UHGV virus genome: UHGV-0267411
Length of the DNA: 42,217 bases
Source: a virus
Reading direction: 5' to 3' (one strand)
Made by a program: the position numbers and the translations under genes. This document shows, piece after piece, positions 1 through 42,217 of this stretch. Within the stretch, counting starts at the first letter, position 1, and each line of letters starts with the position of its first letter. The notes beneath the pieces were generated by a model. The model made no database searches. It was not told where the DNA came from and saw only the letters and a program-made list of their open reading frames with translations.

Positions 1-3000
1 AAACTTTGAGCGATCGACAAAGCAATCGTCTGAAGCGGCTGGTGATAACTTTGCAACAGGTGTACGTAAAGCTCGTCCGAAAGTGACCAAGGAAATCGAT
101 GCGATGGTGAATGAGATCAACGCCAAGATGGGACAAGCAAAAGCAGCACAAGAAAAGGTTGCTTATCTGAAATCACAAAGGCAAACGGCATCCAGTCAAG
201 GAGATACAGGGAAAGTCGTTAAATACGATGAACAAATCGCTCGAGCGCAAGCTCAGATGACAAAATTCCAAGATCAGGCTAAAGGCATGGGTAATACAAT
301 CAAACGTGAATTAGACGCTGTTCCATCTTCCTTGGAAAATATAACAAAAGGCATGAACCAAAACGAAGCCCAAATTGAAGCGATGCGAAAACGAATTCGG
401 ACGTTGAAGGCGGAGTACAATGATCAACGTGTGCCAACTGGCAGCTTTACATCTGGATTCAAGAATTATGAAGATACTCCTCAATCACTGAAAACATCTG
501 GCGAGATCCAAAAGCAATCTATCAAGATGAATAAGCTGATTAGCGACAACGATCGATTACAAAAGGAATACGCACAAACAGAAGACCGCGCAGACGCACT
601 GAGAAAGGCGCTACAGCGTGTTAATTCTGCATTAGGGCAATCATCTATCCAAACGGGCAACGCTTCTAGCGGCGCTAGTATGACAGGTACAGGATTGAAA
701 CAATCTGAACGGGCTGTTTCTAAATATGGCGGTGTATTCAACCGCATGTCCAATGCTGTTTCTCATGGATTTGGGAGTGTCGGGAATGGCTTAAAGAACT
801 CTCTTGGGTTTATTGGAAAGTTCGGAAGTCTATTTTCTAGTAACTCCAATAAAGTAACGGCCGGAACAAACAGAATGACTGGAAGCACAAATGCTTTTGG
901 CCAGTCAATGAAATACTTACTGCCTTCATTAGTTGTTTATCAACTATTAGGCGGTGCAATCACCAAAATGGCCAGCGGTATGATGTCAGCTTTGAAAACA
1001 AACGATCAATTCAGTAATTCATTGAATCAAATCAAAGTTAATCTGATGACTGCTTTCTATCCAATCTATACTGCAATCTTGCCAGCGCTAAATGCTCTTA
1101 TGAGCACCGTAGCACAACTGACAGGGCAGCTTGCTTCATTTATTGCAATGTTATTCGGGACAACCTATGACGCGGCAAAACAAGGCGCTAGTGGACTGTA
1201 TGACAATATCCAAGCGTTAAACGATACTGGTTCATCAGCAAGTAAAGCAAATGAGAAAGTCAAAAAGCTGCAACGATCGTTAATGGGATTTGATCAAATC
1301 AACAAGCTAACGATGAATACTGATGATGCAAAGAAAGAAGATCCTGCTCCTGGTATTGATTTTGGGTCTGCAACTGGTAACTATTCTACGCCTAAATGGA
1401 TGAAAGACATTCAAAACATATTGAAGGATTTCTTCAAACCTTTCCAAGACGCATGGAAAAACCAAGGTCAAAAAGTCATTGATGCTTGGAACTATGCGCT
1501 AGGCGAGGTTATTGGTCTTGCTTCAGCAATTGGTAAGTCCTTTATGGAAGTGTGGACGAATGGAACTGGACAGAGGTTTATCGAAAACATCCTTATTCTT
1601 TTGGTGGATGTACTAGGAATCATCGGCGATATAGCTGGTGCGTTTAAGCGAGCATGGGAAGATAATGGGCGAGGTACCCGATTAATCCAGTCTTTCTTTG
1701 ATATGTTTAACCGCATTCTAGAATTGATCCATGAAATCGCTGATGCCTTTAGAAACGCTTGGAACGATGGCCGTGGAGAAAGTATAGCTGCCAATATTCT
1801 TGAAATCTATACGAATATCTTCAACACGATCGGCAACATAGCTGAACAGTTGAAGAAAGCTTGGAAAGAGGGCAAGGTTGGGGAGTCTATTTTCGGCACT
1901 ATTCTTGATGCAGTAGATGATTTGCTAGGCAATATAAACGACATGACCAAAGCGACTGAAAATTGGGCAAAGAATCTTGATTTCACACCATTACTCAAAG
2001 CTATAGATGGGTTATTCAAATCGATTCGTCCTATCCTGAAAAATGTTGGCGATGGGCTTGAGTGGTTGTATAAAAACGTATTGTTGCCACTGGCAAGTTT
2101 TTACATTGAAGACTACGTGCCCAAATATTTTGATTATCTATCAGCTGCTCTAGATGTGCTGAACCAAGTGATTGAGATTTTCAAACCAATCTTTAAATGG
2201 TTCTGGGATGTCGTTATTGTTCCTCTTGCTCAGGTGGCTAAATTCCTGATTATTGGACAAATTGAACTCTTGACAAAAGGGTTAGAATTCCTTGCTGGTG
2301 TGTTAGAAAAAGTTGCTAACGCAGTTAAGAATCCTAAAAAAGCGATTGGTGAATTGAAAGATGTCATAGATGACAAGTTTGGCAGCATCATGACTTTTGT
2401 TTCTGATACTTGGGGAAATGTTCAAAAATGGACCAGTGATACTTGGGCCAACGCCAAGAAAACTGTTTCGGAAAAAGCTTCTGATATTTGGAAGAATGTT
2501 AGCGGACGATGGAGTGACATCAAGAAGAATACCAAAGAAACTTGGGATACTTTTACTACAGATGTATCAAACAAAGCAAGAACTGCTAAGGATAATGCAT
2601 CTAATCGATTACAGGAACTTAGAACGAATATTTCTGATCGATGGAGTAACGTCAAAAAGAATACCGTTGAAAAGTGGAATGAGATTCAAGATAAAGTTAC
2701 AACAGCAGCAGGTAATGCAAAAGCAAAAGCAAGCACAGCGTTTTCTAATCTTAAGACTAGCATGGGCGGATCTTTTGAAACAATGAAGAAAAATGCTTCT
2801 GAAGCTTTCGATAAAATCACTGGTTGGGCTACAGGACTTGGCGAAAAGATTGGTAAAGGCTTGGGAGATGGTGTTAAGTCTGTTAAAGAAGGCGCAGGCA
2901 AAATTTTCAATGGCATGGTCGGCGTTATCGGAAAAGGTGTTAACGGTGTTATCAGTGGCATTAACTGGGTTTTAAGCAAAGTAGGGGCAGGAGGCAGCGC

Positions 3001-4669
3001 TCTGAAGAAATGGACCATTCCTACTTATGCTAAAGGTACTGGGTATCATCCAGGAGGACCTGCTTTAGTAAATGATGGTTTAGGAGCTAATTATCAAGAA
3101 GCTTATCGGACACCTGATGGACGTACTGGTATCTTTCCAGCGCAAAGAAATCTGATGGTTAACCTTCCAAAGGGAACATCCGTCTTGAGTGGTCCCAAAA
3201 CCGCTGCAATGTATGGCGTACCTGCTTACGCAAACGGTGTAGGTGAATGGTTAAAAGAGAAATGGGATGGTGCAAAAGAGATCGCATCGGATATTTGGTC
3301 TTATGCATCAAATCCTAAAAAACTTTTAAATGCAGCAATTTCGAAATTTGTAGATTTAAAAGGTGCTGTTGAACCGGCTTTGTCGATGGCTAAAGGTTCC
3401 GTGGGTACGATTGCGGAAGGATCTTATGAATGGTTTAAATCGAAGTTCGATGCAGGTTATGAAGCACAAAATAGTTCGTTTGATGGATCAATGGGGAGTT
3501 GGGGTGTATACAAATACCTATATGATATCGCTAGAAAAACTGTCGATCGATATCCTGGTATGAGAATCACTTCTGGGTTTAGACCAGGTGATCCACATTC
3601 CCACGGAAAGCATCAAGCAATTGATGTTGCCTATCCAGCCAGTATGAACGGATCTTCGAAATACTTTGCTCCAGCGAACTGGGTGTTTGATAACTTTGCT
3701 TCAAAAGTAGCTTATGTAATCACTCAAGGTAAAGTTCGAGACCGAAAAGGAATGTCTGGTACTGGATCAAGCGGAAGTTGGGTAAGATGGCCGCAGAATG
3801 ACCACTACGATCATTTGCATATCAACGGCTCACTCGGAGCAAGCGACATAGACAAGAATGCTTCGTTTGGTGCATCTGGAGGTGCAGCAGTTGCTGGTCA
3901 GTATGGTTCATCAGTAGAAAGATGGCGATCGACTGTCAATAGCGCATTGAACAAACTAGGGATTTATTCACTAGCCAATGCAAATCGCACGCTTTACCAA
4001 ATGAAGACTGAATCAAACGGTAATCCTAACGCTATCAACAATTGGGATATCAACGCCAAAAATGGCACACCTTCTAAAGGGTTGATGCAAGTTATTGATC
4101 CAACCTTTAGAGCGTATGCACGTAGTCCGTACAACAAGAATATTTGGGATCCAATGTCTAATATCTTGGCATCTATGAGATATGCTTTGAGTCGTTACGG
4201 GTCGCTTGCGTCAGCGTACAGAGGTGTGGGCTATGAGAATGGCGGACTAGTTACTCAAGACGGTTTATATCGTATGGGAGAAGGCAATAAGAAAGAGATG
4301 GTCATTCCGTTAGAGAGACCTCAACGTGCTGCTGAATTGATCCAACAAGCTGTTGAGTATCTTGGACTTGATATGTTCAACTCAAGCCTTGTTTTGCCAG
4401 AAATGTTCACAGAACCGGCAAGTGTATCTAGCATGTCTTCAAGTTTCAACAACCAAAGCGCACCTTCTCAATCGATGGGAACAGATGAGCTTTATCGCAT
4501 TCTATTGATGTTGTTGAATCGTCCAGGTAATGGAGGCGGCGACAATTCAACTCCGACAAGGACTGAAGTAAACCTTAAAGTTGATCGTGCTACCTTAGCC
4601 ACAGTTGTACTAGAAGAAATAAAAAAAATTGAGAAACAAACTGGCGTTAATCCAGTAATCGGAAAATAG
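1..4669 (+). CDS. Tail tape-measure protein, C-terminal ~1556 codons (5' part lies at 41994-42217 if the sequence is circular); carries M23-like peptidase and lytic-transglycosylase (SLT) domains
   Basis: Frame is open from nt 2 (N F E R S T K Q... before the GTG at 83) and in phase with the ORF that leaves the window at 42217. Long coiled-coil/Gly-Ala-rich TMP-like sequence. M23 motifs 'HQAID' (HxxxD) and 'DHLHI' (HxH) near nt 3540-3850. SLT motifs 'TESNGNP' and 'GLMQV' near nt 3900-4240. Lies between the tail chaperone genes and the distal tail genes. Confidence 0.85.
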   Translation, partial: NFERSTKQSSEAAGDNFATGVRKARPKVTKEIDAMVNEINAKMGQAKAAQEKVAYLKSQRQTASSQGDTGKVVKYDEQIARAQAQMTKFQDQAKGMGNTIKRELDAVPSSLENITKGMNQNEAQIEAMRKRIRTLKAEYNDQRVPTGSFTSGFKNYEDTPQSLKTSGEIQKQSIKMNKLISDNDRLQKEYAQTEDRADALRKALQRVNSALGQSSIQTGNASSGASMTGTGLKQSERAVSKYGGVFNRMSNAVSHGFGSVGNGLKNSLGFIGKFGSLFSSNSNKVTAGTNRMTGSTNAFGQSMKYLLPSLVVYQLLGGAITKMASGMMSALKTNDQFSNSLNQIKVNLMTAFYPIYTAILPALNALMSTVAQLTGQLASFIAMLFGTTYDAAKQGASGLYDNIQALNDTGSSASKANEKVKKLQRSLMGFDQINKLTMNTDDAKKEDPAPGIDFGSATGNYSTPKWMKDIQNILKDFFKPFQDAWKNQGQKVIDAWNYALGEVIGLASAIGKSFMEVWTNGTGQRFIENILILLVDVLGIIGDIAGAFKRAWEDNGRGTRLIQSFFDMFNRILELIHEIADAFRNAWNDGRGESIAANILEIYTNIFNTIGNIAEQLKKAWKEGKVGESIFGTILDAVDDLLGNINDMTKATENWAKNLDFTPLLKAIDGLFKSIRPILKNVGDGLEWLYKNVLLPLASFYIEDYVPKYFDYLSAALDVLNQVIEIFKPIFKWFWDVVIVPLAQVAKFLIIGQIELLTKGLEFLAGVLEKVANAVKNPKKAIGELKDVIDDKFGSIMTFVSDTWGNVQKWTSDTWANAKKTVSEKASDIWKNVSGRWSDIKKNTKETWDTFTTDVSNKARTAKDNASNRLQELRTNISDRWSNVKKNTVEKWNEIQDKVTTAAGNAKAKASTAFSNLKTSMGGSFETMKKNASEAFDKITGWATGLGEKIGKGLGDGVKSVKEGAGKIFNGMVGVIGKGVNGVISGINWVLSKVGAGGSALKKWTIPTYAKGTGYHPGGPALVNDGLGANYQEAYRTPDGRTGIFPAQRNLMVNLPKGTSVLSGPKTAAMYGVPAYANGVGEWLKEKWDGAKEIASDIWSYASNPKKLLNAAISKFVDLKGAVEPALSMAKGSVGTIAEGSYEWFKSKFDAGYEAQNSSFDGSMGSWGVYKYLYDIARKTVDRYPGMRITSGFRPGDPHSHGKHQAIDVAYPASMNGSSKYFAPANWVFDNFASKVAYVITQGKVRDRKGMSGTGSSGSWVRWPQNDHYDHLHINGSLGASDIDKNASFGASGGAAVAGQYGSSVERWRSTVNSALNKLGIYSLANANRTLYQMKTESNGNPNAINNWDINAKNGTPSKGLMQVIDPTFRAYARSPYNKNIWDPMSNILASMRYALSRYGSLASAYRGVGYENGGLVTQDGLYRMGEGNKKEMVIPLERPQRAAELIQQAVEYLGLDMFNSSLVLPEMFTEPASVSSMSSSFNNQSAPSQSMGTDELYRILLMLLNRPGNGGGDNSTPTRTEVNLKVDRATLATVVLEEIKKIEKQTGVNPVIGK

Positions 4670-4681
4670 GAGGGTGGTAAG

Positions 4682-5044
4682 ATGGCAAACTTAAGTATCA
4701 ATGGGAGCGTGGTCAAGCCACCCAAGACTTTTTCAGCAAGCATTCAAACTATTGATGCTGATTCTACCGGAAGAAACGCCAGCGGGAAAATGATCAGAGA
4801 TATAATCGCAGAGAAAGTAAAGCTTGATATTGCTTGGGGACCACTATCTGATAGTGAAATATCACAAATACTATCAAAAGTATCTGCTGCTTTTTTCTCG
4901 GTTTCATATCCTGATCCGCAAGTTGGTGGAAATACAACTAAAAGATTTTACGTAGGGGACAGGACTGCCGCTTCATATTCTTGGAATGATAAGTTTCAAG
5001 CTATGAAGTGGGAAGGTCTAACCCTAAGTTTTATTGAGGAGTGA
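4682..5044 (+). CDS. Small tail protein (120 aa), possibly a minimal distal-tail (Dit) belt-domain-like protein
   Basis: RBS GGAGGGTGG 6 nt upstream of ATG. Sits immediately after the TMP. Pattern 'ING...GRNASG...W...YVGDR...SW...LTLSF' resembles the Dit N-terminal beta-sandwich, but the protein is far shorter than a typical Dit. Confidence 0.4.
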   Translation: MANLSINGSVVKPPKTFSASIQTIDADSTGRNASGKMIRDIIAEKVKLDIAWGPLSDSEISQILSKVSAAFFSVSYPDPQVGGNTTKRFYVGDRTAASYSWNDKFQAMKWEGLTLSFIEE

Positions 5045-5048
5045 TTAT

Positions 5049-6788
5049 ATGTTGAAATCAAGTATTAAATTCAATGAAGCTTTCGAGAAAAACGAACGTA
5101 AAATTTATGCACGGGTCACTATTAATGATCAGTCATTTACTGAAGCTGATATTTTCAATATAAAATTTGAATCTGGAAGTATAAACGGACCTGGTTATCA
5201 AATCGGGTCTGTTTTTTCTGATTATGTCTCGATAACTTTAGATAAGGTTATCCGTGGAATCAATGAGTTGGATCAAGTGATCGTAGAGTTGGGTATTGAA
5301 CGGGAACAAAAAACAGGTTCTGAAGCAAGAAAATATGTGAATAAGACTAACAAAATGAGAACAGGCGGCTATCTGAATAAGATTTTTTATGAGAACCCAA
5401 TTGAATACGTTCGGTTAGGTACTTTTTTTGTTAGCGAGCATGTAGATGTTGACGAGAACGAAAAAACAACAACTATAAATTGTATGGACTCAGTTTTGTT
5501 TCTGGAAGGCACATACAATCCAACGGTAACTTTCCCAGCCAAGCTATTTGATGTAGCCGCAGATGCGTGTTATCAAGCAGGTGTTGCTATGGATGTAGAA
5601 ACATTCTTACAACTGCCAGATAAAACAATCACAACTAAACCAACAGACTTAACCATTAGGCAAATGTTGGGTTATATTTCCCAGTACGTAGCAGGATATA
5701 TCAAGTTTTCTAAATATGATGTACTTCAACTAAAGAGTGGTAGCGATACTGTGAAGATTATCAATACAGATTTGTACTATTCGAAAGGCCTAAGCAAAAA
5801 TGATTTGAAATATAAAATCAGTGGATTGACAAATTCTCCAGCGGGCGATTCGGCTAGTATAACAGTTGGATCTGCCACAGGTAATCAATTAGAAATCGAT
5901 AATCCGTTTGTTAGTAAAGCTGATTTGCAAGATATATTTTCGCTGCTTAGCTCGATTGAGTACTATCCGTTCAATATTGAATGGCGTGGTATCCCTTCGA
6001 TAGAAGCGGGAGATTGGATGATTGTTGAAGATATCGAAGGCAATCAATACAAGATACCTAATTTGAAATACAGTCTTTCCTATAACGGAGGGTTGCGTGC
6101 GACTAGTTCGGCAGAAGCGGAAGCAGTTTCGAACGCAACAACAGCGTATAAGAGCAAAGCTGATTCTGGGGTCAAAGCTGTAGCAGCTCAAGTAGCAAGT
6201 GTTAAAGATGAAATGATCAATAAAGAAAAAATTATTGAACAGATTAATTTATCCGAGGAAAAAGATCCCGACAATAATACATTGCGAATAACCCCCAATA
6301 AAATAAGAATCAGTATGAATACTGAAATTGATGATAATTCTATTGAGGGAGAAAAAATCAAAGAGGTAAAAGCCGATAAACTTGTTGGGGAATATAGTGG
6401 CGATGAGTTGAAGGTTAGCTTCGATGATCAGTCTGTTGAAACTAAGATTAACGATAAAAACAAAGTTATGTTGTCAAACGGTATGATTTCTCTGCATAAC
6501 GCTGGAGAAATTATTTCAAATTTATCTGCAGACCAAATAAGGAACCCAGTTATATTCGATAGTGATTTAGCGATACAAGCTATAAAAAACACCGATGTAG
6601 TTTCGTTTGAGTATTTGGTAAATGGATATAGCAGCTTAGGGATATTGCTTTCTAATGAGTTCGTAGCAGACAGCTCGATTATAGATTTAGACGGAACTGT
6701 TTCCGAATCTAGATTAATATATTTACTTTTTTCAGCTATTAAAAATTTAGAAATAAGAATATCAGAACTTGAAGGAGCAGATGCATAA
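5049..6788 (+). CDS. Tail tip protein (Tal/Dit-family tail protein), 579 aa
   Basis: Start chosen at ATG 5049 with RBS GAGGAG 8 nt upstream (the ORF track start at 5034 overlaps the upstream stop). Position TMP - small protein - this - RBP. No enzymatic motif seen. C-terminal coiled coil. Confidence 0.5.
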   Translation: MLKSSIKFNEAFEKNERKIYARVTINDQSFTEADIFNIKFESGSINGPGYQIGSVFSDYVSITLDKVIRGINELDQVIVELGIEREQKTGSEARKYVNKTNKMRTGGYLNKIFYENPIEYVRLGTFFVSEHVDVDENEKTTTINCMDSVLFLEGTYNPTVTFPAKLFDVAADACYQAGVAMDVETFLQLPDKTITTKPTDLTIRQMLGYISQYVAGYIKFSKYDVLQLKSGSDTVKIINTDLYYSKGLSKNDLKYKISGLTNSPAGDSASITVGSATGNQLEIDNPFVSKADLQDIFSLLSSIEYYPFNIEWRGIPSIEAGDWMIVEDIEGNQYKIPNLKYSLSYNGGLRATSSAEAEAVSNATTAYKSKADSGVKAVAAQVASVKDEMINKEKIIEQINLSEEKDPDNNTLRITPNKIRISMNTEIDDNSIEGEKIKEVKADKLVGEYSGDELKVSFDDQSVETKINDKNKVMLSNGMISLHNAGEIISNLSADQIRNPVIFDSDLAIQAIKNTDVVSFEYLVNGYSSLGILLSNEFVADSSIIDLDGTVSESRLIYLLFSAIKNLEIRISELEGADA

Positions 6789-9383
6789 ATGGTTTATCAA
6801 AGACATTATTGGAATGATTATGACGAAAATAAAACAGAAACACAGAATATAGAATCTGGCGCGGTTGTTACTACGGAAAAATTAAATGAAATTGAGGCAG
6901 GAATAGTGTCAAATCAAATTGACATGGATCGAAAAAAAGCTGACAAAAGCTACGTTGATTCTATGCTTTCCTCAATTGCGCAAGGTGGTCCCAGAGAAAT
7001 TTTCTATTCACTGGACGCATTGAAGAGCAAGTATCCTACAGGATCTGAAGGAACATATCTTGTTTTCGATAGTTCTCTGACTGATGGTGCGCATTCTTAT
7101 ATTTGGGATAAAGCTGCTAGCAATTGGAAAGACCTTGGCATCTATCAAGCAATGGCTATTCCGGAAAAAGTTATACGTGAGATTAATTTAAATTCAGATT
7201 TTTCGAATGTTCTATTAACACAAGGAAAAAACCTATTAAAAAACACAACTTTTCAAAATGGAACCAATAGTTGGGCTAGCTCTTCAACTCCAAGTGCTAC
7301 ATTATCTGTTGATCAAAACCAACAAACACTTACCAGCACAGGTACTGGAACAAACGCTAATGTAATGTTTTATCAAAACTTGGACACTGTTGATGTAAAA
7401 AAAGATCATACTTATTACTTTTGTTCGCTTGGATATGTAACAAATAGTAATTGTGATGAGATCAGGGTAGATTTCTGCAACAATACATTTTCGTTTTTAA
7501 AACCAGCTGCTAATCAAATTTATCGGTTGCAAGGCATACAAAAATTAATCACAGAAACCTATCGCTCAATGAACACACGTCATATTTATGCAGATGCGAG
7601 CACTGCTTCTGGAAAGGCACTAGTGATTAGTAGACCGATCGTTGTAGACTTAACGGATATTTTTGGTAGTGGAAATGAGCCGACATTAGAAGAATGCACA
7701 TGGTTATTTGAAAACTATGCGGAGTATTTTGAAGAAGGGAAAGTGTTCTTTTCAGTGTCAGAAACAGTGACTAAAAAAATATTGGAGTCAACACAAAAAA
7801 TATCTGCTTTGAACGAAGGAGTGGATTTGTCAAAACTAGTCTTAAACAATCTATTTCCTAATGCAAGATTGAACAACTCTAGTTATTGGGTAACCACATC
7901 TGTTCCAGATACAATTATTTCTGCTTCAGACGGAGTTCTAAAACTAATCGGCAATGGATCGGCAAATACACAAAGAGCTTTCGTAAATTACCATTTAAAA
8001 GACGGCAATGCCTATTACTTAAGAATGATAGTTAGAACAAGAAGTGCGTGCCAAAAGATTAGAATTAGTCAGAATGCGACAGAGATAATGGCTATTGATA
8101 ATCCTGTAGTTGATCAATGGTATGAACTAAAAGTGTTATCCGACGAGTTATCGGAGAATAGTATTTATATTCGTGCTAACTATGATACAGCTGAAAGTGC
8201 CAACGGATCGATTATTGAAATGACAAAACCCATTATGATCGATTTAACAAATGATGTGACAAATATTCCAACAATGAGTCAGCTTGAAAATGTTTTTTCG
8301 TACACTGGTGATTGGTTTGCGACAAGTGCCGCAATTAGTAAGAACAAATACACAGTAGCGCTCGTTGAGTCTTTAGATATGAGGCAAGAAACCCAAAATG
8401 CAGCTGAACAGAGTTTGTTTTACAATACCATAAATTCGATTCCGGCTCATGATGGAAGCGAAGCGATTGATATAGAAGAACTCACGACGGATACCTTTTA
8501 TCCTATGTGGGATACTTTGATCAACAGTACGTCCTATCTAGAAAAAGTTATTTTAGGTAAAGACCAATCAAATACTTGGGATATTTGGCAAGTCAAAACG
8601 ATGCCAGTTGCGCCAAAGTACAAACTGCTGATGACTTGTAATGTTCACGGACATGGTCCGGGAGGAGATCCAAGGGATGTTGGTGTAGCATTATATTATT
8701 TCATTAAAGATTTAGTACAAAATACTATAAAAAGTCCACAGCTGGAATGGCTTTACAACAATGTTCAAATGATTTTTATCCCTGTAGCAAATCCGTCGGG
8801 ATTCAATGTGACTGGGCGTTACAACTCAAGAGGAGTAGATATCAATCGCAATTTTGATTACAACTTCCCAGAAAATCCAAGCGCTGTGTTTGGAACTGCC
8901 CCGTTTTCAGAAGTTGAAAGTCAGTATATAAGAGATATGGTTCTAGAAAATCTGGATGCTGATGGCTATGTAGATCTTCATTGTTTTATGAACGATCCTA
9001 TTTCTCTGCTATTTCCTGCATACTCTGGCGACAGAGTGGGGATTGGGTGGAAGACACTGAACGAAGTGGCGATGCACATGACGAAGAAATACGGCGGTTC
9101 TAGGTCAATTGATGTTACTGACACGCCAGCAACAATTCGTAAATGGGTAGAAAATGTAAATGGAATTGAAGCAATTACGCCTGAAGGAACAGTCTATATC
9201 GAAGGAGAGATTCCGCATAGCTCCCTAGGATTAACCAGACTAACTGAGTGGTATGGGAATAATATCTACCGATTTATTTATACTATTCCGTGGAATAAGG
9301 ACTATTTTGTCACTAAAAACGGTTCTAAATTTCGCCAAGTTATTGCGGATGATGGAACAATTAGCACATTATTAATCAACTAA
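6789..9383 (+). CDS. Baseplate/receptor-binding-like tail protein with BppU-like N-terminus and C-terminal M14-like zinc peptidase domain
   Basis: N-terminus 'YQRHYWNDYDE...TTEKLNEIEAGI' is typical of the upper-baseplate/tail-fibre proteins of Gram-positive siphophages. C-terminal region has 'GVDINRNF' (M14 DxNRN motif), 'VDLHCF' (third Zn ligand context) and an atypical 'NVHGHGPGGD' where HxxE is expected. Confidence 0.55.
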   Translation: MVYQRHYWNDYDENKTETQNIESGAVVTTEKLNEIEAGIVSNQIDMDRKKADKSYVDSMLSSIAQGGPREIFYSLDALKSKYPTGSEGTYLVFDSSLTDGAHSYIWDKAASNWKDLGIYQAMAIPEKVIREINLNSDFSNVLLTQGKNLLKNTTFQNGTNSWASSSTPSATLSVDQNQQTLTSTGTGTNANVMFYQNLDTVDVKKDHTYYFCSLGYVTNSNCDEIRVDFCNNTFSFLKPAANQIYRLQGIQKLITETYRSMNTRHIYADASTASGKALVISRPIVVDLTDIFGSGNEPTLEECTWLFENYAEYFEEGKVFFSVSETVTKKILESTQKISALNEGVDLSKLVLNNLFPNARLNNSSYWVTTSVPDTIISASDGVLKLIGNGSANTQRAFVNYHLKDGNAYYLRMIVRTRSACQKIRISQNATEIMAIDNPVVDQWYELKVLSDELSENSIYIRANYDTAESANGSIIEMTKPIMIDLTNDVTNIPTMSQLENVFSYTGDWFATSAAISKNKYTVALVESLDMRQETQNAAEQSLFYNTINSIPAHDGSEAIDIEELTTDTFYPMWDTLINSTSYLEKVILGKDQSNTWDIWQVKTMPVAPKYKLLMTCNVHGHGPGGDPRDVGVALYYFIKDLVQNTIKSPQLEWLYNNVQMIFIPVANPSGFNVTGRYNSRGVDINRNFDYNFPENPSAVFGTAPFSEVESQYIRDMVLENLDADGYVDLHCFMNDPISLLFPAYSGDRVGIGWKTLNEVAMHMTKKYGGSRSIDVTDTPATIRKWVENVNGIEAITPEGTVYIEGEIPHSSLGLTRLTEWYGNNIYRFIYTIPWNKDYFVTKNGSKFRQVIADDGTISTLLIN

Positions 9384-9409
9384 GCACGCTCAATCGAGTG
9401 TGCTTTTTC
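9383..9409 (+). terminator. Rho-independent terminator after the tail gene block
   Basis: Hairpin AGCACGCTC-aatc-GAGTGTGCT (9 bp, one G-T wobble) followed by TTTTT. Confidence 0.5.
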
Positions 9410-9429
9410 ATTTGGAAAGTAGGTGGCAT

Positions 9430-9828
9430 ATGTGGGATAAAACCAGAAGTTTGTGGCTTAGGTTTGCAAGGGTTGTGATTTTGAAGTGGTATAGCATCGG
9501 ACTGGCCGTAGTGAGTTTCTGCTACGGTTTGATTCTGTTTAAGAACCCAGAAATATTAATCAGTTATGAAATGTATGAGACATTAAATGAAATATTTGAT
9601 CAACGTATCATTAGCAGCTCGTTCATGATTCTTGGTGCAATGAAGTTACTTGGTGTGTTCATAAATAATCGGATAATTAAAAGAGTTAGCCTATCGCTTC
9701 TAGTTGGGCTATGGCTAGTATTCAGTACGTCTTTCTTCTTTAATGGACCTCCTAATACAGTAGGAATCTTAACCTTTGGGTATGCTTGGATTGCCCTAGG
9801 TATCGCTGTTAGGGAGGTTTTGGAATGA
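9430..9828 (+). CDS. Multi-pass membrane protein (lysis-cassette associated), 132 aa
   Basis: ATG 9430 with RBS AGGTGG 5 nt upstream (the track start at 9400 lies inside the terminator T-tract). Three to four hydrophobic helices. Confidence 0.45.
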   Translation: MWDKTRSLWLRFARVVILKWYSIGLAVVSFCYGLILFKNPEILISYEMYETLNEIFDQRIISSSFMILGAMKLLGVFINNRIIKRVSLSLLVGLWLVFSTSFFFNGPPNTVGILTFGYAWIALGIAVREVLE

Positions 9829-10241
9829 AGGATAGTTGGTTGGATAGTTGGTTGCCTGTCTTAACAGGGGTGATCGGCATTATAGGAACGACTATTGCGA
9901 ATAGAATAGACTTCCGAAGTGTGGTTCGAAAAGGTGAACTAGAGAATAAGAAGGCTGAGATCGAAAACAAAGATGATGTCTATGCCGGTTGGAAGACTTT
10001 ATACGATGCGCAGTTAAAAGAAAACATTACCTTGAAAGAAGAGTATGAAAAAACTCGTCAACAAGTGTTTGGCCTACAGACTGAATTTAATAAGTTGAAA
10101 ATCAAGCTTGATACAATTGAGCATACATTTGCCGAAAAAGAGCAAGGATATTTGTTGCAAATTGAAAAGTTGGAAACCAAGTGTGATGAGTTAGAAGAAG
10201 AAAATGAGATGCTGAAGCTGCAATTGAAAGGTGGAATTTAG
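9825..10241 (+). CDS. Membrane-anchored coiled-coil protein
   Basis: N-terminal TM segment 'WLPVLTGVIGIIGTTIA' followed by a long charged coiled coil. 4-nt overlap with the upstream gene. Confidence 0.45.
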   Translation: MKDSWLDSWLPVLTGVIGIIGTTIANRIDFRSVVRKGELENKKAEIENKDDVYAGWKTLYDAQLKENITLKEEYEKTRQQVFGLQTEFNKLKIKLDTIEHTFAEKEQGYLLQIEKLETKCDELEEENEMLKLQLKGGI

Positions 10242-10577
10242 ATGGAAGCATTACAAGAAGCATTATTAAACTTGTTGATTGTTGTTGTTGGATTGGTTGC
10301 TGCTTTTATTGGTCAAAAGGGTTTAGAGTACTTGAAGAAGAAAGGTGTCCTAGCTCAGTTGGAAAGCAAGAAGAACTATGTGGCGATCGTTGTATCAGCA
10401 GTGCAGCAAGTTTACGCAGAAGCAAACGGAGATGCTAAGTTACAAGAAGCGAAAGCTCAGTTAGTAGAACTATTTAATAAGAATGGCATCAAGTTCACTG
10501 AAGACGAGCTGAACCTGTTAATTGAATCAGCAGTAAAAGGGATGAAAGATGGCGTTGACCAAGGAGTGGCTGAATAA
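10242..10577 (+). CDS. Putative holin (single N-terminal TM, LL-H-like size and architecture)
   Basis: 111 aa, N-terminal TM 'LLNLLIVVVGLVAAFIG', charged C-terminal tail. Lies two genes upstream of the endolysin. Confidence 0.5.
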   Translation: MEALQEALLNLLIVVVGLVAAFIGQKGLEYLKKKGVLAQLESKKNYVAIVVSAVQQVYAEANGDAKLQEAKAQLVELFNKNGIKFTEDELNLLIESAVKGMKDGVDQGVAE

Positions 10578-10612
10578 GCTGCTCTTTTTCTATATCTAAA
10601 GGAGGAAGAATA

Positions 10613-10921
10613 ATGTTCAAAGAAGGATCATATGTAACTGTACTCGGAAAATTACAAGTTAAAGAAGTTGGAGAAGAATATGTTCAGTTAGATCCATTCG
10701 AAAAGGGTGAAACTGAAACAGTTGATCGATACGAAGAAAATGGATTTAAAGAGGTTACATCGGATGGACTTTCTAAAGAATTCGATGGATTCGAAATTGG
10801 TGACTTCTTTTACTTAACAGGTAAATACAAAGTTTTAAGATCGAACGAAATCTTTACCAAGATTGAATTAGAAGGTCAAATGTTGTCATTGCCAAATCAC
10901 AAATTAGTGGAGGTGGAATAA
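10613..10921 (+). CDS. Hypothetical protein between holin and endolysin
   Basis: RBS AAGGAGGAAG upstream. 102 aa, acidic, no motif recognised. Confidence 0.4.
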   Translation: MFKEGSYVTVLGKLQVKEVGEEYVQLDPFEKGETETVDRYEENGFKEVTSDGLSKEFDGFEIGDFFYLTGKYKVLRSNEIFTKIELEGQMLSLPNHKLVEVE

Positions 10922-11905
10922 ATGGTAGTAAGCTATTCAGGAATTGCGGGCGCTCGTGGATCAAACCCAACAGCAATCGTTTTGCATAATGATGCTGGAA
11001 GCCAAGGTGCGACTGCTGCATTTTATAAAAACTGGCTAGAAAGCCATACCCCGTCTTTAGGATTTGCTCATTACTATGTTGCTAGTGATGGAACATACCA
11101 AGCTGAGAAGGATAGCAACAAGGCGTGGCATACAGGTAATAGCAAAGGCAATGCGAATTACTTGGGGATTGAAGTATGTCAATCCATGGGGAATGAATCC
11201 ACGTATCTTGCGAATGAACAAAAAGCATTTAAATTAGCTGCCGATTTATGTAAGAAGTATGGTTTGAATCCTGCTTCAGCTGTTTTTCCTTTGCATCGTG
11301 AACTGAGTTCTACATCGTGTCCTCACAGAGCGTGGGATTTGCATGGAAAAGGTGTAGCAGCTATCAAACAATATTTCGTGGATCAAATCAAAAAATATTA
11401 CAACGGAGATAGTACTTCAAACAATAATTCTGGATCGTCAACTTCCACCGTGACAACCAAATACGCTGTTGGTTCATCTGCTAAAGTGAAGACTAGTGCT
11501 ACTCATTATCAGACAGGACAGTCAATCGCTAGCTTTGTAAAAGGCTCGACTTACAAAGTGAAGCAAGTTAAAGAAGTGAATCAATCACGATCTAAATACG
11601 CTTTTCTGTTAGAAGGCATTAACTCATGGGTATTGGGGCAAGACCTAGATTCTGCATCTAGCGGTAGTTCAAGCAATTCGAATAGTAGCACTTCATTGAA
11701 AGGTGCAAATTTGCCGAATAAAGGAAGTTATAAATTTACTGTCAACACTATTATTCGTGCTAGCGCATCTACTTCTTCAGCGAATGTTGGGATGTGGTCT
11801 GCCGGTCAAACAGTTAACTATGATTCTAAAGTAGTTGCCGGTGGATACGTATGGTTGAGTTGGATTGGCGCTTCTGGAAACCGTAGATACTCAGCGGTAG
11901 TATAA
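10922..11905 (+). CDS. Endolysin: N-acetylmuramoyl-L-alanine amidase (Amidase_2/PGRP fold) with two C-terminal SH3-like cell-wall-binding repeats
   Basis: 'IVLHNDAGS...AHYYV...AWHTG...NYLGIEV...STSCPHRAW' gives the Zn-amidase H/H/C pattern of Amidase_2. Ser/Thr-rich linker and two ~60-aa repeats ending in 'WV/WL'. Last gene of the lysis cassette. Confidence 0.88.
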   Translation: MVVSYSGIAGARGSNPTAIVLHNDAGSQGATAAFYKNWLESHTPSLGFAHYYVASDGTYQAEKDSNKAWHTGNSKGNANYLGIEVCQSMGNESTYLANEQKAFKLAADLCKKYGLNPASAVFPLHRELSSTSCPHRAWDLHGKGVAAIKQYFVDQIKKYYNGDSTSNNNSGSSTSTVTTKYAVGSSAKVKTSATHYQTGQSIASFVKGSTYKVKQVKEVNQSRSKYAFLLEGINSWVLGQDLDSASSGSSSNSNSSTSLKGANLPNKGSYKFTVNTIIRASASTSSANVGMWSAGQTVNYDSKVVAGGYVWLSWIGASGNRRYSAVV

Positions 11906-11910
11906 AATAA

Positions 11911-11947
11911 AGGCCCTTGCTCAAAAAAGAGTAGGGGCCTATTTATT
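11911..11947. terminator. Bidirectional rho-independent terminator shared by the endolysin (+) and the minus-strand cassette
   Basis: Stem AGGCCCTTGCTC / GAGTAGGGGCCT (12 bp, two wobbles), loop AAAAAA. T-rich on both sides (ATTTATT downstream; TTATTTTATAC on the other strand). Confidence 0.55.
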
Positions 11948-12242
11948 AAAAGCTATCTAACATGTCCTCTAAATATGATTTGTCTAAATCTATTTCATTA
12001 ATATCGATGTTAAGTATATTAGCGATTTCTTGAGCTAAATCTTCTTTATCAGCTTTTAAGAACTGCATGATAATATAGTTTTTTGCTCCGGAATCAAAAT
12101 CAGCTAAATCTTTTTTTACACGTCTTTCACCATCGCTTTTAGAGATCAAATTATTTTCTAAGCTCATAAAAAAAATTTTGTAATACGTACTAATTAATTT
12201 TGGTACCTTCTTCCAAGAAATGATATCTTCGATTGTCGTCAT
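11946..12242 (-). CDS. Cassette gene E: hypothetical acidic protein (98 aa) with own promoter
   Basis: RBS AAAGGAGG 7 nt upstream of ATG 12242. -10-like TATATAAT with TTGCAA/TTTCTT upstream. Acidic C-terminal half. No motif recognised. Confidence 0.5.
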   Translation of the reverse strand: MTTIEDIISWKKVPKLISTYYKIFFMSLENNLISKSDGERRVKKDLADFDSGAKNYIIMQFLKADKEDLAQEIANILNIDINEIDLDKSYLEDMLDSF

Positions 12243-12329
12243 GGCAATACCTCCTTTGATTCAATTATTATATACCATTCATATTTGCAAAGAAATAATA
12301 AGTATAAGCTGAATACTTCTACTTCCATG

Positions 12330-12596
12330 TTACACTGGAAAGAATTTTTTTATTGTTTCAAACTCAATCATAATCTTCGTCTTGCCAATCACCGAATACT
12401 TCTTCACCACAAACTGCTTACGATCATTATACTCACCAGCAACCACAATTTGCATTCCCTCATCCACATCTGCTAAGAAGTTCAAACTATGTGCAGCAAT
12501 CAAACAGTTCACTCCGTCAAGTGAGAACCGCAACAAAGGGGTCTTGCTCATCTTCAGTACTCGTATCTTCGATACATAGCCTTTCATCGACTTCAT
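12330..12596 (-). CDS. Cassette gene D: hypothetical 88-aa protein (beta-rich, OB-fold-like pattern)
   Basis: Start placed at ATG 12596 with RBS GGAGG 8 nt upstream (track start 12623 lacks an RBS). Overlaps the 3' end of gene C out of frame by ~80 nt. Confidence 0.4.
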   Translation of the reverse strand: MKSMKGYVSKIRVLKMSKTPLLRFSLDGVNCLIAAHSLNFLADVDEGMQIVVAGEYNDRKQFVVKKYSVIGKTKIMIEFETIKKFFPV

Positions 12597-12783
12597 AACA
12601 ATCGCCTCCATAGCGTTGTACATAATAGCGACAATCCGTTTTACCTAAAGTGACAGCAACATAAAACTCGACACACTTTGCACCGAACAAAGCTTCCTGA
12701 GATTCAGAAATACTGTCCGGAAATTCATTTATAAACTCAGAAAGAGATAAGTAGCCTTGCTCGTATTGGCTGATTGTGTTCAT
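12517..12783 (-). CDS. Cassette gene C: strongly acidic 88-aa protein (about 19 D/E vs 5 K/R), candidate DNA-mimic/anti-defence protein
   Basis: ATG 12783 immediately follows the gene B stop (TGA-T-ATG coupling). Composition counted by eye. Cys-rich segment 'KCVEF...DCRYY...GDCYEVDERLC'. Confidence 0.45.
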   Translation of the reverse strand: MNTISQYEQGYLSLSEFINEFPDSISESQEALFGAKCVEFYVAVTLGKTDCRYYVQRYGGDCYEVDERLCIEDTSTEDEQDPFVAVLT

Positions 12784-12784
12784 A

Positions 12785-13075
12785 TCAGTTACCGCCGGGT
12801 TTATACTTTATGTCCGGATCGTATTTTCGAAGAATCTTTTCTTGTGTTCTAACGTGATCGAACAGATAGTTGTCGCCGTCTATTTTAAATACAAAAGCTA
12901 TTTCTTCTGAATAACCACTGTAGCTTGAGGGGACGGTAAAATAGGGTTTTCCGAAGTTCTCCATCGTCCGAACAAACTGATCGTACATGAAATGTGCTGG
13001 ACCCATTCTTTCTATAAACTCGTAGTAATATCGCTCTAATGCGTAGGTTCTTTGATGCGCTAATGGTATTTGCAT
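12785..13075 (-). CDS. Cassette gene B: hypothetical 96-aa protein
   Basis: ATG 13075 with RBS GGAGTG 8 nt upstream, overlapping the gene A stop. The track start at 13084 is GTG. Confidence 0.45.
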   Translation of the reverse strand: MQIPLAHQRTYALERYYYEFIERMGPAHFMYDQFVRTMENFGKPYFTVPSSYSGYSEEIAFVFKIDGDNYLFDHVRTQEKILRKYDPDIKYKPGGN

Positions 13076-13086
13076 ATCAATCACTC

Positions 13087-13407
13087 CTATTCCATTTCAA
13101 CTTCAGCTAAGGATTCGGAAAGTGTATCAAATAAATTTTCCTTTTCCATGAACCTTAGCCAGTCATTGTATGGATCCAAGGCCCTGCTATTAGGAGCTTT
13201 GTCCATTCTCTTAACAGACTGATAGATATTTTGTGCAGCTTGATCCCACATACCCTCGATTGCTCTGTTTACTTTTTTATCGTTCCACTTAGCCTTTCCA
13301 GACCGTAATTTATTTTTGGCGACTTGGAATTCCTCGGCTTTTTGCATAAATACTTCGTAACCAGGTAGACGGTTTTCCAAAAGGTTTTTAAAATCATTAT
13401 ATTTCAT
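13087..13407 (-). CDS. Cassette gene A: hypothetical 106-aa helical protein, first gene of the minus-strand operon
   Basis: ATG 13407 with RBS GGAG 8 nt upstream. Sits directly downstream of a near-consensus promoter. Confidence 0.45.
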   Translation of the reverse strand: MKYNDFKNLLENRLPGYEVFMQKAEEFQVAKNKLRSGKAKWNDKKVNRAIEGMWDQAAQNIYQSVKRMDKAPNSRALDPYNDWLRFMEKENLFDTLSESLAEVEME

Positions 13408-13438
13408 TTTGACCACTCCTCTTGTTTATTTCATCTCA

Positions 13439-13467
13439 AGTATACGAACGTTTGTTCGTTTTGTAAA
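13439..13467 (-). promoter_or_regulatory. Sigma-A-type promoter of the minus-strand cassette, with palindromic operator in the spacer
   Basis: Minus-strand reading gives TTTACA -17 nt- TATACT, then RBS GGAG and ATG 13407. The 17-nt spacer holds the inverted repeat ACGAAC-gttt-GTTCGT (13445-13460). Confidence 0.5.
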
Positions 13468-13485
13468 GGGTTTAAATAAAGAATA

Positions 13486-13721
13486 GGGGGCAAAAAAGGG
13501 GCAAAATAACTTTATTAGTTCGAACTAGTTGATTTATTTTTATAGTTGAAATTGTTAAAAAGACTGTTATATAGGCATTTTTATACTGGTGTAAATGAGT
13601 GTGTCAGACAACCTTAGATGGGCGGCATGATGTAGTTATAATAAAAGAACCTCTATTTATAGGGGTTCTTTTGTTTGTTTAATGTTAATTTTATACCAAA
13701 GGGGCAAAAAAGGGGCAAATT
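13486..13721. other. Candidate attP region (arm-type direct repeats plus core-like palindrome) downstream of int
   Basis: Perfect 19-nt direct repeat GGGGCAAAAAAGGGGCAAA at 13487-13505 and 13701-13719. Perfect 12-bp palindrome TAGTTCGAACTA at 13516-13527. AT-rich. Lies between the 3' end of int and the accessory cassette. Confidence 0.35.
13646..13680. terminator. Hairpin terminator downstream of int (T-tracts on both strands)
   Basis: AAAGAACCTCT-attTAT-AGGGGTTCTTT (11-bp stem, one wobble), followed by TTTTGTTTGTTT on + and TTTTATTAT on the minus strand. Confidence 0.5.
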
Positions 13722-14859
13722 ACAAATTGTTTAATCGATCGATAACTTGCTCTTTGGATTTTTTGGTCACGTGATTATAAATTGATAAAGTCGTGTTGGC
13801 ATCGGAATGTCCGACTCTCTCCATTATGGTTTTTAAAGGAAGATTCAATTCAGCTAGTAAAGAAATATGACTATGTCTGAATATGTGTGAGGATAAGTTT
13901 TTATCCCAGTTTAGTTCGTCTTGAACTCTATGCAGTACCATATTAAAGCTATGGAGAGATAACGGAGTACCTCTAGATGATTTAAATATATAGTCTTCAT
14001 TACTTTGGGAGCCGAATACTAAAGAGTTGTGTTCTATGATTTCATTAACAATTGTTACTGCTCTATTAGGTAAAGAAACTATTCTTTTAGAATAGATATT
14101 TTTAGGTGAAGTTTTTACAGCATCTGCCATTTTTAAGAAAGAATAGTCTAATGTGCCGTTAATATCCAAAGTACTCCCGTCAAAGTCCTTTATTTGTAAT
14201 GCCTGTAACTCTCCGTATCTTAGGCCTGTTAAATATAACAATTCTGCAATGTTAGCGTGCAATAATCTTTTAGTAGATTTTCTCATATATACAAGCAACT
14301 CTGTCATTTCTCTTTGATCAAGGTATTTTTCATCCATGTTCTTTTTTCTTTTTTCTTCTTCAGCTTTTTTTCTTTGGATTTTGACATTCAGCGCTAGATT
14401 TTGGTTGATATACTTTTTCTCAACAGCATAATTCAACATGATTGAAAGGGTCGTCTTGGTCTGTTTCGTATAATTCAACGATAAGTCACCGAAAGTATAC
14501 ATTTTTTCAGTAATACTACGAATCATATTCTCGTCTATATTTCGAACTAGAACATCGTCAGTTATAACTTTTTGAATATGTTTCATCATCTTTGGAACTT
14601 TGGTCCAGCTTGTTCTTTTTACATGTTGTTGATAATAAACAAACCATTCTTCATAAAGCTCTTTGAAAGTAATGTCAGATTTATCATAATTACTCAATGC
14701 TTCCTCTATTTTTTTGTCCAATATTTTCTGTGCATTCTTCCAGGCTCTGGATGAATCACTTGTTAGAACAGTACTTGTCTTTTTCCATTTTTCGGTATAG
14801 GGATCTTTGTATCTTTCAATGAATTTATATCTGCCGTTACCTAGAGATTCGCTCCACAT
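13720..14859 (-). CDS. int: Tyrosine integrase (phage integrase family)
   Basis: Start at ATG 14859 ('MWSESLGNGRYKF...' matches the usual integrase N-terminus) with RBS GAGGT 7 nt upstream. The track ORF begins 27 nt earlier without an RBS. C-terminal catalytic pattern R...'HIFRHSHISLL'...'GHSDANTTLSIYNHV' (R-H-x-x-R-Y). Confidence 0.9.
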   Translation of the reverse strand: MWSESLGNGRYKFIERYKDPYTEKWKKTSTVLTSDSSRAWKNAQKILDKKIEEALSNYDKSDITFKELYEEWFVYYQQHVKRTSWTKVPKMMKHIQKVITDDVLVRNIDENMIRSITEKMYTFGDLSLNYTKQTKTTLSIMLNYAVEKKYINQNLALNVKIQRKKAEEEKRKKNMDEKYLDQREMTELLVYMRKSTKRLLHANIAELLYLTGLRYGELQALQIKDFDGSTLDINGTLDYSFLKMADAVKTSPKNIYSKRIVSLPNRAVTIVNEIIEHNSLVFGSQSNEDYIFKSSRGTPLSLHSFNMVLHRVQDELNWDKNLSSHIFRHSHISLLAELNLPLKTIMERVGHSDANTTLSIYNHVTKKSKEQVIDRLNNL

Positions 14860-14924
14860 TGTGTATACCTCAATTCTTTGATACAATAGGCATGACTAAA
14901 TAAGCCTATCGTTTATTTTGTTTT

Positions 14925-14961
14925 ACACGCCTGTCTTTGGTCGGAGGGGCGTGTTTTTTTA
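14925..14961 (+). terminator. Terminator-like hairpin with T7 tract between int and the lipoprotein gene
   Basis: ACACGCC-(16 nt)-GGCGTGT followed by TTTTTTT. Confidence 0.35.
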
Positions 14962-14962
14962 T

Positions 14963-15904
14963 TTACTCGTAATAGCCTTGTTCGATTGCTTCTAATGTTT
15001 GAATTTCACCAGATGTTAATTCTCTATCTTGAATACTTTTTATTTCATTATATATACGTCTTGCATTTTCAGAAGTTCCTTCAGGCAATGTTGTTTGCTC
15101 AGCTTGACTACCATTAAATGAATCTTCATATTGACCGGAACCTACTACATAAGTTTCGTTTTCACTAGCTCTGACTGCTTCTTCCCAATCCTCGGCTGTC
15201 CAGCCTTCAGCCTTTGCTTTTTCCCATTCAGCTTCACCTTCTTGCCAGCTTGCTGGCATATCGGAAAGGCCCTCGTCGTAGGAACTATCTTCATTGGGAT
15301 TATTTGTATTGGTTAAAGATTTTGTTTCTTCAGGCTTTTCTAATTCAGTCAAATCAATTTCATAAATACCTATTTCTTTATCTTCATACATAGCTATCAT
15401 TTTAACTGGGAAATCTAAGTTATCCAGAGAGTAAGTCTCTATTATGTCCACAGTTTTATCGGGTAACAGGTCATCAGAACGAGAGTTTTCTTTATCAACT
15501 TGCTCATTATATGATTCGACATCATCTGTTGATCCAAATGCATCTAAGCTATAGTAGGTATTATCGAGATCAACCTCAGAAGTTTCATTCTCTTGTTTAA
15601 ATAAAACGTAATCATTAATAATATCAATAGGTGTGATATTGTTATCTGAAGTATTCTTTAATGAATACGTTATATATAACCCATAGCCGTCTTCAGATGG
15701 ACTTTTAACTATTTCAGAATTTTTATAAGTAAGTTCAAACTCATCTGTAATAATTTTCCCATACTCGAAATCAGCTTTCTGTTCTTCAGAAACAGCAGTC
15801 GTTTGAGAAGTTGTATCATTTGGGGGAGTTGTACTTTCTTCATTATTAGAACATCCGGTCATTATTAAGCCAACAAACAATAAGCACGGTACGACTTTTT
15901 TCAT
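14963..15904 (-). CDS. Secreted acidic lipoprotein (313 aa); candidate superinfection-exclusion/lysogenic-conversion protein
   Basis: 'MKKVVPCLLFVGLIMTGC' gives a signal peptide plus lipobox (MTGC). RBS TGAGGAAA. Very acidic mature part (EAEWEKAKAEGWTAEDWEE...). Lies between int and the immunity genes. Flanked by hairpins at 14925-14961 and 15960-15997. Confidence 0.65.
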   Translation of the reverse strand: MKKVVPCLLFVGLIMTGCSNNEESTTPPNDTTSQTTAVSEEQKADFEYGKIITDEFELTYKNSEIVKSPSEDGYGLYITYSLKNTSDNNITPIDIINDYVLFKQENETSEVDLDNTYYSLDAFGSTDDVESYNEQVDKENSRSDDLLPDKTVDIIETYSLDNLDFPVKMIAMYEDKEIGIYEIDLTELEKPEETKSLTNTNNPNEDSSYDEGLSDMPASWQEGEAEWEKAKAEGWTAEDWEEAVRASENETYVVGSGQYEDSFNGSQAEQTTLPEGTSENARRIYNEIKSIQDRELTSGEIQTLEAIEQGYYE

Positions 15905-15959
15905 CTAATTTCCTCATTTCTCTGATATAATATATTTGTACTATCTCAGAAATGAGTAA

Positions 15960-15997
15960 CCCTTATCGAAGCTGGTCCTTTGATAGGGGTATTTTTA
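15960..15997. terminator. Hairpin (CCCTTATC / GATAGGGG, 14-nt loop) with T-run at the end of the ImmA-like gene
   Basis: 8-bp stem with one wobble, followed by TATTTTTA on +. Overlaps the ImmA stop codon. Confidence 0.3.
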
Positions 15998-16351
15998 TCT
16001 TGCATATTTAACATCGTAGCCCATCCCAATACTAAATTCTTCTATTAATTGACTGTAATTATAGATATCATCGTATTCGCTGGTGAAATAGCTTATCATA
16101 AACCTATTTGCAGCATATTCCATTTTTGACTTTAAAACAAATGAGAGTTTATAAAGCTCGTAATTATCTTGGTCTTCACAAGCATGCCCTAATTCATGAA
16201 GCAAAGCCTTCTTCGTATCAAAATCATTCAACTTACTATTCAATACAATAATATTTACGATTGGTAAATATTTTCCATGATCTTCTAAAAATTCATCATA
16301 AACTATTGTTATGTTCAACTTTTCAACAATTTCTAAAATCTGAGCATCCAA
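15995..16351 (-). CDS. ImmA/IrrE-family metallopeptidase (anti-repressor protease partner of the XRE repressor)
   Basis: HEXXH motif 'HELGHACED'. 118 aa. Immediately downstream of, and co-oriented with, the cI-like repressor (ImmR/ImmA arrangement). Confidence 0.75.
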   Translation of the reverse strand: MDAQILEIVEKLNITIVYDEFLEDHGKYLPIVNIIVLNSKLNDFDTKKALLHELGHACEDQDNYELYKLSFVLKSKMEYAANRFMISYFTSEYDDIYNYSQLIEEFSIGMGYDVKYAR

Positions 16352-16363
16352 ACAAACACCCTC

Positions 16364-16708
16364 TTATATTTTTCCGTCCAAGTATGCTTTTGCGATCCTC
16401 TCTAAAACTTGACGGTCATTTTCCGAAACTTCTTTACCGTTATAACTCATAACAGATTTTAATGCTTCTTCTATGGTCAATTCTTTTTGTTTTTCGGACA
16501 TTCCCAAGTGTGGGTTATCTGTCCTTCCTAAAAGGTAATCTGTGGATACATGAAAGTAGTTAGCTATAAGTTCTAAAGTCTCAGCTTTTGGACTACTCGT
16601 TCTCCACTGATAGATAGCATTTTTAGATAATCCATTATCCTCTGCAACTCGATTTAAACTTTTCCCCTGTTTTTTTGCAAGTTCTGAAACCCTTTCAAAT
16701 AAACTCAT
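16364..16708 (-). CDS. CI-like repressor, XRE-family HTH
   Basis: Start at ATG 16708 (track start 16729 is TTG) with AAGGA upstream. HTH 'LSKNAIYQWRTS'. Divergent from the cro-like gene. Confidence 0.8.
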   Translation of the reverse strand: MSLFERVSELAKKQGKSLNRVAEDNGLSKNAIYQWRTSSPKAETLELIANYFHVSTDYLLGRTDNPHLGMSEKQKELTIEEALKSVMSYNGKEVSENDRQVLERIAKAYLDGKI

Positions 16709-16729
16709 TTTCAACCATCCTTCTTGCAA

Positions 16730-17003
16730 ATGAGTTATTTATCCCAAAGTATAATAAAAAACACTTTACAATTATAAAGTTATGGGATATTATTAGCTCA
16801 TAAGCAAATTAAATACGCTAATAAACACAGAAAGACACTTATATTTATTAAAAACAATCGAGGTCGGGAAACTAAGAATGTTTAATATATAGGTATTATT
16901 CCGTCTTTTTATTAACCATAAACCAATATTATAAAACTTTGGGATGGATGTCAACTGTTTTAGCGTATTTTGTTCGCTTTATTATAAAACGGGAGGTGTA
17001 AGC
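16730..17003. promoter_or_regulatory. Divergent cI/cro promoter-operator region with repeated ACTTTGGGAT-type sites
   Basis: 10-mer ACTTTGGGAT at 16936-16945 (+) and its reverse complement ATCCCAAAGT at 16741-16750. Related 'GTTATGGGAT' at 16779-16789. Near-perfect 18-bp palindrome ACTTTACAATTATAAAGT at 16763-16780. AT-rich, with several -10-like hexamers on both strands. Confidence 0.45.
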
Positions 17004-17204
17004 ATGTCTAAAGATTTCATCGTTAAGGTCAGGGTTGAGTTAGCACGGTACGATAAAACACAAAATTGGCTTGCTGAGACAATTGGAATTTCGAAAACAT
17101 ATATGTCGGACATTATGAATGGTAGACGTAAACCGGATAAACAAATTAAACCAATCGAAACAGCTCTAGAACAACTCAAGAATTCACACTTGAAAGGGAT
17201 GTAA
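17004..17204 (+). CDS. Cro-like HTH regulator (66 aa)
   Basis: ATG 17004 with strong RBS GGGAGGTG 6 nt upstream (the track ORF 16944 extends upstream without an RBS). HTH 'QNWLAETIGISKTYMSDIMNG'. Confidence 0.7.
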   Translation: MSKDFIVKVRVELARYDKTQNWLAETIGISKTYMSDIMNGRRKPDKQIKPIETALEQLKNSHLKGM

Positions 17205-17206
17205 AT

Positions 17207-17494
17207 ATGAAAAAACCAACTATTCCGGAATTAATCAAAATGGCTACGGATAAGACTTCGATTTCTGAATGGGATAGGCGTGAAGATTTAATGATTCGTT
17301 TCAATGGATTATCTCGTACCACTTTAAATACGTATCAAAAAGAGATGGAGAGTATTCCTGAATTCAAAGAGGGCGTTTTAAAACCAACCCATAGCGTAAC
17401 TTGGATTCATCTTGGAACATTCCTTTGGTATTTGAAATGGAAAGAAGCTAATCGTTATAGATCAAAAAAATTGAAACCTTCAGAGGTTGCATAA
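17207..17494 (+). CDS. Putative excisionase/HTH DNA-binding protein (95 aa)
   Basis: Pattern 'LSRTTLNTYQKEM...W' is like MerR/Xis-type HTH_17. Position directly after cro. Weak assignment. Confidence 0.3.
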   Translation: MKKPTIPELIKMATDKTSISEWDRREDLMIRFNGLSRTTLNTYQKEMESIPEFKEGVLKPTHSVTWIHLGTFLWYLKWKEANRYRSKKLKPSEVA

Positions 17495-17508
17495 GGGGAG
17501 GAACACAA

Positions 17509-18201
17509 ATGCAAACAATCGAAAGAACTTTAACAAGTAATGAAGTAGCAGAAATGATTGGTAAAGACCACAGTAAATTGATTCGGGATATCCGAACTTA
17601 TATTGGATATTTAGCCGAAGCCAAAATTGGCTCGGGCGATTTCTTTATTGAGTCTTCTTACAAAGATGCGAACAATCAAGAACGACCAAATTACCTACTG
17701 ACTAAGCAAGGGTGCGAAATGGTATCTAACAAGCTTACTGGTGCTAAAGGTGTTCAATTTACAGCAAGGTATGTTAGCCGCTTCAACGAAATGGAATCAC
17801 ACATCAAGGAGCAAGCACTTAAGATTCCAGAAACACCAGAAGAAGCGCTGGAACTCATGTTTGAATTTCAAAAGGGCACAAAGGAAAAAGTTGCCAAAGT
17901 CGAGAGACGTGTTACTGATCTTGAAGAAAACACAGTTCTAAGTGCCGGCGACTACAGCTACATCACACGCCGTATCAATCAGCGAGTTGCAGAAGTCGCA
18001 CGGGGGTTCGGTAAAGTCACCAACAGCCAACGAGGAGAGCTGCATAAGGACATCAACTCGGGAGTCAAGAAAATCACAGGTGTGAGCACAAGAACTCAGC
18101 TACGGCAGAAACATTTTCAGACGGTACTTGATTACATCACAGATTGGGAACCAAGCACAGCGACAAAAACGATCGTTCGCCAAATGGATCTATTGGTTTA
18201 A
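17509..18201 (+). CDS. Antirepressor, Rha-family N-terminal domain plus ORF6C-like C-terminal domain
   Basis: 'LTSNEVAEMIGKDHSKLIRDIRTYIGYL' matches the Rha-family signature. C-terminal 'YSYITRRINQRVAEV' is ORF6C-like. RBS GGGGAGGAACAC. Confidence 0.75.
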   Translation: MQTIERTLTSNEVAEMIGKDHSKLIRDIRTYIGYLAEAKIGSGDFFIESSYKDANNQERPNYLLTKQGCEMVSNKLTGAKGVQFTARYVSRFNEMESHIKEQALKIPETPEEALELMFEFQKGTKEKVAKVERRVTDLEENTVLSAGDYSYITRRINQRVAEVARGFGKVTNSQRGELHKDINSGVKKITGVSTRTQLRQKHFQTVLDYITDWEPSTATKTIVRQMDLLV

Positions 18202-18231
18202 AAATAACCCCACACGGAAGGAGGGGCTAGG

Positions 18232-18378
18232 GTGAATCATTTTATCGCTTTAATGTTTTTGGTTGCTCTTCCAGGAATTGGAGTAATAACATTTTTAGTT
18301 TTGAACCTTATCTCTGACTTTGTTGGTGAATTCTTTAGGAAGTATAAAACTAAAAAGAGCGAGAAAAGCCAAAAATGA
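18232..18378 (+). CDS. Small hydrophobic peptide (48 aa) with lysine-rich tail; type I toxin-like / small membrane peptide
   Basis: GTG 18232 with strong RBS GGAAGGAGGGG 6 nt upstream. 'MNHFIALMFLVALPGIGVITFLVLNLISDFVGEFFRKYKTKKSEKSQK'. Its 3' end overlaps, antisense, the 3' end of the minus-strand gene 18295-18738. Confidence 0.35.
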   Translation: MNHFIALMFLVALPGIGVITFLVLNLISDFVGEFFRKYKTKKSEKSQK

Positions 18379-18738
18379 TGTCGCTACACTAAATTGTTCT
18401 GACGTTAGGCAAATTATCATTGGGATTATTAGACTTGCCGAAGTCGATATCTTAATCAAAATAAAGAAAATTTTATCCGATTTTTCTTCTTCATAGTCTG
18501 AGATTACGAGTATAGCGTGAACACCAATAATCAATGCCACAGAAATGATGAAGACAACTGAAAAAATTTTAAAAAATAAAAAATAGTCTATTGAGTTTAA
18601 ATTAGCCAATATACTGTCATCTAGAATATATCCATTTAAAAATTTCATAAGTTTAAAAAGTAAATCTAGACTGAATAATGTAACTGCTACAGTCGAGAAA
18701 ACAAAAAAAGAATAAGAAAACACCTTGCTAAATTTCAT
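18295..18738 (-). CDS. AT-rich opposite-strand moron: multi-pass membrane protein (147 aa); candidate abortive-infection/exclusion factor
   Basis: ATG 18738 (track start 18762 is TTG). Extended -10 TGGTATAAT on the minus strand just upstream. Local GC clearly lower than its surroundings. Four or more hydrophobic segments. Convergent with the small-peptide ORF. Confidence 0.5.
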   Translation of the reverse strand: MKFSKVFSYSFFVFSTVAVTLFSLDLLFKLMKFLNGYILDDSILANLNSIDYFLFFKIFSVVFIISVALIIGVHAILVISDYEEEKSDKIFFILIKISTSASLIIPMIICLTSEQFSVATSFLAFLALFSFILPKEFTNKVRDKVQN

Positions 18739-18783
18739 TTCAGCACCACCAGTTTTTAACAATTATACCAAAGGAGCAAACAC

Positions 18784-18903
18784 ATGGTAACAGAAATCAC
18801 TATCTCAATAAAAACAAATGAATCAAAAATGCAGCATACCGTCTCTACAAAAGAAGAAGCGCATGCTTTGATCGATCGGTATTTCAAGGAGGAAAAACTA
18901 TGA
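18784..18903 (+). CDS. Small ORF (39 aa), translationally coupled to the next gene
   Basis: RBS AAGGAG 7 nt upstream of ATG. Stop TGA overlaps ATG 18900 (ATGA). Below the ORF-track size cut-off. Confidence 0.3.
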   Translation: MVTEITISIKTNESKMQHTVSTKEEAHALIDRYFKEEKL

Positions 18904-19088
18904 TCAAGAAATTCTGCATCTGGTATCTAAGAATTACAGAAACACCAGTATTTCTCAATTTAGAAACGGTGGATGGCGACATCAACCTTGTCGCAAAGAA
19001 AGGACCGGTTTTCTTAAGCGCTGATACCGGACCATACGGAGTATTCCTTAAGTACAAGAGCAAAAGGAAGGTGAGACGGTATGACTAG
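18900..19088 (+). CDS. Hypothetical small protein (62 aa)
   Basis: RBS AAGGAGGAAAAACT. ATGA overlap with the upstream small ORF. Confidence 0.35.
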   Translation: MIKKFCIWYLRITETPVFLNLETVDGDINLVAKKGPVFLSADTGPYGVFLKYKSKRKVRRYD

Positions 19089-19212
19089 AGCTGAAGCGCT
19101 AAGTATCGGAAAAATCATTGCTGATCGTTGGTACAAGCATAACAAGCCGTTGATTCAATCAAGGCAGAATATCGAGAGGGTGAAAAAATGGCTAAGTACA
19201 GGTGGCATGTGA
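19081..19212 (+). CDS. Small ORF (43 aa), coupled between neighbours
   Basis: ATG 19081 preceded by GGTGAGACGG. Stop overlaps the start of ORF 19188. Below the size cut-off. Confidence 0.25.
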   Translation: MTRAEALSIGKIIADRWYKHNKPLIQSRQNIERVKKWLSTGGM

Positions 19213-19445
19213 CAGTAAAAGGAAGAGATGATGTTGAGCTAGTAAGACATTATAAATGGGTGACGAAACTTTACTGGTTTATAGCGAGAAGTCATCGTTT
19301 TCTAGGCGATAAAGAGCTAACGATTTATCGAAACGGCAGACCTTATGTTGATATACATTACAACGATGTAATCGCAAGACTAAGCATGAACAATAAGGAA
19401 GGGGAAGAACGCAAGTATTTGAAGACAATAAAAAAGACCGACTAG
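19188..19445 (+). CDS. Hypothetical protein (85 aa)
   Basis: RBS GAGAGGGTG upstream. Basic. No motif recognised. Confidence 0.4.
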   Translation: MAKYRWHVTVKGRDDVELVRHYKWVTKLYWFIARSHRFLGDKELTIYRNGRPYVDIHYNDVIARLSMNNKEGEERKYLKTIKKTD

Positions 19446-19518
19446 CCGGCAAGCTATAGTCAGTCAGATACGAAAAAATATTTATTTAAGTTTACCACAA
19501 ATCGAGAGGAGTGGGAAG

Positions 19519-19854
19519 ATGTCAGATTATATCGCAACAGATTACGATAACCTGCTGCAAGACGAAAGCAGCCGTGTGTTTCCGAATATACACCAGTTTA
19601 AGGGTTTTGATGAATACAAAGAAGAACGCATCATGACAAGCTACAAACCTCGTGTAGTCAACGCTGACGATGAATTGTTTATCGTTTTTGTGAAGCACAA
19701 TCCAGGGGCAATCATCTTTTCATTGGATGAGGTTTACCAAAAAACAAAACAATACCTAGTCCACGCTGAAGACATCTGCGAATTCATATTTGATGAAAAA
19801 GACAAAGATTTGGTTTGGATTGCCGAACCAGTCTTAGGGAAGGATTTGATTTAA
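19519..19854 (+). CDS. Hypothetical protein (111 aa)
   Basis: RBS GAGAGGAGTGGG. Stop TAA overlaps the ERF ATG (TAATG). Confidence 0.45.
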   Translation: MSDYIATDYDNLLQDESSRVFPNIHQFKGFDEYKEERIMTSYKPRVVNADDELFIVFVKHNPGAIIFSLDEVYQKTKQYLVHAEDICEFIFDEKDKDLVWIAEPVLGKDLI

Positions 19855-20537
19855 TGGCAGAGAAAAATATTATTCAGAAATTAATCACTCTCAGAAAAAA
19901 GATTCCGTATATCAAAAAGGAACAAAAACAGTATATGAAATTTGCTGTTGTAAGCTCTGAAACGGTTTTAACGGAATTTAACCGTCATATGAATAGTTTA
20001 AACCTCTATTTGAAAACCGAAGTTCTTCATAAAGAAATCGAACGACAAAAAATAGGGGTAAATGAAAAAACGAAAAAAGATATTTTCAACTATTTAGTGA
20101 CATTGGACATGAGATATACATGGATCAACGCTGATAATCCTTCAGAAAAAGAAGAAATTTTGTTTGCTGCTATGGCGGATGATGAGAATGCTTCATACGC
20201 ATACGGTCAAGCACTAACTTATGCCGAAAAAACATTCTTTCTTAAAGAATTTAACATTCCGACTGATGAAGTTGATCCAGATGTTTTTCAAAAAGAAATT
20301 CTTAAACGCATTCCGGCAGAACCAGAGCAGAAAGAAGCGATTGAAATTCAGTTACAAAAACTACATGACTTGAAAGGCCAGCCGAAAGAAGCCTTTTTCG
20401 AACAAGCGAAGATGTCAAATGGGATCTCTCAAGCTAAAGCACTTGATGATTTCAGCGGCTATGATTTCGGTTTGGTTATGAACACTTTGACTAAATGGGT
20501 CAACGGGTATGAAAAAGAAGCCAAAAAGAAGAAGTGA
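19854..20537 (+). CDS. erf: ERF-family single-strand annealing protein (recombinase)
   Basis: Start ATG 19854 (track start 19815 is TTG). N-terminal 'NIIQKLITLRKKIPYIKKEQ' and 'ASYAYGQALTYAEKTFFLKEFNIPTD' parallel P22 Erf ('SSYARKYCLNGLFGIDD'). Lysine-rich C-terminus. Confidence 0.7.
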   Translation: MAEKNIIQKLITLRKKIPYIKKEQKQYMKFAVVSSETVLTEFNRHMNSLNLYLKTEVLHKEIERQKIGVNEKTKKDIFNYLVTLDMRYTWINADNPSEKEEILFAAMADDENASYAYGQALTYAEKTFFLKEFNIPTDEVDPDVFQKEILKRIPAEPEQKEAIEIQLQKLHDLKGQPKEAFFEQAKMSNGISQAKALDDFSGYDFGLVMNTLTKWVNGYEKEAKKKK

Positions 20538-20542
20538 TGTAA

Positions 20543-21220
20543 ATGAACAACCTTTCGTATCTAGCAAAAATAACAAACGTTGATGGAGACAAAGTCACAT
20601 TGCAGCTCAAAGAGTCGCTAAACATCGAACGACTCAAAACAATATTTGATGGATATGACGGCGAGAGACAAGCTGAAATATTCATCAAAGACCCACGAGG
20701 GTTCACAGTCGAACAGAGACGCTTCACATTCGCTTTAATGCAAGACATATACATTTATACTGGCGAACCATTAGAGAGCCTTAAAGACGTGTTCTATTGG
20801 CAATTTCGATACTTCACAGGGAAGAACATCAGCTTGTCGAATCAATCGGAGAACACAGTCGATGAAGTTTCAACATTAGATGAATTGATACTAGATTTTA
20901 TCTTCGCAAATGACATTCCGTTTCGTGAAGGGTATGAGATACCGCCACAAAATGAACAGTACTTTTTCTATAAATGTGTGATGAATCGAACCTGCTGCAT
21001 TTGCGGTAAAAAGAACAGTGACATCGATCACTTTGACAAAGCCTTGGGAAGACGAAAGCGGAAAGAAGTAGATCACACAGAATTTACTTTTGCAGCACTT
21101 TGCAGAACCCATCATACCGAGAAGCACCAAATAGGAATTACAGAGTTTAAGAACAAGTATCACGTTATCGGGATCAAATTGAATCAAGACGAGATAAAGA
21201 AGTTAAAGATTGGGGGATAA
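20543..21220 (+). CDS. HNH-type nuclease-domain protein (DUF968-like), recombination module
   Basis: C-terminal 'CCICGKKNSDIDHFD...HTEFTFAALCRTHHTEKH' gives a Cys/His HNH pattern. Lies next to the ERF recombinase. Confidence 0.5.
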   Translation: MNNLSYLAKITNVDGDKVTLQLKESLNIERLKTIFDGYDGERQAEIFIKDPRGFTVEQRRFTFALMQDIYIYTGEPLESLKDVFYWQFRYFTGKNISLSNQSENTVDEVSTLDELILDFIFANDIPFREGYEIPPQNEQYFFYKCVMNRTCCICGKKNSDIDHFDKALGRRKRKEVDHTEFTFAALCRTHHTEKHQIGITEFKNKYHVIGIKLNQDEIKKLKIGG

Positions 21221-21222
21221 CC

Positions 21223-21717
21223 GTGAGAACGATTAATGACAATTACAAACGTTTAAAAGAATCAACAAGCGAACTAAAAGCCCTTAGAGAGACGTTTATC
21301 AGGCAAGAGAAAAAGCTGTTGCAAGAAATTGAATTACAAGAAAAATATATCGAGGAATTTAGCAAGCATGATGAAAAAACAGCTGTTGGAATGCAACTGG
21401 TGATTTGCAGAAAGTACGAAGATTGGGGAAAAGAGTTTAAGGATCTATTGAATTTTGCTATCAGCAAGATTAAAAGCGGATATCTGCCAGAGTTGCTTTC
21501 TAGAGGAGAAGTTTTTGGATATTGGCACAACAGCGGGTTTCAATCAGGAAACTCTAGGCTAATTGGAAGATATATGGGAGAAACCTACGGAAACGAGCGG
21601 GCACAAATTAGATTCGCTGATGAAATGTATGAAGATGGTTATGAACTTACAACTCAAGATACTTTAGCAATATTATCTTACTTGACTCATTTGTTGTCCG
21701 ATTCAAAGGAGGGATAA
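21223..21717 (+). CDS. Hypothetical protein (164 aa)
   Basis: GTG start with RBS GGGGGA 5 nt upstream. No motif recognised. Confidence 0.4.
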   Translation: MRTINDNYKRLKESTSELKALRETFIRQEKKLLQEIELQEKYIEEFSKHDEKTAVGMQLVICRKYEDWGKEFKDLLNFAISKIKSGYLPELLSRGEVFGYWHNSGFQSGNSRLIGRYMGETYGNERAQIRFADEMYEDGYELTTQDTLAILSYLTHLLSDSKEG

Positions 21718-21718
21718 A

Positions 21719-22495
21719 GTGTCTGATAAGCAAAAAAAACGATATTACTGGCTCAAACTTAAAGAGAATTTTTTTGAGGAAGACACAATCGAGTGGTTAG
21801 AAGAACAACCGAACGGCAAAGAGTACTGTCTGTTTTATTTGAAACTTTGCCTTAAATCATTGAAGACTGAGGGAATGCTTGTCAGAAACGTTGGCAATAT
21901 GATGATCCCTTATGATCCAGAGTCATTGGCCAAGCTAACAAATTCTAGCACCGACACCGTAAAAGTAGCAATGGATCTATTCCACAAAATCGGACTGATA
22001 CAAATTATGGACGGCGGAGAAATTTATCTTAGTCAGCTTAACGAATTAGTTGGATCAGAAACTGAATACGCTATTCAAAAAAGACTTCAAAGAGCAAAGG
22101 AGGACAATGTCCAGAAATTGTCTGGAAAATGTCGCCTAGAGAAAGAGTTAGAGAAAGAGAAAGAGTTAGAGAAAGAGTTAGAACTAGAACAAGAAGTTAG
22201 TATTAATCCTTTTGATATCTATCAAGAATGCTTCGGGGTCTTAAATCCGCTTAACTCAGAAGATATATCTATGTGGGTTGAAGACATTGGCGTTGAAATG
22301 GTTGCAGCTGCTATGAAAAAAGCAGCGATTGACAATAAACCTTATTCGTATGCTGTGGGTATTATGCGTAATTGGTCCAAAAACAATATCAATACCCTAA
22401 AAGATGTCGAAGCGAATGAGGTTAGGTTTAAAAACAAATCTGTTGGCAAGCTTGAAAATACAGGATCTAGCGAATATGACGATTTAGGATGGTGA
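21719..22495 (+). CDS. Replisome organiser (phage_rep_org_N domain plus DnaD-like C-terminal domain)
   Basis: 'KRYYWLKLKENFFEEDTIEWLEEQPNGKEYCLFYLKLCLKSL' is the typical N-terminus. C-terminal 'YAVGIMRNWSKNNINTLKDVEA' is DnaD-like. Internal (KELE)n repeats are encoded by the DNA iterons at 22137-22200. Confidence 0.8.
   Translation: MSDKQKKRYYWLKLKENFFEEDTIEWLEEQPNGKEYCLFYLKLCLKSLKTEGMLVRNVGNMMIPYDPESLAKLTNSSTDTVKVAMDLFHKIGLIQIMDGGEIYLSQLNELVGSETEYAIQKRLQRAKEDNVQKLSGKCRLEKELEKEKELEKELELEQEVSINPFDIYQECFGVLNPLNSEDISMWVEDIGVEMVAAAMKKAAIDNKPYSYAVGIMRNWSKNNINTLKDVEANEVRFKNKSVGKLENTGSSEYDDLGW
22111..22200 (+). repeat. Candidate origin of replication: inverted repeat plus tandem 12-nt iterons inside the replisome-organiser gene
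   Basis: CCAGAaattgTCTGG inverted repeat at 22111-22125. About four and a half tandem copies of TAGAGAAAGAGT(TA) at 22137-22200 (one copy carries an extra GAGAAA, the last copies are degenerate). Confidence 0.45.
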
Positions 22496-22499
22496 TTCA

Positions 22500-23342
22500 T
22501 TGGAAAGCGTAGCAGTAGGTATTTCAAGACTTATAGAGCAAACGCTAGAAGTCAGAGGAGTTTGTCCTGAGTGTAACGGCGCTCTGTACGGTTGGAAAAC
22601 GAAAAATAGAGACGGTTCAGATAGATGTGCACCTACTTGCATGGTGTGTGGATATTATGCCTTAAAACTAAAAGTAGATGCAGATACGAACAAGCGATAC
22701 GAAACCAGTCTGAAAAAGAAGAATCACGATTTATTCAAGTATAGATCAGTGATTACTGATTATGCCTTGTTTGACAAGTCTTTAGATAACTACCAGACCA
22801 AAGAAGAAGAAACTGCAGTGGCTATGACTTATGCAGTGGACTTTATCAAAGAGGTTTTGAATGGAAACCCTACGCATATGATTTTATCAGGAAAATCTGG
22901 AGTTGGTAAAAGCCATCTGTGCATGGCGGTTTGTTGGGCGATACTGCAAGAAAGCCAATACTCAAAGAAAGTATTGTTTGTCAATTACAGAGAGTTGTTG
23001 GAAAGGCGCAAGGCTTCTTTTAACGATCAATCTGAGTCGAAAAATCAAATAGCCCTTTTACAAGATATCAAAACAGTAGACTTCGTGGTTATTGATGATT
23101 TGGGAGCAGAGCTTGGTGGTAACAACATAAAAGATAGCACCAGCTTTAACAACGACATCTTGTATTCAATTTTAGAAGCAAGGCAAAATAAAGCATTAAT
23201 GGTAAACACGAATTTAACATCGGATGAAATTAAAAAGGCGTACGGTGAGCGAATATTGTCAAGAATATCAAAAAATTCAAAGCGGCATAACATTCAATTT
23301 GCTAGAACTACTGACAAACGGATAAGAGGTGTGGATCAATGA
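22500..23342 (+). CDS. DnaC/IstB-like helicase loader ATPase with N-terminal Cys-cluster
   Basis: TTG start after AGGATGG. Walker A 'SGKSGVGKSHL', Walker B 'VVIDDLG'. N-terminal 'CPECNG...CAPTCMVCGY'. Follows the replisome organiser. Confidence 0.75.
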   Translation: MESVAVGISRLIEQTLEVRGVCPECNGALYGWKTKNRDGSDRCAPTCMVCGYYALKLKVDADTNKRYETSLKKKNHDLFKYRSVITDYALFDKSLDNYQTKEEETAVAMTYAVDFIKEVLNGNPTHMILSGKSGVGKSHLCMAVCWAILQESQYSKKVLFVNYRELLERRKASFNDQSESKNQIALLQDIKTVDFVVIDDLGAELGGNNIKDSTSFNNDILYSILEARQNKALMVNTNLTSDEIKKAYGERILSRISKNSKRHNIQFARTTDKRIRGVDQ

Positions 23343-23539
23343 CTGGAGCATTAATACAAGAACATGTGATCTGTCTTGACGGATGGAGATTTGATTTCCC
23401 TAAACATACGGTAGCCAGAGCCGTAGCGTTGCTAGATAAGGGAGTTAAGCCAACGGAAGTAGCCAAGACTCTAAGACTAACAGAAAAGGATATAGCGGTC
23501 ATAACTCTGGATCACTTGGACAAACGAAATGCGCTATAA
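23339..23539 (+). CDS. Small HTH-like protein (66 aa)
   Basis: 'GVKPTEVAKTLRLTEKDIAV' is HTH-like. 4-nt overlap with the upstream gene. Confidence 0.35.
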   Translation: MTGALIQEHVICLDGWRFDFPKHTVARAVALLDKGVKPTEVAKTLRLTEKDIAVITLDHLDKRNAL

Positions 23540-23942
23540 GGACGTTAGCACAGGCAAAGAATTTCAAGAATATTTGAAAGAGCATGAAATGGTGCCAAGT
23601 TGTATTTCGGAAAAATATCTTGAATGTGTACGGCGTTCGCAACAGACGATAACCAATTTGATCAACTTAACCGACTTAGAAAGGCGGTATTACGAAAGTA
23701 TGGGAATAGATTTGGGAAAGGAGCTTAGAAATTGGGAAGCTCATAGAAAAGCCTATATTCAAGTTGCGTTATCTCAGTGCGAATTTAAGAAAAACATTCA
23801 TAATCTGGCAGGATGGATGAGCGCAAACGAAGCGTATAAGAAAACGATGATCGAATATGATTTGGCGCCAATTCTGGTTGAATACAAACCTTTGGACCCA
23901 GAGCATTGCAAACGATACTTGAAAGCGAGGGGAATGTTCTGA
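23529..23942 (+). CDS. Hypothetical protein (137 aa)
   Basis: Overlapping start with the upstream gene. No motif recognised. Confidence 0.4.
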   Translation: MRYKDVSTGKEFQEYLKEHEMVPSCISEKYLECVRRSQQTITNLINLTDLERRYYESMGIDLGKELRNWEAHRKAYIQVALSQCEFKKNIHNLAGWMSANEAYKKTMIEYDLAPILVEYKPLDPEHCKRYLKARGMF

Positions 23943-24307
23943 TTATTACGATACCAGGAGAGTTAACAGACCTTAATAGTTATATTAAAGCAACGAACGG
24001 CAACAGGTTGGCTGGTAATAAAGTAAAGCAGGCTGATACAAATTTAATAATGTATCGATTTTTGGAAGCAAAAGCAGCGGGACTTAGAATTCAAACACCA
24101 ATAAAAATTCATTTTAAATGGTTTTGTAAAAACAAACGTAAGGATCCAGACAACGTGGCTTTTGCTAAAAAGGCAATTTTGGACGGTATGCAAAAAGCGG
24201 GCGTTATCCAAAATGACGGGTGGAACGAGATAAGAGGCTTTATAGATGATTTCGAAATTGACAAGGATTACCCAAGAATTGAAATCGAGATATTGGAGGT
24301 AGAGTAA
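23906..24307 (+). CDS. rusA: RusA-like Holliday-junction resolvase
   Basis: 'KRKDPDNVAFAKKAILDGMQKAGVIQNDGWNEI' matches the RusA catalytic Asp region. Start uncertain: the track start is TTG and overlaps the upstream gene by 37 nt. Confidence 0.6.
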   Translation: MQTILESEGNVLIITIPGELTDLNSYIKATNGNRLAGNKVKQADTNLIMYRFLEAKAAGLRIQTPIKIHFKWFCKNKRKDPDNVAFAKKAILDGMQKAGVIQNDGWNEIRGFIDDFEIDKDYPRIEIEILEVE

Positions 24308-24669
24308 TGGAATTCAAAAAGTACGAGGAAAAAGCTAGGTATTACGAACTACTGACAAGGCAATATAGGGAATGCGAAGATTTCTTGCAAGCTTTGAAAT
24401 TTGATAATAAAGAACCAACTGATTATTCAGAAATCAAAACAAACAGCTTTAAAAATTGCGATGAAATGGTGATTTCCACGCCAGCAAGACTTGAGAATGA
24501 AATATCGAGGTCGTCACTGATTTATAAAGTTAATCTTTCAAAAGATTTGGGAATGGATTTAACCAACGCAGAATTAACCATCTGGTTAATAAAAGAAGTA
24601 GAACAAAGAATGCGTGTAATAGAAGATGAATTAGGGCAAGTATTTTGTGAAATGGAGGAAGCAAAATGA
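24307..24669 (+). CDS. Hypothetical protein (120 aa)
   Basis: ATG overlaps the upstream stop (TAATG). Acidic. No motif recognised. Confidence 0.4.
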
Positions 24670-25136
24670 TAAATAATTTAACTTTGGTCGGAAGACTAAC
24701 GAAAGATCCAGATTTGAAATACACAGGCAACGGAACTGCAGTTGCCACCTTCACATTAGCTGTGAATCGCAACTTTACGAATCAGAGCGGAGAGCGAGAA
24801 GCGGATTTTATCAATTGTGTTATTTGGAGAAAGCCAGCTGAAACATTAGCAAACTATGCGAAAAAAGGTGCGTTGATTGGAGTAACGGGGCGGATTCAAA
24901 CTCGTTCTTACGATAACCAACAAGGACAAAAAGTTTATGTCACCGAAGTGATTGCGGACAACTTCCAGTTGTTAGAAAGCAAGAAAGCCGATTCTAGCCA
25001 AAATACGCAAGATGGTGGCGTTTCAAATAGTCAAACGACTAATAATGCCAACGCTCAACAAAACCGCAACAACGTTCAATCAGACCCATTCAGCAATTCA
25101 TCGATCGATATTGATGATAATTCTTTACCGTTTTGA
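24666..25136 (+). CDS. ssb: Single-stranded DNA-binding protein
   Basis: N-terminal OB-fold '[31 protein letters not shown]'. Gln/Asn-rich linker. Acidic C-terminal tip 'DIDDNSLPF'. Confidence 0.85.
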
Positions 25137-25286
25137 GAGGTGAGCAGATGACACCAACACAAATCCAAATCAGAAACATGTCAGATAAGGACCTAGTATA
25201 GAGAAAGAAAGTGATCGACAGCCATGTCGAGAGATTGCTCAAGCAACAAGAATGGCTAGCTGAAGAAATGGAACGGAGGAGCAAAG

Positions 25287-25898
25287 ATGAACAAACAAGA
25301 ATTGACTGAGATGGTTAATAACGCAGAAGTTGCAGCACAGACGGAAATTAATTTAATTCGAAGATACAAGGACGAAGATAGCGATTATCAAAGAGGACGA
25401 AGGAATGCCTATAGAGATGTTGCTACTTGGATTAAAGATCTGGACAAGGTGCAGAAAGTGGTAGTAAAGAAATTTGTTGCGGAATGGTTCGAAGAACACA
25501 AAAACAGTTTAAATGATTCTCTCTGGGATTTAACTATTCAAACCAATGAAAACAGTCAGAACAAGGATAAAAAACTAACGGCTTTCGAAAAATGGTTTAT
25601 AGATTTTGATTACTCGTACGAGTATCTTATTCGAATGAAAAATGGTTATGAAGTCGAAAAACTTCCCGTTTTCCCTTTATCTCAAGGCGATTTAGTTATT
25701 AGAAAAGGCAAGCACGAAGCGAAAATTTATATTGTTGAATCAGTTAGTGAGAGTGGTGTGCTTCTTGTGAATGGGATAAAAGACGAATTTTATTCAGTGG
25801 ATGATGAAGGTGGTCCTGACAATGACCTCGACTATTTTTATTCTAATTTTAGATTATTAGCCAAAAAAGAGTCGCTAGAAGTGGAGGAAGTCAAATGA
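25287..25898 (+). CDS. Hypothetical phage protein (203 aa)
   Basis: Strong RBS GGAGGAG 7 nt upstream. No catalytic motif recognised. Confidence 0.45.
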   Translation: MNKQELTEMVNNAEVAAQTEINLIRRYKDEDSDYQRGRRNAYRDVATWIKDLDKVQKVVVKKFVAEWFEEHKNSLNDSLWDLTIQTNENSQNKDKKLTAFEKWFIDFDYSYEYLIRMKNGYEVEKLPVFPLSQGDLVIRKGKHEAKIYIVESVSESGVLLVNGIKDEFYSVDDEGGPDNDLDYFYSNFRLLAKKESLEVEEVK

Positions 25899-26128
25899 AA
25901 CTAGCAGACACAGTAACAGGCGTGCAAGACGGTAAGTATAGCCCACCGCCACGAGTAGTCAGAAAGCAACGTAGAGTAAAAGCAGGCATCGAGTATTGGT
26001 GCGTGACAGAACGTTTTAAAACACCTTTCAAAGCAGTGTGTGTCAAAGTGCTTGAGAACTCAGCTATTGTGACGTTTGGCAGCGATCGGACAGTAGTCAA
26101 ATTGCGAAATATGAAGAGGGTGGAATGA
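25895..26128 (+). CDS. Hypothetical protein (77 aa)
   Basis: RBS GGAGGAAG. 4-nt overlap with the upstream gene. Confidence 0.4.
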   Translation: MKLADTVTGVQDGKYSPPPRVVRKQRRVKAGIEYWCVTERFKTPFKAVCVKVLENSAIVTFGSDRTVVKLRNMKRVE

Positions 26129-26439
26129 TGGCTAACAAAGAAGATTTATATCGGTTGGAAAAGCTAGTTAATACGCCAGGTGCTGATGAAGACGAAATCA
26201 GAGTTTTGAGAAAGGCTTTGTGGGGAAAGAGTTACGATCGACCAAAGCAAAATAGATACAACTCAACACCTGTCAGATTTACTTTTCCAGATGGTGAAGT
26301 CAAAGAATTCAGCACACAGCGTGAAGCCGCAGAGATGTCAGGGCTGAACAAATGGACTTTGGATAGAGCATGCAGATTGCAGATACCTTTGAAGAAAGGC
26401 AATTTTGCAGGTGCAACGGTCGAGATATTGAGTCAGTAA
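26125..26439 (+). CDS. Small DNA-binding protein with NUMOD1-like HTH (no nuclease domain)
   Basis: 'EFSTQREAAEMSGLNKWTLDRACR' resembles the NUMOD1 HTH modules of homing endonucleases. Confidence 0.35.
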   Translation: MMANKEDLYRLEKLVNTPGADEDEIRVLRKALWGKSYDRPKQNRYNSTPVRFTFPDGEVKEFSTQREAAEMSGLNKWTLDRACRLQIPLKKGNFAGATVEILSQ

Positions 26440-26471
26440 TCGGAAGAAATACACAACTAGGAGGAAACATT

Positions 26472-26699
26472 ATGAATATTGATATCGAGATTATTGAAGA
26501 AATGTTGCAAAAAAGCAAATCGGATATTTATCCTGAAGACTATTTAGGTGAGTGCGAAGTAGAAGAAAATTCCGAAGAAGAAGAATTCATCTATGAAAAC
26601 TTTACTAGTATCAATAACTACATCATTAAGCGCTTAGAAACAAGATTGGCTTTTATGAAGCACGGTCTTAAAAATGAAGTCAGCAATCCACCAAAATAA
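26472..26699 (+). CDS. Hypothetical acidic protein (75 aa)
   Basis: ATG 26472 with strong RBS GGAGGAAAC 7 nt upstream (the track ORF extends upstream without an RBS). Confidence 0.4.
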   Translation: MNIDIEIIEEMLQKSKSDIYPEDYLGECEVEENSEEEEFIYENFTSINNYIIKRLETRLAFMKHGLKNEVSNPPK

Positions 26700-26722
26700 A
26701 CAACTAGAGAGGAGGGAAGTCG

Positions 26723-27466
26723 GTGAGAGCATTATCTCTTTTTTCGGGGATCGGCGGCATTGATTTAGCAGCAGAATGGGCCGGTATTGAAACAGTAGCG
26801 TTCTGCGAATATGCTGATTTCCCCAGGCAAGTTTTAAATAAGCATTGGCCTAATGTGCCAATCTTTAAAGATGTTAAGGATCTCAATAGAGCAGCATTAG
26901 AGAAAGTAGGTGTTATCGATCGAAACAGAACAATTGAGCTTATTCACGGAGGATTCCCTTGCCAACCTTACAGTGTATCCGGGGAGCAAAAAGGCAAAGA
27001 AGATGACCGTGATCTCTGGCCAGAAATGTCTAGAGTTGTCGAAGAACTCAGGCCCAATTGGGTTGTTGGAGAAAATGTTGCTAACTTCGCCAATATGGAA
27101 CTCGACCGTACGATATCTGACCTGGAAAACTTCGATTACCAAACAACAACGTTTGTACTTCCAGCTTTGGCCGTCGGTGCCGAACATCAAAGGCTTAGAA
27201 CATTCGTTGTTGCCAACTCCTACGGCATCGATGTGGAAAGGTGCAGCGAGATCCAGATACCTTGGGGGGGAGAATTATCGCGGGAGTTTCACGCAAGAAG
27301 CTTTGAGGAAATCAATCGAAGATCCGCAGTATATCAACCCAGATTATGCCGAGCTTATAATGGGATTCCCAATCAAGTGGACCGACTTAAATCACTCGGA
27401 AACGCAGTAGTTCCACAACAAATCTATCCAATTTTCAAAGCGATTATGGAGATAGAAAGCCTATGA
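26723..27466 (+). CDS. DNA cytosine-5 methyltransferase, apparently frame-disrupted (conserved motifs split between two overlapping frames)
   Basis: Frame of 26723 carries motif I 'LFSGIGG', IV 'FPCQPYS', VI 'GENV', VIII 'QRLRTFVVA', X 'LGNAVVPQQIYPIFKAI'. Motif IX ('NPDYAELIMGFPIKW') lies in the +1 frame ORF 26910-27410. A G7 homopolymer sits at 27264-27270. Confidence 0.6.
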   Translation: MRALSLFSGIGGIDLAAEWAGIETVAFCEYADFPRQVLNKHWPNVPIFKDVKDLNRAALEKVGVIDRNRTIELIHGGFPCQPYSVSGEQKGKEDDRDLWPEMSRVVEELRPNWVVGENVANFANMELDRTISDLENFDYQTTTFVLPALAVGAEHQRLRTFVVANSYGIDVERCSEIQIPWGGELSREFHARSFEEINRRSAVYQPRLCRAYNGIPNQVDRLKSLGNAVVPQQIYPIFKAIMEIESL

Positions 27467-27915
27467 AAAAAATATTAGACGCATGCTGTGGTAGTCGAAT
27501 GTTCTGGTTTGATAAGAGGAATCCCAATGTAACTTTTATGGATATTAGACAGCATTATGAGGAACTTGAAACAGGACATGTTGTGGATGTTGATCCAGAT
27601 ATTGTCGGAGACTTCCGAGATATGCCTTTTGAATCTGACACTTTCGACATGGTTGTCTTTGATCCGCCGCACTTGATCCACGCAGGTGACAATTCTTGGC
27701 TAGCGAAAAAGTACGGTAAGTTAGACGAACTTTGGCCAGAAGATATCCGCCAAGGGTTCGCAGAATGTATGAGAGTTCTAAAACCAAATGGTAGCTTGAT
27801 ATTCAAATGGAATGAAGATCAAATTTCTTTACGAGAGGTATTGGCAGCGATCGGTGAGCAACCGTTGTTTGGTAACAAACGGAGCAAAACACACTGGTTA
27901 GTATTTATGAAGTAA
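27463..27915 (+). CDS. Small SAM-dependent methyltransferase with DPPH motif (amino-MTase-like; N6A/N4C DNA MTase or RsmD-like)
   Basis: Motif I 'LDACCGSRMFWFD'. Motif IV 'VVFDPPHL'. 'VLKPNGSLIF'. 150 aa with no obvious target-recognition domain. 4-nt overlap with the C5-MTase gene. Confidence 0.5.
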   Translation: MKKILDACCGSRMFWFDKRNPNVTFMDIRQHYEELETGHVVDVDPDIVGDFRDMPFESDTFDMVVFDPPHLIHAGDNSWLAKKYGKLDELWPEDIRQGFAECMRVLKPNGSLIFKWNEDQISLREVLAAIGEQPLFGNKRSKTHWLVFMK

Positions 27916-27949
27916 GTCAGCTATCCGACGAAATAGCAGAAAGCGAGGA

Positions 27950-28276
27950 ATGAATGTGAGTGTAATTAAAAAACTAGCAAAAGAACTACAGGAATATACA
28001 AGAGTTGTTGGTAGCCATAACAAACATATACAGAGTGTAGCGAACCGTTTGGTGGAATTAACTGAACAACCGAAACTCTATCCAAATCAGCAGGAAATGT
28101 TACAAGAAGTTATAAAACAATACGACATCACTAAACCTAAAACAGTATTGCATGCATTAGAGCATCTATCGATGATCGCATTTCTGTTAGACGAAATGGA
28201 CGAAGTCGCTGAAGAAGATTGCATAGTGGTTGCCCAAGCGTTTCTTGATTGGGCGCAGGAACAGGAGGAAGAGTGA
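27950..28276 (+). CDS. Hypothetical protein (108 aa)
   Basis: GAGGAA upstream. The start could instead be GTG 27956. Acidic C-terminus. Confidence 0.4.
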   Translation: MNVSVIKKLAKELQEYTRVVGSHNKHIQSVANRLVELTEQPKLYPNQQEMLQEVIKQYDITKPKTVLHALEHLSMIAFLLDEMDEVAEEDCIVVAQAFLDWAQEQEEE

Positions 28277-28455
28277 TGAAAACCTTTGAACTAACATGCG
28301 TTTCCCACGATGGATCAGTAGGAACGATGCAAATTGAAGCTGTCACATCAGAAGGTGCTATTGCAGAAATGAACACTTATCCAGCAGTTAAATACGTTAT
28401 AGCCTGCCAAGAAGTTAATTCCGCAATCGTCAGCGATAGCAAACAGGAGGGATAA
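28276..28455 (+). CDS. Hypothetical small protein (59 aa)
   Basis: ATG 28276 with RBS GGAGGAAG. Overlaps the upstream stop by 1 nt. Confidence 0.35.
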   Translation: MKTFELTCVSHDGSVGTMQIEAVTSEGAIAEMNTYPAVKYVIACQEVNSAIVSDSKQEG

Positions 28456-28462
28456 GGTAACT

Positions 28463-28678
28463 ATGGAAAAATGTAAAGCATGTTCCGACTATTTCAAATG
28501 GGATGATGAAGTAATAGAAGTGGATGATGAGTATTATCACAAAGATTGTGTGACTCTCTATCCAACAGGATATGTTGCTTTTTTAGATGATGACTGTCTG
28601 GGAGAAACTGAAAATGCAGATGGGACTACGGCTTATAGTATTTTGGAAGAAGGTCAATATATAGATGACACAGATTAA
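28463..28678 (+). CDS. Small Cys-containing protein (71 aa; zinc-ribbon-like)
   Basis: RBS CAGGAGGGATAAGG. 'CKACSDYF...HKDC...DDC'. Confidence 0.4.
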   Translation: MEKCKACSDYFKWDDEVIEVDDEYYHKDCVTLYPTGYVAFLDDDCLGETENADGTTAYSILEEGQYIDDTD

Positions 28679-28883
28679 GAACAGGAATAACCAAACAAAT
28701 GTTAAGCTATCCATCATCATAATACTGCTGACAATCGCTGGCTTGAGTTGGCTATCCTATACAATAGTGGACCAGCAGAAACAGATTGAGCAGCTAGAAC
28801 AGCAGCTGCAGCATGAGCAGATGAAGTACAAGATTATTATCAACGATCCGTTGGTCAGGGATGCGATGGAAGCGGGAGGATAA
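28665..28883 (+). CDS. Small membrane protein (72 aa: TM plus Q/E-rich coiled coil)
   Basis: TM 'LSIIIILLTIAGLSWLSYTIV' then 'QQKQIEQLEQQLQHEQ'. Confidence 0.4.
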   Translation: MTQIKNRNNQTNVKLSIIIILLTIAGLSWLSYTIVDQQKQIEQLEQQLQHEQMKYKIIINDPLVRDAMEAGG

Positions 28884-28979
28884 ATGATGGACTTTGCAGT
28901 AGCGATTTTTTTCGCAGTCGTAGCGACAGTGGTTGCAAGCGTGATTTTTGGTAAGGAAGACATTGAGGAGGGCAAGTGA
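28884..28979 (+). CDS. 31-aa hydrophobic peptide with acidic tail (Fst/Ldr-like architecture)
   Basis: RBS GCGGGAGGA 4 nt upstream of ATG. 'MMDFAVAIFFAVVATVVASVIFGKEDIEEGK'. Below the size cut-off of the ORF track. Confidence 0.3.
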   Translation: MMDFAVAIFFAVVATVVASVIFGKEDIEEGK

Positions 28980-29141
28980 TTGGATTTGAAAGCTGCTGGC
29001 TCGTATGCTTATGATTTCTCTCACGGAATGCTGCTAGAATACGTATGGCAGCGACTGATCGAGAGTGAATTTGGAACAAGAAAAAAATACAGCGAAGATG
29101 AAATTGAAGAGTTCGTCAGAGATTATATGGAGGTCGAGTAA
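28980..29141 (+). CDS. Small acidic ORF (53 aa) with TTG start
   Basis: Preceded by the 16-mer GGAGGGCAAGTGATTG, whose last three nt are the TTG start. The same 16-mer precedes the ArpU gene. Stop abuts ATG 29142. Confidence 0.3.
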   Translation: MDLKAAGSYAYDFSHGMLLEYVWQRLIESEFGTRKKYSEDEIEEFVRDYMEVE

Positions 29142-29354
29142 ATGTGTGAGTACTGCAAACCCGATCCGAGAAATAGGGAGACATTGTATAGGTCTGATTA
29201 TCTGTGGTCAGGACGTACCGACTTTGTGGAAGTTGGAGTGAATGGCAATACAATGCATGTTACAGCTGAAGTTGATAATGCGGGTTACACAGCAGAGTTT
29301 GAGATTACCTTCTGTCCTATGTGTGGGACAAGATTAACCGAGGAGGGCAAATAA
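29142..29354 (+). CDS. Zinc-finger-like small protein (70 aa)
   Basis: 'CEYCKPD...CPMCGTRL' gives two CxxC pairs. Confidence 0.45.
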   Translation: MCEYCKPDPRNRETLYRSDYLWSGRTDFVEVGVNGNTMHVTAEVDNAGYTAEFEITFCPMCGTRLTEEGK

Positions 29355-29522
29355 TTGTTAGACTTTCAGGTGATAGTTTTGATGTTACTGATATTTGGAC
29401 CAGGAATTGAAATCAGAGACAAGTCTAGTAGATTGCGCTTTAAAGCATCTGGTCTACTATTCGGAATAGTGGAGTGTATTACTTGGTTGATTGGAAAATT
29501 TAGGAGCTAGGAGGGCAAGTGA

Positions 29523-29936
29523 TTGAGTAAGAATGATTCATTAATCAATGAGCTAGATAGAAAGTTTGCGAACTACCATGCATATAACAAAGAGATTGCT
29601 ATTCGAAAAGAGGAGCTGAAGCTTCGAGAAGTCGATGAAAATATCGGTGGCGGACGAAGTAATATCATGAGCAATCCGATTGAGTCGCAAGTAATAAAAG
29701 AAATGTCTGATCCGTACATTATGAACCGAGAACTGTGGAAAAAGGCAGTCAAAGAAACTCTGAGCGATCAAAGTGCGGATATTAGAGTTTTGATTGAAAC
29801 CAAGTACTGGGGAGAAGATAGTTGGATGGATTGGAAATCATTTGGCGATAAACACGGTTATAGCAAGCCAACAATTTATCGGATTCGGCAAAAAGTATTA
29901 TTCGATTTTGGCAGAAGAATTGGTGAAATTAACTAA
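29523..29936 (+). CDS. ArpU-family late transcriptional regulator
   Basis: TTG start with RBS GGAGGG 7 nt upstream. 137 aa. C-terminal 'SKPTIYRIRQKVLFDF' is the sigma-region-4-like helix typical of the ArpU family. Last regulator before the packaging/structural module. Confidence 0.65.
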   Translation: MSKNDSLINELDRKFANYHAYNKEIAIRKEELKLREVDENIGGGRSNIMSNPIESQVIKEMSDPYIMNRELWKKAVKETLSDQSADIRVLIETKYWGEDSWMDWKSFGDKHGYSKPTIYRIRQKVLFDFGRRIGEIN

Positions 29937-30082
29937 TTTGAGACAAAAACGTATAGTTGTCTCACTGTCAATAGGGGTAAAATTGTATTATCAAGTATTG
30001 TCGTAAAGGCAATATAGCTTTTCCGCGGAAACGGAACAAGCGAGCGACCTAGTATCGTGTATAAAGCAACCTAAGCTAGGTA

Positions 30083-30394
30083 ATGGTTGCGATAGAAAGA
30101 CAGATAGAGAGGATGATTTTAATGTTATTACAGATTGATAAACTTTTAAAGAGTGATGTTGGAGAGGGAAAGGAAGCTGTTTTAAGAACAGATATCATTG
30201 AAGGAGTCGAACGAACGAATCGTATTGATGGTTTTTTGATGGTTCATTTTTATGACGATTCCGTTTATTCGTTTTCAGTTAATGAAAAAGATAGTTCTTT
30301 CACTATCGATTCTTCAGAAGAATTCAAGGATTACATTATCTCTCAAGTGTGGTTATTGAATGATGAAGGTAAGACACTTAGAAAATTAATTTAG
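30083..30394 (+). CDS. Hypothetical protein (103 aa, or 90 aa from ATG 30122)
   Basis: Candidate starts at 30083, 30113 and 30122 (GAGAGGA lies before the last). Followed by a strong hairpin. Confidence 0.4.
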   Translation: MVAIERQIERMILMLLQIDKLLKSDVGEGKEAVLRTDIIEGVERTNRIDGFLMVHFYDDSVYSFSVNEKDSSFTIDSSEEFKDYIISQVWLLNDEGKTLRKLI

Positions 30395-30404
30395 CAAAAT
30401 AAAA

Positions 30405-30468
30405 AGACAGCACAATTTTTTGAAAGAGGTGGATCATCTCATTTCATAATTCGCTAGTGCTGTCTTTT
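30405..30468 (+). terminator. Long-range perfect 12-bp inverted repeat (AAAAGACAGCAC ... GTGCTGTCTTTT) with ~40-nt loop, followed by T-run
   Basis: Read directly from the sequence. Ends the ArpU operon. The loop is unusually large for a simple terminator. Confidence 0.4.
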
Positions 30469-30471
30469 TGT

Positions 30472-30580
30472 GTCACTGTGGCGGAATAGGTAGACGCTTA
30501 AAAATAAGGCTGATACGTTCGGGGTTATCCCAAACGTTTTTAGATTCAGTCATGCAAGGTTCAAATCCTTGCCAGTGACG
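30472..30580 (+). tRNA. tRNA-like element (Leu-type D-arm, canonical T-arm, perfect 7-bp acceptor pairing) but ~109 nt with no canonical anticodon arm: pseudo-tRNA or tRNA with insertion
   Basis: GTCACTG-TG-GCGGAATAGGTAGACGC ... CAAGG-TTCAAAT-CCTTG-C-CAGTGAC. The internal 57 nt contain a TAAAAA/TTTTTA-closed hairpin instead of a 17-nt anticodon arm. Confidence 0.25.
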
Positions 30581-30690
30581 TAGGCAAAAGCCTCCTGATT
30601 GCAAGGGGTAAGTGCAAGTAGCCTAAACTGCATGCAGAGGGTCGCTCCCTCAAGACACAAGATAATACACAAAATAAGAACGTACGGAAG

Positions 30691-30772
30691 AGGCATCTTC
30701 AGTTGGTGTATAGTTTAAGGGAAAAACATCCGTCAGAATGCAGGAGTTGTCGGTTCGAGTCCGGCTATGCCA
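30691..30772 (+). tRNA. Second degenerate tRNA-like element (T-arm GTCGG-TTCGAGT-CCGGC; acceptor GGCAT/ATGCC)
   Basis: Canonical GGTTCGAGTCC T-arm. 5-bp GC-rich acceptor-like pairing 80 nt apart. D and anticodon arms not resolvable by eye. Confidence 0.2.
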
Positions 30773-30957
30773 ATAGGGTTTATAGTTATCCCATTAAAAC
30801 TTGGTGTTTCGCTACCGAAGGCGAACTAACTATGAAAGCGACCGAGGACTTAGTAGGGATGGTGGATAGGTAGCTAATAGCTGGAAATCCTATGTGTAGG
30901 TTGCTTTAATCAAAAAACTGAAAGAGCCTCTTAACAATGCTAATACGTTTCAGTCGT

Positions 30958-30995
30958 TTATTAGTCACTCATTGCGAGTGGCTTTTTATTTTGCA
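30958..30995 (+). terminator. Rho-independent terminator between the tRNA-like region and the next gene
   Basis: AGTCACTC-attgc-GAGTGGCT (8 bp, one wobble) followed by TTTTTATTTT. Confidence 0.5.
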
Positions 30996-31005
30996 GAAAA
31001 GCGAG

Positions 31006-32202
31006 GTGGCAGACATAAACTGGACGGAACAAGAAATTGATAGGCTCAAAGATTTAATCAATGAAGGTTATACCAATAAAGAAATAGCATTCATATTGTC
31101 AAACGAGTACGGAAGAGAGTTTACCAAGATTAGTGTAAAAAGCAAACGTCAACGATTGAACAAAGTAACGCCACCTCGCACCGTAGATGGTCAATCAATC
31201 AACGAAAACAAACGGTACAATATTGACGGCACCATTTCTCAAGCTGAATTCGATGTGAAGATGGCTTTCTACCAGAAGGATAGCAAAACGCCAGAAGACA
31301 TCCTCAAGTACAAAGGTTATGATCCAGAAGAGTGGGAAATATCTCAAGTAACCACCAATGAGTGGACAACCACTACAGCGGATATCCAGAAATGGAATCA
31401 GCAGTTGAAGTTTGTGGTGAAGCCAAAGCACAAGGCATTTAACGCATCTGCCTTCACCGAATCGATTGAGCCAGTAAAACTAACCGCAATCAAAACGGGT
31501 GACAGAAACTTATTCATCGGATTGGCTGATTGGCATTTCGGTATCACCAAACTAGAGGACTTACAGGATAAGCTAGCGAGAATGATTGAAGTTATCTCGA
31601 AAGGCTATAAGCAGATTGTTATTGGTCAGCTAGGAGATTTATTTCATAGCAGCCAAATCAAAAAGTCAGTCACGATGGCTGGCACACAATTAGATGATGT
31701 AGATATGGAAACAGCAATCAAAGATGCACGAGCGTTTTTTGATGTGTTGATTACTGAGTGTGTGAGACATTCGAAGCAAGTGACTGTTGAACATGCTGAA
31801 GGGAATCATAGTGGATCGATCGAGTATATGTTTCTCCTATACCTAGAAGCCAAGTATCCAGATATCAAAGTGAATTACCATAATAAGTACCGTCAAGCCT
31901 TCATGTTGGATAATGTGGCAATTATGATTACTCATGGGCAGTATGGCAAGCGGAAGGATTTGCCGATGTTGTTCGCTACTGAGTTCAGCGATATATGGAG
32001 TAAGGCAACGACACGGGAGATAATCACAGGACATTTCCACACACAACAGACGAACGACTATCAAGGTGTGATCCATCGTCAGTTAGGGACTATTAAGCCG
32101 AATGACAGCTACGAGATTGAGAACGGTTGGACGATGGGTAAGAAGGTGCTGCAGTTGTTTGAATATGATAGCGAAAGGTTGAGGGTGACTTATGACATTT
32201 AA
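31006..32202 (+). CDS. HTH-domain plus calcineurin-like metallophosphoesterase (Mre11/SbcD-like motifs) protein
   Basis: Start uncertain (GTG 31006 after the terminator; track start 30937 lies inside the hairpin). N-terminal 'WTEQEIDRLKDLINEGYTNKEIAFIL' is HTH-like. Phosphoesterase motifs 'DWH', 'GDLFHSS', 'GNHSG', 'HGQYG', 'GHFH'. Confidence 0.5.
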   Translation: MADINWTEQEIDRLKDLINEGYTNKEIAFILSNEYGREFTKISVKSKRQRLNKVTPPRTVDGQSINENKRYNIDGTISQAEFDVKMAFYQKDSKTPEDILKYKGYDPEEWEISQVTTNEWTTTTADIQKWNQQLKFVVKPKHKAFNASAFTESIEPVKLTAIKTGDRNLFIGLADWHFGITKLEDLQDKLARMIEVISKGYKQIVIGQLGDLFHSSQIKKSVTMAGTQLDDVDMETAIKDARAFFDVLITECVRHSKQVTVEHAEGNHSGSIEYMFLLYLEAKYPDIKVNYHNKYRQAFMLDNVAIMITHGQYGKRKDLPMLFATEFSDIWSKATTREIITGHFHTQQTNDYQGVIHRQLGTIKPNDSYEIENGWTMGKKVLQLFEYDSERLRVTYDI

Positions 32203-32374
32203 ACGGTGTAAGCATGAATACGAACAGGTAGCTCGTATAGGTGGAGATACTCAAGCGACTGCTTTGAAATGTTCCATGTGCGGCAAAACTAAAACAGAAT
32301 GTCACGGCATCAACGGTCGCTTATCTTTCGAAGATATCATCAGATATGTTGACGAAGTCCTCTCGAGTAGGTGA
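32192..32374 (+). CDS. Small Cys/His protein (60 aa)
   Basis: 'CKHE...CSMCGKTKTECH'. Confidence 0.35.
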   Translation: MTFKRCKHEYEQVARIGGDTQATALKCSMCGKTKTECHGINGRLSFEDIIRYVDEVLSSR

Positions 32375-32583
32375 CTGATATGCATTACTATTACATCCAA
32401 CTATCAGTAGGAATACTAAGGCATAAGAACATCCGACAAGCGGAGTTGAAACCAAAGCACACGTTGCTTGAATGCTATGGGCAGTTTAGTGACGAGTATA
32501 TCGATCGACATAGGTTGATATACATCGGACATGGCTGGAAGAGTGATCCGCATATTGTGGAGAGGTTGAACAGATATTTATAG
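32371..32583 (+). CDS. Hypothetical protein (70 aa; may start at ATG 32380)
   Basis: Track start is GTG. No motif recognised. Confidence 0.35.
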   Translation: MTDMHYYYIQLSVGILRHKNIRQAELKPKHTLLECYGQFSDEYIDRHRLIYIGHGWKSDPHIVERLNRYL

Positions 32584-32600
32584 AAAGGTGATGATGGAAA

Positions 32601-33080
32601 ATGAGTTTAAACCCTAAACAAAGAGCCTTTGCTGATGAGTACATCATCACAGGCAACGCAGAACAGTCGGCTATTAAAGCAGGTTACAGTGAAAGTTATG
32701 CAAGGGGACAAAGTTACAAATTGTTGGCAAATGTCGGCATTAAAGAATATATAGACCAGCGGATCCAAGAAATTCAAAATGACAAGATTCTAACTCAAAC
32801 AGAAATACTTGTCATGCTGTCTGAAATAGCAAAGGGTGAGATCCCTGAGGTAAAGGAAGTTGTAACGAAAAAAGGCGAGTTCGTAGTCAACCCTAATAGC
32901 GAAGACGGCAAGAAACAGCTTGTATACAATGAAAGAGTTGAATTGATCCCTATTCCGCCCAAGACGAGTGATAAAAACAAGGCTTTAGAGTTGCTTGGTA
33001 AGCGATATGCTATGTGGACTGATAAACAGGATATCACAGCGAACGAGGTCGTGACGATTGTAGATGATATAGATGAGTAG
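32601..33080 (+). CDS. terS: Terminase small subunit (P27/Terminase_2 family)
   Basis: 'LNPKQRAFADEYIITGNAEQSAIKAGYSESYARGQSYKLL' is the characteristic N-terminal HTH. Immediately upstream of terL. Confidence 0.8.
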   Translation: MSLNPKQRAFADEYIITGNAEQSAIKAGYSESYARGQSYKLLANVGIKEYIDQRIQEIQNDKILTQTEILVMLSEIAKGEIPEVKEVVTKKGEFVVNPNSEDGKKQLVYNERVELIPIPPKTSDKNKALELLGKRYAMWTDKQDITANEVVTIVDDIDE

Positions 33081-34395
33081 GATTGTGTTATCTGAAATCA
33101 TTCTTGATCAGTTCAAACCGTTTTGGATAGCTTCGAAGAAAAAGAAGCACTTGCGTTATGTTCTAAAAGGAGGCCGTGGTTCTGGCAAATCATTCATTAT
33201 ACCTATGAGGATTATGTTAGACATTATGGAATATCCAGTTTCAGCTTTGGGTGTTCGGAAGGTCCAAAATACTATTCTAAAATCTGTATATGCAAACTTC
33301 AAAGGTGCTGCGAATGCCATGGGTGTTCGGCATCTTTTTCGTTTTGTAGATTCTAAGCTTGAAATCACTTATAAACCTAGGGGGAACAAGATTTATTTCG
33401 CTGGCGCAGATGATTCGGACAAGATTAAATCGATAAAAGACGCAGACTATCCTTTGGCTATTATGTGGATAGAGGAATTAGCAGAATTCAAGAGCGAAGA
33501 TGAAGTTACAACAATCGAGAATTCTGTGTTACGTGAAGAATTAGAAGGTAAGATAGCAAATCATTCAATGCGGAAAAAAGTATATCTGTTCGATTATAGC
33601 TTTTATTACTCTTATAACCCACCTAAAAGAAGACAGTCTTGGGTCAATAAAAAATATGAATCAAGCTTTATTGATGCCAATACCTATGTAGATCACACGA
33701 CTTATCTTGGAAATCCGCACCTATCCAAGAAATTTGTTGAAGAAGCGGAAAACGTCAAAAAGAATAAGCCATTGAAATATCGCTGGGAGTATATGGGCGA
33801 AGCAATCGGCTCGGGTGTGGTTCCTTTCGATAATTTACAAATCGAACCAGGATGCATTACTGATGACATGGTGGCGAATTTTGATAACATCCGTAACGGC
33901 TTAGACTTTGGCTATGCTACGGATCCATTGGCGTTTGTACGTTGGCACTATGATAAGAAGAAAAACGGAATTTATGCTATTGATGAAATATATGGTGTTA
34001 AGTTGAGCAATCGAGAATTTGCCAAGATGCTTCATGAGCGTGGCTATCAATCAGAAGAAATATTTGCTGATTCTGCAGAGCCTAAGTCAATAGCCGAATT
34101 AAAATCTGAGCATAATGTACCACGTATCAAAGGAGTAAAAAAGGGGCCCGACTCAGTTGAGTATGGAGAAGAGTGGCTGGATGATTTAGATTTTATTTGC
34201 ATTGACCCATTACGAACTCCTAATACAGCTAGAGAGTTTGAAAACATTGATTACCAAGTTGACAAGGATGGAAATCCTAAACCTAGGCTTGAAGATAAAG
34301 ACAATCACACGATTGATTGCACCAGATATGCTTTTAGTGAAGATATGAGAAATATAAAAGTTAGCATTGCAAATAAAGTTAAGTTCGGATTTTAA
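33073..34395 (+). CDS. terL: Terminase large subunit (PBSX-type)
   Basis: Walker A 'VLKGGRGSGKSF'. 440 aa. Acidic nuclease-region residues in the C-terminal half. 8-nt overlap with terS. Confidence 0.85.
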   Translation: MSRIVLSEIILDQFKPFWIASKKKKHLRYVLKGGRGSGKSFIIPMRIMLDIMEYPVSALGVRKVQNTILKSVYANFKGAANAMGVRHLFRFVDSKLEITYKPRGNKIYFAGADDSDKIKSIKDADYPLAIMWIEELAEFKSEDEVTTIENSVLREELEGKIANHSMRKKVYLFDYSFYYSYNPPKRRQSWVNKKYESSFIDANTYVDHTTYLGNPHLSKKFVEEAENVKKNKPLKYRWEYMGEAIGSGVVPFDNLQIEPGCITDDMVANFDNIRNGLDFGYATDPLAFVRWHYDKKKNGIYAIDEIYGVKLSNREFAKMLHERGYQSEEIFADSAEPKSIAELKSEHNVPRIKGVKKGPDSVEYGEEWLDDLDFICIDPLRTPNTAREFENIDYQVDKDGNPKPRLEDKDNHTIDCTRYAFSEDMRNIKVSIANKVKFGF

Positions 34396-34408
34396 GAGAG
34401 GTGATATT

Positions 34409-35827
34409 GTGGCAATAGTAGTTAACAGACAGATAGCCGGTGACTTAAATAACCCATCTGCTGAGTTACTTAATTATTGTATCCAACAGCACATGATGGA
34501 ATTGGCGAGACTAGAAAGGCTATCAGATTATTACGATGGTAAGCATGACATTCTTAATCGCAAAAAAGAAAATGATGCAGCGCCAAATAATAAAGTGTTG
34601 ATCAACCATGCTAAATATGTAGTGGATATGAATGTTGGTTTTATGGTGGGTAATCCGATTTCTTATGTATCTGAATCAGATAAGAACATATTGCCAATCT
34701 TAGATGCTTATGACAGGATTGACATTGTTTCTCACGATACAGAATTGGAGAAAGACCTATCAACGTTCGGCGTTGGTTATGAACTTGTGTATCTAAACAA
34801 GACAAAGGAAAACGATGGAACACAATTAGAAATCAAATGTATTGATCCTAGAGGTATTTTCTTAGTTACGGATGATACAGTAGACAAGAACCCTTTGTTT
34901 GCGGTTCATTATCAACCCGTACTAACGCTGCAAGGCGCCATAGATCACTATGTGGTTAAATATTACAACGACAATCGAGTGATTACGTATCACGCAAGCT
35001 CTAGGGGATTTGGCGAATACTTACTAGTGGATGCCAAGCCACATTACTTCAAGGCAGTGCCAGTCATTGAGTATCGGAATAATGAAGAAAAGCAAGGAGA
35101 CTTTGAACAAGCCATTTCTTTGATTGATGCATACAATCTACTCCAATCCGATCGACTAAACGACAAAGAAGCTTTTGTGGATGCAATTCTATTTATAAGG
35201 GGATTTACTTTGGAAGATGGTGATGGTGAGAAGCTAGCGAAAGAAAAGATGCTTCAAACGGCTGCAATGCCTAATGAAGTAGACGCAGGGTATCTTACCA
35301 AGGAATTAAACGAGGACGGCGTTAATCTTTTACGATCAGCAATCCTTGACGATATCCATAAGATTACCTATGTACCAGATATGAATGATGAGAAATTTTC
35401 TGGAAATGTCAGTGGCGAAGCAATGAAATATAAGTTGTTTGGCTTGCTGCAATTGATGTCCGTTAAATCGCGTTACATGATTAAAGGGTTGAGAAAGCGG
35501 ATGGAATTATTCGAAACAATCTTGAAGGTTAAAGACAATTCAATTGATGCGCAAGGAACTAAGATCAAACTCAAGCCTAATTTACCTGTAAACACTAGCG
35601 ATATCATCAATCAAATTGTCAGTGCTTACCAAGCTGGTATCTTACCGCTTAAAGTTCTTCTAGGATGGTTGCCAGATATTGACGATGTTGATGAAGTATT
35701 GAAACAGTTGAACCTTGAAAAAGAAGAAGCTATTGTGATGAACCAGAAAGCATTAGGTGTGCAAGCAGAAGATAGTCATTCGGATTTGGATGATGAGCCG
35801 GAGGAGGACGAAGAAGATGAAAGCTGA
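34409..35827 (+). CDS. Portal protein (SPP1 gp6-like)
   Basis: Start at GTG 34409 after terL stop 34395 (RBS GAGGTG). 'LNYCIQQHMMELARLERLSDYYDGKHDILNRK...PNNKVLINHAKYVVDMNVGF' is the typical portal N-terminus. Acidic C-terminal tail. Confidence 0.8.
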   Translation: MAIVVNRQIAGDLNNPSAELLNYCIQQHMMELARLERLSDYYDGKHDILNRKKENDAAPNNKVLINHAKYVVDMNVGFMVGNPISYVSESDKNILPILDAYDRIDIVSHDTELEKDLSTFGVGYELVYLNKTKENDGTQLEIKCIDPRGIFLVTDDTVDKNPLFAVHYQPVLTLQGAIDHYVVKYYNDNRVITYHASSRGFGEYLLVDAKPHYFKAVPVIEYRNNEEKQGDFEQAISLIDAYNLLQSDRLNDKEAFVDAILFIRGFTLEDGDGEKLAKEKMLQTAAMPNEVDAGYLTKELNEDGVNLLRSAILDDIHKITYVPDMNDEKFSGNVSGEAMKYKLFGLLQLMSVKSRYMIKGLRKRMELFETILKVKDNSIDAQGTKIKLKPNLPVNTSDIINQIVSAYQAGILPLKVLLGWLPDIDDVDEVLKQLNLEKEEAIVMNQKALGVQAEDSHSDLDDEPEEDEEDES

Positions 35828-36116
35828 AATTTTGTTGACTAATGATGAAGTTATAGTATTTGAACCAAAGTGGCTTAATATGAAAGTTGGTTTAAGTGAA
35901 ATGCTAAGCGGTTTGAACAAACTTGATGTTAAAGTTTTCGAGTGCTTAGATGTTCAAGGGACTACGCATTTTATAAATATGAATCAAGTAATCAGAATAT
36001 CTGAATATACTGGCAAAGAAAAAAATGAAGTTGGAATCAAAATCGATCGAAGTGATTTAAGTAAAGCAGTAAAAGAATTTATCGATCAAACTAATTATGG
36101 CAATCCGGCAACATAA
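35817..36116 (+). CDS. Hypothetical protein (99 aa) between portal and head-morphogenesis gene
   Basis: ATG 35817 with RBS GGAGGAGG. Overlaps the portal 3' end. Confidence 0.4.
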   Translation: MKAEILLTNDEVIVFEPKWLNMKVGLSEMLSGLNKLDVKVFECLDVQGTTHFINMNQVIRISEYTGKEKNEVGIKIDRSDLSKAVKEFIDQTNYGNPAT

Positions 36117-36129
36117 AGGAGCTGATTAA

Positions 36130-37278
36130 ATGGCTCAAAAGAAACGCAAGCTATCTTATTGGGAACGGCGTAACATCGACGCAGAACAAAAGATAAACGA
36201 TGGAGCAATCAAAGTTGAGGAAGCTGCAGCGAAGGCTTACAGGCAAGCACAGACTTACTTAACCCAAAAGGTTAGGAAGTTATTTGCACGCTCTCAACAA
36301 CGCTCTGGGCTATCTGAGGATGAAGCTAAAAGGATACTAAATCAAACGACGTCAGTTGAAGAGTTAGCAGAATTGAGAAAGCTATCTAAACAGATTAAAG
36401 ATCCTGAATTACAAGCTGCAGCTAAAAACAGATTGCAAGCATTAGCATTTAAAGAGCGTATCACTCGTGCAGAAGACTTGAAAGCCAAGTCTTTTTTAGT
36501 TTCTAAGCAAGTTGCAGATGTTCAATTAGAAAAGCAGACAGAGTTCTATGTAGATGCTATTCACGAATCGTATCGTGAGGCAACGGCTGAATCAGTCATC
36601 CGAAAGGCACAAGAGAATGCCAAGAATGGCGTAGTCATTGAAGTATGGAATAAGAAAGATTATCAGTTTAAGGAACTATCGACCAGGTATACGAAGAACA
36701 TCCTCGATAGCCACTGGCATGGATCGAATTATTCTAAACGGATATGGGGTGATACTGAAGCTTTAGCAGCAAGGTTAGAAGAACTGTTCACTGTTGAATC
36801 AATGACTGGCATGTCGGAGTTTGAAATGGCTAAGGCAATAGCTAATGAGTTTGACCGCTCTATTGGTGTTGCTAGGCGCTTGATTCGGACGGAAGCTAAT
36901 TACATGGCTAACCAAGCAAAACTCAAAGCGTGGCAAGATAACGGCGTAAAAGAATACATGTTGGTTGCTGTATTGGACCTACGAACATCTGAAATCTGTA
37001 AAGGAAAAGATCATAAGATATATCGAGTTTCTGAAGCTAAAGTAAACGGTGCTAGTGGTACGTATCCGCCGTTTCATCCATGGTGCAGAACAATAGCTAT
37101 TATGTACAGTAAGCGAACGCTGAAGCTTCCTAGAAACGCTTTAGACCCTATCAGCGGCAAAGTGATTCCTATTAGAGGTGAAACAACCTATAACGAATGG
37201 ATGGATAAGTTGAAAGAAAAGTATTCGGATGAAGAAATAAGAGAACAGAAAAGAAAAATAATGGGATTGAAAGCTTAG
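36130..37278 (+). CDS. Minor head / head-morphogenesis protein (Phage_Mu_F / SPP1 gp7 family)
   Basis: 'SHWHGSNYSKRIWGD', 'VLDLRTSEICKGKDHKIY' and 'PPFHPWCRTIA' are the conserved motifs of this family. Confidence 0.75.
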   Translation: MAQKKRKLSYWERRNIDAEQKINDGAIKVEEAAAKAYRQAQTYLTQKVRKLFARSQQRSGLSEDEAKRILNQTTSVEELAELRKLSKQIKDPELQAAAKNRLQALAFKERITRAEDLKAKSFLVSKQVADVQLEKQTEFYVDAIHESYREATAESVIRKAQENAKNGVVIEVWNKKDYQFKELSTRYTKNILDSHWHGSNYSKRIWGDTEALAARLEELFTVESMTGMSEFEMAKAIANEFDRSIGVARRLIRTEANYMANQAKLKAWQDNGVKEYMLVAVLDLRTSEICKGKDHKIYRVSEAKVNGASGTYPPFHPWCRTIAIMYSKRTLKLPRNALDPISGKVIPIRGETTYNEWMDKLKEKYSDEEIREQKRKIMGLKA

Positions 37279-37379
37279 GCATTGACTAGGCTTTTTGTCA
37301 TGTCCAAGCGTGATGACATTAAAAGCATCGGAAGTGCAAGCATTTATCCACTCTAAAAGATATGGAAGGAGTACAAAAC

Positions 37380-38030
37380 ATGAAACACAAAAAACTGTTG
37401 CCACTTAACCTACAATTCTTTGCTGAAAAAGATGAATCAGATACTCCGGATGATTCTGAAACATCAAAACAGCTAAACGTAGAAGAGTTGAGCGACGAAG
37501 AGATTGCAGCAATCAAAGAGAAGTTTGGTTTCAAGGACGACAAAGAAGTTGACTCTATTGTCAAAAATAAAAAGTCACGCTGGCAGAAAGAATTCGAAGA
37601 AGAAAAGAATGAAGCTGCCCGTTTGGCCAAGCTAAGCGAGGAAGAACGGCAGAAAGAATTGCTAAACAAAGAAAAGACTGCCTTCGAAAAGGAGAAAGAA
37701 GCCTTTCGTCAAGAACAGCTATTCGTAGAAAAAGGCAATCAATTACAGTCGATCGGAATCAGCAAAGAGTTAGCAGCACGCATTAAAGGTGACACCGCAG
37801 AAGAAATTTTGGAAGATGTCAAAACATTCAAGAAAGCATGGGATGAAGCGCTAAAAGTTGCTGTTGATCAAGCGCTATTGAATTCAGTTGATTCACCACT
37901 AGGTTCTAATGCAACTTTGCCTGACACTAATCCGTTTGCTGCGGAAACCTTAAACCTTACTGAGCAGGGAAGATTGCTGCGAGAAGATCCAGAAAAAGCA
38001 AAAGCCTTACAGGCATTAGCGAATAAATAG
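37380..38030 (+). CDS. Scaffolding protein with Prp-type N-terminal cleavage motif
   Basis: ATG 37380 with RBS GGAAGGAG. N-terminus 'MKHKKLLPLNLQFFAE'. Highly charged coiled coil. Precedes the capsid gene. Confidence 0.7.
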   Translation: MKHKKLLPLNLQFFAEKDESDTPDDSETSKQLNVEELSDEEIAAIKEKFGFKDDKEVDSIVKNKKSRWQKEFEEEKNEAARLAKLSEEERQKELLNKEKTAFEKEKEAFRQEQLFVEKGNQLQSIGISKELAARIKGDTAEEILEDVKTFKKAWDEALKVAVDQALLNSVDSPLGSNATLPDTNPFAAETLNLTEQGRLLREDPEKAKALQALANK

Positions 38031-38045
38031 AAAGTGGGAGAAAAA

Positions 38046-39080
38046 ATGAAAAAAAGTTTAATGAAAATGAACTTGCAGTATTTTGCTGCTAAAACAAAAA
38101 TCGAAGATGTCATTGTACCAGAAGTCTTCAATCGTTACGTTATTGAACGTACTGCTGAATTATCAGCGTTGTACCAATCGGGAATCGTTGTGAAAGATCC
38201 AGAATTAGATGCTTTGGCAACTGCTGGTGGTAAGTTAATCAATATGCCGTTTTGGCAAGATTTAACTGGTGACGACGAAGTGTTGTCTGATTCCGAATCA
38301 CTAGAAACAGATAAAATCACTGCTGGTCAAGACGTTGCTGCTCTCTTGATGCGTGGTAAAGCTTGGAAAGTAAATGATTTATCTAAAGCATTGTCTGGTG
38401 ACGATCCTATGCGTGCAATTGGTGACTTGGTTGCGGCTTATTGGGCCCGCCGTCAACAAACTACGTTGCTAAGTGTCTTAAAAGGCGTGTTTGGCGCCAC
38501 AACTACTAAAATGGGTGACAACAGCTTAGATATTTCTGCTGAAACAGGTAATGCTGCTGCGTTCACTGGTGAAACGTTCTTGGATGCTTCATACAAATTG
38601 GGTGATGCAGAAGAAAAACTGACTGCAATTGCTGTTCACTCGTCTGTATATGCTAACTTGCGCAAACAAAATTTGATTGAATTCTTGTTAGATTCAAACA
38701 ACACGAAAATCCCAACTTACATGGGTAAACGAGTGATCGTTGATGACGGTATGCCTAATACTGGCGGTGTGTTCACATCTTACATCTTTGGACAAGGTGC
38801 TATCGGTTTAGGCAACGGCGCTGCTCCAGTCCCTACCGAAACAGATCGTGATGCATTAGCTGGCGATGATATCTTGGTTAACCGCCAACATTTCTTGTTA
38901 CATCCACGTGGAGTTAAGTTCACAAGTAAGTCTGTTGCTGGTTCTTCTCCAACAAACACTGAGTTAGCTACTGGCGGTAACTGGGAACGTGTATACGAAT
39001 CTAAAAATGTTCGTATCGTTCAATTCAAGCATAAACTATGGACACCGACTACTACGATCGCTGGTGGGACTGGCGAATAA
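38046..39080 (+). CDS. Major capsid protein with Prp-type N-terminal cleavage motif
   Basis: ATG 38046 with RBS GTGGGAG. N-terminus 'MKKSLMKMNLQYFAAK'. 344 aa. Position after the scaffold. Confidence 0.75.
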   Translation: MKKSLMKMNLQYFAAKTKIEDVIVPEVFNRYVIERTAELSALYQSGIVVKDPELDALATAGGKLINMPFWQDLTGDDEVLSDSESLETDKITAGQDVAALLMRGKAWKVNDLSKALSGDDPMRAIGDLVAAYWARRQQTTLLSVLKGVFGATTTKMGDNSLDISAETGNAAAFTGETFLDASYKLGDAEEKLTAIAVHSSVYANLRKQNLIEFLLDSNNTKIPTYMGKRVIVDDGMPNTGGVFTSYIFGQGAIGLGNGAAPVPTETDRDALAGDDILVNRQHFLLHPRGVKFTSKSVAGSSPTNTELATGGNWERVYESKNVRIVQFKHKLWTPTTTIAGGTGE

Positions 39081-39091
39081 GGAGTGAAATC

Positions 39092-39418
39092 ATGGACGAG
39101 AAACGAGATGAAGTTATTTCAGTACTAGCTGAGCAATTGGAGATATCTCCTATCTCAGCAACAGTATTGATCGAGGACGCTGTCGCACTCGTCCTTGATT
39201 ATACTGGTCGTGAAGCGATGATTGACAGTATGTGGGTATATGCAAGACAACTTGCAACAATCGCATACAACCAACAGGGCGCTGAAGGTGAAGCTTCAAG
39301 GTCTGAAGGCGGCGTGTCGCAGTCTTTCTTGACCGACATTCCAGTCTCTATTCAACGTGGCTTGAACAGATTCCGAAAGGGAAAGGTTGTGAGTTACTAT
39401 GCGCCTACTGAAGAATAA
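39092..39418 (+). CDS. Head-tail connector (gp6/gp15-like)
   Basis: ATG 39092 with RBS AAGGAGTG. 108 aa. Position after the capsid gene. Confidence 0.5.
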   Translation: MDEKRDEVISVLAEQLEISPISATVLIEDAVALVLDYTGREAMIDSMWVYARQLATIAYNQQGAEGEASRSEGGVSQSFLTDIPVSIQRGLNRFRKGKVVSYYAPTEE

Positions 39419-39749
39419 CCTACAAACTGTTTATCTAAAGAGGCGGAAAGTCACTCTTGACGAAGAAGCAGAAGAAATAATCACTTACCCATTCGAACCG
39501 ATTGAATTACAAATGAATGTGCAAGCTGCAAGCGGTACGGTAAACGCTCAGATCTACGGTAGCAAGCTTGAAACAATGAAAGCTTGCAAATACCAAGGCG
39601 ATACGATTAATGAGGCGCAGAACGAACTAGATGGCGTTTGCGTATATGTTGGCAAAGGTGAAGAACCAGACTTCACAATCAAGTCTATCCAGACATTTTC
39701 TACCCATAAAAATATTATGCTAGAAAGGAATGATAATCGTGGGCGTTGA
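39399..39749 (+). CDS. Head closure / head-tail adaptor protein
   Basis: Assigned by synteny. 116 aa. Confidence 0.4.
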   Translation: MRLLKNNLQTVYLKRRKVTLDEEAEEIITYPFEPIELQMNVQAASGTVNAQIYGSKLETMKACKYQGDTINEAQNELDGVCVYVGKGEEPDFTIKSIQTFSTHKNIMLERNDNRGR

Positions 39750-40281
39750 AATCAAAGGCCTGGAAAGCTTACGGCGCAAAGTCAAAGCAATACCGCAAAT
39801 TTTAGATGATGCAATGTGGGATGCGACTTTTGAAATCACTGAATTGATCAAACAAGCTGCTGAATTGCGGTTATCATCTAGCATGAAATATTCTAGTGGT
39901 GAATTGTTGGGTAGTTTGAAAAACGAAGTCGTGATTAATGCACAAAATCAAATTGTTGGGCGCGTGTGGTCGGATAAGCAACAGGCTATGTTTCGAGAAT
40001 TCGGGACCGGTCCAGTCGGCGAAGCTAGTCCTAAAGACTTGCCAGACGGAATTACACCAGTTTATTCGCAAACAGCATGGTTTATTCCAGCGAAAGATGT
40101 CGCGGTGGATTTGGAAGCTATATACGGTATTCCTCGTGTGACTGTTCAAGGTACAGACTTCTACATTACCAAAGGACAGCCAGCACGACCATTCTTGTAT
40201 CCTTCTTTAGTAGATTTGATTGGTGAAGCACCAGAAATCTACAAAGAGCATGTACAACGCAAGTTAAGGGAGTTGAAGTGA
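39739..40281 (+). CDS. HK97 gp10-like tail-component protein
   Basis: GTG 39739 with RBS AAAGGA. 'VGVEIKGLESLRRKVKAIPQILDDAM...REFGTG' matches the family pattern. Confidence 0.55.
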   Translation: MGVEIKGLESLRRKVKAIPQILDDAMWDATFEITELIKQAAELRLSSSMKYSSGELLGSLKNEVVINAQNQIVGRVWSDKQQAMFREFGTGPVGEASPKDLPDGITPVYSQTAWFIPAKDVAVDLEAIYGIPRVTVQGTDFYITKGQPARPFLYPSLVDLIGEAPEIYKEHVQRKLRELK

Positions 40282-40643
40282 TGGAACGAGTGAATATGAA
40301 GACAGTCACTGTTGAAGTATTACAATCCGTTGCAGCTATCAAAAAGATTGCTACGGACTATCCTTCAACTTGGAATACATTCCCATTGGCTATCTACCGG
40401 ACAGCTAACAAGCCACATCAGATTGATTCATTAGGTAAAGAGTTACAAACAGAATGGACAATCACAGTTGAATTATACGGAGATAAAAGCCAGACCAGTA
40501 TTGCTGAAAGTGTTTTAAGCACATTCGGTAGTATTGGTTTTTCTGGTACCGCTAAAGATGCTAACACAGCTGATCTAAAGCGAATCATCGTTGAAGTAAC
40601 AGCTGTAGTTGATAATGTTACGAAATATGTATACAAAAAATAG
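40278..40643 (+). CDS. Tail completion / terminator-like protein
   Basis: Assigned by synteny, directly before the major tail protein. 121 aa. Confidence 0.4.
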   Translation: MMERVNMKTVTVEVLQSVAAIKKIATDYPSTWNTFPLAIYRTANKPHQIDSLGKELQTEWTITVELYGDKSQTSIAESVLSTFGSIGFSGTAKDANTADLKRIIVEVTAVVDNVTKYVYKK

Positions 40644-40655
40644 GAGGAATTACAC

Positions 40656-41081
40656 ATGGATTTTGCAGGACTATTATCAAAGGGTACCGTCTTAACCTAC
40701 GAAGATGGTGCAACAACTAAAACTGTAGCAGCAGTTAAATCTATCCCAGCATTGGGTAATGACCCAGAAAAAGTGGACGTTACACACTTGGGATCAGAAA
40801 AGAAATCTTATATCAAAGGTATCGAGGATACTGACAACTTAGAATTTGCGATCGTATATCAAGGAGATAACTTCCGTGATATTCACGCACTAGTTGAAAC
40901 TGGAAAATCTGTTGATTGGACAATTACGTTCCCAGATGGAATGACATCAGAATTTACGGGAGAGCCTTACTACAAATTCGACGGGGTAGAAGTTAACCAA
41001 GCGGTCGGCTTTAACTTAGGGGTAGTTGTGAGCGATGGTCCAGATATTACTCCAGCTCCTGCGCCGTCGCCCGGGGAGTAA
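40656..41081 (+). CDS. Major tail protein (141 aa)
   Basis: RBS AGGAGGAAT upstream. Position before the chaperone pair. Pro/Ala-rich C-terminus. Confidence 0.6.
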   Translation: MDFAGLLSKGTVLTYEDGATTKTVAAVKSIPALGNDPEKVDVTHLGSEKKSYIKGIEDTDNLEFAIVYQGDNFRDIHALVETGKSVDWTITFPDGMTSEFTGEPYYKFDGVEVNQAVGFNLGVVVSDGPDITPAPAPSPGE

Positions 41082-41177
41082 CAACCCCTGAAGATACCAC
41101 AGGGGACAATGCAGACGAATCGGAGACTGAGGAATAATCCTTGGTCTCTATTTTTTATAAATTAGGAGGAAACATAC

Positions 41178-41585
41178 ATGCCAAAAAACAACATAGTACA
41201 AATGCCAAACACTAAATCATTTCAATTAGGAGAGCTAAATTTACAACTTCGTTTAGACGGTAAATCGATTTTAGCAATCGAAAAGCGCTTAGATGAAGGG
41301 ATTATGGGACTGTTTGTTAAAAAACAAGGCGAAATCAAATTACCACCAGCCAACAGTTTATTGATTATCTTACAAGGCGCCAATAAAACAAGCGGCGTGA
41401 CAGATAAAGCAATCGTTGATGCGTTCGAGCAATACATTGAATCAGGCAAAACAACCATGGATCTATTTGGTGAAATCAATGACTTCTTGGATGAAGCTGG
41501 TTTTTTCGGAAAGAAAGAAACGGCGAACGAAGCGACAGATGGGGAATCTTTGGATCAAATGAACAGCGAAGACAGTCTTCTGTAA
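41178..41585 (+). CDS. Tail assembly chaperone (G-like)
   Basis: RBS AGGAGGAAAC upstream. 135 aa, acidic. Sits between the major tail protein and the TMP. Contains the slippery heptamer near its 3' end. Confidence 0.7.
   Translation: MPKNNIVQMPNTKSFQLGELNLQLRLDGKSILAIEKRLDEGIMGLFVKKQGEIKLPPANSLLIILQGANKTSGVTDKAIVDAFEQYIESGKTTMDLFGEINDFLDEAGFFGKKETANEATDGESLDQMNSEDSLL
41501..41507 (+). promoter_or_regulatory. Candidate -1 programmed frameshift site T-TTT-TTC giving the G-T fusion
   Basis: Heptamer aligned X-XXY-YYZ in the G frame (GGT-TTT-TTC). The -1 frame is open from 41495 through ATG 41609 to 41983. Confidence 0.5.
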
Positions 41586-41608
41586 AAAACTTCGACAATC
41601 TTTCCGAA

Positions 41609-41983
41609 ATGCTTGAATACATGTATCCACAAGCTGTTGAAGCAGGAATCCCCTCTACAGAGTATTGGGGAATGACACTTGAGGAAATCATGATACAAGT
41701 TCAAGCAAACAAGAAGATCAAGGAAAATGAGTTGCGAGAACGAGCGATGTTCGACTATTCGCAGCAAAGACTAGCGGTTTTTGCATTTAACGATCCCAAA
41801 CATATGCCGAAGTTTGAAGAGGCCTACCCTTTTCTTAAGCAAATTGAGCAAGCGGTTGAAGAAGCGAAAACCGAAGAAGAAACAAAACAAGAAGCTATGC
41901 AACGTGAACAAGAAATATTCTTGGCACAAGCACAGGCTATCAAAGCAACAAGGGAAAGAAAAAATCTCATAGAAGAAAGGTAG
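41609..41983 (+). CDS. Tail assembly chaperone T-like portion (expressed as a G-T fusion via -1 frameshift)
   Basis: ORF lies in the -1 frame relative to the G-like gene and overlaps it. Lies directly upstream of the TMP start. Confidence 0.55.
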   Translation: MLEYMYPQAVEAGIPSTEYWGMTLEEIMIQVQANKKIKENELRERAMFDYSQQRLAVFAFNDPKHMPKFEEAYPFLKQIEQAVEEAKTEEETKQEAMQREQEIFLAQAQAIKATRERKNLIEER

Positions 41984-41993
41984 GTGAGAAAGC

Positions 41994-42217
41994 ATGGAAT
42001 TAGAAACACTTGAAGTCCTACTAGATATCAATACTGCACGAGTTGAGCAATCTTTAGAGAATGTGTTGCCAAAAATTGAGGGTGCAATGAGTAGAATCCA
42101 ACAAATGTCCGGTAACTCAATGGATCGTACAGAGAAAAATATGGATATTGAAAAAGGCGCTAGCAATTTCACGAAACAACTAGAAAAAATGAATCAAGCA
42201 CTAGAAAAGACACTAGC
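41994..42217 (+). CDS. Tail tape-measure protein, N-terminal 74 codons (runs off the 3' end; continues at nt 1 if circular)
   Basis: ATG 41994 after RBS AGGTAGGTGAG. 'MELETLEVLLDINTARVEQSLENV...' has no stop before the window end. The final 'gc' plus nt 1 'a' completes a codon in phase with the ORF at 2-4669. Confidence 0.7.
   Translation, partial: MELETLEVLLDINTARVEQSLENVLPKIEGAMSRIQQMSGNSMDRTEKNMDIEKGASNFTKQLEKMNQALEKTL

Follow-up and report, generated by a model that had tools for sequence, protein, structure and literature searches.

Closed genome map of a temperate Enterococcus casseliflavus-group siphovirus, opened within its tape-measure gene

The stretch of DNA analysed here (the window, 42,217 nt in full) is very probably one closed-map unit, in attP form, of a temperate siphovirus with hosts in the Enterococcus casseliflavus group, with SPP1-type headful packaging as the presumed mode. 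In the real molecule the two ends of the window adjoin, no bases being missing or duplicated, and both lie within a single gene for the tape-measure protein (TMP). The opening of the record inside this gene, which would be arbitrary, as when an assembler outputs a circular contig, is what assembly of a circular or headful-packaged phage ordinarily yields, and no biological oddity. With respect to the completeness of the closed genome, no novel reading is left.

An earlier note on this DNA had proposed that the window ends are the in-frame halves of one TMP gene of about 1630 aa, and translation across 42217/1 yields a product of exactly 1630 aa. The 5′ part of the gene (41994..42217, plus strand) starts with the ATG at 41994 and comprises 224 nt, i.e. 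74 codons plus the first two nucleotides (GC) of codon 75. The A at nt 1 completes GCA (Ala75), and the 3′ part (1..4669, plus strand), which encodes an SLT lytic transglycosylase domain, continues in the same frame (2..4669) to the stop codon at 4667-4669, the only stop in the joined reading frame. The in-frame match of the two end ORFs is well beyond chance. The start of the protein, MELETLEVLLD, is common to the TMPs of TP712, PLgT-1, and phiFL3A, and alignment with these three homologs is gap-free for approximately 230 residues around junction residue 75. At the nucleotide level, blastn of a joined 3-kb segment (1500 nt from each side) gives a single piece against TP712 (27856-30852) and also against PLgT-1; with phiFL3A/B, two pieces together cover 92% of the segment.

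Junction-spanning sequence in assemblies, which the earlier note had named as a check, is present in public ENA contigs from human-gut metagenome samples: contigs of 50,424 bp (L004), 21,846 bp (L005), and 25,947 bp (L020), together with L019, cross the junction at 100% nucleotide identity, and these identical contigs come from two assemblers. All four encode the same 1630-aa product, which is a called gene in L004, L005, and L020. The 46-mer spanning the junction has no exact match in IMG/VR. There is no terminal direct repeat between the window ends (longest common k-mer, 11 nt), and since no internal repeat of at least 30 nt occurs within the 42,217-nt window, the window is exactly one unit. 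Its length compares with 42,073 bp for TP712, 40,273 bp for PLgT-1, and 39,576 bp for phiFL3A. Modules for lysogeny, replication, packaging, head, tail, and lysis are all present, and the window contains no host DNA, which in integrated contigs starts only outside positions 13618 and 13634. With one unit, all modules, and identical contigs across the join, the proposal of a complete genome is upheld, as is the description 'circularly permuted' in the sense of a closed circular map opened at an arbitrary point.

Downstream of the TMP gene, the distal tail genes on the plus strand encode a DUF6711 protein (4682-5044), a 579-aa protein (5049-6788), and an 864-aa tail protein with a Peptidase_M14 domain (6789-9383). 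The lysis module (10242..11905, plus strand) comprises a holin (Phage_holin_6_1; 10242-10577), an endolysin (Amidase_2 and SH3_5; 10922-11905), and, listed between them, a 102-aa ORF. The interval between endolysin and attP, which is the usual place of lysogeny-expressed accessory ('moron') genes, holds five small minus-strand ORFs (11946..13407; 98, 73, 88, 96 [DUF5960], and 106 aa) that remain at the attR end of the prophage. The lysogeny genes, likewise on the minus strand, encode a DUF5067 lipoprotein-like protein (14963-15904) and, in the immunity region, an ImmA/M78-like protein (15995-16351) and an HTH_3 repressor (16364-16708). Early lytic control genes follow on the plus strand (17004..18201), encoding a Cro-like HTH immunity protein (17004-17204), a 95-aa ORF, and an antirepressor with pRha/ORF6C domains (17509-18201). 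The plus-strand replication and recombination module (19854..25898) includes genes for an ERF recombinase, an HNHc_6 protein, a DUF1642 protein, a DnaD-type replisome organizer (21719-22495), a DnaC/IstB-like ATPase (22500-23342), and SSB (24666-25136). Further plus-strand genes encode a C5 DNA methyltransferase (26723..27466; PF00145) and a late transcription regulator of the RinA/DUF722 family (29523..29936; TIGR01636, E 8.5e-13). The connector/tail module (39092..41983, plus strand) encodes four small head-tail joining proteins, the major tail protein (40656-41081), a DUF6096 tail chaperone (41178-41585), and, immediately before the TMP start, a 124-aa protein (41609-41983).

The earlier note had also placed an integrase and an attP-like region mid-window, between the lysis and immunity modules; the coordinates bear this out, and the attP is a true one. 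Its 17-bp core, ATGGGCGGCATGATGTA (13618..13634), is identical in attP, attL, attR, and attB, and equals the last codons of host groEL, covering MGGMM at the C-terminus of the protein and ending with the second base of the stop codon. Contigs of the attR type (L007-L009) follow the window as far as 13634 and continue into host genes, and contigs of the attL type (L012, L024, and L026) match it down to 13618 and then run into groEL/groES. Empty attB (L016 and L017) is found in E. casseliflavus and E. innesii genomes. With attL, attR, and empty attB each observed, it follows that attP recombines via the 17-bp core with the 3′ end of groEL. Both E. innesii GAL7 and E. casseliflavus NBRC 100478 match the reconstructed attB colinearly, at 97% identity; the host belongs to the Enterococcus casseliflavus group. 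Since the phage brings its own copy of the core, the host reading frame is restored and GroEL still ends in MGGMM followed by a stop. The window itself reads through attP, whereas the integrated contigs diverge at 13618/13634, in agreement with the proposal of a circular or replicative form rather than an integrated prophage; the sequence would thus represent the attP form, i.e. excised, replicating, or virion-derived DNA. Contigs in the attP form occur in other samples as well (L006/L011/L023, L013/L025, and L015). Judging from the sizes of the attL and attR contigs, the prophage would have the length of the window.

The attP core is flanked by a 22-nt repeat, with a left copy, GGGGCAAAAAAGGGGCAAAATA (13487..13508, plus strand), and a right copy, GGGGCAAAAAAGGGGCAAATTA (13701..13722, plus strand), which are candidate arm-type sites for the integrase in the P and P′ arms, respectively; the right copy overlaps the stop codon of the integrase gene. 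All four GGGGCAAA octamers of the window fall in these two repeats (mean count in shuffled sequence 0.98; a count of four was reached in 2 of 100 shuffles), and a lambda-type tyrosine integrase may use the two flanking GGGGCAAA repeat pairs as its arm sites. The tyrosine integrase gene (13720-14859, minus strand; PF00589, E 1.1e-24) lies 85 nt from the core. It is called as a 379-aa protein in public contigs, and an exact match to the public-contig protein is obtained only with this start, the longest ORF, from a TTG, being 388 aa. No excisionase (Xis) was recognised among the window genes. Just past the core, on the plus strand, is a phage-borne hairpin followed by a T-run (inverted repeat I2, 13640..13675), which in the lysogen would take the place of groEL's own terminator and may act as one.

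The packaging and head genes, all on the plus strand, encode TerS (Terminase_2; 32601-33080), TerL (Terminase_3 and Terminase_3C; 33073-34395), and, in the head module (34409..39080), an SPP1 gp6-like portal (SPP1_portal; 34409-35827), a MuF-like minor head protein (36130-37278), a scaffold (37380-38030), and the major capsid protein (38046-39080). Full-length TerL and SPP1 G2P are 59.5% identical, and the TerL nuclease domain matches PDB 2WBN with 283 bits; more distant matches link TerS to SPP1 G1P (29% identity, E 1e-11) and the portal to SPP1 gp6 (22% identity, E 9e-16). Because SPP1 is the model pac/headful phage, the TerL identity makes it likely, by analogy, that virion DNA is physically permuted and terminally redundant, and terS or its vicinity would be the expected place of a pac site. 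A DNA similarity search found no counterpart of SPP1 pac DNA in or near terS, the repeats around terS are short and possibly due to chance, and no terminal redundancy is visible in the window sequence. After induction, the genome would be replicated to concatemers, which an SPP1-type TerS/TerL would cut at a pac site near terS, filling heads with slightly more than one genome length. Virion DNA made by headful filling of this type would be terminally redundant and partially circularly permuted, which would explain why the assemblies close into a circle. In the literature searched, neither pac nor cos packaging is stated directly for phiFL3A, TP712, or PLgT-1; in favour of headful packaging, the relative PLgT-1 is reported to transduce (PMC5431838).

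It is unlikely that the closed map is correct but packaging is of a non-headful type, with virions having unique ends (cos or short direct-terminal-repeat) and the circle being an intracellular or excised form only, such that 'circularly permuted' would describe the record and not the virion DNA. The distance of TerS from SPP1 G1P would be compatible with unique ends, as would the lack of a direct packaging statement for phiFL3A and TP712, but the full SPP1-type set in the window (Terminase_2, Terminase_3, gp6-like portal, and MuF protein) argues against them, as does the close relationship of TerL to G2P, an experimentally established pac/headful enzyme. In addition, cos-type siphoviruses of Firmicutes commonly have an HNH endonuclease gene next to the terminase, and no such gene adjoins the terminase here. 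Terminase family membership predicts packaging strategy, and relatedness at such identity implies a common one (PMC4168068).

Even less probable is that the window is one unit of a tandem array with the same sequence content, either a double lysogen (attL-phage-attP-phage-attR) or a replicative concatemer. The length of the SPAdes contig NODE_91_length_84489 equals 2 x 42,217 + 55 by arithmetic on its name (approximately 25 kb of it, the central copy at 29986-54968, was read), and its ends, computed in the same way, fall at window positions 13618 and 13672, at the edge of the att core, as a tandem array might produce. However, the same ends are expected from a graph branch point if attP and attL coexist in the sample, and the 55-nt excess equals a k-mer overlap usual in SPAdes, which marks a cycle walked twice. 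Single attL and attR contigs of 48-64 kb in other samples fit one prophage copy plus flanks, and the unit would remain a complete phage genome either way. That the window is instead a bacterial chromosome segment carrying an integrated prophage, or a product of chimeric assembly, the in-frame TMP halves being coincidental, has next to no probability. The phage does integrate, and attL and attR contigs exist, yet the window is devoid of host DNA and reads straight through as attP; coincidence and chimerism are ruled out by the residue-level colinearity with three TMP homologs and by the 100% identical join-crossing contigs from two assemblers. A phage-plasmid or extrachromosomal prophage was also considered and was rejected because plasmid relatives are absent (no meaningful PLSDB match); furthermore, no partition genes were recognised and integrated forms are seen. 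The single closed-map unit in attP form is thus the reading retained here.

Upstream of the packaging genes, a gene-free stretch (30395-30936) contains two tRNA-like elements, located just upstream of the genes for an uncharacterised 421-aa helix-turn-helix protein and the terminase. The first is Leu-like, and its anticodon loop carries a 27-nt insert; the second, read as 'Ile(AAU)' in relatives, has an anticodon loop of 6 nt in the window. An Rfam scan of 30300-31000 at a lenient threshold returned a tRNA match and otherwise noise. The region upstream of the 421-aa gene is mosaic and variably present among 35 IMG/VR relatives, and phiEG37K is without the region bearing the tRNA-like elements. 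It is improbable that these elements are functional RNAs, e.g. candidate late-transcript processing signals or decoys for host tRNA-targeting defences, rather than decayed tRNA genes.

The importance of the closed map is mainly one of bookkeeping. The record can be used as a complete genome and rotated to a start at terS or attP, and the split TMP is to be annotated as one 1630-aa gene rather than as two partial genes. The gains are the assignment of the host to the Enterococcus casseliflavus group and the exact integration site at the groEL stop codon. Integrated and excised forms are both present in human-gut metagenomes, which fits spontaneous induction in vivo. A closed genome of this type leaves the current understanding of temperate siphoviruses unchallenged.

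The window phage is new at the species level, within a well-known type of temperate siphovirus. It shares this lifestyle and a similar size (39.6-42.1 kb) with phiFL3A/B (Phifelvirus FL3), an Enterococcus phage, and with the Lactococcus phages TP712 and PLgT-1, although the host species differ. The head-tail modules are colinear, with approximately 66-69% nucleotide identity over the major tail protein, chaperones, and TMP; TerL of phiFL3B is 65% identical to that of the window. The TMPs of phiFL3A, TP712, and PLgT-1 have the same start and are 55-58% identical over approximately 1230 aa, but lack an extra domain of 146 aa (aa 1231-1376, nt 3467-3904) present in the window TMP. Similarity to these relatives is confined to the structural module, and megablast of the whole window gave no match to phiFL3, TP712, or PLgT-1. 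By convention, an ICTV genus groups phages with approximately 70% nucleotide similarity over the full length; with only the tail region aligning, at 66-69% (blastn), the window phage falls outside the phiFL3A-like genus Phifelvirus. The best GenBank nucleotide match is phiEG37K (LC625742, Enterococcus gallinarum), which is 93% identical in patches of the early/late accessory region and the int-lysin region, and covers only 2% of window positions 1-25000 and 16% of 25001-42217. It encodes a homolog of the 421-aa protein whose gene precedes terS, but its structural module is different.

With Bacillus phage SPP1, the paradigm of pac-headful packaging, the window phage shares the order terS-terL-portal-MuF-scaffold-capsid, a Terminase_2 TerS, a gp6-like portal, and a MuF/gp7-like protein; in contrast, SPP1 is virulent, is without integrase or attP, and infects another host genus. 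A literature search on groEL as a prophage attB in Enterococcus returned nothing relevant; a precedent for groEL as a target is mycobacteriophage Bxb1, which integrates in groEL1 by means of a serine integrase. As in lambda-type attP/attB systems at the 3′ ends of host genes, the tyrosine recombinase gene of the window phage adjoins attP, attP and attB share an identical core, and repeats (candidate sites here) flank the core where arm-type sites are expected, the difference being that the target is the stop region of groEL.

The tape-measure protein (TMP) gene is divided between the two ends of the window. It starts with the ATG at 41994 on the plus strand, just 3′ of a purine-rich ribosome-binding stretch, and runs for 224 nt (74 codons plus GC) to 42217; the A at nucleotide 1 completes the split codon (GCA), and the frame is open from nucleotide 2 to the stop at 4667–4669. 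The arithmetic by which an earlier note had proposed a complete, circularly permuted phage genome with a TMP of about 1630 residues is exact: the translated join (41994..42217 + 1..4669) gives 1630 residues, the sole stop being terminal. In blastn, an artificial 3-kb join (1500 nt per side) matched the Lactococcus phages TP712 and PLgT-1 over its full length in one piece, and the Enterococcus phages phiFL3A/B over 92% of its length in two; the region aligned in the TP712, PLgT-1, and phiFL3A records comprises the major tail protein, two chaperone-position genes, and the tape-measure gene. The joined TMP shares its N-terminus (MELETLEVLLD) with the TMPs of these three phages, is 55–58% identical to them across ~1230 residues, and aligns ungapped for ~230 residues around junction residue 75, with nothing lost or doubled at the join.

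Public contigs were found by exact-protein look-up of the gene adjoining the TMP start upstream (41609–41983), the product of which has exact copies in many human-gut metagenome assemblies. Two of these, a 50,424-bp MEGAHIT contig (L004) and a 21,846-bp contig (L005), cross the junction with 100% identity to the rotated window over 20.4 kb and 18.8 kb, respectively, and in both the called 1630-residue gene is identical to the joined TMP. Two further contigs (L019 and L020) likewise cross the junction at 100% identity and carry the 1630-residue gene. Flanks continuing differently were looked for in the public contigs and not found. Three independent lines (DNA colinearity, protein colinearity, and public contigs) thus show that the join of 42217 to 1 is real, and the earlier claim of a complete, closed genome holds. 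What is strictly demonstrated is a closed circular map, the record of which has been rotated to open inside the TMP gene; a start within a gene is commonplace when closed genomes are assembled. Comparison of the window ends revealed no direct repeat (longest common k-mer 11 nt), and the whole window contains no direct or inverted repeat of at least 30 nt, so that it represents exactly one unit.

The phage is present in public contigs in two forms, each 100% identical to the window. In the integrated form, attR-type contigs (L007–L009) track the window from the TMP via the endolysin and small ORFs to 13634 and then enter bacterial genes (DUF697, glycosyltransferase, GntR, GH1, PTS), while attL-type contigs (L012, L024, and L026) track it from the replication genes via the integrase gene to 13618, followed by groEL-groES. 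The 17 bp common to both edge types, ATGGGCGGCATGATGTA (13618–13634), form the att core, coding for the GroEL C-terminus MGGMM and ending two bases into the stop codon. At attL the phage supplies TAG instead of the host TAA, together with a hairpin/T-run (13640–13675), and integration would thereby swap the groESL operon terminator for this phage-borne element (window 13618–13675; 12270–12287 in L012). The phage inserts at the groEL stop and leaves the reading frame restored, as is standard for integration into the 3′ ends of host genes. To our knowledge, the sole precedent for a groEL target is mycobacteriophage Bxb1 in groEL1, the integrase of which is of the serine type. The octamer GGGGCAAA occurs just four times in 42 kb, always within two 22-nt repeats that flank the core (~110 nt to its left and ~70 nt to its right), where integrase arm-type sites are expected; these repeats are candidate arm-type sites.

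An attB site reconstructed from the two host flanks of integrated contigs is colinear, with no insertion and 97% identity, with Enterococcus innesii GAL7 and E. casseliflavus NBRC 100478. Judged by sequence, these are empty attB sites and therefore place the predicted host in the E. casseliflavus group. In the second form, the order integrase–attP–small ORFs is unbroken, as in the window (L006/L011/L023, L013/L025, and L015), implying that the excised form was assembled independently in several samples.

Family searches and gene calls on identical contigs predict a complete temperate-siphovirus map. Distal tail genes (4682–9383) are followed by a holin and an Amidase_2/SH3_5 endolysin (10242–11905), five small accessory ORFs on the reverse strand (11946–13407; one is DUF5960), attP, and a minus-strand tyrosine integrase (13720–14859); integrase and attP do lie mid-window between lysis and immunity genes, as had been noted. 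The minus-strand lysogeny module (14963–16708) comprises a DUF5067 lipoprotein-like gene, an ImmA-like protein, and an HTH repressor. The DUF5067 protein (14963–15904; 313 residues) weakly matches lipoprotein families at its N-terminus, and its gene and the accessory ORFs occupy usual locations of lysogeny-expressed accessory or superinfection-exclusion genes. Further on are early control (Cro-like protein and antirepressor), replication (ERF, DnaD-type organizer, DnaC-like ATPase, and SSB), modification and late control (C5 methyltransferase; RinA-family regulator, 29523–29936), packaging (TerS, 32601–33080; TerL, 33073–34395), head (SPP1-type portal, MuF protein, scaffold, and capsid), and connector and tail genes (connectors, major tail protein, two chaperone-position genes, and the TMP start).

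The chaperone-position genes (41178–41983, plus strand), encoding a DUF6096 protein (135 residues) and a 124-residue protein, are distinct ORFs set 23 nt apart, whereas lambda G/GT are an overlapping pair joined by a −1 frameshift. TMP residues 1231–1376 (window 3467–3904) form a 146-residue insert that the TMPs of TP712, phiFL3A, and PLgT-1 lack. It has no match in Pfam and only a weak one in the PDB (9FLH, "LysM domain-containing protein", E 1.6e-5), shows the H-x6-D ... H-x-H pattern (HGKHQAID ... HLH) usual in zinc peptidases of the LAS/M15 type, and directly precedes an SLT lytic transglycosylase domain, so the TMP may carry two cell-wall-degrading activities. The 864-residue distal tail protein (6789–9383, plus strand) contains a Peptidase_M14 (zinc carboxypeptidase) domain (residues 634–765, E 1.1e-13); the peptidase expected in a tail-associated lysin is M23 or NlpC/P60.

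Just upstream of terS lies a plus-strand gene for a 421-residue protein (30937–32202), its position beside the packaging genes being conserved. The protein has no Pfam or NCBIfam match, and only phrog_704 ("DNA repair exonuclease") was found; homologs are annotated as "helix-turn-helix domain-containing protein" (E. casseliflavus, E. gallinarum, and Leuconostoc), and a few bear Myb-like DNA-binding domains. Homologs in E. casseliflavus isolates are 94–96% identical, in agreement with the host assignment. The preceding 540 nt (30395–30936), without an ORF of at least 60 residues, hold two plus-strand tRNA-like elements. The acceptor stem of the Leu-like element (30472–30580) is a perfect 7 bp, and 27 nt are inserted in its anticodon loop; the 72-nt element (30703–30774) scores 38.9 bits against Rfam tRNA, yet its anticodon loop is 6 nt long (ARAGORN "tRNA-??? 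(ga)"). The region is mosaic among 35 IMG/VR relatives, in which the second element is "tRNA-Ile(aat)" in four loci and "(ga)" in two, and the first, where it recurs, usually has better conserved ends than middle; phiEG37K lacks the whole region. The elements are probably decayed tRNA genes, and functional RNAs seem quite improbable.

TerL is 59.5% identical to SPP1 G2P over its full length; for its nuclease domain, the match to the SPP1 structure 2WBN scores 283 bits. TerS belongs to the G1P family, yet with just 29% identity, and a gp6-like portal is followed by a MuF/gp7-like protein. SPP1 is an experimentally established pac-site headful packager, and packaging strategy is common to terminases of one family (PMC4168068); PLgT-1, a structural-module relative, is reported to transduce (PMC5431838). 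Headful packaging is likely on these grounds. It would yield terminally redundant, partially permuted virion DNA, which would let assemblies close into a circle, and we infer physical permutation of the virion DNA. A counterpart of SPP1 pac DNA was sought in the window without result, and repeats around terS were unremarkable.

That the window might be a fragment of an integrated prophage or a chimeric assembly is ruled out by the junction colinearity, the junction-crossing contigs, and the att evidence: as the earlier note had held, the window is not an integrated prophage, since it reads through attP and host DNA starts only past the core in attL and attR contigs. Were the phage of the cos type, the record would be its intracellular circle, which is possible but unlikely given the likeness of TerL to SPP1 G2P. 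That the window is one unit of a tandem array has a very slim chance. A SPAdes contig, ERZ1753337 NODE_91_length_84489 (L006, L011, and L023), equals exactly 2 × 42,217 + 55 bp, a two-unit reading that is arithmetic, the sequence read being its central 25 kb (record positions 29986–54968); its ends, extrapolated from coordinates, fall at window 13618 and 13672, the att-core edge. However, a 55-nt overlap is the usual mark of an assembler walking a cycle twice, and the ends fall where the assembly graph branches if attP and attL coexist. This contig suggests either a phage cycle walked twice with a stop at the attP/attL branch point or a real tandem dimer. A phage-plasmid reading is not supported.

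In practical terms, the TMP can be annotated correctly as a single gene, the phage has an assigned host, and its att site is located exactly. The exact window sequence turns up often in public assemblies of gut metagenomes. GenBank holds no close phage: the best match, phiEG37K of E. gallinarum, is 93% identical but aligns to just 2% of one half of the window and 16% of the other. The structural module resembles those of phiFL3A, TP712, and PLgT-1 at 66–69% nucleotide identity, which is too little for the genus Phifelvirus, and the window (42,217 bp) is similar in size to TP712 (42,073 bp), PLgT-1 (40,273 bp), and phiFL3A (39,576 bp). At species level the phage is new; it belongs to a familiar kind of temperate siphovirus.

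Follow-up and report, generated by a model that had tools for sequence, protein, structure and literature searches.

The virus genome UHGV-0267411, a stretch of 42,217 nucleotides referred to here as the window, carries two RNA elements that derive from tRNAs and do not decode. Together with a series of structured modules, they fill positions 30401-30992 on the + strand, between a late activator gene and the packaging genes (Table 1). This region is probably a mosaic array of small structured RNAs that forms the leader of the late transcript and has its own terminator at its end. The first element keeps those parts to which a tRNA owes its L-shape and its ends: the acceptor stem, the D-arm (of tRNA-Leu type) and the T-arm. 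We put at about one in two the probability that tRNA-processing enzymes cut and stabilise the leader RNA array and that its cargo acts in trans, possibly as anti-defence decoys.

The array lies downstream of a gene for an ArpU-like activator (29523-29936), and the next gene begins with a GTG codon at 31006, 14 nt past the array terminator. A sequence-only reading had described a 540-bp structured non-coding region with degenerate tRNA-like elements. The structured region is real, but degenerate remnants are the wrong description of it. Among the three options offered at the time, a tRNA with an insertion comes nearest to element 1, and another structured RNA is the better term for the rest of the stretch.

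Table 1. Positions of the array features and of the upstream candidate promoter in the window
Feature	Positions	Strand	Description
Candidate late promoter region	29929-29993	+	Directly past the ArpU-like activator gene; putative function
Long-range inverted repeat	30401-30469	+	13-bp arms, 43-nt loop; precedes the first tRNA-like frame
Element 1, tRNA-Leu-derived frame	30472-30580	+	109 nt including base 73
Frame 5′ half	30472-30497	+	Acceptor strand GTCACTG, U8 G9, D-arm GCGGAATAGGTAGACGC with G18 G19
Cargo insert	30498-30553	+	56 nt, in place of anticodon and variable arms
Frame 3′ half	30554-30580	+	T-stem GCAAGG/CCTTGC, T-loop TTCAAAT, acceptor strand CAGTGAC, base 73
Module D	30581-30654	+	Conserved spacer RNA, common to L010, L023, L027 and L116
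Element 2 (tRNA-like element E)	30704-30773	+	Matched by Rfam tRNA and ARAGORN
Module F	30774-30793	+	Short hairpin region starting directly past the 3′ end of element E (TAGGGTTTATAGTTATCCCA)
Module I	30801-30830	+	One weak ToxI-like unit (TTGGTGTTTCGCTACCGAAGGCGAACTAAC); scores 19.1 bits with Rfam ToxI (E = 1.2, threshold 50)
Module H	30838-30904	+	Conserved ends GCGACCGAGG...GTGTAGGTTGC, variable interior
Module G	30918-30953	+	abiF-motif-like RNA, CUGAAA G AGC CUCUUAACAAU GCU AAUACG UUUCAG
Intrinsic terminator	30963-30992	+	AGTCACTCATTGCGAGTGGCT + TTTTATTTT; closes the array

When the window and 17 related loci were compared with Rfam 15 at gathering thresholds, the matches were to tRNA and to one phage tmRNA (related loci are cited here by L numbers). 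Scans at E values up to 10 covered positions 30200-31100, positions 990-1330 of L010 and six whole loci, and they added two matches of note, to abiF and ToxI, both below threshold. Weak matches to CDKN2B-AS, Arrc11, YrlA, snoRNA and other families were judged to reflect chance or the T-arm alone, and a Y-RNA-like reading was rejected. A family resembling the tRNA-shaped frame is absent from Rfam 15 and from the literature that was searchable here. Searches of GenBank phages with megablast and blastn matched the array only in part (EG-TP1 and phiEG37K), and none of the GenBank phage records matched carries an annotation for the frame.

Structurally, element 1 is a cloverleaf-like RNA whose anticodon arm has been replaced. 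Of the features noted from the sequence, the acceptor strands GTCACTG and CAGTGAC do pair perfectly over 7 bp, the D-arm GGCGGAATAGGTAGACGC and the T-loop are present, and an unconstrained fold of the element reaches -36.3 kcal/mol (z = -4.0), a value equalled by one of 200 shuffled sequences. The T-arm had been called canonical; it is present, but its stem has 6 bp rather than 5, and the sixth pair covaries from GC to AU with all cells paired. As had been proposed, there is no standard anticodon arm, and the 56-nt insert replaces positions 27-48. In this insert a single-stranded linker, UUAAAAAUAA, leads to the stem GGCUGA/UCAGUC, which closes around the inner hairpin ACGUU-C-GGG-GUUAU-CCC-A-AACGU. 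The pairing TAAAAA/TTTTTA had been taken for the closing stem, but GGCUGA/UCAGUC is likelier on the evidence of the minimum-free-energy fold and the layout of other insert classes, and TAAAAA/TTTTTA could at most be an alternative pairing or a pseudoknot. The same cargo insert occurs in L010, L023, L027 and L116.

Elements 1 and 2 both have a 7-bp acceptor stem, a D-arm and a T-arm with its T-loop, and both lack the anticodon arm with its 5-bp stem and 7-nt loop. Base 73 of element 1 is G in the window and A in 45 of 54 frame contexts. Base 74 is T (U) in the window and in 51 of these 54 contexts, and CCA is never encoded. The window copy of element 1 has no Rfam match up to E = 10, and the L012 homologue reaches 29.8 bits, with a tRNA threshold of 29. 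An intron in a decoding tRNA was considered and rejected, because the insert spans the whole interval from D-stem to T-stem and leaves no anticodon arm. A group I intron in a tRNA-Leu was likewise rejected: there is no Intron_gpI match up to E = 10 and no flanking anticodon stem, and such introns are expected to have about 200-300 nt, compared with frame inserts of 39-224 nt that are mutually unrelated.

More than 100 loci from phages, prophages and metagenomes contain the frame, whose structure and family are well supported. In IMG/VR, 37 contigs contain the 24-mer CACTGTGGCGGAATAGGTAGACGC exactly, and a variant with one N is found in 29 metagenome contigs. The 5′ half of the frame is identical in 37 viral contigs, with pairs 1:72 and 2:71 covarying, and 84 viral DNA stretches match a pattern written for its 3′ half. 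Cultured phages with an unannotated frame include EFP01, EfV12-phi1, phiFL2A/B, IME197 and EG-TP1. These members were collected by exact and degenerate pattern scans rather than with a covariance model, because an insert of 39-224 nt at the multiloop junction would split or penalise matches, and the sample is therefore biased towards conserved frames. A scan of single-species genomes could not map the host range, because hits to the 24-mer were confined to Lacticaseibacillus pantheris and Schleiferilactobacillus perolens.

Among 20 distinct frames, 98.8% of the cells in the alignment are paired and six pairs have changed on both sides, a result matched by none of 500 shuffles. Slid controls of the same alignment are 27-46% paired. 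At least 23 unrelated inserts of 39-224 nt occupy one position between the D-stem and the T-stem, and inserts of a single class show compensatory changes within their own hairpins. An 'empty' form of the frame with 52 nt also exists and lacks G18 G19. In independent contigs, frames often start 0-3 nt past canonical tRNA-Tyr, tRNA-Ser or tRNA-Gln genes or a phage tmRNA, and frames are also present inside the tRNA islands of lytic phages of 105-155 kb. The orientation is always that of the flanking genes and adjacent tRNAs. A search for abiF-type loops inside the cargo inserts found none, and such loops are confined to module G.

The closest parallel to this arrangement is an artificial one. In the 'tRNA scaffold' reportedly designed by Ponchon and Dardel for recombinant RNA expression, the anticodon arm is said to be exchanged for a structured RNA. 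The resulting chimera is trimmed by tRNA-processing enzymes and protected from nucleases by its tRNA fold. The phage frame likewise keeps the acceptor stem, D-arm and T-arm and has its anticodon arm replaced, but it is apparently natural, accommodates at least 23 cargos, and has a 5′ single-stranded linker and a 6-bp T-stem. Non-decoding tRNA-like units, viral or part of a long RNA, also recruit RNase P and RNase Z to release neighbouring non-coding RNAs in the tRNA-miRNA encoded RNAs of murine gammaherpesvirus-68 and in MALAT1-mascRNA. Those units, in contrast, are eukaryotic, involve RNA polymerase III or nuclear processing, and have their cargo beside the unit.

Like the frame, tmRNA has a long foreign domain at the position of the anticodon arm, joined to an acceptor/T-arm domain of tRNA type, and in L079 a frame begins 1 nt past a phage tmRNA. 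However, the frame has C3-G70 rather than the G3:U70 alanine identity pair, has neither a tag reading frame nor conserved pseudoknots, and has as its D-arm a true Leu-type stem-loop. ARAGORN and the Rfam model RF00023 call no tmRNA in the window, although both detect the true tmRNA in L079, and a tmRNA assignment was rejected. ROOL and GOLLD are large structured phage and prophage RNAs of unknown function from Lactobacillales and other bacteria that are often found beside tRNAs, and GOLLD sometimes carries tRNAs in a variable linker (PMC12286853, PMC5737381). Neither family (RF03087, RF01998) has a gathering-threshold match in the window and 17 related loci, or any match up to E = 10 in 30200-31100. 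The array also differs from both in being composed of small separable modules and not of one fold of 600-800 nt.

Element 2 was likewise noticed from the sequence, by its motif GGTTCGAGTCC, and two of the suggested searches call it: Rfam as a tRNA (RF00005) with 38.9 bits (threshold 29) and ARAGORN as tRNA-???. The prospect that no covariance model would match the region can be set aside, since element 2 and the L012 homologue of element 1 both exceed the Rfam tRNA threshold. Element 2 has the acceptor stem TGGTGTA/TATGCCA, a D-arm, the T-arm GTCGG-TTCGAGT-CCGGC and A at base 73. Its anticodon loop has 6 nt, CAGAAU, and ARAGORN reports a 2-base 'anticodon'. Across the E-family alignment, only the acceptor stem, the T-arm and part of the D-stem are kept, with compensatory changes in 9 of 15 pairs, and a consensus anticodon arm is absent. 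The member in L023 has hardly more than the acceptor stem and T-arm.

The remaining modules are free-standing. The hairpin GAGGG-tcgct-CCCTC, picked out earlier, lies at 30637-30651 at the end of module D and recurs in other phages, where compensatory variants such as GAAGG/CCTTC and GGAGG/CCTCC are found; in many loci it is located just upstream of an E-type unit. The sequence CTGCATGCAG, which had been listed as a separate stem, is a short palindrome within module D, and no comparative support for it was found. Module F is present in phiEG37K as well, and its equivalents in other phages are the covarying hairpins GTAGC/GCTAC and AGTGG/CCACT. In an alignment of eight copies of module H, the ends are kept, the interiors are unrelated, and the closing stem has no compensatory changes. 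A third D-arm-like motif, GGTGGATAGGTAGC, falls within this variable interior, where only the ends AGCAACCGAGG...CGTGTAGGTTGCTT are conserved. It has no acceptor or T-arm alongside; the resemblance is due to chance, and the motif is not tRNA-derived. The terminator that closes the array is kept in at least 11 loci and in phiEG37K.

Module G resembles the abiF motif (RF03085), of which RCd22 is a member, in its nested stems of 6 and 3 bp, its 11-nt loop CUCUYAACRAU, its 6-nt 3′ bulge and the terminator just downstream. The match in the window is partial and scores 20.0 bits against a threshold of 37, and the copy in L010 gives a full-length match of 26.2 bits, still below that threshold. Six phage copies aligned with the Rfam consensus have 98.4% of cells paired and compensatory changes in seven of nine pairs, and the window sequence fits every pair of the abiF structure. 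Module G differs from RCd22 in scoring below threshold, in being a single copy where RCd22 has two, and in having no abiF gene next to it. The downstream 398-aa gene was rejected as an AbiF partner: it is a phrog_704 DNA repair exonuclease without Pfam or PADLOC match. Scans of 19 window ORFs with Pfam, PHROGs or PADLOC yielded no Abi_2, ToxN or other PADLOC protein.

Module I also has copies in L027 and L035. In the L027 copy, 16 of 21 bases match the Pectobacterium ToxI printed in PMC5772629, and this resemblance, which covariation does not support, makes a relationship to ToxI a lead only. A full ToxI (RF02519) was rejected, since there is a single unit rather than tandem repeats of 34-36 nt and no ToxN-like match among the window ORFs scanned. 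As a functional model for modules G and I we propose pseudo-ToxI of phage PhiTE (PMC3475682), in which an orphan phage copy of a host antitoxin RNA blocks abortive infection. Pseudo-ToxI, by comparison, is a tandem repeat and is genetically proven, whereas module I is single and weak (19 bits).

Taken at the odds given above, the preferred reading supposes that the array would be transcribed from the late promoter and that host tRNA-maturation enzymes would recognise both tRNA-like units and excise them from the array, with RNase P cleaving on the 5′ side and RNase Z past base 73, where U is the next base; CCA would then be added. The excised RNAs would be made stable by these host enzymes, and the cargo inserts and free-standing modules would then act in trans. 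The sequence features expected of RNase P, RNase Z and CCA-adding enzyme substrates are present, namely a coaxial acceptor/T-arm stack of 13 bp (element 1) or 12 bp (element 2) with its T-loop, and an unpaired base 73 followed by U74 with no encoded CCA. The conserved parts correspond to those that processing enzymes need: in the E family these are only the acceptor and T-arms, and the frame contexts mostly have U74 and never an encoded CCA. However, these three enzymes could be hindered in recognising the frame by its stack of 13 bp in place of 12, and by G at position 55 of the T-loop, which most members of the frame family have. The empty frames also count against a scaffold, having no obvious use if the frame is a scaffold only.

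Published work on phiFL2A bears on the processing step. In this phage, ArpU binds repeats immediately past arpU that are required for terS expression, and a 5′-RACE end at a G 118 bp upstream of terS was published as the transcription start (PMC3753634). This G, position 1724 of L097, falls 2-3 nt past the 3′ end of the E unit there (1648/9-1721/2). A GTAGC/GCTAC hairpin has its base at this point, and the repeats are some 640 nt away. If the preferred reading holds, the late 'transcription start' of phiFL2A would be a tRNA-type processing site, and the true start would be about 600 nt upstream. If the mapped end is a true transcription start, as published, it may instead count against processing.

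In the window, the region directly past the activator gene contains a sigma-70-like match, TTAACT-17-TATAGT, at 29929-29957, which is the sole promoter-like match on the + strand in 29900-31300. No such match occurs inside the array; the only matches adjoin the activator gene. A conserved box, AATAGGGGTAAAATTGTATTATCA, follows at 29970-29993 and is kept directly upstream of the array in other Enterococcus-phage loci, such as L028 with caataggggtaaaatagtattatcag. Between the putative promoter and the frames there are hairpins that resemble terminators (30401-30469 in the window and 1221-1235 in L097), and the preferred reading has to assume transcription through them, which counts against it.

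An anti-defence role for the cargo is speculative. The module make-up varies between neighbours that are otherwise 90-98% identical, and mosaic variation of this kind is typical of accessory loci of the arms-race type. The abiF-motif RNA RCd22 neutralises the AbiF toxin through direct binding (PMC12373285), and pseudo-ToxI provides a precedent for a phage-encoded mimic of an RNA antitoxin (PMC3475682). Plausibly, module G would mimic such an RNA antitoxin and hold a host abortive-infection toxin off. Late expression is not an obvious timing for counter-defence, which counts against decoys, and so do the scores of the abiF-like and ToxI-like matches, both below threshold. A bolder extension, which we offer tentatively and consider less likely than not, is that a natural tRNA scaffold serves as a cassette system in Lactobacillales phages and in relatives from soil and freshwater metagenomes. 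Host tRNA enzymes would mature and protect a fixed frame of tRNA-Leu origin. The cassettes would hold interchangeable RNA aptamers or decoys and, with orphan antitoxin mimics, would make up an RNA-only counter-defence island in the late-operon leader, the frame halves doubling as recombination points for cargo swaps.

The alternative that survives best, though it is unlikely, is a leader that acts in cis, governing terminator read-through into the late genes by attenuation or processive antitermination, with the tRNA-like folds forming part of a switch and ArpU acting somewhat like lambda Q. The array lies between the DNA site of the activator and the first late gene, has a terminator 14 nt before that gene, and has a second terminator-like structure at its start. 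Premature termination upstream of abiF gives RCd22 a cis action as well (PMC12373285), and phiEG37K, which has none of the tRNA-like units, retains module F, the terminator and the upstream repeat. However, frames are also found inside the tRNA islands of large lytic phages or directly past tRNAs, far from late-operon leaders. The content of the leader is freely shuffled among close relatives, which is hard to fit to a single folding switch, and hypervariable cargo has no role in a cis-acting leader.

Somewhat less probable still is a chargeable mimic of tRNA-Leu that is leucylated by, or sequesters, the host leucyl-tRNA synthetase, so that leucine is passed to a non-ribosomal acceptor, or charging or stringent signalling is perturbed. 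Bacterial leucine identity elements are kept in the frame family (A73 in the 45 contexts counted above, U8, A14, G18 G19, U54:A58 and C56), and the conservation of the D-arm goes far beyond the needs of RNase P or RNase Z. Against this reading, most members have G55, and the G18:U55 contact has been reported as important for leucylation. Base 73 of the window copy is G instead of A, an acceptor/T stack of 13 bp departs from the standard, G18 G19 are missing from the empty frames, and the neighbourhood encodes no Leu-tRNA-using partner enzyme. Bases 55 and 73 combine as U55 with G73 in the window and as G55 with A73 in most relatives, and L010 and L035 have both A73 and U55.

We consider it very improbable that the frame halves and palindromes function as DNA and not as RNA, either as recombination linkers through which modules are exchanged or as a signal for packaging (pac/cos) or replication. 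The site immediately precedes the packaging genes, mosaic-block junctions coincide with conserved elements, and the GenBank record of EG-TP1 begins 54 nt past its frame. Yet G-U wobble is tolerated only when the + strand is read (GU in pairs 1:72, 29:43 and 30:42), constraints on T-loop and D-loop sequence would be meaningless for DNA, and the orientation always matches that of the flanking genes and adjacent tRNAs. A role as recombination linker could nonetheless exist alongside an RNA function.

Least probable of all is the leading idea of the sequence-only reading, that the region is an eroding remnant of a phage tRNA cluster without present function, and this has already been largely refuted by the covariation of the frame, the inserts and the E family. 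The tRNA ancestry of both units is clear from a Leu-type D-arm and from T-arms, neither unit can decode, genuine tRNAs occupy the equivalent place in related phages (the L007 tRNA-like unit, 50.6 bits in L037; L043, 58.8 bits), and phiEG37K has no tRNA-like units altogether. However, pseudogenes would have no reason to keep a frame of 26 + 27 nt near-invariant while flanks and insert are replaced, nor would decay explain compensated helices, at least 23 different structured inserts, or a boundary syntax of hairpin, unit and hairpin that is kept, unlike in pseudogenes. For the same reason, namely a near-invariant frame with compensated helices amid unrelated flanks and inserts, the description of the region as a degraded intergenic spacer is not supported.

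If the preferred reading is true, a new class is added to the short list of tRNA-derived non-decoding RNAs, and phages invented the laboratory 'tRNA scaffold' trick first. The array gives testable content to part of the poorly understood non-coding phage 'tRNA islands', and it describes what is contained in the unannotated 'gaps' of 400-900 nt before terS in many genomes of Enterococcus phages for phage therapy. It also draws attention to counter-defence by RNA against toxins of the AbiF type, the RNA antitoxin of which was not described until 2025. A processing site at the phiFL2A start would bear on how regulators of the ArpU/RinA type work. In addition, the cargo inserts are a ready library of small, stable, naturally selected RNA folds.

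The inverted repeat that precedes element 1 had been described with arms of 12 bp and a loop of 40 nt. It is present (-25.4 kcal/mol, z = -6.0) but its arms, at 30401-30413 and 30457-30469, have 13 bp and enclose 43 nt, with an inner hairpin, GAGGTGGATCATCTC, at 30426-30440. The same layout, in three sequence types, precedes the frame in other phages, and the repeat may be the terminator of the upstream ORF or a 5′ structure. As a minor observation, sequences resembling an anti-Shine-Dalgarno element occur within this repeat.

Element 1, which the sequence-only reading had described as tRNA-like, is a real unit of this kind with an acceptor stem, a D-arm and a T-arm, although its T-stem has 6 pairs rather than 5. 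Free folding yields a four-way, cloverleaf-like structure (-36.3 kcal/mol, z = -4.0). A 24-mer covering the acceptor strand and D-arm occurs without mismatch in 37 IMG/VR contigs and is present also in phage EG-TP1, the 3'-half pattern GGTGCAAATCC-N4-CAGTGA is matched in 84 stretches of viral DNA, and the 5' pattern with one position set to N is matched in 29 metagenome contigs, with soil and freshwater apparently among them. Both halves of this frame are almost invariant across all matching loci, a conservation inflated within the pattern regions by the gathering of the sample with exact patterns; the covariation lies mostly outside these regions. The sequence between the D-stem and T-stem is unrelated between phage groups, and at least 23 insert classes are present with lengths from 39 to 224 nt. 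Cultured phages with the frame include EFP01 and EfV12-phi1 (Schiekvirus, ~150 kb), phiFL2A/B and IME197, whose records have no annotation at its position. No match to the family was found in Rfam 15, and full-text literature searches gave no description of it.

Features of the window array, its surroundings and the corresponding phiFL2A region (locus L097)
Feature	Position	Remarks
ArpU-like late activator	29523-29936	phrog_36/248
Sigma-70-like promoter match	29929-29957	end of activator gene
Putative late promoter box	29970-29993	after the promoter match
103-aa ORF	30083-30394	phrog_9473, no assigned function; between the box and the array
Inverted repeat arms	30401-30413, 30457-30469	
Element 1	30472-30580	
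Element 1 acceptor stem		GTCACTG/CAGTGAC
Element 1 junction bases		U8 G9, after acceptor strand
Element 1 D-arm		GCGGAATAGGTAGACGC; type usual in bacterial tRNA-Leu
Element 1 insert		56 nt
Element 1 T-arm		GCAAGG-TTCAAAT-CCTTGC
Element 1 base 73		G
Element 2	30704-30773	
Module I	30801-30830	weak ToxI-like single unit (GGTGTTTCGCTACC...GCGAAC); Rfam ToxI 19.1 bits, E = 1.2
Module H	30838-30904	conserved ends AGCAACCGAGG...CGUGUAGGUUGCUU or AGCAACCGAGG...CGTGTAGGTTGCTT; interiors unrelated between loci
Module G	30918-30953	abiF-motif-like RNA, directly ahead of array terminator
Array terminator	30963-30992	
'DNA repair exonuclease', 398 aa	31006-32202	phrog_704; GTG start 31006; first gene past array, before terS
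terS	32601	Terminase_2
terL	33073	
Portal gene	34367	
phiFL2A ArpU repeats	L097 1050-1085	TTGGCGG, three copies
phiFL2A sole promoter-like match	L097 1081-1108	after repeats
phiFL2A tRNA-like E unit	L097 1648-1722	ARAGORN
phiFL2A terS ATG	L097 1842	places mapped G at 1724

Covariation was assessed in 20 distinct frames aligned with their inserts taken out. Standard pairs fill 98.8% of the cells, six of the 16 frame pairs have changed on both sides, and none of 500 shuffles reaches any of the frame pairing measures; a control with the 3' partners slid gives 27-46% pairing. All cells of the six-pair T-stem are paired and four of its pairs are compensatory, with the outermost changing from G-C to A-U in one related locus (L021). 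Additional acceptor variants (TGCACTG/CAGTGCA and GACACTG/CAGTGTC) are present in the metagenome set. Internal hairpins also carry compensatory changes within single insert classes, as in the closing stems of L032 and L091 (UCCAAC/GUUGGA to UCUAAC/GUUAGA), and L012 and L045 provide a second example. Judged by these substitution patterns, the frame is selected as RNA. We conclude that the frame family is a tRNA-derived non-decoding RNA; support is good for the family as well as for its structure.

Inserts follow a common layout in which the D-arm is followed by a single-stranded linker of 3-12 nt, a closing stem of 6-9 bp with a complex interior, 2-3 nt (usually AU) and the T-arm. Certain classes have a linker or 3' tail with complementarity to an internal loop, such as GAUAAUU with AAUUAUC in L004, and pseudoknots are therefore possible. 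In the window the complementary sequences are UAAAAA and UUUUUA, which the sequence-only reading had seen as a pairing that closes the insert hairpin. The ~250-nt cargo of L015 and L104 holds two more T-arm-like hairpins (GGTTCGATTCC), so that tRNA-like elements are nested in a tRNA-like frame. Second frames occur in the same array at L023 (~7835-8040) and L035 (~1170-1330); both share the acceptor stem GTCACTG/CAGTGAC but differ in their inner arms, with a hairpin GCGGA-GGA-TCCGC and with GAGTGG-GGCAGTA-CCACTC where the T-arm would be. An 'empty' frame of 52-54 nt (GTCACTGTGGTGGAATATAGACCAT-ACAAGGTGCAAATCCTTGCCAGTGAC-A), with a shorter D-hairpin that lacks G18 G19, is found at ~39 loci, apparently E. 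faecalis-type prophages and including cultured phiFL2A. Examples are L043, L046, L047, L049, L057, L058, L067, L074, L088 and L097, and a conserved, apparently structured stretch of ~200 nt (gtgacacaaatagttgctagggatgcag...ttgtttttgctggtgtttgattgatt) precedes empty frames.

Among natural RNAs the family comes closest to tmRNA, to viral tRNA-like processing signals and to the ROOL and GOLLD RNAs of phage tRNA islands; in function, its closest analogue is a construct made by engineering. In the laboratory tRNA scaffold, a cargo occupies the anticodon-arm position and the tRNA body provides defined ends and nuclease resistance. Because the frame has the same design, with cargo replacing the anticodon arm, we read it as a putative carrier whose inserts would be the active parts.

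A second tRNA-like element proposed from the sequence was confirmed (Rfam tRNA model, 38.9 bits), and ARAGORN reports it as a tRNA without an assigned identity and with a 6-nt anticodon loop. The acceptor stem (UGGYRUR...), the T-arm and A at base 73, with UAGG or UAAG next to it, are common to its 13 distinct relatives (E units). The units differ in what lies between these ends, from near-canonical tRNAs down to a 45-nt unit in L023 with an acceptor stem, a T-arm and little else. The consensus fold of these relatives is limited to the acceptor stem and T arm together with part of the D stem (nine of 15 pairs compensatory), and no consensus anticodon arm was found in their alignment. Among near-identical prophages the anticodon loop is UUUUUAA, UUUUCAA or 8 nt long, and the window lineage has a 6-nt CAGAAU or CAGAAA. 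Such variation is seen in L005, L006, L043, L054, L063 and their relatives with the remainder of the unit constant, which suggests relaxed or diversifying selection on the loop.

In both unit types the conserved part is an acceptor/T-arm stack that has a T-loop and leaves base 73 unpaired. CCA is not encoded, and U occupies base 74 in 51 of the 54 frame contexts; Bacillus subtilis RNase Z acts on CCA-less precursors and favours U at position 74. Frames begin 0-3 nt past canonical tRNA-Tyr (L015, L104, L115), tRNA-Ser (L118) and tRNA-Gln (L119), and others lie within tRNA islands of 105-155 kb phages (EFP01, L076 and L079). Together, these features point to tRNA-maturation enzymes, and a model of processing by them is moderately supported. 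The tRNA-island phages with frames also have real tRNA-Leu genes, and the frame is thus no substitute for tRNA-Leu. In the 105-kb phage contig L079, a tmRNA (2336-2889, 144.5 bits, tag peptide AKNEELLAVA) is followed ~1 nt past its 3' end by a cargo-bearing frame, both within a 9-tRNA island.

No sigma-70-like promoter match was found inside the array, and the sole + strand match in 29900-31300 is that at the end of the activator gene. The box that follows it is placed directly ahead of the array in other phages. In phiFL2A, ArpU has its binding site in direct repeats that lie directly distal to arpU; these repeats are needed for terS expression and sufficient for its specificity (Quiles-Puchalt et al., PMC3753634). 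5' RACE gave one end, at a G located 118 bp before the terS ATG, which was published as the late transcription start, and the protocol as described does not tell primary and processed ends apart (PMC3753634). This G lies ~640 nt from the ArpU binding site, 2-3 nt past base 73 of the E unit and at the base of a GTAGC/GCTAC hairpin. By this reading, phiFL2A transcription would start beside the ArpU repeats, and the published end would be the hairpin-protected product of an RNase Z-type cut after the tRNA-like unit. The published start is probably a processing site, given this arrangement. ArpU might act at a far-upstream promoter with read-through of two terminator-like structures, resembling lambda Q.

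About a dozen Enterococcus-phage loci share an upstream inverted repeat, of three sequence types, and an identical terminator, between which the same modules occur in combinations that differ from locus to locus. Every array is preceded by such a repeat of 12-13 bp with a 43-55-nt loop (types a, b and c in L007-L040). The window repeat noted earlier is present (z = -6.0), with arms of 13 bp rather than the 12 bp claimed. In the loop, a Shine-Dalgarno-like GAGGTG pairs with CACCTC/CCTC, with a U-run after it, and one repeat type has a bare ACCTCCTTTT that resembles the 16S rRNA 3' end. This repeat could be the terminator of the preceding gene, a 5' stabiliser or something else.

Module H, with further copies in L010, L012, L027, L032, L035, L108 and L111, matched no Rfam family and is a second kind of 'frame'. 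The supposed third D-arm (GGTGGATAGGTAGC) sits in its variable interior and is not tRNA-related. Units of the module I type are also present in the L027 and L035 arrays, and that of L027 agrees with a Pectobacterium ToxI sequence (PMC5772629) at 16 of 21 bases. No repeats, toxN gene or covariation were found for module I, and its apparent likeness to ToxI is a lead only. Module G is the sole module with a known relative, having exactly the architecture of the Rfam abiF motif; the window copy gives only a partial match (20 bits), and the L010 copy aligns to the full model at 26.2 bits versus a threshold of 37. All nine pairs persist in the window copy, five of whose six outer pairs differ on both sides from other phage copies.

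The abiF-motif RNA RCd22, from a C. difficile prophage, neutralises the AbiF toxin by binding to it, much as type III antitoxins do (PMC12373285). Among the window ORFs that were scanned, none encodes an AbiF-like or ToxN-like protein, and module G is therefore an orphan motif. Phage PhiTE disarms a host Abi system with pseudo-ToxI, an orphan antitoxin RNA (PMC3475682), and an orphan of this kind could let a phage do likewise. By this analogy, module G is a candidate RNA antitoxin mimic, and a counter-defence role of the array is speculative. Fast module shuffling among close relatives fits an arms-race locus, and expression of the array seems to be late.

Rival readings (ALTERNATIVES) include an attractive one in which the frame is a leucine-accepting tRNA mimic. 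The frame keeps A73, U8, A14, G18 G19, U54:A58 and C56, and E. coli LeuRS charges tRNA-Leu variants without the anticodon and variable arms (PMC9976931); however, position 55 is G in most members and base 73 is G in the window copy. A regulatory component is plausible, since RCd22 acts in cis and two terminator-like structures are present, although a purely cis-regulatory leader leaves the frames inside tRNA islands unexplained. The units may also serve at the DNA level as recombination linkers, which is compatible with an RNA function but does not account for the G-U-tolerant, strand-specific pairing. Decay of tRNA genes into pseudogenes, an option of the sequence-only reading, is contradicted by the conservation and covariation of the frame.

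The window phage is a temperate siphophage of the Enterococcus gallinarum type, and phiEG37K has 93% identity to the flanks of its array. The gap between activator and exonuclease genes in phiEG37K is only 224 nt and holds no tRNA-like unit, and the array is therefore accessory. In the window, ~610 nt without a credible ORF separate the 103-aa ORF from the exonuclease gene. This ORF is an insertion relative to other arrays, since most of them lack it; it is present in L035 and L039. The exonuclease gene is common to phiEG37K. No Pfam match was found for its 398-aa product, in which metallophosphoesterase-like motifs (DWH, GDLFH, GNHSG and GHFH) and a helix-turn-helix-like N-terminal segment can be seen by eye.
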